Assembly: GCA_031372065.1 (NCBI GenBank)
Contig: JANMKN010000089.1
Span: 1-33,581, forward strand
From: Abditibacteriaceae bacterium
GTDB taxonomy: Bacteria; Armatimonadota; Abditibacteriia; Abditibacteriales; Abditibacteriaceae
Reading direction: 5' to 3'
DNA length: 33,581 bases
Shown here in pieces: positions 1 to 33,581 of this stretch (the stretch's first letter is position 1; each line of letters starts with the position of its first letter). The translations under genes and the position numbers were made by a program. Under the pieces are notes generated by a model, which was not told the DNA's origin, did not search any database, and saw only the letters and a list, made by a program, of their open reading frames with translations.

Positions 1-1350
1 ATGAATGTGATTGAACTCGATTTTATTGCGCTTGGCCGGGCTGACATCATAGCCCCAACGCCAGCCCACCGAGATGCCGGAATACAAAAAATCGCCGATG
101 TCGTTGTGCGTCACAACGTTATCGCCGCTGTGCCCAATCCACACGCCGATGCCGGCGGGGAAAAGCCTGCCGCCTTGCTGGATAATGTTGTTATCGGCGA
201 GGTTAAATCCCGTTTTGTTGAAGTCGTCTTTGGGAATTTGCATTTCGCCGAAGCGAATGCCGCCGGCGCCTAAATCGTGCAAATGACAGCGCACAATGCG
301 ATTATTGGTGCAAGCGCGCCGCAGCCAGATGCCATACAAACTGGTGCCCGATAGTTCGCAGTCTTCAAAGGACAAATTTTTCGCGCCATCGGCCAAAATC
401 TGCGCTTCGAGACCTGCGGAGGCTTGATGATTGCCTTCGCCTTTGGCTGGCAAAAGACGCCCGGCGTGACGGAATTTCAAGCCTTTAAACGCGATATTTT
501 CAACCCATTTGCCGTTTTCCGGCTCGCCCGCAAAAATCAAAAACTTATCCGTTACGGGCGCGATGACTTCCGTCGTTTGCATATTTTCGCCGGGGCGCGG
601 CTTGTAAAACAAAGTTCCGGCTCTGTCTAAAAACCATTCGCCCGGCGCATCAAGCGCGGCTTTGTAATTCTCAACGACATAACGCGGCGCGCCCCAATTG
701 AACATCGGGCGATACATTTTATTGGTGAGATAAAGCGTGTTGTCGGCGCCGATTTGCACCACATTGTGCTGCGAACGCTCCCACGCATGAAACGCCAGCA
801 CATTCACGTCTCGCAATTCCTCACCGCCGAGGTTTTTCAGCGCTGCAATATCGTTTTCACGAGCGCGAAAAGCGCTATTGGGCACATCGGCGGCAGGCAG
901 CGGCGCCTTATCCGAAACCACCGCTTTGGCCGCCGCATAAAAATACCATTGGTTCGGCGTGCGGGCGCGAATGGCGCGCTGGCCGTTCACCCAAAGCTGC
1001 TCGAACTTTTCGCCGCCCGCTTGCGCTTGCCAGACGCCATTTGGCCCCGCTGTCCAGCCGGTAATTTTGCGCCCGCCTTCAATAATAACATTGGCGTTCG
1101 GCGCGGCTTCGTAGCTGACACCGCTGTCTTGCGGCGTGAACGTAACCGCTTCGGACAAAGCATAAACGCCGCTTTGAAAAACCACGCGCACTGCCTGATT
1201 CGTCGCGTTTTTTGCCTTCAGATCGCGCGCTGCATCACGCGCCTGCAATAGCGATTTCACCGGCGCGTCCGGCGCTACATTGATAACTAAATCGGCATGA
1301 GCCATCACAGGAAAAGCTGACAGTAAAACGTAAAGCAAGAGTTTATTCAT
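1..1350 (-). CDS. Secreted right-handed parallel beta-helix protein (GH141/pectin-lyase-like carbohydrate-active enzyme), 3' end runs off the window
   Basis: Not in the ORF track (no stop inside the window). Manual translation from ATG at 1350: [19 protein letters not shown] (signal peptide)...[18 protein letters not shown]...[19 protein letters not shown]...[33 protein letters not shown]...NKIEFNHIH, motifs typical of this family. Confidence 0.85.
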
Positions 1351-1483
1351 GGCAGTTTCAGTTTGACAAACGCGGGCTAATCCTTGTCGCATCACTATCA
1401 ATTTGCGTGGTGAGCGTCCATTTTACTCTCCGAAATTGCTGCCGACGAGTGAATTCGCTTTTTTTGCTGTGATGGCACTCACA

Positions 1484-1518
1484 AAAAAGCGCGCTGCTCA
1501 GGGAGAAACGCGCTTTTT
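1484..1518. terminator. Hairpin with A/T tails, possible terminator downstream of the DUF1015 gene
   Basis: AAAAAGCGCG (1484-1493) / CGCGCTTTTT (1509-1518); the loop is long. Confidence 0.4.
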
Positions 1519-1565
1519 GGTGTATGAAACTCCAAACCAGCAAAAGAAATCGGCTTGCCCAATGC

Positions 1566-2888
1566 TTACTCCACTGGACGCAACACCAAACCCGTCACGA
1601 GTTTGGGGTAAAAGTAAGTGGATTTTTGCGGCATTTTGTCGCCAGCGGCGGCGACTTCTCGCACTTGATGCACAGGCGTCGGGCGCAGAATGAAAGCCGC
1701 GCCGTATTCGCCGTGATTCACTTTGGAAATCGCTTCCCCCGCGTCAATGGTGTAGGCGACATGACTGTAAGCGGCCAGTTCGGCGGGGCCGATGCCGAAT
1801 TGATTTTGCAGAATCAAGGTGTGCAAAAGCGAAACGTCCAATTCGTTGTAAGCCTCGCTGCGATCTCTGTCCATCGCTTTCAAATGCTGGTGCCCCGGCT
1901 GCAAGCGCAAAACATAGCTTTGCCCGCTGATGTGCATTCCCATGCGCGGCTGTTTGTCGTTGTCATTCAGCGCCGCGCATAACTCTTTGGCCTGAGTCAC
2001 GGTATCGGATTCGGTGGCGACGTTGATAATTTCAAAATGCTCTTCGAGCGCGTCGAAAACCTTGCTCCAATTGACGTGCGCGGTTTTGACAAGGCGATGC
2101 GTCGGCAGCACAATCAGGCCCGGATCGCTGGTGCCGACACACATCATCATCACGAAATTTTCCGGCTCGTCGCCCATCCATGTTTTGCCCGCTGCTTCGG
2201 CTTCGCGCTGCGATTCGTTGCGATAATTCAAGGCCGTTTCGTAGCGATGATGGCCGTCGGCGATGAGAATCACTTCGTCTTCAAACGCGGCTTTGATGGA
2301 CGCCACCGATTCGTTATCGCTGACACGCCAGACGCGTTCTTTGATGCCTTCGCCGCTTTCCGCTTGCATCAGCGGCGCTTCTTTGGTGACAGTGTGAATG
2401 ACCGAAGCGACCCAGCCATCATCGTCGCCGAACAAGCCGAAAATCGGCGAGGTATTGGTGCGTAAGGCGCGCAATAAATTGAGACGATCTTGCTTCGGGC
2501 CACTGAGCGTATGTTCGTGCGGCTGCACGCCTTTGCCGAATTCTTCCAATTTCAGCGCGCCAATGACACCGCGCCGTTTTTTGGTTTCGCTGGTGCCGGG
2601 CACTTGAAATTCTTGCGCGTAAACGTAATACGCCGCCTCGTCCAGCACCAAAATGCCGTCCTCGCGCCACTTTTGCAAAAGCGCGGCGCTTTGCGCATAT
2701 TGCTGCGGCGTGGCATCTTCGCCATAACGCGCCGCCAGTTCGACGCCGACAATGTTATGAGCTTCGCGCTGTAAAAATTCATCGCGCGCGGCGCCTTTGA
2801 TGACATCGTAAGGCGGACAAATCACGTCCGTCAAATTCACTTTTTCGGTGTTGTATCGCAAGCCGCGAAACGGCACAAATTGAGCCAT
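1566..2888 (-). CDS. DUF1015 family protein
   Basis: Start trimmed to MAQFVPFRGLRY; motifs PPYDVI, PHEHT, IADGHHRYETA, LPTHR, MPQKSTYFYPKL. Confidence 0.9.
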   Translation of the reverse strand: MAQFVPFRGLRYNTEKVNLTDVICPPYDVIKGAARDEFLQREAHNIVGVELAARYGEDATPQQYAQSAALLQKWREDGILVLDEAAYYVYAQEFQVPGTSETKKRRGVIGALKLEEFGKGVQPHEHTLSGPKQDRLNLLRALRTNTSPIFGLFGDDDGWVASVIHTVTKEAPLMQAESGEGIKERVWRVSDNESVASIKAAFEDEVILIADGHHRYETALNYRNESQREAEAAGKTWMGDEPENFVMMMCVGTSDPGLIVLPTHRLVKTAHVNWSKVFDALEEHFEIINVATESDTVTQAKELCAALNDNDKQPRMGMHISGQSYVLRLQPGHQHLKAMDRDRSEAYNELDVSLLHTLILQNQFGIGPAELAAYSHVAYTIDAGEAISKVNHGEYGAAFILRPTPVHQVREVAAAGDKMPQKSTYFYPKLVTGLVLRPVE

Positions 2889-2904
2889 GATTTTCCTTGA
2901 ATTT

Positions 2905-3111
2905 TTAACGCGTTGGTTGTTCCTGCGCGTATTGATAAGCGGTGTAAGCCGCAATGAGATGACAAATCCAACCCAGCGTGCCACCACTGCCAAACCAAAA
3001 ACCGGGCGTGATAACCAGCCAGAAAATGCCCCAACCCCATTGGCTGTTATAAATCTGACCCACGCCGGGAACAAGCAAACTAAGAACTGCCGCAGTGCCG
3101 GGATTGCGCAT
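2905..3111 (-). CDS. Small membrane protein (TM2/DUF5683-like)
   Basis: NPGTAAVLSLLVPGVGQIYN motif; AAAAGGTG RBS; fits between gpmI and the DUF1015 gene. Confidence 0.8.
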   Translation of the reverse strand: MRNPGTAAVLSLLVPGVGQIYNSQWGWGIFWLVITPGFWFGSGGTLGWICHLIAAYTAYQYAQEQPTR

Positions 3112-3131
3112 TGTATTTCACCTTTTGCTTC

Positions 3132-4679
3132 TTATCGAACGAGCAAACTTTCGCCTGTCATCGCCACGGGTTTCGCCACGCCCATTAAATCCAACAACGT
3201 CGGCGACACATCGGCCAAACGGCCACCAGCGCGCAGCGTAGCGTTTTCAAAACCAGCGCCCACCAAAATACACGGCACCGGATTGGTGGTGTGCGCCGTA
3301 TGCGGCTTGCCGGTTTCGTAATCAATCATCTGCTCACAGTTGCCGTGATCGGCAATCACTAAAAGCGCGCCGCCAACTTCAGTAATCGCGTTAATGATTT
3401 CGCCGAGGCCCCTATCGCCCGCTTCGACGGCTTTGATGGCCGCTTCCAAGATGCCGGTGTGACCCACCATATCGGGTTGCGCAAAGTTGAGAACAATGCA
3501 ATCGAACTTTTGCGAGCGAATCGCACCGACGACTTTTTCGGTCACTTCGGGCGCGCTCATTTCGGGCTGCATATCGTAAGTTGCCACCTTTGGGCTGTTG
3601 ACCATAATACGTTCTTCGCCGGGCCACGGCGTTTCGAGGCCGCCGGAAAAAAAGTAAGTGACGTGCGGGTATTTTTCGGTTTCGGCGATGCGCAACTGCG
3701 TTTTGCCCGCTTTAGAAACGGTTTCGCCCAAGCCATCGCGCTGCGGGCGCGGCCCAAAAGCATAAGGGCACGTCAGGTCTTTGGAATACTGCGTCATCGT
3801 GGCGTAATGCGTAGTCGGATGCACTTCGCGCGCAAAGCCATCGAACGATTCGTTCAAAAACGCCTGCGAAAGTTCGCGCCCACGATCCGAGCGATAATTA
3901 AAGAAAAAGACGGCGTCGTTTTCGCCGATGCGCGGCGCGTTGTTAATCACCGTTGGCTCGATAAATTCATCGCCGCGTTGGTCAAGTGCATACGAATTCG
4001 CAATCGCCGTTTGTGCGTTGGCTTCGGCCAGCCCTTTGCCTTCGGTCAGGCAATCATAGGCTTTTTGCACGCGCTCCCAGCGATGATCTCTGTCCATTGC
4101 CCAGTAGCGTCCGATGATGGAACCAACGACGCCCGCGCCGGTGCGGTGCATTTGTTCTTCGACGGTGGCGAGATATTTCTGCGCCGATTGCGGCGACGTA
4201 TCGCGGCCATCGGTGAAGGCATGAAGCACCACTTTATCGCCTGTTAAACCCTCGCGCGCCGCCATATCCAGCAACGCCAAATAATGATTTTCGCTGGCGT
4301 GGACATTGCCATCGGAAACAAGGCCCATCAAATGCAAACGCGTGTCGTGCGCTTTAGCGTGATTCATCGCGGCTAAAATTACTTCGTTGGAAAAGAAATC
4401 GCCAGTGCGCACTTCGTTGTCAATCAGCGACGAATCCTGCCATACAACGCGGCCCGCGCCGATATTAAGATGCCCGACTTCGCTGTTGCCCATCACGCCG
4501 GCAGGCAAACCAACATCCACGCCATGCGCCGTCAATTTGGTGTGCGGGCATTCGCTCCAAATGCGATCAAAATTCGGCGTATTGCCTTGCGCGACGGCAT
4601 TGAAATCGTCGCGCGGCGATAAGCCCCAACCATCAAGAATGACCAGCATCACCGGTCGGGGAATTTTATTTTGAGACAA
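3132..4679 (-). CDS. gpmI: 2,3-bisphosphoglycerate-independent phosphoglycerate mutase
   Basis: LVILDGWG, GNSEVGHLNIGAGR, DGRDT, GRYWAMDRD, AETEKYPHVTYFF, DMVGHTG, ADHGN, HTAHT; likely TTG start at 4679 after GGAG. Confidence 0.96.
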   Translation of the reverse strand: MSQNKIPRPVMLVILDGWGLSPRDDFNAVAQGNTPNFDRIWSECPHTKLTAHGVDVGLPAGVMGNSEVGHLNIGAGRVVWQDSSLIDNEVRTGDFFSNEVILAAMNHAKAHDTRLHLMGLVSDGNVHASENHYLALLDMAAREGLTGDKVVLHAFTDGRDTSPQSAQKYLATVEEQMHRTGAGVVGSIIGRYWAMDRDHRWERVQKAYDCLTEGKGLAEANAQTAIANSYALDQRGDEFIEPTVINNAPRIGENDAVFFFNYRSDRGRELSQAFLNESFDGFAREVHPTTHYATMTQYSKDLTCPYAFGPRPQRDGLGETVSKAGKTQLRIAETEKYPHVTYFFSGGLETPWPGEERIMVNSPKVATYDMQPEMSAPEVTEKVVGAIRSQKFDCIVLNFAQPDMVGHTGILEAAIKAVEAGDRGLGEIINAITEVGGALLVIADHGNCEQMIDYETGKPHTAHTTNPVPCILVGAGFENATLRAGGRLADVSPTLLDLMGVAKPVAMTGESLLVR

Positions 4680-4744
4680 GAGTTGTTCTCCAAAAATGTT
4701 TTTCGCGCCGTCTCCTCGCCTTCCCAACGGCACGCGCAGTTTAC

Positions 4745-4823
4745 CGAATGCGGAAGTCAGAGTGCGGAATGCGGAATCAATTTTTTCTGCACTCCACATT
4801 CCGATTTCCGCATTCCGCATTCG
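4745..4823. repeat. Intergenic palindrome built from 7-nt units (TGCGGAA / TTCCGCA)
   Basis: CGAATGCGGAA...GTGCGGAATGCGGAAT on the left, mirrored by TTCCACATTCCGATTTCCGCATTCCGCATTCG-like units on the right. Confidence 0.8.
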
Positions 4824-5636
4824 TTACGCCCAGCCGCGCCGCTGATAAATCCAGGTGCCAATAAATTCGCGGAGGCACCATTTGAAAACTCGGATGCGAT
4901 CTTCGGGGTCGTCCAAAGTGGCAAGGTCAGCATCTAATTCCATACAGGGCACCGGCAAAACTCGCAAATTCTGGCCTTGTCCCGCGCGGCGAAACATCAG
5001 TGTGGCGCGGCGCGTGTGCGTGGGCGAAGTCACCAGAAAAACACGTTTCCAACCTTTGCTTTTAGCGAGAGCCGCGAAATGCACGGCTTCGTCGTGGGTA
5101 TTGGTGACAAAGCCCGGTAACGGTTGCACATTGAGCGGGAATTTCAAATCGGAAGCAAGGCGCCGCGCGGCTTTGGAATACGAGCCAGCGGGCCGATCAA
5201 TTTCACTCACAATTAAAACCGGCGCGTGATTTTGCCGCACCAGTTCAAGGCCACGCATCAAACGGCCCATAGCCGCACTGGTCAGAGTGCCATCGCCTTG
5301 CACCCATGAACCCAAAACCATCACCGCATCGGCGCCGCGCGCGATTTCTTGCGGCGACGTTTTTAGTTTTAACGGCGCTACCATTTTAGTCACCAAGGGC
5401 GTATAGGCCACAATAAAAAGCAAAAGCGCCACTGCACCCGCAAAAGCCAGCACAATTTTAAGATGGCGCGCGCCAAGCCACGCGCCCAGCACCAAAAAGA
5501 CGGGGCCGGTATATTGTGCCGAACGCAAGGCAGGCAATAAATTAATCAATCCCAAGTAACTGCACATGATGCCCGCAAAAAACGCCAGTATCGCGCCGCA
5601 CAAGGCATTCGTGCGGCGCGATTTGCGGGTGTCCAA
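4824..5636 (-). CDS. YdcF/ElyC (DUF218) family membrane protein
   Basis: N-terminal TM helices; DAVMVLG, NTHDEA, LVTSPTHTRRA, LREFIG; start uncertain (TTG 5636 or 5705). Confidence 0.85.
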   Translation of the reverse strand: MDTRKSRRTNALCGAILAFFAGIMCSYLGLINLLPALRSAQYTGPVFLVLGAWLGARHLKIVLAFAGAVALLLFIVAYTPLVTKMVAPLKLKTSPQEIARGADAVMVLGSWVQGDGTLTSAAMGRLMRGLELVRQNHAPVLIVSEIDRPAGSYSKAARRLASDLKFPLNVQPLPGFVTNTHDEAVHFAALAKSKGWKRVFLVTSPTHTRRATLMFRRAGQGQNLRVLPVPCMELDADLATLDDPEDRIRVFKWCLREFIGTWIYQRRGWA

Positions 5637-5668
5637 TGAGTCGGGAATTGAAGTTTTGACGGGGCGAT

Positions 5669-6007
5669 TTAAACGAGGCGCTTGACTTGGAGGCATTTTG
5701 GGCAAACTTGGCTTTTCGGATGAGTCGGCAGAATCTCCGCTTTCAAGCGTTCCAGTTTACGCCGCTTGAAAACCAATGCAATTTCCTCATAAAGCGTAAC
5801 AAACAAGCCAAAGACGGCAACTGCTAAAAAGTGAAGCCATCCCAAGCCCCAAAGCGAATTGTCCAGCAATTCATCACGATCCGGCCACCCAAAACCAGAA
5901 GATTCGACCTCAAAATTCGCCAGAGGCACTATCCATGCGCGGCACTTTTCGCAGGAAATCCAATCTTCGTGAACCTGTGGATTCAAACGGTAATCATGTG
6001 CATTCAT
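5669..6007 (-). CDS. Hypothetical membrane protein with two CxxC pairs
   Basis: CEKC ... one hydrophobic segment ... CPKC; co-oriented with neighbours. Confidence 0.65.
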   Translation of the reverse strand: MNAHDYRLNPQVHEDWISCEKCRAWIVPLANFEVESSGFGWPDRDELLDNSLWGLGWLHFLAVAVFGLFVTLYEEIALVFKRRKLERLKAEILPTHPKSQVCPKCLQVKRLV

Positions 6008-6098
6008 GCCCGCAAGTTTAACGGACAATCATCGCTTTTTTCATGTTTGCCCTGTGCCTTGTCGCCTTCAAGTAGTTACGCGCTATATAAACACGCAA

Positions 6099-6137
6099 GC
6101 AACAGCGCGGCGAGATTCAATCTCGCCGCGCTGTTGC
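6099..6137. terminator. Long perfect hairpin downstream of the large secreted protein gene
   Basis: GCAACAGCGCGGCGAGATT-C-AATCTCGCCGCGCTGTTGC, 19-bp arms. Confidence 0.7.
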
Positions 6138-6150
6138 CATTTACGCCCGC

Positions 6151-9100
6151 TTAATTGGAAGCGTCATCGTTGAGAATGGTGCCTTGGCCTTGACCATCGC
6201 TGATGGTCGCACCCGCAGCGTTGCTCAAGTCTACGGTGAAGGTTTCATCGGCTTCGCTGAGGGTGTCGCCCACTACGGCGACGGTGATGGTCTTGCTCGT
6301 CTCGTTCGGTGCAAAGGTCAGAGTGCCGGCTTTGCCTGCATAATCGCCCGGTTTCACAGCACTGCCGTTGCCCGTTTGATACGACAACGTCACCGGCTGA
6401 CCGCTCGCCTTCGACAAACTCACCGTGAAGACGAAGTTCGTCATGCCGTTGCTGCCTTCGGACAGAGTCACATCGTTAATCGAAAGATTGGGCAAGACAT
6501 CGACGTTGAGCAGAACATGCGTGCCCGACATACAGCCAAGTGTTCCGGCGGTCGCCGAAAGAAGCTGCAAGCGAATCGTTTCATCGGCTTCGGGCAGCGT
6601 GTCACGCTGCACTACAAACGTCACAGCTTTGTTGGTCTGACCCGGTGCGAAGGTCAGCGTGCCGCCGTTGCCGCCGGGAGCGGTGTAGTCGCTGCCGTAG
6701 GTCGCCGTGCCGCCAAAGCTGTAGGTCACAACCACTGTCTTGCCGCTGGCAGCGGACAAGCGCACCGAGAAGTGCAGGCTTAGTGTGCCGCTGTTGCCTT
6801 CATTGATAGTGGGCAAATCGGCAGTGAAAGCAGTCGGCAATGGATCGTTGTCGTTGATAGTGGCCCGCCCACCCAAAATGCCGCCATTGCTACGGATGCT
6901 GGCCTGATTGCTGTTGGACAACAACAAACGGAAAGATTCCTGAATTTCGTTCAAGCTGTCGTCCAAGACCGGCACGCCAATGGTTTTGCTGGTTTCTCCC
7001 ACGTTGATGGTGTAGCTTGTGGTGGAGAGCGCGGTGTAATCGCTGCCTGCCGTGGCCGAGTAGTCTTGGGTGGCGGCATCGAAGGTGATAGCGCGCAAAG
7101 CGGGTGTGCCCAGAGTCACCACAAAGTCGGCACTCACGCCGCCGGGTGTTTCGGTGACGGTTGGATTGTTGGTGACCAGCACTTCCAGTTCAAAGGCGCC
7201 GATGTCGGGCTTGCCGCCGCTGGGTTGCGGGCGTGGATAGCCGCGCTGGTCGGTGGCCGGAGCATTGGCAGGATCAGCTTTGCCCACTGCCGGGCTGCCG
7301 GGCACAAGCGCGATGGTTGGCGTCGGCCCGCCGTTGGAAACCAAACCCGCTGGGTCAAGACCCGCCGCTACCGCCGTGCCGCCGATGATGTTGTTACCAC
7401 CGTTGGTGGTAGGATCATCTTCAATGTCAGTGTTATTGCCTGCCACAATGCTGTTCTGCACGTTTAATATGGAGCCAGTAGCATTATAGATTCCGGTGGG
7501 GTTGCCGCTTATGGTGCAGTTCGTGAGGTTCGCCGTGCCGCCAACGTTGACGAGACCACGGGTAGAGCCGCTCAGGGTGCAGTTCGTGAGATTAGCAATG
7601 TTCGCATTGTTACCATCACTGCTGAAATTGAAGACACCGGAGTGTTCATTGCTGGTTAGAGTGCAATTGGTGAGGGTCACGATGCCGCTACTGCGTATGC
7701 CTTCATAACCGTGGCTAATTGTCAGGCCATCGAAGCCGACACTGATGCCGTTGCTTACCCTGAAAACGGAGACGAACTGTTGCAATCCGTCTATTATCAC
7801 GCCTGCCGTCGGGGCAGTGATGGTGGCTTTTTGGGTCAGAGCCAAAAAGCCATCCACGACGATGGTTTTGCGCGGGGCAGCGAAGACTGTCTCATCGAAG
7901 GTGATGGCGCTATCGTCGGCATTGCTGTTGGCGTAAGTAATCGCTTCGCGCAGGCTGGTCAATTTGTCCTTATTATCAACTACATCGCTGGTGGTGCTAA
8001 CGATTAACGAGGGAACTTCATTGATGGTGATGCTGAAAGTGCCCGCTACGCTGCCGCCTTGGCCGTCAGCGGCACTGAAATCGAAGCTGTCGCTGCCCAC
8101 AGTGCTGCCCGCCGCGAAGGTGAGCAGATTGTTGTCAATGTCGGTCTGTGTGAAGGTGTCGTTGGCCGCCAAAGAAGTGCCGTTGAGTTTGAGCGTGCCT
8201 TTGGTCGGTGCCGTGGCCAGCGTATAAGTAATCGGGTTGCTGTCCGCGTCGGTGACTTTGAGTTTGGTATTGTCAATCGTCGCGCTGCTGTTGGCACCAA
8301 GCGTCAAGCCGGTGTTAGTGGCTACGACAGGCGCGTTGTTAGTTGCGGGCACATAGAGCAAAACAATGCGCCCATTGCCGCCATTCGTCAATACTGGCCC
8401 GCCGGTGCCAATATTTCCGGCATAATCCGTGTCTGTGAGTCCGCCGGGTGTGGTGCCTGAGCCGGCGGCGCTACCACCCGATGCGGTGAGGTTGGTAAGC
8501 AGCGAGGAGCCGCCGCCGCCGCCGCCAGTGTCAGGGCCAGCGGAACCGAAGCCGCCGCCGCCGCCGCCGAAGTAACCACTGCCGCCGCCTCCAGCGAAGG
8601 AAGCACCATTGCCTCCAGCGAAGGCGATTCCTGACGAAGCATCAAGGCCGCCTGCCCCACCACTCGTCTGGGTTCCGCCAGCGCCACCTACTCCGCCACC
8701 AGATGTGCCTATCGCTAACCCTCCGGCACCGCCTGGCTGAGGCGGGCCACCGGTAATGGCACTGGCACCGCCACCAGCAGCGGCAGTGACTAATTCTGTC
8801 GAGGCACGGCGAATCGCAGAGCGCCCACCACCACGACCACCATTGAAACCAGCGCCGCCTCCGCCACCATAATTTCCATTATTTGGAAAAGTGCCGCCAC
8901 CTTGACCAACGATCAAGGTTAGTGATTCACCCGGTGTAACCGGAAACGCGCCAGTGACAAAGGCGCCGCCGCCGCCAACCGCGCCGTTGCTACCGCCGCC
9001 GCCCGCGCCCCACAGCTTCATGGTCAGCGACGTGATTCCTGCGGGCACCGTAAAGCTCTGATCGCTACCGGTGTAGCTGAACACGGTCGTTGTAGCGCCA

Positions 9101-9207
9101 CCGCCGCCCGCAAAAACCTTGGAGGCCATCAGCGGTAGCAACAACGCCACCATTAAGACGCCCCTTAAGGCGCGGCCCGACTTCATCATCATTTGCATCT
9201 GTTTCAT
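6151..9207 (-). CDS. Large secreted protein: glycine-rich domain, cadherin-like domain, CSLREA/beta-helix/choice-of-anchor Q, three Calx-beta domains
   Basis: ATG 9207 after AAAGGGGAAG; signal peptide; WGAGGGG and [57 protein letters not shown]...[13 protein letters not shown] repeats. Confidence 0.88.
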
Positions 9208-9443
9208 AACTTCCCCTTTGCACTGGTCAACTGGTAACGACGACTGACTACTCACTTTCCCGGCAGCGTCCACTCCTGTCATAGCGACCACTTTCTGTAA
9301 TTGCCTTTTGGCCTCACCCATCGGCCTCACCTAAGCGGCAGTAGCACGCCAAATCTCGCTTCTGGTCACCTTATTCCTCACGTCTCCAGAGAAAAATCAA
9401 GATGCCATGTGTTATCATGCGCGAAAGTTTCTGATAACTCGTG

Positions 9444-9472
9444 TTGACTTTCAAGGGGAAAAACGACATAAT
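9444..9472 (+). promoter_or_regulatory. Putative sigma70 promoter upstream of the LacI-family gene
   Basis: TTGACT-N17-CATAAT. Confidence 0.5.
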
Positions 9473-9691
9473 TTAGGTCGTTTGGGACTGTTTTTTGAGA
9501 TTTTTAGGAAATATTAACGGAAAATCGCGACGATTTCGTAGGATTGCACGGACAAAACTGAATCTTGCCGCTTGATGAGGAGATGTATACTGCGGCCAGA
9601 CTCCTCTTTTGACGTGGCATTCTTTTCAGTTTCGCTCCGCCGTTTCCCCATCAGTGTCCAAAGAAGAAATTCAAGGCAATGATTACCGTAA

Positions 9692-10729
9692 TTGCCGGAG
9701 GTGGAAACTACGCCAACTACACAACTGTCCATCGCTAAAAAGCTCGGCATTTCTCGTTCGACTGTGGTGCAGGTTCTCAACGGCATCGGGCGCGTGAGTC
9801 CCGAAACCCGCGAACTTGTGTTACAAACGGCTAAAGAAATGGGCTATCGGCCCAATCCTTTCGCGCAAGCCTTGGTCACCGGCAAAACCAACACACTGGC
9901 CTTTTGGTTTTATCCTTTGCTCAACACCAGTTCGCTGCTGCTGATCAACAAATTACAAATGATGGTGCCGCCGTATGGATTGATTGCGATGAATCTGGGG
10001 CTTTATAAGCCGGGTTGGGGCGCCGTGACTGAGGAATTTGTGCCCGGCGAGTGGCCCGTGGATGGCATTTTCGCTTTTAGCTGCGGTTTTGTGCCGCCGC
10101 ACGTTTTAGAGCGCAAAGCTGGCCCTCCGGTCATTTGGATTGATTATGGCGGGTTGCCAGATGAATTCAACGCCGAGGAAGTGGATGCGGTTATCGTCAA
10201 GGCGTATCATGGCTCGCACAAAGCGGTGCAGCATTTAGTGCAAACGCGAAAGCGCGTGGCACTGCTGGGCGTGGAGCCGGTCATTCAATACGCCGACGAT
10301 GGCCGCACCGCAGCTTACACCGCAGTCATGCGCGCCGCTGGACGGGATCCTGAATACATTTCGGTGCCTATGAGACGCCCCTATAATCTGCGCGCCAAAG
10401 AGCGAATTATCGAATACGTGAAGGCCAACGGCTGCCCAGACGCGATTTTTTGTGCCAGCGATGAGCAGACGCCGGGCGTGCATCTGGGTCTAAGCGAACT
10501 GGGATACCGCGTGCCCGAAGACGTGGCCCTTGTCGGCTTCGACGGTTTAGCGGAACTGGAATATCATGTGCCGCCGCTTTCGACTGTCGTGCAACCTTTA
10601 GACGCGATGGCGCAAAAAGCGTGGGAGTTCATGGAAAATCGGCTGAAGCATCCTGAAACCCCGCGCCAGTATGTCGAACTGGAAATGGAATTCATTCCGC
10701 GTGAATCATCGTGGGCGCAGGAGAAATAG
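9692..10729 (+). CDS. LacI-family transcriptional regulator
   Basis: HTH IAKKLGISRSTV..VLNG, GYRPN..AQAL; C-terminal PDAIFCASD, RVPEDVALVGFD, PPLSTV. Confidence 0.93.
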   Translation: MPEVETTPTTQLSIAKKLGISRSTVVQVLNGIGRVSPETRELVLQTAKEMGYRPNPFAQALVTGKTNTLAFWFYPLLNTSSLLLINKLQMMVPPYGLIAMNLGLYKPGWGAVTEEFVPGEWPVDGIFAFSCGFVPPHVLERKAGPPVIWIDYGGLPDEFNAEEVDAVIVKAYHGSHKAVQHLVQTRKRVALLGVEPVIQYADDGRTAAYTAVMRAAGRDPEYISVPMRRPYNLRAKERIIEYVKANGCPDAIFCASDEQTPGVHLGLSELGYRVPEDVALVGFDGLAELEYHVPPLSTVVQPLDAMAQKAWEFMENRLKHPETPRQYVELEMEFIPRESSWAQEK

Positions 10730-10924
10730 CGATTTTGATTCTCCTCTAATATTAATGCAACGACAGCAATTCTTCATGGGCGTGCGCGCCGCATCTCAGT
10801 AGAAAAATAAAGTAATAACGCCGTATTCACACTCTCGTGCGAGAACGCTGGTTAGCACAGATTTTTTGTCTATTAAGCACTCCAACGGTATTAGCTTAAA
10901 CCGTCAAAAAGCGAGTGAAAACGC

Positions 10925-10951
10925 GGAGCGCGGGCGAAACGCCCGCGCTCC
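10925..10951. repeat. GC-rich REP-like hairpin
   Basis: GGAGCGCGGGCG-AAA-CGCCCGCGCTCC, 12-bp perfect stem with no U-tail. Confidence 0.65.
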
Positions 10952-10994
10952 ATAGCTTGCCCTGACTCAAAGTTCAATTTAATTTTGTTGGGGT

Positions 10995-11091
10995 GCTTAC
11001 ACTGCGCGCCCTTTGGGCAGAGATGGCGCCGAAGGCGTCCTAAGCCGCGCTTTCAATCGCAGGGTGAGCGGCAAAACCGCTCTGTGTAAGT
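10995..11091. other. Multi-hairpin structured element (degenerate REP/IS200-type palindrome cluster or small ncRNA)
   Basis: Closing stem CTTACAC/GTGTAAG encloses GCCC-TTT-GGGC, GGCGCC-GAA-GGCGTC, CCGCG-CTTTCAAT-CGCAGG and GAGCGG-CAAAA-CCGCTC. Confidence 0.45.
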
Positions 11092-11170
11092 CGAACATTA
11101 CAATTCTTTGCTTAAGTTAATGACTATGGGGCATGGCGAGACACGAATGGCTCTGTGTCTCCCCTTCTCC

Positions 11171-11925
11171 CTATCTGGTTTTCGCGGTGAGTTTTTTGTT
11201 CGGTTGCAATTTAAACTCGCGGCGAATGGCGATCTCGGTGCCGGGCGGCCACAGGCCATCGGCGGCGTTTTGAATGGTGCGCCGGTCGGCATCGAGCGCC
11301 GGAACGCTCAAGTCGTTCTCGTCGCCATAAAGTAGCTTCACGAGGGCATCATGCGCCTGCGACAGCGCGGTGTTCGCCGCCGTTTGGGCCGCGTCGGCAT
11401 CTTTCCAACTTTGAAAAGCGTTCTGCACGGCGGCGATTTGCACGGTGCCCACGCTGGGCAGCGGCGCGTCGTCCGAAGCCGCTTGCAGCAAAGTCGGAAT
11501 CAGTTGCAACAACTCGGCGCTACTCATGCTGAACACGTTTTTGCCGATGCCATACAGCGATAAACGCCCCGGCGCGGTGCGTTCCAATTTTTGCGCGGCC
11601 CCGCTCTGGATGGCGCCCACCGCTTTGGCGAGCGCTTTTTGAACGTCGCTTCGTCGGCAGTGGCGGTTTTCTGGACGACCATCCTGTTGGTCATCGCCGT
11701 GGCTTTTTGGCGCGCCAAAGTCGCTCGATTGCCCATGTCCGTGAAAAAAGCGGCGGTCAGGGCGCGCTCATTGATGAAGCGCGCTGGTCGGCCCGCCACC
11801 TGCGAGGCGGCTAACACCTCTTCGACGATTTGCAGCGCCTTGAGGTCTTTGACTGCTATCAATTGACGGCTTTTGGCCGTCTGCGCCGGCGTCGCGGCGG
11901 CGGTCGGTGTGTTGCTGTCTGCCAT
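11171..11925 (-). pseudogene. Alpha-helical hypothetical protein (~250 aa) split by a -1 frameshift at TTC-AAA-AAG (pseudogene, sequencing indel or recoded gene)
   Basis: ORF 11524-11925 (RBS GAGGAGAAGGGG) and ORF 11171-11620 join seamlessly as ...DEATFKK|ALAKAVGAIQSG... if one A is added to the A5 run at 11636-11640. Confidence 0.75.
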
Positions 11926-11958
11926 AAAAATACCCCTTCTCCTCTAAAATTGGCCTCC

Positions 11959-12084
11959 GACACCTTACAGAACCTTATTTTCGCGCTGCAAAGCCTCGTT
12001 GGAACGCTACGAAACCTTGTTGAAGCCCTACGAAGCCTTGTTGGAGCCTTACGAAGTGTTGTTTGAGCCTTGCGCACTGCTCTT
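11959..12084. repeat. Degenerate tandem array, 6 x 21 bp
   Basis: gacaccttacagaaccttatt / ttcgcgctgcaaagcctcgtt / ggaacgctacgaaaccttgtt / gaagccctacgaagccttgtt / ggagccttacgaagtgttgtt / tgagccttgcgcactgctctt. Confidence 0.85.
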
Positions 12085-12235
12085 ACGCGATAGTAATCAG
12101 GTCGCGCGCCTTATCGGATGCAATTTTTATGATAACCACTGCTCTAAAAATTGGCAATGGTGGTGTTTTACGGGCGATACAAGACGGCAGCAGACGAAGA
12201 AATGACACATTCCTCGCGCCTCAAAATCCTAATGC

Positions 12236-12265
12236 GATTGCCCTGCCTGTGATTGCCCTGCCTGT
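12236..12265. repeat. Exact 15-bp tandem duplication
   Basis: GATTGCCCTGCCTGT x2. Confidence 0.8.
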
Positions 12266-12392
12266 GCCTGCGAGCGCGCGTATTCGGATAAACGCACTTT
12301 CATAACAGAAACTAATTCTTTGGCTTGCGCGCGATGCTTGTCGGCGACAGCAAGGCGCACTTGGCCTTGTTTATGGCCAAGCCTCGGTTAAT

Positions 12393-12857
12393 TTAATGCT
12401 GATTGCGGCGGCAAATTTCGAGGTTGAGATAAGTGGCGAAACTGACCCACAGCAAATACGGAATCAGCAACTTGGCCGCGCGCGGCGCTTTGCTGTTGAA
12501 TTCGCGCATGGTGAATAGAATCATGACCCACAGCGCCATGATATTGGCCAGCGCCGCGCAAGGTGCTTTGGCGCCGAAGAAAACCAAAGTCCATGTGCCG
12601 TTTAGCAAAAGTTGACCGGCATAAAGCGCGTGTCCGGCGCGTTTTTCGTCCGTGCTTTGCGAGGTCGTGTAAAGGTAATGCGCCACGCCCATCATCAAAT
12701 AAAGCGTTGTCCACACCGGCGCGAAAACCCAAGACGGCGGATTGCCCGGTGGCTTTTCTAAACCGCGATACCATTCGTCCGGCTTTGATACAATGCCCGA
12801 CAGCGAAGGCAAAAACGCCAGTGCGATGCAGCCCGCAAGAATTTTCCAGTTTTTCAT
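12393..12857 (-). CDS. tspO: TspO/MBR tryptophan-rich sensory protein
   Basis: WYRGLEKPPGNPPSWVFAPVWTTLYLMMG, QLLLNGTWTLVFFG, LLIPYLLWVSFATYLN; start trimmed to MKNWK. Confidence 0.93.
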   Translation of the reverse strand: MKNWKILAGCIALAFLPSLSGIVSKPDEWYRGLEKPPGNPPSWVFAPVWTTLYLMMGVAHYLYTTSQSTDEKRAGHALYAGQLLLNGTWTLVFFGAKAPCAALANIMALWVMILFTMREFNSKAPRAAKLLIPYLLWVSFATYLNLEICRRNQH

Positions 12858-12863
12858 GGTTGA

Positions 12864-12950
12864 AACACAAAGGGCACAAAGTTCGCACAAAAAACACAAA
12901 GTTTTTGCTTTTCTTAGTGTTCTTTGTGCGAACTTTGTGCCCTTTGTGTT
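12864..12950. repeat. Intergenic palindrome built from CACAAAG units
   Basis: 28-bp perfect arms 12864-12891 / 12923-12950. Confidence 0.9.
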
Positions 12951-12960
12951 GAAGCAGAAA

Positions 12961-13914
12961 TTAAGCGTAGATTTGTTCTTCCCAATCCTCGACAAGTGGT
13001 TCGGGCGATTGCATGGCGAAGGCGACGGCTTCGTCCACTTCGGCGGTGACTTCTTCGTCCAAGGCGGCGAATTCCTGGTCGGAAACGCCAATGGCAAGGC
13101 GCAGTTTTTCGATACAATCGCGGCTGCGCCACTCTTCTTCTTCTTCGCGCGTGCGATATTCGCGCTTATCGCTTTTGCTGTGGCCGTAGTAGCGATAAGT
13201 GTGCATTTCCAAAAGTGTCGGGCCTTCGCCCTTTTGTGCGCGTTCAACAGCTTTTTGCGTGGCTTCGCGCACCGCGAAAAAGTCGGTGCCGTCAACCGTT
13301 TCGCCGGGGAAGCCATAACCGGCGGCGCGGGCTGCAACCGTGGGCGTGGCGCAGGTTTCATCGAAGGGCGTGGACATGGCGTAAAGGTTATTTTCGCAAA
13401 CGTAGAGAATCGGCAAGCGCCAGATGGCGGCCATGTTCAGGCTTTCATGAAACGTGCCCTGATTGGCGCCGCCTTCGCCGAAAAACGACACCACACAGTT
13501 CGCTTTCTTGCGCATTTGCAGCGACAGCGCGGCGCCGGTGGCAATCGGCAAACCGCCCGCTGTGATGCCGTTGGAGCCAAGAAACCCGACGCTATAATCG
13601 GCGACGTGCTGACTGCCGCCGCGCCCTTTCGATGGCCCTGTGGCTTTGCCGAAAAGCTCGGCCATTAATTCTTTGGCGCCGCCGCCTTTGGCTAAAAAGT
13701 GACCGTGCCCGCGATGCGTGGAAGTGATTAAATCGTCGTTGGTCAGCACTGCGCAAATGCCGACAGCGACGGCTTCTTGCCCCGCGTAAAGATGCGAAGT
13801 GCCTTTAATAACGCCGGAGGCAAAAAGATCATCAAGGCGCTCTTCAAAGCGGCGAATGAGCAGCATCATGCGCAGAGGCGGCATTAAGTTTTCGTTTGGA
13901 GTCATTCGATTCAT
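12961..13914 (-). CDS. TPP-dependent dehydrogenase E1 alpha subunit (pyruvate/acetoin type)
   Basis: HLYAGQEA, STHRGHGH, GRGGSQH, FFGEGGANQGTFHESLN, CENNLYA, YRYYGHS. Confidence 0.92.
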   Translation of the reverse strand: MNRMTPNENLMPPLRMMLLIRRFEERLDDLFASGVIKGTSHLYAGQEAVAVGICAVLTNDDLITSTHRGHGHFLAKGGGAKELMAELFGKATGPSKGRGGSQHVADYSVGFLGSNGITAGGLPIATGAALSLQMRKKANCVVSFFGEGGANQGTFHESLNMAAIWRLPILYVCENNLYAMSTPFDETCATPTVAARAAGYGFPGETVDGTDFFAVREATQKAVERAQKGEGPTLLEMHTYRYYGHSKSDKREYRTREEEEEWRSRDCIEKLRLAIGVSDQEFAALDEEVTAEVDEAVAFAMQSPEPLVEDWEEQIYA

Positions 13915-13934
13915 CAAATTCTTTCAAGAAATTG

Positions 13935-14702
13935 TTAGCTTACAGTCAAGGCGATGTTCGATACCAAATGGCAGTTGTCGCATTTGAAATCAAATTTGTG
14001 CCACGGTTCCGCCAATAACCACTCGCCACCACAGCCGGGACAGCGAAGTTTTCGTTCGGAGGCCATACTCCGGCCATAATACCGATACAAGTAATAATAT
14101 ACGGTTTGTTTTGTGGATTCCGAAATCTTACAGCAAATTTCCAGCCCAGCGCGTGTCAGTTTACTATCCAAACGTGACATCTCTTTCATGGCAGAACGTG
14201 CTAAAACCGTGCAGTGCATTTGCAGGGTGTCACAGCATTGATAATCCGCTTCCCAATGTCGCAAATCCCAGTATTCATTGTGGTAAGTCGGCGAGACTCG
14301 GTAAAGTGGCACAGGGCAAAAACACCGGGCGCAACGCAATGGTGGCTCTACCGTGAGATAACGGGTGTAGAGTATAAAATCCATGAATTGCGTGCATTCA
14401 CAAGGTCCAATACTTTCCACATCGGCGCCTATCACAGTAAAAACAGGTCGTTGTCCACCAGTCACTATAAATTGTTCTATGTCTCTTTCAACCCATTGAT
14501 TGTTATGTTTGGTTTCCAATGCATCTTCATCGGGGATAAGAACAAAAGCGGAAAATCCATTGGGTGTTGTGAGCAGTGGATGGTCGCGGCTACAAAGCTG
14601 TCCGTTGCTCAAAAGCGCACCAAGAATATTGCTGGCTGCCTTCTGCGCTTCCTCATCCCACTCGGACGGATTAAAGGGGAAATTTATTTGGGCGAAAAAC
14701 AT
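13935..14702 (-). CDS. Zn-ribbon-containing protein, DUF2310-like
   Basis: NGQ, PLRCARCFCPVPLY, YQCCDTLQM, YYYLYR, CPGCGGEWLL, FDFKCDNCHLVSN; AT-richer than flanks. Confidence 0.85.
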   Translation of the reverse strand: MFFAQINFPFNPSEWDEEAQKAASNILGALLSNGQLCSRDHPLLTTPNGFSAFVLIPDEDALETKHNNQWVERDIEQFIVTGGQRPVFTVIGADVESIGPCECTQFMDFILYTRYLTVEPPLRCARCFCPVPLYRVSPTYHNEYWDLRHWEADYQCCDTLQMHCTVLARSAMKEMSRLDSKLTRAGLEICCKISESTKQTVYYYLYRYYGRSMASERKLRCPGCGGEWLLAEPWHKFDFKCDNCHLVSNIALTVS

Positions 14703-14752
14703 AACCGTCTCGAAAACCTTTTCACAGGTTAAAAAGTCCCAAAAAGATAACC

Positions 14753-14853
14753 TGTCATTCTTAACGGCGTCGGGTGTCCTTTGGGCAGGACGCCCAGAAG
14801 AATCCCCAGAGTGAGAGGGGATTCTTCGTCTCGTTCCTCACCTCAGAATGACA
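14753..14853. repeat. TGTCATTC...GAATGACA palindromic element with inner GAAGAATC/GATTCTTC stem
   Basis: Terminal IR TGTCATTCT/AGAATGACA; inner GAAGAATCCCC/GGGGATTCTTC and GGGTGTCCT/AGGACGCCC hairpins. Confidence 0.75.
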
Positions 14854-15036
14854 AAAGTCTCGTTTGTCGCCTCAATGTAAGACTTTTCAAACTGTTTCGT
14901 TAGAATAACCGCGTGTGCCCCAAGTTGCGAGCAATCTGCGTGTGCGTCCTTGGATTGTGTGCCGCTTTGAGTTGGTGTTTACTCAAGGCGCAAGCAAAGA
15001 ATTTTCAATTGCGATATGAGAATGGGAGAGCAGAAA

Positions 15037-15762
15037 ATGCGTTTTACAAGCCGATTCACTTTAACAGGTTTACTTGCTACATTGTCCGCCGCGATTTTCA
15101 TGGCGGGTTGTGGTGGCGGTGGCAGCAGCGGCCCGGTTCCTGACCCGAATCCTTTCGCCGGCAGTTACAAGGGCGTTTATTTTGTGACGGCGGGAAAAAA
15201 TGCGGGCGATGCACGATTTTTTAGTTTGAAGGTTCTGGCAAGTGGCGCCATTTCCAGCGAAGCCAGTTCTCTTAATGCCGCCGCCGGAACTGTGAAAGAT
15301 GACGGGAAAATCGCTTTTACGCGGCGCGAAGGCGATTCCACTACCACTTCAGCCCTCGGTCAACTGTTGTTGCCCGGAATCGGGACAATGATCGCTAAAA
15401 ACACGGGTGGCGATGAGTTTTTAGCTGCGCTTTCGCGCATTAACAGCAAAAAAACCAGCTTCGACGGCAATTATTACGGCACAACCCGCGTTCGCACCGG
15501 CACCGGCGTGGGCACTGTGGAAGCTATCGCAGTTGGCGTCAAATCCTCCGGCGCCACGACGATTCTGCTGACCAACGCCAATGGCACCAGTCGCCAGTTG
15601 ACAGGCACCGCCAACCTTACAACCGGTGCCCTAACTGCCACCGGGCCAGCAGGCGCCGATACAATTACCATCACGGTGCAACTCGCCAAAACCGGTCAAG
15701 CAGGCGGCGCATTCGACACTCCCACCAGCCACGGCACAGTAGCGCTGAATAAATCGAATTGA
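15037..15762 (+). CDS. Predicted lipoprotein with two beta-rich repeats
   Basis: RBS GGGAGAG; lipobox MAGC then GGGGSS linker; FAGSYKG / FDGNYYG internal repeat. Confidence 0.8.
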   Translation: MRFTSRFTLTGLLATLSAAIFMAGCGGGGSSGPVPDPNPFAGSYKGVYFVTAGKNAGDARFFSLKVLASGAISSEASSLNAAAGTVKDDGKIAFTRREGDSTTTSALGQLLLPGIGTMIAKNTGGDEFLAALSRINSKKTSFDGNYYGTTRVRTGTGVGTVEAIAVGVKSSGATTILLTNANGTSRQLTGTANLTTGALTATGPAGADTITITVQLAKTGQAGGAFDTPTSHGTVALNKSN

Positions 15763-15822
15763 CAACCTCAGTCGCTTCATTGCCTTGCAAAAAATAACAA
15801 GCAGCGCTGGAAGAGAAACATT

Positions 15823-17010
15823 ATGAAACAAGCGAAACTGCTGTTAGTTTTGGGCGCAGCGAATTTCGCGTTTGCCGCGCAAGCGCAAAGCGAAATTCCT
15901 GCGCTGGTTGAAAAAAACCGCGTGGAAACTCAAACGCTCAAGGTAATCCAAATTCGCAACGTCACGCCGTCCGTCATTGCACATTGGCTTGATGCGAAGC
16001 AATTTTCTCCATCTTCCCTTGAACAGCGTTCGTTGGTGTCGTGGACGGGAAGCGGCTATAGCAAAGAGGACGCGCCTCAATTAAAGTCGCCGGTGCCCGC
16101 TGCCTTGCCCGATGGCGTGCGCATCACCAAAGTTGCAGACGATCAAAACACGCTGGTAATCGCGGGCAGTGAAACCGCAGTTCAGCAAGCCGAAGCGTTA
16201 ATCCGGCAGTTAGATTTGCCGTTTAAGCAAGTCGAAATTGAATGCCAATTGGTTCGTGTGGACGAGGCCCTTTTGAAAGCGGCACGCTTTCCCTTCGCGC
16301 CGATTGGCAAAACATTGGCGGGCGGCATTTTGCAACAGGCCAAACCTGAGCGGAACGTGCCGCTAACTTTGAACAACTGGACAAATAACGCCAAAACTCA
16401 AATTTTGATGGCGCCTCGCGTAGTAGCCATCATGGACTTAGCGGGCAGCATTCGCACTGAAACTATAACTTCAGGCTCTTTTGTGATAGAAAGCGGTTCT
16501 ATTGCAAAAGATGGTTTACCTTCGGTGCAGCAATTTGATCACATCAACACGCCCAGTGAGAGAATGCCACGCTTTATTTCCTCCTATGGCATGACAATAG
16601 TTCCGCAAATTATAGAACAGCGCTCTGTTCAGGCCCGCGTGCAATTAGGACGCAATTTACTTTTGGGCTTTTATAAGCCGTTGCCAGTTTCTGAATCCGA
16701 AAAGGCAGATTTAGAAATGCGGTCAAAAAACGGAAAACTTTCCGCTGAGGAACAGGAAAAACTGACATCTCTGGTATTAGGAATCGAAAAATACCGCCAC
16801 TTTTTGCGCGCCACTGATGGATTTGATGAGGTTATCACTTTGCAAGACGGCGAAACCACAGTTTTGACCGGCTTTACCGAGGATTTGATGTGGGGCAAAC
16901 CGACTTCCACAGAAGAAGCGCTCAAGCGACAAGGAACAACCTTGGTCGCGTTTGTCACATTTAGAATCATTCATCGCCTTGACGAAATGGCGAGCGTGCC
17001 CGGCACTTAA
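15823..17010 (+). CDS. Secretin-like protein (N-domain plus degenerate secretin domain)
   Basis: Signal peptide; ADDQNTLVIAGSETAVQQAEALIRQLDLPFKQVEIECQLV; MAPRV; LQDGETTVLTG; LVAFVTFRII. Confidence 0.75.
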   Translation: MKQAKLLLVLGAANFAFAAQAQSEIPALVEKNRVETQTLKVIQIRNVTPSVIAHWLDAKQFSPSSLEQRSLVSWTGSGYSKEDAPQLKSPVPAALPDGVRITKVADDQNTLVIAGSETAVQQAEALIRQLDLPFKQVEIECQLVRVDEALLKAARFPFAPIGKTLAGGILQQAKPERNVPLTLNNWTNNAKTQILMAPRVVAIMDLAGSIRTETITSGSFVIESGSIAKDGLPSVQQFDHINTPSERMPRFISSYGMTIVPQIIEQRSVQARVQLGRNLLLGFYKPLPVSESEKADLEMRSKNGKLSAEEQEKLTSLVLGIEKYRHFLRATDGFDEVITLQDGETTVLTGFTEDLMWGKPTSTEEALKRQGTTLVAFVTFRIIHRLDEMASVPGT

Positions 17011-17117
17011 AAAGAAGTTCGCGCCTGATTTTGTAGCTACCAACTTGTTAAGGGCTATATCGCCAGAGAACGCCCTAATACGCCCTAACACGCCCGATGT
17101 TTTAGCTTCTTTCGCGC

Positions 17118-19121
17118 CTATTTTGCGCCGTTTTGTGCTTCGCCACCTGTTGCTTTCGTTGGCGTTGGGCGTCCCAGATTTGGTTTCGGCTCCAATTTCT
17201 CCCACGCATTGAGCGCATTTATGTCCTTTTGCGGGAAGACAAACGAGGGAATCGAAATGTCTTCAGGAGAAGTGATGCGCTTCAAATCGGAACCATCTAA
17301 CTTGACGGTGTAAATGCAAACCGAACCAGAATCTTGCGCGGAACCCGACCACCGCAGCGCCGAAAACGTGATGGTTTGACCCTCCGGACTTAAGGTTGCT
17401 ACCTTCATAATCAACGGGCGACCATTGGGTAAATCGGGATCGTGCAATTCAGGAAAAGTTAGCGTCTTTCGTGTTTTTTCATCAACACCAATCATTTCAA
17501 AAGGCACTTTTGGCTGTTTTTCCTCCGCCAAAGGCGAGGCGACGGGTGGTTTCTTATAAGCCACCAAAACCTGCTTGCTTTCCGGCATCCAACTCAAGCG
17601 TTCTGGTTCACCCACCAATTCCACAATTTTATCGGGCACGTTTTTGGAGGAAGGATCCGAGGATACTCGAAATAACGACCAATTGGGTTGAGGCACTTTC
17701 TCCGTCCATTTATCTTTATGCGCAAAGACGATCCATTTCCCATCGGGGCTGAATACAGGGAGAATATCGGGGCCGGGTAAATGCGCCGCACACCATTGAC
17801 GTTCCATTGAGGCTGGGCCAAGATATTTGGATATTTTGGCGACAAAAATATCGTCATCCTCGCTGCCTACCCCATCGCTTGGCGAATGCGTGCCTGACAT
17901 AGCCAGCAAACTTTCGGTAGGGTGCCAACTCGGCATAGTGCGCATGGCTCGCATACGATCATTGCATATGCCCATCACGCCTTTTTGCAAATCCAGCACA
18001 AATATCTCACCCCCGTAAGCAAAAGCAATCCTGTTCCCATCGGCATACAAAGAAGGAAATTGCATCAAACCTTGGAAGGTCATCGCAGCGCGTAAATCGC
18101 CCTCGCGCCAGAGACACAACACCGTCAAATATGGTATCTGTTTTTTCTCTTTTGCTTCGCGGCGCACCTGCTCGTTCGCAGCAGCGCTACCTAAATCTAC
18201 CCACCGAAATGTCATCACCGCGAGCGCCTTGTGGTCAAGATTCCATGAAGGCCAGTAGTCTTGAGTTGGCAGACCATATGGTGTGGGAATTGGTGGCCTT
18301 AATTGAGTGGTCTTGAGTGGTTGAACTTGGTTCACAGTAGAAGACATTTCCTTGCCTAATTCATCAATGAAAACGTCGGCGATGGATTCAGCGATTACCT
18401 TGCCTTCTTCTGGGGAATCATGAAGGATTACAGTGCCTCGTGCCTGAATGTGCCAATGCAATTGCTGCGGGGAACTTGGAATAACCATGATCTCAATCTT
18501 TTCAACTGTCCATCCCGGCAGCAAGTTCACCATGGGCTTAACGGTTTCAATGGCTTGTTCACGGCTCATTTTTGGCTTCAGGCTTTTCAGATTAACTGTA
18601 TGTTCGACCCACTGGTAATCAACAACCTCACCTGTCGAAGCACTCAAAGACAAGAATACAGCCGATGGATAAATCACATCATCAATCTGTTTGACCCAAT
18701 GGAAATTATAAATCTTGCCTAAACCTAAGTTACTACGATCATCAAAGGTTACTGGACGCAGCGTCAAATAGGTGGTGGTTGGTTTAGCGCGATTTTCCAG
18801 GAAGTCCTGTGCTACCGCCGTAGCTTGTTCTAAAGTCAACTCAACCTTTTGTGGAACAGTGGTGCCTTTGAAACAAGTCAAACGGCAAACTAATCCAGAG
18901 GTCGAATCTACATCTATGTCGATACCCTCATCTGAATTGGTAAAATGAAAGCACTTCTTCTCTTTACCCTCCAAATCACCAACTCTACGCCAACCTGACA
19001 GGCGCAAAGCAACCTGCTTTCCAATGAAAGTGACTGCCTTTTCCTTCGCCGTAGCCTCCGAAATTTCAGCGTGAGCTGTCAGAGGCAACCAAATAATCAG
19101 ACACAAAAGTAAAAAGCGCAT
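17118..19121 (-). CDS. Secreted protein: PepSY/YcdB-like N-terminal repeats plus TolB-like (PD40) beta-propeller
   Basis: Signal peptide; ISEATAKEKA, LTLEQATAVAQDFL, MSREQAIE; PSW, PVFSPDGKWIVF, LSPEGQTITF, LDGSDLKRIT. Confidence 0.75.
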   Translation of the reverse strand: MRFLLLCLIIWLPLTAHAEISEATAKEKAVTFIGKQVALRLSGWRRVGDLEGKEKKCFHFTNSDEGIDIDVDSTSGLVCRLTCFKGTTVPQKVELTLEQATAVAQDFLENRAKPTTTYLTLRPVTFDDRSNLGLGKIYNFHWVKQIDDVIYPSAVFLSLSASTGEVVDYQWVEHTVNLKSLKPKMSREQAIETVKPMVNLLPGWTVEKIEIMVIPSSPQQLHWHIQARGTVILHDSPEEGKVIAESIADVFIDELGKEMSSTVNQVQPLKTTQLRPPIPTPYGLPTQDYWPSWNLDHKALAVMTFRWVDLGSAAANEQVRREAKEKKQIPYLTVLCLWREGDLRAAMTFQGLMQFPSLYADGNRIAFAYGGEIFVLDLQKGVMGICNDRMRAMRTMPSWHPTESLLAMSGTHSPSDGVGSEDDDIFVAKISKYLGPASMERQWCAAHLPGPDILPVFSPDGKWIVFAHKDKWTEKVPQPNWSLFRVSSDPSSKNVPDKIVELVGEPERLSWMPESKQVLVAYKKPPVASPLAEEKQPKVPFEMIGVDEKTRKTLTFPELHDPDLPNGRPLIMKVATLSPEGQTITFSALRWSGSAQDSGSVCIYTVKLDGSDLKRITSPEDISIPSFVFPQKDINALNAWEKLEPKPNLGRPTPTKATGGEAQNGAK

Positions 19122-19185
19122 GGTTTAATTCTTCCTTTCTATCGAGTGAGCTCAAAAAAGTCCTTTATTTCGCAGGAAATGAAGT

Positions 19186-19950
19186 TTATGTCTCGTTTGC
19201 TTTCAGTTCGCGCATTTGCGAATTTAATTCGCGTCCATGCACCAACAACAGCAACGTCGCCATGAAGGGTAAAGCCGGGACGCCTTGCGGAATGACTAAA
19301 AGCGAGAGAAAACCCATGCCAAACGCAGCGCACATGGCGACGAAAGTTTTGCCTTCAGGCAGATGGAAACGGCGCGCTCCCGCGAAATAAAGCGCTAAGA
19401 AAATGAAATCGCCCGCGCCAATGATGGGAATCGCACCTCCTTGTCCGATAACGCCCCATTGGTAGGAAACATAAGGAAAAATATCCGATTGTAACGTGAC
19501 TTTGGAAGGCCCTGAATAAACGCTAAAAATGTCGGTGACCGCGCCCACAATAGCCGCCATGATGAGATAATTAGGCTTTTGCAGACCACGCGCGACAATC
19601 AAACCCGCGCCCAGCGCCGCCGCTAAAACGCCTAAATTCCCCAGTGCCAAAAACAACAAATAAAACAAACTTTTCGTATCAGCCAGCAGCAACGCGGCGC
19701 GATTGCAAACAATATCAGCCACCACGCCACCGGCGATCATGGTTCGCAGACGTTGCGCATTATCTGCGTCGCGCGAAAACAAAAATACCAGCCAAATACC
19801 GATAATCGCGCCGCACCAACCCGTCCAAAATTGCGGATAAAAACTGTCGCTGCGCGGCAAAGTCGCGGCAATTGTGCCGAAAACTAAAAAGCAAACCATG
19901 TAAAACAGCAGCGAAGGCCACAAGCGAGCCGGAGAAAAGAAGCGATGCAT
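19186..19950 (-). CDS. GxGD-type intramembrane aspartyl protease-like protein (presenilin/SPP-like)
   Basis: Polytopic membrane protein with TDIFSV (YD equivalent), IGAGDFIF and VPALPF in canonical order; start trimmed to MHRFF. Confidence 0.7.
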   Translation of the reverse strand: MHRFFSPARLWPSLLFYMVCFLVFGTIAATLPRSDSFYPQFWTGWCGAIIGIWLVFLFSRDADNAQRLRTMIAGGVVADIVCNRAALLLADTKSLFYLLFLALGNLGVLAAALGAGLIVARGLQKPNYLIMAAIVGAVTDIFSVYSGPSKVTLQSDIFPYVSYQWGVIGQGGAIPIIGAGDFIFLALYFAGARRFHLPEGKTFVAMCAAFGMGFLSLLVIPQGVPALPFMATLLLLVHGRELNSQMRELKANET

Positions 19951-20071
19951 AAATCGTAGGAAACTGTTCGCAAAAGTTTGGAAAATCGCGTCCCAGTTTC
20001 GCCGATTTATGATATTTTTGCTGCCCATATTCCCGCGTGCCAATCGCCTTTAAGCCGCGCCAGCAATCTTC

Positions 20072-20168
20072 TGTAGTTGTAAATCAGGCTCTTGTTATGG
20101 AGGCCGAGCAGCCATAAAATCGTGGCGTGCAAATCGTGAATGTGCAGGCGGTTTTCGACGGCGTGCAG
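20072..20168 (-). pseudogene. Duplicated fragment of the DUF1501 gene 3' region
   Basis: Gapless 97-bp match to 21105-21201 with 11 mismatches by manual count; LHAVENRLHIHDLHATILWLLGL. Confidence 0.85.
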
Positions 20169-20230
20169 AGCACAATGCACGTAAGGTCGCTCTGACGCAA
20201 GGCAGCGAAGTTTCCGGCGGTTAAAAACCA

Positions 20231-20269
20231 CAAAAACGCCCTGCGAAACCATTTCGCAGGGCGTTTTTG
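20231..20269. terminator. Bidirectional intrinsic terminator
   Basis: CAAAAACGCCCTGCGAAA-CCA-TTTCGCAGGGCGTTTTTG. Confidence 0.8.
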
Positions 20270-20401
20270 CATTTTCCACAGGGCAATGCCGACATTTTAG
20301 AGTGAGTCTTATATTTTGAGTTCAAAAACCAAATTTAGAAGGGTGGGAGGCTTTAACCTGACACACTGCGCTTCGGCCAGAATTGTTGCAGGTGGGGCCA
20401 A

Positions 20402-20959
20402 TCAATGGTCGTAATCGAGGTTATTCATATCAACACTGAGTAAGACATGGCCCGACTTGGACCTAAAGTAGAGTTCATCCGGGTTTTGGCCTACCCATAA
20501 GCTGACTTCACTTGACCGAGTGTCTCTATAAAACATTAAAGACCACCCTGTATCACCGACGTCTGGTCGTTCAGGATATGTAAGGTGTGCAAATAAATAG
20601 ATATTAGGGTAGCTGCCCAGTTCATTCACCATAACCGCCACTATTTTTTTGTTGCGGCGTTGATACCGGTAAGTCTGCACAGGATAAAGGGATTTCCGTT
20701 TTGCCCACTGAATAATCTCTTTTTCAGTTTTGAACCATTTTTGTTTTTCATCCCATGCACCGAGTTTGAACGATTTCATATCTTCAATGGTGGGCGAAAG
20801 TTTCTTTGCAAAAAACTTGGTTTTCAAAGTGTCGGGACGCGTTTGAGAATTATGCAGTCGTTCTTCGAGAACAATTCCGCTAACTAATCCCAAGCACATT
20901 CCAAGAGCAAGGCAAACCAAAGACAAGCTTTTTCGATTTAAATTCAATTTTTCGCGCAT
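20402..20959 (-). CDS. AT-rich orphan membrane-anchored hypothetical protein
   Basis: 185-aa ORF, RBS AAGGGAAG, N-terminal hydrophobic helix. Confidence 0.7.
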   Translation of the reverse strand: MREKLNLNRKSLSLVCLALGMCLGLVSGIVLEERLHNSQTRPDTLKTKFFAKKLSPTIEDMKSFKLGAWDEKQKWFKTEKEIIQWAKRKSLYPVQTYRYQRRNKKIVAVMVNELGSYPNIYLFAHLTYPERPDVGDTGWSLMFYRDTRSSEVSLWVGQNPDELYFRSKSGHVLLSVDMNNLDYDH

Positions 20960-21042
20960 AATCTTCCCTTAGGACAAGGTTTTGCCCCCTTCACACAACC
21001 GGGCTTATGGCAGTTTGCTTCTTGTGTGTTTAAATTTCAAAT

Positions 21043-22503
21043 TCACACCGCAATCTTCTGATACGGTTCGCCTTCGTTGAGTGTCGGGCGTTCGGGGCGG
21101 CCTTTGTAGTTGAAAATGAGGCCCATGTTGTCGAGGCCGAGCAGCCACAGAATAGTGGCGTGCAGGTCGTGAATGTGCAGGCGGTTTTCGACGGCGTGCA
21201 GGCCCAGTTCGTCGGTTGAGCCGATGGTTTGGCCACCTTTAACGCCGCCACCGGCCATCCACATGGTGAAGCCGGTCGGGTTATGGTCGCGGCCATCGCC
21301 TTTTTCGCTCATCGGCGTGCGGCCAAATTCGCCGCCCCACACAACTAAGGTGTCGTCCAGCATCCCACGCGCTTTTAAATCTTTCAGCAGGCCAGCGACA
21401 GGCAAATCCATGCTTTTGCAGAGCGAGGAGTGATTTTTTTCGATGTCGGCGTGCGAATCCCATTTGCTGCCCGCGCCGTGATAAATTTGCACAAAGCGCA
21501 CGCCGCGTTCGACGAAACGCCTTGACAGCAAACACAAACGGCCCATCGCTTCGGTGTCTTTGTTGTCAAGGCCATAAAGCTTTTTGGTGGCTTCGCTTTC
21601 GTTTTCGATTTCCACGGCGTGCGGCGCTTCGGCTTGCATCCGAAACGCGAGTTCATAGCTTGTCAAGCGCGCCGCAAGTTCGCTTTGGTCGGCAAAACGC
21701 GCTGCGTAATCCTTGTTTAAGCCGTTGATAAATTCCAATTTCGATTGCTGCTGTGACGCCGTGAGCGCATCGGGCGTATTCAAATTAGGAATCGGTTCGC
21801 TGCCGCCTTGAATGCGAATGCCCTGATAAACCGCTGGCATAAATCCGGCGCTCCAGTTGCGCGGGCCGTTGACGACGCTGGTTTGCGTGTCCTGCATCAC
21901 CACAAAGGCCGGTAAGTCGGTATTTTCTGTTCCGAGGCCGTAAGTCGCCCACGAACCCAGCGATGGGCGCCCGCCTAAAATTGAGCCGGTGTTCATCTGA
22001 CACACGCCAGACGAATGGTTGATGCCATCGGCCCAGCATGAGCGAATGACAGCGATGTCGTCCACCATTTTCGCGGTTTCCGGCAGCCAATCCGACACCC
22101 AAAGTCCGCTTTGCCCGTGTTGTTTCCACGCGCGTTTGGAAGCCAGAAGGGGCGATTTCGATTCGCCCATCGCGGTTAAAACTTCGCCGAAACTGGCGGG
22201 CAGGGGCTTGCCCGCTAATTCGTTGAGCAGCGGCTTGGGGTCGAATAAATCAATGTGCGACGGCCCGCCTTCCATGAAGAGGAAGATGACATTTTTCGCC
22301 CGCGCTTTGAGCATCGGCGCTTTGGCTTTGAGCGGCGAATCAATGGATTTGTGAGCGTTAGCTTGGGCAACGGCGTTTTTCGTCAGCAAACTTTGCAATG
22401 CGACGGCGCCAAGGCCAACACCCGAACGAAACAAAAAATCGCGCCGCGATAACGGCGAAGCCGAAAATGCGGTTTCATAACGATGGCAACGTGGGTCTTT
22501 CAT
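21043..22503 (-). CDS. DUF1501 domain protein with Tat signal
   Basis: SRRDFL; IFLFMEGGPSHIDLFDPKP; RRFVERGVRFVQ; WDSH; GEFGRTP; GRDHNP. Confidence 0.93.
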   Translation of the reverse strand: MKDPRCHRYETAFSASPLSRRDFLFRSGVGLGAVALQSLLTKNAVAQANAHKSIDSPLKAKAPMLKARAKNVIFLFMEGGPSHIDLFDPKPLLNELAGKPLPASFGEVLTAMGESKSPLLASKRAWKQHGQSGLWVSDWLPETAKMVDDIAVIRSCWADGINHSSGVCQMNTGSILGGRPSLGSWATYGLGTENTDLPAFVVMQDTQTSVVNGPRNWSAGFMPAVYQGIRIQGGSEPIPNLNTPDALTASQQQSKLEFINGLNKDYAARFADQSELAARLTSYELAFRMQAEAPHAVEIENESEATKKLYGLDNKDTEAMGRLCLLSRRFVERGVRFVQIYHGAGSKWDSHADIEKNHSSLCKSMDLPVAGLLKDLKARGMLDDTLVVWGGEFGRTPMSEKGDGRDHNPTGFTMWMAGGGVKGGQTIGSTDELGLHAVENRLHIHDLHATILWLLGLDNMGLIFNYKGRPERPTLNEGEPYQKIAV

Positions 22504-22517
22504 TTTTTAACTTTCAA

Positions 22518-22613
22518 ATAGAACGCAAATCACGCAAATGAACGTGAATTTTCGGAAATTTCTTTTTAAAAATTTCCGTAAATTTCCGAATATTTGCGTG
22601 ATTTGCGTTCTAT
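22518..22613. repeat. Intergenic palindrome built from ACGCAAAT units
   Basis: 22-bp perfect arms 22518-22539 / 22592-22613 plus inner TTCGGAAATTT/AAATTTCCGAA. Confidence 0.88.
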
Positions 22614-22616
22614 CTC

Positions 22617-25600
22617 TTACTCCACATACAAAAATTCGCTGGCGTTCAACAGCGCGTGGCAGAAATCGGTCAGGGCGGCGCGGCGTGGGTTGGCTTCAGC
22701 GGACACTTGCGGCGTGGCGGCTTGAAGGTCGTAATGGTGGCCGCTGGTGTCAGCTAAGACATCGGGTTTTTGCTCGAAGCGCCAATAACCCAGCGTCGAA
22801 GCCGCCACGCCTTCGCTTTGATATAGCAATTGCGCCACATCTAACGCGCCTTTGGATAAACGCACATCATCCAGCGCGCCGTGAAACGAATTGGGCGCGC
22901 CACTGCGTCCGCCGAGCGTGATGGGAAAGTCATTTTTCAAGCCACCCACCAAATCGTGCGCGACGGTTGACATGAGCAGCGGCTCGTCATCGTTCGACAA
23001 ATCTTTCAAGGTGAACAGCGTTTTTCCGGGCTGTTCTTTTGTGGCGTAAGTCACGCTGGCCGACATGAAATACGGCTTGTTCATCGTCACATTAAGGTCG
23101 GAAAACATAACGACTTCGCCGCTTGTGCCGTCGCGTTTTTTGCCGGACGTTTGCAGCACCAAAACCATCGGCTTGCGGCGCGAACCCTGGCCGGTGATGC
23201 CAAAAGTCCAGCCGGGCATGGTCAAATCGCCGTTCCACTTCGCGGCGATATTGCGCACCGCGCCGGTTTCCGCGACAGTGCGCGGCACAACGTAGGCTTC
23301 AATCGTGAAACCGTCGGCCAGCGAAATGTCTTTGCTGTTTTTGGCGCGAAAAACCTGCTGTTTGCCCGCTGGTTCGATGAGCGCGCCCTGACCATCACGA
23401 TACGGCACTTTTTCGGGCAGAAAACTGGCCTGATCGGAACCCGCAACTTTGCTGTCCACGGTGCCCGCCTGCTGCGTTAAAAACGCGCTGGCTGCTTTTG
23501 CTTCGTTGTCCGAAGGCGCGCGGCCAAAAACAAGGCGATAAGCCGTTTCGATTTGCTTTGTTTCGTCGTTTGGCGCGAGTTTTTCCAGTCTGCCGGCCAA
23601 AGCGCGGCCCCTTTGCAGCATAAACGGGCTGTTGACCAGCAAAAGCGACTGCACCGGCGTGGTTGTCGTGGGCCGCGATGAGGCGCTGGCAAACCACAGC
23701 GGCGCGTCGAAAACATCGGTGAAAGGGTCACGCGAATTGCGCATGATGCGCGTGTAAATGCTGCGCCGCGCTTCTCCGTAATTCACGCCCGTGCCGCCTA
23801 TTTTTTCGTTTAGTTCGCCCGTCACGGCAAAGACGGCGTCGCGGATTTGTTCGGCTTCCAAACGATGCGGGCGCGCACGCCACAGCAGCAAATTTTCGGG
23901 GTCTTTGAGTCGCCCTTTTTCCGCATCGGGATGCTGCGATGATTGGCGATAAGTCGCCGAAGTGACAATCAGGCGATGCAGTTTTTTCAGGCTCCAGCCG
24001 CCTTCCACAAAATGTTTTGCCAGATAATCGAGCAGTTCGGGATGTGTCGGCTGTTGTCCCAGTTTGCCGAAGTCGCTGGCGTTGGCGGCCAAGCCGCGTC
24101 CGAAGTGCTGCTGCCACACGCGATTGACAATCACGCGCACTGTCAGCGGATTATCGGGCCGCGTCAGCCAAAAGGCCAACGCGCTGCGTCGTCCGGTGCT
24201 ACCGGGCAAGCCGTCAATTTTCGCGGGCGCTTCGTCTAAAACAGATAAAATGCCCGGCTCAATCGCTTCTTTGGCTTTTTTCGGAATGAAAGTCGGCGGC
24301 GCTTGCGGGCCGATGTCGGAAACGGCAAAGGCGACGGGCAAAGACGCCGGTTTCTCGCTATCGAAAGCCGCTAATTGCTTGCGCAGCGCGATGAGTTTTT
24401 CTTTGTCCTCGCTTTTGATGCGGTTATCGAGGCGGCCATATTCGTATTCGACTTGCCGCCACACTAAAGCCGAAATTTGGCCTTCAAACGGCGTGCGCTT
24501 GTCTTTTGGCGTGTTGACCATCGCCTGAATTTCATCGGGAAAACGGCCTACCGCTTCTTTCTGCGCTTTTTCGCGATAGTCTTTTTCGATGGCATCAATT
24601 TGGGCGCGAATATCGGCGGTTTTGCCTTCCCAAACGGCCAAGTTGCGCGCGTATTCTGCCTTTTCGGTTTGCGTGGCGGCGATTAAATCCTGACGCGGCA
24701 AAAGCGGCGCGAAAAAGGCTTGCAAACGGTAATAATCTTTTTGCAAAATCGGGTCGAATTTATGGTCGTGACAGCGCGCACATTGCACGCCCATGCCCAG
24801 AAAAACATCGCCGGTTGTATCGGTTAAATCGTTGAGAATCACGTCCCATTGGCCGCGTGCGTCACGGCTGTTGTATTCGTAAATCCAATGGCGCAAATAG
24901 CCGGTTGCCAGTAGTGCGTCGGGGTCGCCGGGAAACATTTCATCGCCAGCCAATTGCTCTTGCACAAAGCGGTCATACGGCTTATCGGCGTTGAAGGCGC
25001 GAATCACATAATCGCGATAGCGCCACGCATCGGGGCGATAATCATCAATGCGATAACCGTCGCTGTCGGCGTAGCGCACTAAATCCAGCCAGCCACGCGC
25101 CATGCGTTCGCCATAGCGCGGACTTGCCAACAAGCGATCAACTAATTTTTCGTAAGCATCCAGCGCGCTGTCGGCAACGAAATTATTTACTTCGTCGGGC
25201 GTGGGTGGCAGGCCGGTTAAATCGAAAGTGACGCGGCGGATGAGCGCGGTTTTCGCGGCTTCGGGCGCGCTTTGCAAGCCTTCTTTTTCAAGACGCGCCA
25301 AGATGAATTTATCAATGGCGTTTTTGCCGTCCGCAACTGGCGGCGGCGCTGTGTTTTTGACTGGTTGAAAGGCCCACCACGCTTTGTCTTCTTCGCTGAT
25401 TTTGCCGCGCCCTCGTTTGGTTATGCCTTCGACGCCGCCTTTTTCCGCGCCGGGCCACGTCGCGCCGCCTTTGATCCAATCGGTCAGCGCGGCAATTTCG
25501 GTATCGCTGAGTTTGCCTTTGGGCGGCATTTGCAGGTTCTCATCGGCGTAATTTACGGCTTTAATCAGCAAACTTTTTTCCGGTTCGCCGGGCACGACTG

Positions 25601-25901
25601 CCGGGCCGGAATCGCCGCCGTGCAGCATCGCCTCGCGCGAATCAAGAACTAACCCGCCTTTACTTTTATTGGCGGCGTGAGAGTGACAGGAAAAGCATTT
25701 TTCGGCCAAAACCGGACGAGCTTTATCAAATAATGGATCAGCAGAAACGGAAACGTTAAACACAAAGAACACAAAGGCAGCACAAAGAAACACCAAGAAG
25801 TTCAAAGGAAATTTTGGAAATGACATCCTGAAATCTTCATCTTCTTTTTTGTGTTTCTTTGTGCTGCCTTTGTGTTCTTTGTGTTTATAATTCGTGTTCA
25901 T
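22617..25901 (-). CDS. PSD1/planctomycete cytochrome c protein (PSCyt1 + DUF1549 + DUF1553) with inserted LamG-like domain
   Basis: CFSCH and CARCHDHKFDPI; WWAFQP; YGERMARGWLDLVRYADS; VIVNRVWQQHFGRG; HALLNASEFLY; ATG 25901 overlaps the upstream TGA (TGATG); alternative start 25826. Confidence 0.92.
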   Translation of the reverse strand: MNTNYKHKEHKGSTKKHKKEDEDFRMSFPKFPLNFLVFLCAAFVFFVFNVSVSADPLFDKARPVLAEKCFSCHSHAANKSKGGLVLDSREAMLHGGDSGPAVVPGEPEKSLLIKAVNYADENLQMPPKGKLSDTEIAALTDWIKGGATWPGAEKGGVEGITKRGRGKISEEDKAWWAFQPVKNTAPPPVADGKNAIDKFILARLEKEGLQSAPEAAKTALIRRVTFDLTGLPPTPDEVNNFVADSALDAYEKLVDRLLASPRYGERMARGWLDLVRYADSDGYRIDDYRPDAWRYRDYVIRAFNADKPYDRFVQEQLAGDEMFPGDPDALLATGYLRHWIYEYNSRDARGQWDVILNDLTDTTGDVFLGMGVQCARCHDHKFDPILQKDYYRLQAFFAPLLPRQDLIAATQTEKAEYARNLAVWEGKTADIRAQIDAIEKDYREKAQKEAVGRFPDEIQAMVNTPKDKRTPFEGQISALVWRQVEYEYGRLDNRIKSEDKEKLIALRKQLAAFDSEKPASLPVAFAVSDIGPQAPPTFIPKKAKEAIEPGILSVLDEAPAKIDGLPGSTGRRSALAFWLTRPDNPLTVRVIVNRVWQQHFGRGLAANASDFGKLGQQPTHPELLDYLAKHFVEGGWSLKKLHRLIVTSATYRQSSQHPDAEKGRLKDPENLLLWRARPHRLEAEQIRDAVFAVTGELNEKIGGTGVNYGEARRSIYTRIMRNSRDPFTDVFDAPLWFASASSRPTTTTPVQSLLLVNSPFMLQRGRALAGRLEKLAPNDETKQIETAYRLVFGRAPSDNEAKAASAFLTQQAGTVDSKVAGSDQASFLPEKVPYRDGQGALIEPAGKQQVFRAKNSKDISLADGFTIEAYVVPRTVAETGAVRNIAAKWNGDLTMPGWTFGITGQGSRRKPMVLVLQTSGKKRDGTSGEVVMFSDLNVTMNKPYFMSASVTYATKEQPGKTLFTLKDLSNDDEPLLMSTVAHDLVGGLKNDFPITLGGRSGAPNSFHGALDDVRLSKGALDVAQLLYQSEGVAASTLGYWRFEQKPDVLADTSGHHYDLQAATPQVSAEANPRRAALTDFCHALLNASEFLYVE
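25757..25887. repeat. CACAAAG-unit palindrome inside the 5' coding region of the PSD1 gene
   Basis: 37-bp perfect arms 25757-25793 / 25851-25887. Confidence 0.92.
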
Positions 25902-26371
25902 CAAAGCGTCACCACCACGTTGCCATTTTCGTCCACTTCGCACGGATAAGTTGCTACGCGGCCATGAGCGTCGTAAAGGCCTTTGCCGGTCACGATGTCG
26001 AATTCCCAGCCGTGCCAGGGGCAGCGCAAAACGCGGCCTTCTAATGCGGGATCAAATTCGCCGACTGCGCCGGGGCGATGTGTGGTTTGAATGTGTCCCA
26101 TGCACAGAGGCGCTCCGGCGTGCGGGCAGACATTTTTGATGGCGTGAAACTTCCCGCCGATGTTGAAAACGCCAAAGGAAATCTCGCCGTTGTCGAAGAT
26201 TTTCTTTTCACCCGGCGCGATTTTGCTGGCCGCGCCGATGTTGATTTTTCTGCCTCGTTTCGCCACCGGTGGCGCAGCGGCATCAGCGACTTTGAAAGCG
26301 TAATCCAAAGGCGATTCGGGGCCGAAACCGTTGTTCAAACCAGCAATGTTTTCGCGTTTTTTTTCACTCAT
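25901..26371 (-). CDS. Rieske (2Fe-2S) ferredoxin-type protein
   Basis: CPHAGAPL...CPWHGWEFD; ATGA overlap with the amidohydrolase gene. Confidence 0.92.
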   Translation of the reverse strand: MSEKKRENIAGLNNGFGPESPLDYAFKVADAAAPPVAKRGRKINIGAASKIAPGEKKIFDNGEISFGVFNIGGKFHAIKNVCPHAGAPLCMGHIQTTHRPGAVGEFDPALEGRVLRCPWHGWEFDIVTGKGLYDAHGRVATYPCEVDENGNVVVTL

Positions 26372-27480
26372 TTGGTTGCCTCGACAAGAGCGGATGCGAC
26401 AGGCTGCGTCCCTACAAATTCTTCCAAACTCGGCAAGTCATACAATTCCGCCGCGTTGCTGTAAAAAATGCGTTCTTTCAAGGCTTTCTCCATGCGCGGC
26501 GGAAAAACGCGGCGCGGGTCGTCGAAATCCCAGTGCGGATAATCGCTGGCAAAGCAAACGGTGCGATGCGCTTCGATCATGTCGAAGATTTGCAGCAAAT
26601 GCTCCGGTTTGCGCGGCTCTTCCATCGGCTGCGTGGTGACGCGAACGTGTTCGAGAATGTATTCGCTGGGCAAGTGCTTGAGCCACGGCGTTGTCGAACG
26701 CAGTGCCTTGAAATTCTTGTCCATGCGCCACATTAAATGTGGCAACCAGCCGAAACCAGCTTCGACGAAAACCGCTTTGAGCGTCGGAAACTTCTCGAAG
26801 ACGCCTTCGCATACCAGCGAAGCCAACTGCGCCATATAAGTAAGCGGAATGGTCGAATGCCACTCGAAATAACTGGATGGCGCGCCGATGGGCGTGCTGG
26901 GTGTGCGGGCGCCTTCGTTGCCGGGATGCAGGGCGAAGGCAATGCCCATTTCGGTGCAGGCTTCGTAAATCGGAAAATAGTGCCGATGCCCGTAAAGCAT
27001 GGTGCTTTCGCCCGTCACGATAACCTGCACCATTTGCGGATGCTGCGCCGCGCGGCGAATTTCCTTAGCCGCTTGCACCGGGTCATTCATGTTGACGCAA
27101 ATGGAGCCAAGAAAACGCGCATCGTAGTTCAGCCAATGCTCGATTTGCCACTCGTTCCATGCGCGCGCCACAGCGCAGCCGACATCAATGTTCGCGGCGA
27201 GGCTGATATTTAGGCCCGGCGGCTGCAAAACGCCATAAACGATGCCATAGCGTTCCAAAAGGTTGTCAATCACGTCTTGCGGGCCATCAATTGTGGCGTC
27301 GCGGCGCTGCACTCCAAACGGATTAGCATAGCCTTGTCCCGGCTGCGAAGCCTGTCCTTGCGCGACGGCCTGCCGAAAGTCTTCGGCGATGTGCGGCATC
27401 AGCGGCATTTCACTTGTTGCGTGCGGATGAATGTCGCAATCAATGAGCGGAAGATCGAGATGTTTGCTATTTTCGGACAT
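26368..27480 (-). CDS. Amidohydrolase_2 family metal-dependent hydrolase
   Basis: IDCDIH, WNEW, LHP, EGVFEKFPTLK, EAGFGW, FASDYPHWDFD. Confidence 0.92.
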   Translation of the reverse strand: MSENSKHLDLPLIDCDIHPHATSEMPLMPHIAEDFRQAVAQGQASQPGQGYANPFGVQRRDATIDGPQDVIDNLLERYGIVYGVLQPPGLNISLAANIDVGCAVARAWNEWQIEHWLNYDARFLGSICVNMNDPVQAAKEIRRAAQHPQMVQVIVTGESTMLYGHRHYFPIYEACTEMGIAFALHPGNEGARTPSTPIGAPSSYFEWHSTIPLTYMAQLASLVCEGVFEKFPTLKAVFVEAGFGWLPHLMWRMDKNFKALRSTTPWLKHLPSEYILEHVRVTTQPMEEPRKPEHLLQIFDMIEAHRTVCFASDYPHWDFDDPRRVFPPRMEKALKERIFYSNAAELYDLPSLEEFVGTQPVASALVEATK

Positions 27481-27549
27481 ATACTAATTATTTCATATTT
27501 GGGCGACTGGGAATTTGCGTTTTTGTGCGATTGGTATAGGATTTATTTC

Positions 27550-28329
27550 ATGGCCCACGATTTCTGGGAATACGAACTGTGTTTGCGTTCTTATACATTT
27601 TATGAGCGTCGCCCACAATTTGTAAACACGCGCAGCACGTTTGGCGAATGGGTGCTGATAGCCGTTGAAAGTGGCGCCTTCGATTATGACACGGGCAGCG
27701 AACGCGGTCAGGCGACGCCCGGCGATTTAGTTTTCGCTTCGCCGCACGTCCCGCTGTGGCGCAGCGCGACGGCCTCGCCGTTTTCCTATCATGTTTTGCA
27801 ATGGTCGTTTGAAAACGCGCCAGAAGCAGCAGCATGGCTACCCGGCAAGTGGCCGGTGCATAATACGACGCGCTTATTTGAAGATTATGCCTTGCTGCGC
27901 CCGCTTTATGGACGCAGCGATGAATATGCGCGGCGGCGCGTGGAAAACCTGCTCGAAGACATTTTGCTGCTGGCGTGGGAAACGCGCCACGCGCCGCCCG
28001 AAGTTAATGATCCGACGATGCGCAAAGCCGCCACGCTTTTGCGCGAACGCGCCGGAGAAGCCTTTTCGATGGCCGAAGTTTCGGACGCTATCGGTTTAAA
28101 GCCGGTGCAATTCACGCGGCGCTTTCGCAAAGCGCACGGCACGACGCCGATTGAATATCTCACCAAAGTGCGTTTGGAAAACGCGCAGCGCTTGCTCATC
28201 GAAACTGACGCCTCGTTAGATGAAATCGCCACACGCTGCGGCTGGTCAAGCGGCTATTATTTATCGGATGTTTTCAAAAAAGTCTTCGCCCTCGCGCCGG
28301 GCCAATTTCGCCGCTTGCATCGGGTGTGA
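27550..28329 (+). CDS. AraC-family transcriptional regulator
   Basis: FTRRFRKAHGTTPIEYL..RLENAQRLL..IATRCGW..YLSDVFKK..PGQFR; start trimmed to MAHDF; divergent from the operon. Confidence 0.93.
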   Translation: MAHDFWEYELCLRSYTFYERRPQFVNTRSTFGEWVLIAVESGAFDYDTGSERGQATPGDLVFASPHVPLWRSATASPFSYHVLQWSFENAPEAAAWLPGKWPVHNTTRLFEDYALLRPLYGRSDEYARRRVENLLEDILLLAWETRHAPPEVNDPTMRKAATLLRERAGEAFSMAEVSDAIGLKPVQFTRRFRKAHGTTPIEYLTKVRLENAQRLLIETDASLDEIATRCGWSSGYYLSDVFKKVFALAPGQFRRLHRV

Positions 28330-28351
28330 TTTTTCTTGGCAAATGCAAAAC

Positions 28352-28583
28352 AGGGCGCAAAAAAGTCCGTTTCGCGCGCGAAAAATTCCAAAACAGAGCA
28401 CTAAATAAACTTTTTCGCGCCCTAAAATTCCAAAACAGAGCACTAAATGAACTTTTTCGCGCCCTAAAATTCCAAAACAGAGCACTAAATGAACTTTTTT
28501 GCGCCCTAAAATTCCGAAACAGAGCACCAAATGAAACTTTTAGGGCGCAAAAAAAACAAAATAGAGCGCAAAAAAGTATTTTT
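28352..28583. repeat. Tandem array, 11 x 21 bp, with a central near-perfect 42-bp dimer
   Basis: Alternating agagcactaaatgaacttttt / cgcgccctaaaattccaaaac; degenerate flanking units; one 22-bp unit. Confidence 0.93.
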
Positions 28584-28664
28584 CGATAGCGAACTTTTGC
28601 TTTTTTTTGTGGTCAAAAACGATAACGGCAGCAATGTCGGAATATATTTTGAGGGAGAACTCAC

Positions 28665-29261
28665 ATGGACGACTGGTTATCATTATCCCCGCGCGATTTA
28701 GCCGCTTTAATAGACAAAATTACGGCAAAAGCGGGCAACAATCCGGCGAGCATCGGACTGACAGGTGACCTTGTGACACAACTTCAAGCGGTGTCAATCG
28801 CTCTGGTGACGCGCCAAAACGCCGTTGATACAACGGGTTTTGCTTATCGGGGCGCCCAGAAAGAGTTGGGCACGCAAGTCAAAGCCAGCAAAGTTTTGCT
28901 GCGCCGCGCGCGCAAGAAAATCGAGGCCAGCGATGCGTCCGAGCAAGATCGCATTGCGGCGGGCGTTCCCAGTCCCAATGACACACCCATGCCCTTGATG
29001 GCGCCGACTGATTTAGTGGTGACGCCAAGCGGCACCGTGAACAAACTTAAGTGGAAGAAGAACGGCAATTCGTCGGGCGTGCAATACGTCATCGAAGTCA
29101 AAATCGCCGACGGTAATTGGACGCTTCTCGATGTCATCACCGCCACCAAATACGAACACACCGGACGCACAGCGGGCCAACGCGTTATGTATCGCATCAA
29201 AGCCCGCAAAGGCCGCGTCACTTCCGATTATTCCAACGAAGCCGGTGTTTACCTGTCGTAA
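28665..29261 (+). CDS. Hypothetical protein: N-terminal helical domain plus C-terminal fibronectin type III-like domain
   Basis: RBS GAGGGAG; APTDL..LKW..YVIE..W..Y..YRIKA..SDYSNEA is an Fn3 pattern; no signal peptide. Confidence 0.85.
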   Translation: MDDWLSLSPRDLAALIDKITAKAGNNPASIGLTGDLVTQLQAVSIALVTRQNAVDTTGFAYRGAQKELGTQVKASKVLLRRARKKIEASDASEQDRIAAGVPSPNDTPMPLMAPTDLVVTPSGTVNKLKWKKNGNSSGVQYVIEVKIADGNWTLLDVITATKYEHTGRTAGQRVMYRIKARKGRVTSDYSNEAGVYLS

Positions 29262-29284
29262 AACACCGCAAAACGACCTGCAAA

Positions 29285-29327
29285 AAACCCTCCGCGCCCG
29301 AATTTCGAGCGCGGAGGGTTTATTTTT
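29285..29327. terminator. Bidirectional intrinsic terminator between convergent genes
   Basis: AAACCCTCCGCGC...GCGCGGAGGGTTT followed by ATTTTT. Confidence 0.8.
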
Positions 29328-29937
29328 AGGGTCTACAAATTGGAATTAAGTAGCGGTAGCCAAGAACGGACAATTCCTCTTCTGTTTGTGCTTTTAGAAT
29401 TAAGTCTGCCATCCATTTTCGCAGGGTGCAGGCCCCAGACCGATTCAAGTCCAGAATTTCTATGGTTTGCGCGGCGCGTTGTTGGTCATGGAGAGAGGCG
29501 GCTGCATTCGGTATTAATTGTCCTGTGTCCGTTCGATAAGAAAAGAATCGCTCAAATGTAAATTCTGCCTCATCAGGTCGTAGTAACGCTTCCTCCCATT
29601 TGTCCAGTTTGGCTTTGTTACAAGCATTGCAGGAAAGAAAAAGGTTCTGCCAAGAACAAACTAAACCATAAAATTCTTCGCGGCTTTTGGGGCGAAAGTG
29701 ATCTATCTGAGATTCACCCATTGCCGCGATAGGATGCCCATCGCAGTAGGCGCATCGTTCGTCCGTCATGACTTTCAATGCTTCTAATATAACTGCGGAA
29801 AGCGATTGGCTTTCGCGGCGCGGCCATTGGAATCGGTAAGCCGGATTTTGCTGCCGTCTGGCAATGTATTCTTGGCCAATAGCTTCACCATATCGCTCTA
29901 CAAGCATCGGAGCCGGGCCTCGTTGGCACTGTTTCAC
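29326..29937 (-). CDS. HNH endonuclease, PtuB/TIGR02646-like
   Basis: RCAYCD, IDHFRPKS, WQNLFLSCNACNKAK, TIEILDLN; GTGA overlap with the ATPase gene. Confidence 0.85.
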   Translation of the reverse strand: MKQCQRGPAPMLVERYGEAIGQEYIARRQQNPAYRFQWPRRESQSLSAVILEALKVMTDERCAYCDGHPIAAMGESQIDHFRPKSREEFYGLVCSWQNLFLSCNACNKAKLDKWEEALLRPDEAEFTFERFFSYRTDTGQLIPNAAASLHDQQRAAQTIEILDLNRSGACTLRKWMADLILKAQTEEELSVLGYRYLIPICRP

Positions 29938-31295
29938 CGAACACCTCTTTGAGCGAGTTGCCTTTCCATTTGGCGCAGTTCGATGGCGATGAGTCCCGAT
30001 AATTCTTCGCTTCGTGCCGCGAGCGAATCGGCTAATTTATGAACTTTGCCATCATCTTCAGAAGCACCCGACAAAAGTTCCTGTTTTGCTGTGTGAAACT
30101 CAGCAAAAGTTTTCTCTGTTTCAATATCGAACTCTGAATCAATGCCAAAAATAGAACGCAAAACGGCGCTGTAACTCACACCAATTTGGCTGTCGCTCTC
30201 GCTTTCGACACTCGCCACGCCATTTTCTACTTTGAAAGTGATTATCCGCGCATCATCCGCTGACGCCACTACGAATGGACTGTGAGTGGAGGCAATTATT
30301 TGGGCATTCGGAAACATTCGCTGCACAATGGGCAGCACTTTGCGTTGCCATGAAGGATGAAGGTGAATATCTACTTCATCAAGTAAGAGTAGAAACGAGC
30401 GTTTCATCGGCGGCGTGTCGTCAACCCACGGAATCCGGTCAAGCCGCATGAGCAAGTCGGCAATCCAACTTACGATAGATTTCAACCCATCCGGCAAAAG
30501 TCCCATATCAATCGTCACACCGTTGCGGCGCACGCGAACATTGTTATCTTCATCGCTGGTAACGAATTTGAATTCCTCTTCGATGATTTCGGAAACCACT
30601 CGCTCAATGTCAAGAACGCTCTGTTTTAGTTGTTCTGAGCGTGCAAGATTGCCGTTTTTCGCGGCTTTCAAATGTTTGAATTCTTGATTGATAATCCACT
30701 CGGCTAAACGTTCGGTGTTGGTTGTTTGAATAAAAGAAAGGCTATTCTCAAAGGGACTGTAGTCTGGCTCTTTGATTACTGTCACTTGCGTATTAGTTAC
30801 AGAACGCATTCCTGCATAAGCAAATGCAGCCCAAGAAGTCTTTTGACGTGAATCAATAGGTAAATTGATGTCGAAGTAAGTAGCTAACTGGTAAGCGTTT
30901 ATTAACTCCGATTTCTGAGATTCGTAATATCCAGCCAACTCGTCATACCCTGATATGATGTGCAAAGTAGTTTTGTCGAACGGGCTTTCTATATCTTGTC
31001 TAATGGGAGCAAACCCAAGCTTATTCCAAGCTAACGCTCGCTGATATCCATCAAAACCTAATGCAGCAAAGGAATTAGTAGACCGCAGCCGCTCCGTTGC
31101 AAGATTACTACTAAGCTCCTGTCCTCCGCAGCTAATAATGCCTGCTGTCACATAAAGCGCCGTGCTTTTGCCCGACCCGTTGGGGCCGACAAGCAAATAC
31201 ACATCGGCCAAATCTGGTTTTTTACCTTCTGGCAGGTTGATAAGAGCATTCTCGAATGGCCCGACTTGATTCAGGTAGATTTTGTCAATTCGCAT
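29934..31295 (-). CDS. ABC/AAA_21-type ATPase, PtuA-like
   Basis: GPNGSGKST; LPDG signature; LLLDEVDIHLHPSWQR; FPNAQIIASTHSPFV. Confidence 0.88.
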   Translation of the reverse strand: MRIDKIYLNQVGPFENALINLPEGKKPDLADVYLLVGPNGSGKSTALYVTAGIISCGGQELSSNLATERLRSTNSFAALGFDGYQRALAWNKLGFAPIRQDIESPFDKTTLHIISGYDELAGYYESQKSELINAYQLATYFDINLPIDSRQKTSWAAFAYAGMRSVTNTQVTVIKEPDYSPFENSLSFIQTTNTERLAEWIINQEFKHLKAAKNGNLARSEQLKQSVLDIERVVSEIIEEEFKFVTSDEDNNVRVRRNGVTIDMGLLPDGLKSIVSWIADLLMRLDRIPWVDDTPPMKRSFLLLLDEVDIHLHPSWQRKVLPIVQRMFPNAQIIASTHSPFVVASADDARIITFKVENGVASVESESDSQIGVSYSAVLRSIFGIDSEFDIETEKTFAEFHTAKQELLSGASEDDGKVHKLADSLAARSEELSGLIAIELRQMERQLAQRGVR

Positions 31296-31349
31296 AATCA
31301 GGTTTTACCTTTCTACATAGTATAGAGTCGGCAATGCCACAAACCAAAA

Positions 31350-31397
31350 AGCGCAAAGAATTTAATTCTTTGCGCTCTCTGCGTCCTCTGCGGTGAA
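31350..31397. repeat. Hairpin plus 9-nt-period CTCTGCG units (partial palindromic repeat or terminator)
   Basis: AGCGCAAAGAATT-T-AATTCTTTGCGCT then CTCTGCGTCCTCTGCGGTGAA. Confidence 0.6.
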
Positions 31398-31401
31398 TTT
31401 T

Positions 31402-33297
31402 CTAAACCGCACCGCCTTGCATTTGTTGTTCCCACAATTCGGCGTAGTAGCCTTGCAGGTTGAGAAGTTCGTCGTGGCTGCCCATTTCGACGATGCGGCC
31501 TTTTTGCATGGCGACGATTAAGTCAGCGGTGCGCGCTACGCTTAAGCGATGGGCGATGATAAAGGTGGTGCGGCCCTCCGAAAGGCGCTCCAAGGCTTCC
31601 AAAACTAAGGCTTCGCTGTTGGCATCAAGGTTACTGGTGGCTTCGTCCAAAATCAAAAGTGCGGGGTCTTTTAAAAACGAACGCGCGATGGCGATGCGCT
31701 GCACTTGACCGCCCGATAAACCGACGCCGCGTTCGCCGACTACGGTATCGTAGCCGTCGGGCAGTTGCGTGATGAATTGCTCGGCGTTGGCGGCGCGGGC
31801 GGCGGCGAAAAGTTCTTCTTCGGTGGCGTTGCGGCGACCATAAAGAATGTTTTCGCGCACCGTGCCGCGAAATAAAACCGGCTGTTGCGGCACGATGCCG
31901 ATGTTGCCGCGCAGCGAATTGGTCGTGACGTTTTGCACGTCCTGATCGTCAATGGTGATGCGTCCGATTTCGGGTTTATAAAAGCGCGACAGCAAATTCA
32001 TCAGCGTGCTTTTGCCCGAACCGCTGCCGCCAACCAAAACAATACGGCTGCCGGGTGGCACTTCAAAATTTATGTCCTGCAAAATCCATTTGCGCTCTTC
32101 GTCGGGATAGCGAAACGAGATGTTTTCAAACTTCACTCCGGTAGGCCGCGTGACTTGCAGTTCCTTGGCGTCTTCGTCGTCTTTGATAATCGGCACCGTA
32201 TCGAAAAACTCCGCCACGCGATTGGCGGCAACGGCTGTCACTTGCAACTGCGCGAACATATTGTTGATGAAGTTGACCGGCGCCAACAGCATTCCGGTGT
32301 ATAAATAAAACAAGCCGACATCGCCCGCCGTGGCCTGTCCGTTAATCACGCGATACGCGCCGAAAACCAAAACGATAATGGTGCCCAGTGTTGAAAGCGA
32401 TTCGGAAACCATCATCAAAACGGCTTGTAAGAAAACTTGGCGCAAGGTGTAGCCGCGCAAAACGCGCACTTGGCCTTGCACGCGGCGCCGTTCGTAATCT
32501 TCGTTGGTGAACGACTGCACTTCTTTAATCATGCCGATGCGCTCTTGCAAGTGCCCGGCGACGCGCGAATTGGTTTCGAGCGTTTGACGACTGGCGCGGC
32601 GCACGCGGCCTTTCATAAAGCGCGTGCTGAGGCCAAATATCGGAATGGTAATCAACGAAACAAGCGCCCATTGCCAGTCGTGAAAAAACAAAATGCCCAG
32701 CGACCAAAGGGCAACCATGAATTGCTGCGAACCTTGAATGAACAACATATCAAAAGCCGCTTGCGCCGTTGCTACATCGCCCATGACGCGTGTGACAATC
32801 GAACCTGTCGGGCGCTGATTGTGAAATTCCAAAGACAAACGCTGAATATGATCGAAAAGCTGATAGCGAATATCGCGCACGGCGTTGGTTTCGGCGACTT
32901 TGCCCCAATAATGGCGTGCTAAAGTCACAATGGCGTGCAGTAACATCAAAGCGGCGAGCGGCGGCAGCATATCGAAGAGCGCTTCAAAACGTTGCGCGTG
33001 CGTTTTGCCTTGCACTTGTATGACGTTGTCCATGACGTTCTTGAAAAAGATCGGCATATAAAGCGGCAAAATCATGCGCAAGAGGCCCGTAATGCCCGCA
33101 CCGGCCAGCCACCATTTATAAGGCTTGGTGTAGGACAGCAGGCGCCACAAATTTTTCAAACTGCCGTCATCGGGCAGTGTGCTTTGTTCGGCATTGCGAT
33201 GGCGTTTGCGGGGTTGCGGTGTCGGAACTGGTGTCGAAACTGGTGGCGCGGCGGCGGATGAAGTGGGGCTGCGATGGAGAATGAAAGGGCTTTTCAT
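31402..33297 (-). CDS. ABC exporter, fused permease/ATP-binding (MsbA-like)
   Basis: N-terminal TM domain; GGSGSGKST; LSGGQVQR; ILDEATSNLD; IAHRLS. Confidence 0.95.
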   Translation of the reverse strand: MKSPFILHRSPTSSAAAPPVSTPVPTPQPRKRHRNAEQSTLPDDGSLKNLWRLLSYTKPYKWWLAGAGITGLLRMILPLYMPIFFKNVMDNVIQVQGKTHAQRFEALFDMLPPLAALMLLHAIVTLARHYWGKVAETNAVRDIRYQLFDHIQRLSLEFHNQRPTGSIVTRVMGDVATAQAAFDMLFIQGSQQFMVALWSLGILFFHDWQWALVSLITIPIFGLSTRFMKGRVRRASRQTLETNSRVAGHLQERIGMIKEVQSFTNEDYERRRVQGQVRVLRGYTLRQVFLQAVLMMVSESLSTLGTIIVLVFGAYRVINGQATAGDVGLFYLYTGMLLAPVNFINNMFAQLQVTAVAANRVAEFFDTVPIIKDDEDAKELQVTRPTGVKFENISFRYPDEERKWILQDINFEVPPGSRIVLVGGSGSGKSTLMNLLSRFYKPEIGRITIDDQDVQNVTTNSLRGNIGIVPQQPVLFRGTVRENILYGRRNATEEELFAAARAANAEQFITQLPDGYDTVVGERGVGLSGGQVQRIAIARSFLKDPALLILDEATSNLDANSEALVLEALERLSEGRTTFIIAHRLSVARTADLIVAMQKGRIVEMGSHDELLNLQGYYAELWEQQMQGGAV

Positions 33298-33513
33298 AGC
33301 GGATCCCGGCGCCGATGAGGAATCACAAGGCGCCGCTTCGCCATTACATTGCTGAATTGTTCAGGGGAAGAATTCGGCTGTGCAACACGAAGCCGATGAA
33401 GATTTTGTGCGCCAAACAAAGCGCATAAACCTACTTTTAACCCAATCTTTCCCGCTTGCTAACCCATTTTAAGAAGGTAATTACTGTTTTTCTAAAAAGG
33501 AGCGTGACAAAAC

Positions 33514-33572
33514 GTAGGGGCGAACCTTGTGTTCGCCAACGGGTTTTGGGCGAAAACAAGGGTCGGCCCTAC
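33514..33572. repeat. GTAG-family REP doublet (REPIN-like)
   Basis: GTAGGGGCGAACCTTGTGTTCGCC and inverted copy GTAGGGCCGACCCTTGTTTTCGCCC. Confidence 0.8.
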
Positions 33573-33581
33573 AGTTTTAAT

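What the first reader, a model, noticed from the sequence alone, without database searches (positions are those of the whole stretch)
11171..29261. Recurrent module: 21-bp-period tandem array directly upstream of an orphan helical-protein gene (two copies, 11171-12084 and 28352-29261)
Seen: two unlinked loci share one layout, a degenerate 21-bp array ending 33 and 81 nt before a strong-RBS start codon, then a monocistronic, signal-less, Ala-rich helical protein gene, then a hairpin. In gene-sense orientation the gene-proximal units match at 14/21 (agcgcgaaaataaggttctgt, complement of 11967-11987, vs agagcgcaaaaaagtattttt, 28563-28583). The proteins align without gaps by eye: RALTAAFFTDMGNRATLARQKATAMTNRMVVQKTATADEATFKKA vs IGLTGDLVTQLQAVSIALVTRQNAVDTTGFAYRGAQKELGTQVKA (8 identities, matching hydrophobic pattern). 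The first protein seems to carry two such helical units; the second has one plus Fn3. Inference: this is a dispersed array+gene family. The array could be a phased DNA-binding platform (21 bp is two helical turns), a leader RNA processed into units, a basic heptad leader peptide, or a length-variable switch. I know no named system with this layout. The sequence similarities are weak and could be compositional.
Basis: partly seen in the sequence, partly recalled or inferred. Interest (0 to 1): 0.8.

Follow-up and report, generated by a model that had tools for sequence, protein, structure and literature searches.

The report
21-bp arrays with rod-protein genes
The two repeat-plus-gene pairs are real and belong to a family of about 90 uncharacterised rod-shaped-protein genes and 340 non-coding 21-base repeat arrays in this one genome, many arrays being gene-less copies scattered between ordinary genes, and the proteins likely bind their own arrays, which would give a known but unexplained class of bacterial repeats a partner protein.

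Summary
The layout is real, with corrections: array B repeats every 42 bp, the two arrays are not homologous, and gene A is frameshifted in two samples' contigs. Both loci are members of a genome-wide system: 342 intergenic 21n-period arrays and about 90 helical-protein genes; 59 of 66 such genes have an array upstream versus 182 of 3772 other genes. Most arrays are gene-less orphans; each window array has one (87%, 89% identical). Arrays are non-coding, often end just before a sigma70-like promoter, change sequence fast, and their period follows the protein family. Best reading (0.45): the protein coats its own array by spacing, and arrays spread REPIN-like. Against: no binding data, mostly acidic proteins, no catalytic motif, no orphan burst in other gene-bearing genomes. 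Constant 20-21-nt bacterial repeats are published without a gene link. This scan found the pairing before, on other genomes and other pieces of this one.

The parts
12129..12157 (-). sigma70-like promoter upstream of array A (10 of 12 consensus matches, 17-nt spacer)
   Evidence: 1 found, 0.8 expected by chance, so weak alone
11959..12084 (-). Array A, degenerate 21-bp units (TRF core 11991-12069); gene-less copy at G000:C115:24769-24884, 87% identical over 71 nt
   Evidence: RNA fold z -0.09
11934..11946 (-). Shine-Dalgarno site of gene A
   Evidence: sequence
11636..11925 (-). Gene A, 5' part (most of helical module 1); frame breaks at the five-base run 11636-11640
11171..11650 (-). Gene A, 3' part in another frame (module 2); family c10, intact paralogs 238-242 aa at C129, C106, C188
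10907..10999 (-). Multi-copy repeat with 13-bp terminator-like hairpin (10952-10924) downstream of gene A
28352..28583 (+). Array B, 42-bp units made of two diverged 21-mers, with inverted units at both ends; gene-less copy at G000:C374:12699-12934, 89% identical over 192 nt
   Evidence: (RNA fold z -4.4)
28651..28659 (+). Shine-Dalgarno site of gene B
   Evidence: sequence
28665..29261 (+). Gene B, intact, 198 aa: one helical module (helices 9-23, 27-30, 34-88, 93-98) plus Fn3; module predicted to form an antiparallel homodimer
29282..29327 (+). Hairpin with A and T flanks after gene B (not listed by the terminator scan, whose loop limit it exceeds)
   Evidence: sequence

Best explanation
The two loci are members of a genome-wide family of cassettes, each a non-coding 21- or 42-bp array followed by a gene for a helical-module protein, and the protein is predicted to form a two-fold rod that likely binds the units of its own array by spacing and shape, likely controlling its own promoter and likely helping the array to be copied, without the gene, into spaces between other genes. 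Shown: layout, non-coding status, orphan copies, family-linked period, purifying selection on the genes, gene decay. Predicted: a one-module protein such as B pairs antiparallel; a two-module protein such as A makes the same pair in one chain. A 55-residue helix spans about 8 nm and 21 bp about 7 nm (standard geometry, my inference). Inferred: DNA binding, autoregulation, and a role in copying. No catalytic motif is shared, so cutting and joining would come from host recombination or a transposase in trans. Locus A is a decaying copy; locus B is intact.
For: Array upstream of 59 of 66 helical genes versus 182 of 3772 other genes, downstream 2 of 73 (families were first found through arrays). 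Outside G000: TRF 21/42 arrays upstream in 5 of 5 Acidobacteriota relatives of B, one of them only 1.9 copies; 10 of 25 loci with an upstream 21/42 signal versus 0 of 26 downstream and 0 of 25 at other lags. Period follows protein family: true 41-42 in c2 (8 of 8), c17 (4 of 4), c60 (2 of 2), about 21 in c5, c10, c11, c14. Sigma70-like promoter between array and start in 16 of 51 loci versus 0 of 51 on the other strand, median 17.5 nt from the array end in 14 loci. 77 of 271 orphans match a gene-linked array; they keep the donor's far-side flank (12 of 53, about 2 expected) but not leader (4 of 50) or terminator (3 of 58). Orphans fill slots that are short or hold other repeats in relatives: 264 nt versus 33, 74 and 90 nt at one site, 314 versus 102 at another. 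One array plus leader is 97-98% identical in front of two paralogs whose genes are 54-79% identical. dN/dS 0.16-0.37 in 9 of 9 paralog pairs. Module homology A-B: hhalign probability 59%, score 27.9 versus null maximum 17.0. Homodimer model: score 0.73, best control 0.00; the mark was reached by 20 of 30 solved pairs and 1 of 23 single chains; runs agree in at least 95% of contacts, pLDDT at least 86.
Against: No binding or mobility was measured. Most families are acidic (pI 4.4-6.6 in c2, c5, c14, c16, c21, c30, c60, c64), though B is basic (pI 9.7). Array sequence turns over fast: paralogs under 70% identical share arrays in 0 of 137 pairs, and 84-91% identical proteins can sit behind clearly diverged units, so recognition cannot be strictly sequence-specific. 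G046 has 4 or more family-A genes yet only 2 arrays in 400 kb, both inside long ORFs: carrying genes does not by itself spread arrays. 15 of 25 outside loci fell below the array threshold; only 3 of 8 metagenome relatives of A with full upstream DNA passed, two of them the same sequence. Some orphans are deletion relics with gene remnants (C298, C98; probably C19). 194 of 271 orphans match no donor. Locus A's promoter lies upstream of its array and locus B has no consensus promoter. In this window the two-module gene has the 21-bp array and the one-module gene the 42-bp array, so rod length does not simply set the period.
Confidence: 0.45

Rival explanations
1. The array is a cis-regulatory upstream element read by a host factor (RNA polymerase alpha subunit, a nucleoid protein or an activator), not by the cassette protein; whole cassettes insert and orphans are what remains after the gene is deleted.
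For: Arrays end close to the -35 box; proteins mostly acidic; a decay series exists: 3 of 8 family-A genes broken at different places, deletion relics at C298 and C98; whole-cassette duplicates run from array start to stop codon.
Against: Only 2 of 77 oriented orphans have a gene remnant at 10 bits or more, one of them a known pseudogene; orphans lack leader and terminator; slots are tight; a host reader does not explain why period follows protein family.
Confidence: 0.27
2. The array works as a structured RNA (leader or separate transcript) bound by the protein, like a type III toxin-antitoxin pair or a small ribonucleoprotein.
For: Arrays fold better than period- and dinucleotide-preserving nulls: 37 of 70 beat all 14 nulls, 4.7 expected; array B z -4.4; locus A has a promoter upstream of the array; PMC8161180 discusses transcription of such repeats (sections 3, 11, 14 read).
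Against: Promoters are enriched downstream of arrays (16 of 51 versus 0) and not upstream (7 versus 5 of 58); array A does not fold better than shuffles; no terminator between array and gene at either locus; orphan orientation is only mildly biased (46 same, 26 opposite to the 5' neighbour; 37 and 32 to the 3' neighbour); dyad symmetry also suits a two-fold DNA binder.
Confidence: 0.17
3. The array is a length-variable switch: slippage changes unit number and so tunes the neighbouring promoter.
For: Donor and orphan copies differ by whole units; a related strain has different letters at the end of array B (run X4).
Against: Does not explain the fixed period, its link to protein family, or 270 orphans; unit-number variation within one population was not seen, with only contigs available.
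Confidence: 0.07
4. The arrays encode heptad-repeat peptides that pair with the helical proteins.
For: Slight excess of stop-free frames (2.6 versus 2.05, sd 0.05); gene callers fuse some arrays to genes (P0136).
Against: 50 of 260 arrays have best lags of 20, 22, 41 or 83; best-frame synonymous fraction 0.45 versus null 0.425 and 0.77 in coding repeats; open frames are spread evenly over both strands, and only 12 of 61 have a sense ATG-ORF over the array.
Confidence: 0.03

Closest known systems
Constant-length 20-21-nt bacterial tandem repeats (Subirana and Messeguer, PMC8161180; abstract and sections 3, 11, 14 read)
   Same: Fixed 20-21-nt period, variable sequence, non-coding, species-specific families, very uneven abundance between species; the authors suggest a protein that needs the repeat size to polymerise on DNA.
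   Different: The sections read name no associated gene; here arrays are tied to helical-module genes and the rest are copies of gene-linked arrays. Whether the Bacillus repeats have such genes was not tested; the paper's supplements and the authors' 2020 paper were not seen.
REPIN-RAYT system (Bertels and Rainey, 10.1101/2021.07.10.451892; abstract and section 4 read)
   Same: A cognate gene beside its repeat, with many gene-less copies in extragenic space; different repeat types occupy the same slot in relatives.
   Different: No HUH/Y1 transposase in the cassette; about 90 diverged genes rather than one; long direct-repeat arrays on one side of the gene rather than paired short palindromes; genes absent or rare in same-genus genomes searched.
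Centromere/operator arrays and iterons (ParR-parC, SopB-sopC, Rep iterons; recalled, also named in earlier scan notes)
   Same: Helix-phased array directly upstream of a promoter and gene; proposed autoregulation by a protein coating the array.
   Different: No ribbon-helix-helix or winged-helix domain detected, no neighbouring ATPase or origin, chromosomal, hundreds of arrays.
Four-helix-bundle (PF05635) and GxxExxY (PF13366) genes with flanking inverted short repeats in this genome
   Same: 5 of 5 PF05635 genes are flanked by inverted repeats of about 7-bp units and 3 of 3 PF13366 genes by inverted repeats of about 10-bp units, and gene-less versions lie in this window.
   Different: Those genes sit between two inverted arms; the 21-bp arrays lie on one side. 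Structural hits to Avd and Xcc0516 (Z 7.7 and 7.5) are at background level for helical bundles.
PQLLE family (NCBIfam NF052641) and DUF6261 (PF19775)
   Same: One array-linked gene of this genome (C318) is a PQLLE member and is weakly similar to family A (hhalign 66%); the Atlas lists a DUF6261-bearing cluster at 0.86 for P0007 (lead only).
   Different: Neither window protein matches either model.

Membership tests
REPIN-RAYT | Cognate gene encodes an HUH/Y1 tyrosine transposase | tested here: not met
   No PF01797 match in the window proteins or 17 other family representatives; the genome's 7 PF01797 genes lie elsewhere; models are helical bundle and Fn3
REPIN-RAYT | Many gene-less copies in extragenic space | tested here: met
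   271 orphans, 77 matching a gene-linked array; filled versus short slots
REPIN-RAYT | Two inverted palindromic REPs with a spacer | tested here: inconclusive
   69 of 251 arrays hold inverted segments; 21 of 172 units have significant dyads, 8.6 expected
REPIN-RAYT | Single-copy, vertically kept gene | tested here: not met
   About 90 genes in G000; no full-length helix-Fn3 match found in G001-G003 with alignment A8
REPIN-RAYT | Duplication depends on the cognate protein | not testable with these tools
   needs experiment
Constant-length 20-21-nt bacterial tandem repeats | Fixed 20-21-nt period with variable sequence | tested here: met
   Lag profile peaks only at 21 and 42; many unrelated families
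Constant-length 20-21-nt bacterial tandem repeats | Non-coding | tested here: met
Constant-length 20-21-nt bacterial tandem repeats | Species-specific families | tested here: met
   0 arrays in 400 kb of G002, 1 in 396 kb of G003 versus 42 per Mb in G000; window arrays not matched in G001-G003
Constant-length 20-21-nt bacterial tandem repeats | A short motif shared by most repeats of one species | not tested
   only A/T tracts were counted: 62 of 172 units
Centromere/operator arrays and iterons | Adjacent protein has a ribbon-helix-helix or winged-helix DNA-binding domain | tested here: inconclusive
   No such Pfam match and none among listed fold matches, which does not exclude one
Centromere/operator arrays and iterons | Neighbouring partition ATPase or replication gene in one operon | tested here: not met
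   Both window genes are monocistronic; neighbours vary across the genome
Centromere/operator arrays and iterons | Protein binds the array | not testable with these tools
   needs EMSA or ChIP
Type III toxin-antitoxin (recalled definition) | Promoter, RNA repeat array, terminator, toxin gene in one transcript | tested here: not met
   No terminator between array and gene; promoter lies after the array in 16 of 51 loci
Type III toxin-antitoxin (recalled definition) | Toxin of the ToxN/TenpN/CptN endoribonuclease kind | tested here: inconclusive
   No Pfam or NCBIfam match; models are unlike an enzyme fold but absence from lists is not exclusion
Fibronectin type III domain | Seven-stranded beta sandwich (C-terminal half of gene B) | tested here: met

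The most novel reading that the evidence does not exclude
A new class of intragenomic replicator: non-coding 21-bp arrays, each paired with a non-enzymatic rod protein that measures two DNA turns, coats its array and escorts it into new intergenic sites; this genome caught a burst of about 90 genes and 340 arrays, and the four-helix-bundle/7-mer and GxxExxY/10-mer pairs are further cases of the same 'repeat plus cognate gene plus orphans' logic.
Probability: 0.25. Interest if true: 0.92.

Novelty: categorically new. Interest (0 to 1): 0.74.

Why it matters
Constant 20-21-nt repeats with free sequence are a published puzzle (PMC8161180) whose authors could only guess at a partner protein. Here a candidate partner sits next to the arrays, comes in one- and two-module forms with a predicted two-fold rod, and has gene-less array copies, so the guess becomes a direct binding experiment. 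If the protein reads spacing rather than sequence it is an unusual DNA-recognition mode; if it helps arrays spread it is a replicator without its own nuclease. I found no paper on the pairing in searches (open-access library only; listings seen).

Tried and rejected
Direct homology of arrays A and B: rejected. BLASTP of the two proteins: nothing; shallow in-genome profiles 0.6%. Programmed frameshift in gene A: rejected because other family members break elsewhere (C351 near residue 172, C233 at several places) and homologs in other genomes are mostly intact; assembly error unlikely. Assembly artefact for orphan C374: its flanks appear in contigs of X1, X2, X3. Heptad peptide: rejected. 7-bp or 10.5-bp sub-period: none. 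'Period doubles when the module doubles' (earlier notes): fits c2 versus c11 but not family A (two modules, 21) or gene B (one module, 42). Prediction that gene-bearing G046 is array-rich: failed. Fold searches for the helical part gave only generic bundles (best Z 9.7, rmsd 4.1, 177 aligned; no viral match at E 0.001); the module of B was not searched alone. Family A was not found in viral contigs; the scan with A8 could not run. Multi-copy repeats downstream of helical genes: 24 of 76 versus 36 of 200 other genes, not pursued. No RNA holder listed. No joint skipping either cassette in four contig sets of one study. Empty sites for the two window cassettes could not be defined because neighbours are rearranged; the AraC gene is followed by other DNA in G002 and G003. 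A recalled link to hagB/hagC repeats was not confirmed (listing only). Gene calls in G000 come from my own script, so gene counts are approximate; 36 of 342 arrays touch contig ends. L175, L269 and L289 were left out of upstream counts for lack of DNA.
Full report
Observation. TRF finds array A at 11991-12069 (period 21) and array B at 28370-28541 (period 42, 93% matches). Gene B (28665-29261, 198 aa) is intact; AlphaFold2 on 28 sequences gives helices 9-23, 27-30, 34-88, 93-98 and a beta sandwich (pLDDT 93) that matches Fn3 domains. Gene A is split between two frames at the five-base run 11636-11640; contigs from runs X1 and X3 show the same letters, and 3 of 8 family members in the genome are broken, each at different places, so it is a pseudogene. 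Its intact paralog P0007 folds as two successive units, helices 29-45, 48-55, 61-116, 121-126 and 138-154, 162-217, 223-231 (pLDDT 91). The 14/21 match between the arrays is reached by 4.7% of 1819 unrelated pairs. This is weak to moderate support for one shared module.

The genome. The window is contig C190 of G000, 6.14 Mb. TRF rows at score 60 or more peak at periods 21 (390), 42 (189) and 63 (107); merged, these are 381 arrays, 342 outside called genes (my own gene caller). Genes beside arrays fall into about 17 families of 120-330 aa proteins, about 90 genes in all, some with Fn3 and one PQLLE member, the rest without Pfam or NCBIfam match. An array lies within 400 nt upstream of 59 of 66 such genes against 182 of 3772 others; family c8 has it downstream instead (5 of 6). 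Families were found through arrays, so outside tests matter: 5 of 5 Acidobacteriota relatives of B have TRF 21/42 repeats upstream (one only 1.9 copies), 3 of 8 metagenome relatives of A with full upstream DNA pass, and 10 of 25 loci in other genomes of the phylum pass against 0 of 26 downstream. Family A was found in 11 of 301 genomes searched. The genes have strong Shine-Dalgarno sites (70 of 86 versus 752 of 3705), strong downstream hairpins (59 of 76 versus 95 of 200) and dN/dS 0.16-0.37 in 9 pairs.

Nature of the arrays. They are non-coding, with a small excess of open frames that has no strand or frame preference. There is no 7- or 10.5-bp sub-period. They fold better than periodic nulls (37 of 70) through palindromic units or inverted segments, though array A does not. 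A sigma70-like promoter sits between array and gene in 16 of 51 loci and 0 of 51 on the opposite strand, a median 17.5 nt after the array in 14 loci; at locus A it is upstream of the array and at locus B none is seen. Sequence turns over quickly: 9 of 10 paralog pairs at 70% or more protein identity share array words, 0 of 137 below. Period is a family trait: 41-42 in c2, c17, c60 and gene B, about 21 in most others.

Orphans. 271 arrays have no helical gene beside them; 77 match a gene-linked array. Array A has a copy in C115 (87%), array B in C374 (89%), the latter also in contigs of three runs of one study. Orphans keep the donor's far-side flank more often than chance (12 of 53) but not leader or terminator. 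At two syntenic sites the orphan fills 264 and 314 nt where G002 has 33 and 102 nt; at the first site G003 and G001 hold inverted repeats of other short units. Paralogs C102 and C41 share array, leader and the first codons at 97-98% while the rest of the gene is 54-79% identical, so an array block has moved between genes; homologous recombination suffices for that. Some orphans are deletion relics (C298, C98; C19 by eye), but only 2 of 77 show remnants. Array density is 42 per Mb in G000, against 0 in 400 kb of G002, 1 in 396 kb of G003, 2 in 300 kb of G005, 2 in 400 kb of G046, 5 in 200 kb of G004 (most inside long ORFs), 0 in 140 kb of G012 and 0 in 160 kb of G011. The burst is specific to G000; G046 carries family-A genes without it.

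Mechanism. The helical module of B is predicted to form an antiparallel homodimer (score 0.73, best control 0.00; mark reached by 20 of 30 solved pairs and 1 of 23 single chains; 95% contact agreement, pLDDT 86). A two-module protein would make that pair in one chain (inference). A two-fold rod of about 8 nm suits dyad-rich units spaced 7 nm apart (geometry from general knowledge). I therefore favour the protein coating its own array next to its promoter, with arrays spreading as gene-less copies through host enzymes (0.45). Binding, regulation and copying are inferred. Mostly acidic proteins, fast array turnover, the failed G046 prediction and the absence of a shared catalytic motif argue for caution; rivals are a host-read upstream element with orphans as relics (0.27), a structured RNA partner (0.17), a length switch (0.07) and peptides (0.03).

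Comparison. PMC8161180 (abstract and sections 3, 11, 14 read; supplements not opened) describes constant 20-21-nt non-coding repeats and proposes a size-dependent polymerising protein but names no gene. The REPIN-RAYT system (bioRxiv 10.1101/2021.07.10.451892, abstract and section 4 read) gives the donor-plus-orphans pattern, but the defining transposase is absent. In this genome PF05635 genes (5 of 5) and PF13366 genes (3 of 3) are flanked by their own inverted short repeats, with gene-less versions in the window, suggesting a wider pattern. Searches found no paper on the array-gene pairing in the open library. Earlier notes of this scan report the pairing in other genomes and in this one; their rule that period doubles with module number holds for c2 versus c11 but not for the two loci of this window.

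Noticed in passing
window 29326-31295 (-): AAA ATPase plus HNH nuclease pair, convergent with gene B, lower GC; resembles a Septu/PtuAB-type defence pair (Pfam AAA_21 and HNH; name recalled). A 75% identical copy lies in another context in G003.
   Followed up: partly
window 4742-4826, 12864-12950, 22518-22613, 25757-25887: Gene-less inverted repeats of 7- or 10-bp units that resemble the arms flanking four-helix-bundle and GxxExxY genes elsewhere in the genome (C161, C113).
   Followed up: partly
G000:C312:12342-13083: A four-helix-bundle gene with its 7-bp inverted arms appears to sit inside a DNA methyltransferase-like gene; both flanks read by eye as consecutive parts of that protein. Possibly an excised or bypassed insertion.
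   Followed up: no
L090 (G003:C207, about 40330-40910): Between two cell-wall genes G003 has a short ORF bracketed by a direct duplication of about 54 nt that includes the start of a 10-bp inverted-repeat element, as if a circle had integrated at the repeat.
   Followed up: no
window 20072-20168 and 21105-21201: 97-nt duplicate (89%) of the 3' end of the gene at 21043-22503 placed about 1 kb downstream.
   Followed up: no
window 10907-10999: Multi-copy element with a strong hairpin downstream of gene A; the same element follows the PQLLE-family gene in C318.
   Followed up: partly
G000:C212, C122, C311, C227, C181, C96, C16, C76: A dispersed element of about 260 nt (79-85% identity) lies upstream of one array-less c2 gene and downstream of several other helical genes.
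   Followed up: no
G000 family c8 (for example C239:5613-6089, L013): A 150-160 aa family carries its 21-bp array 5-42 nt downstream of the stop codon rather than upstream.
   Followed up: partly
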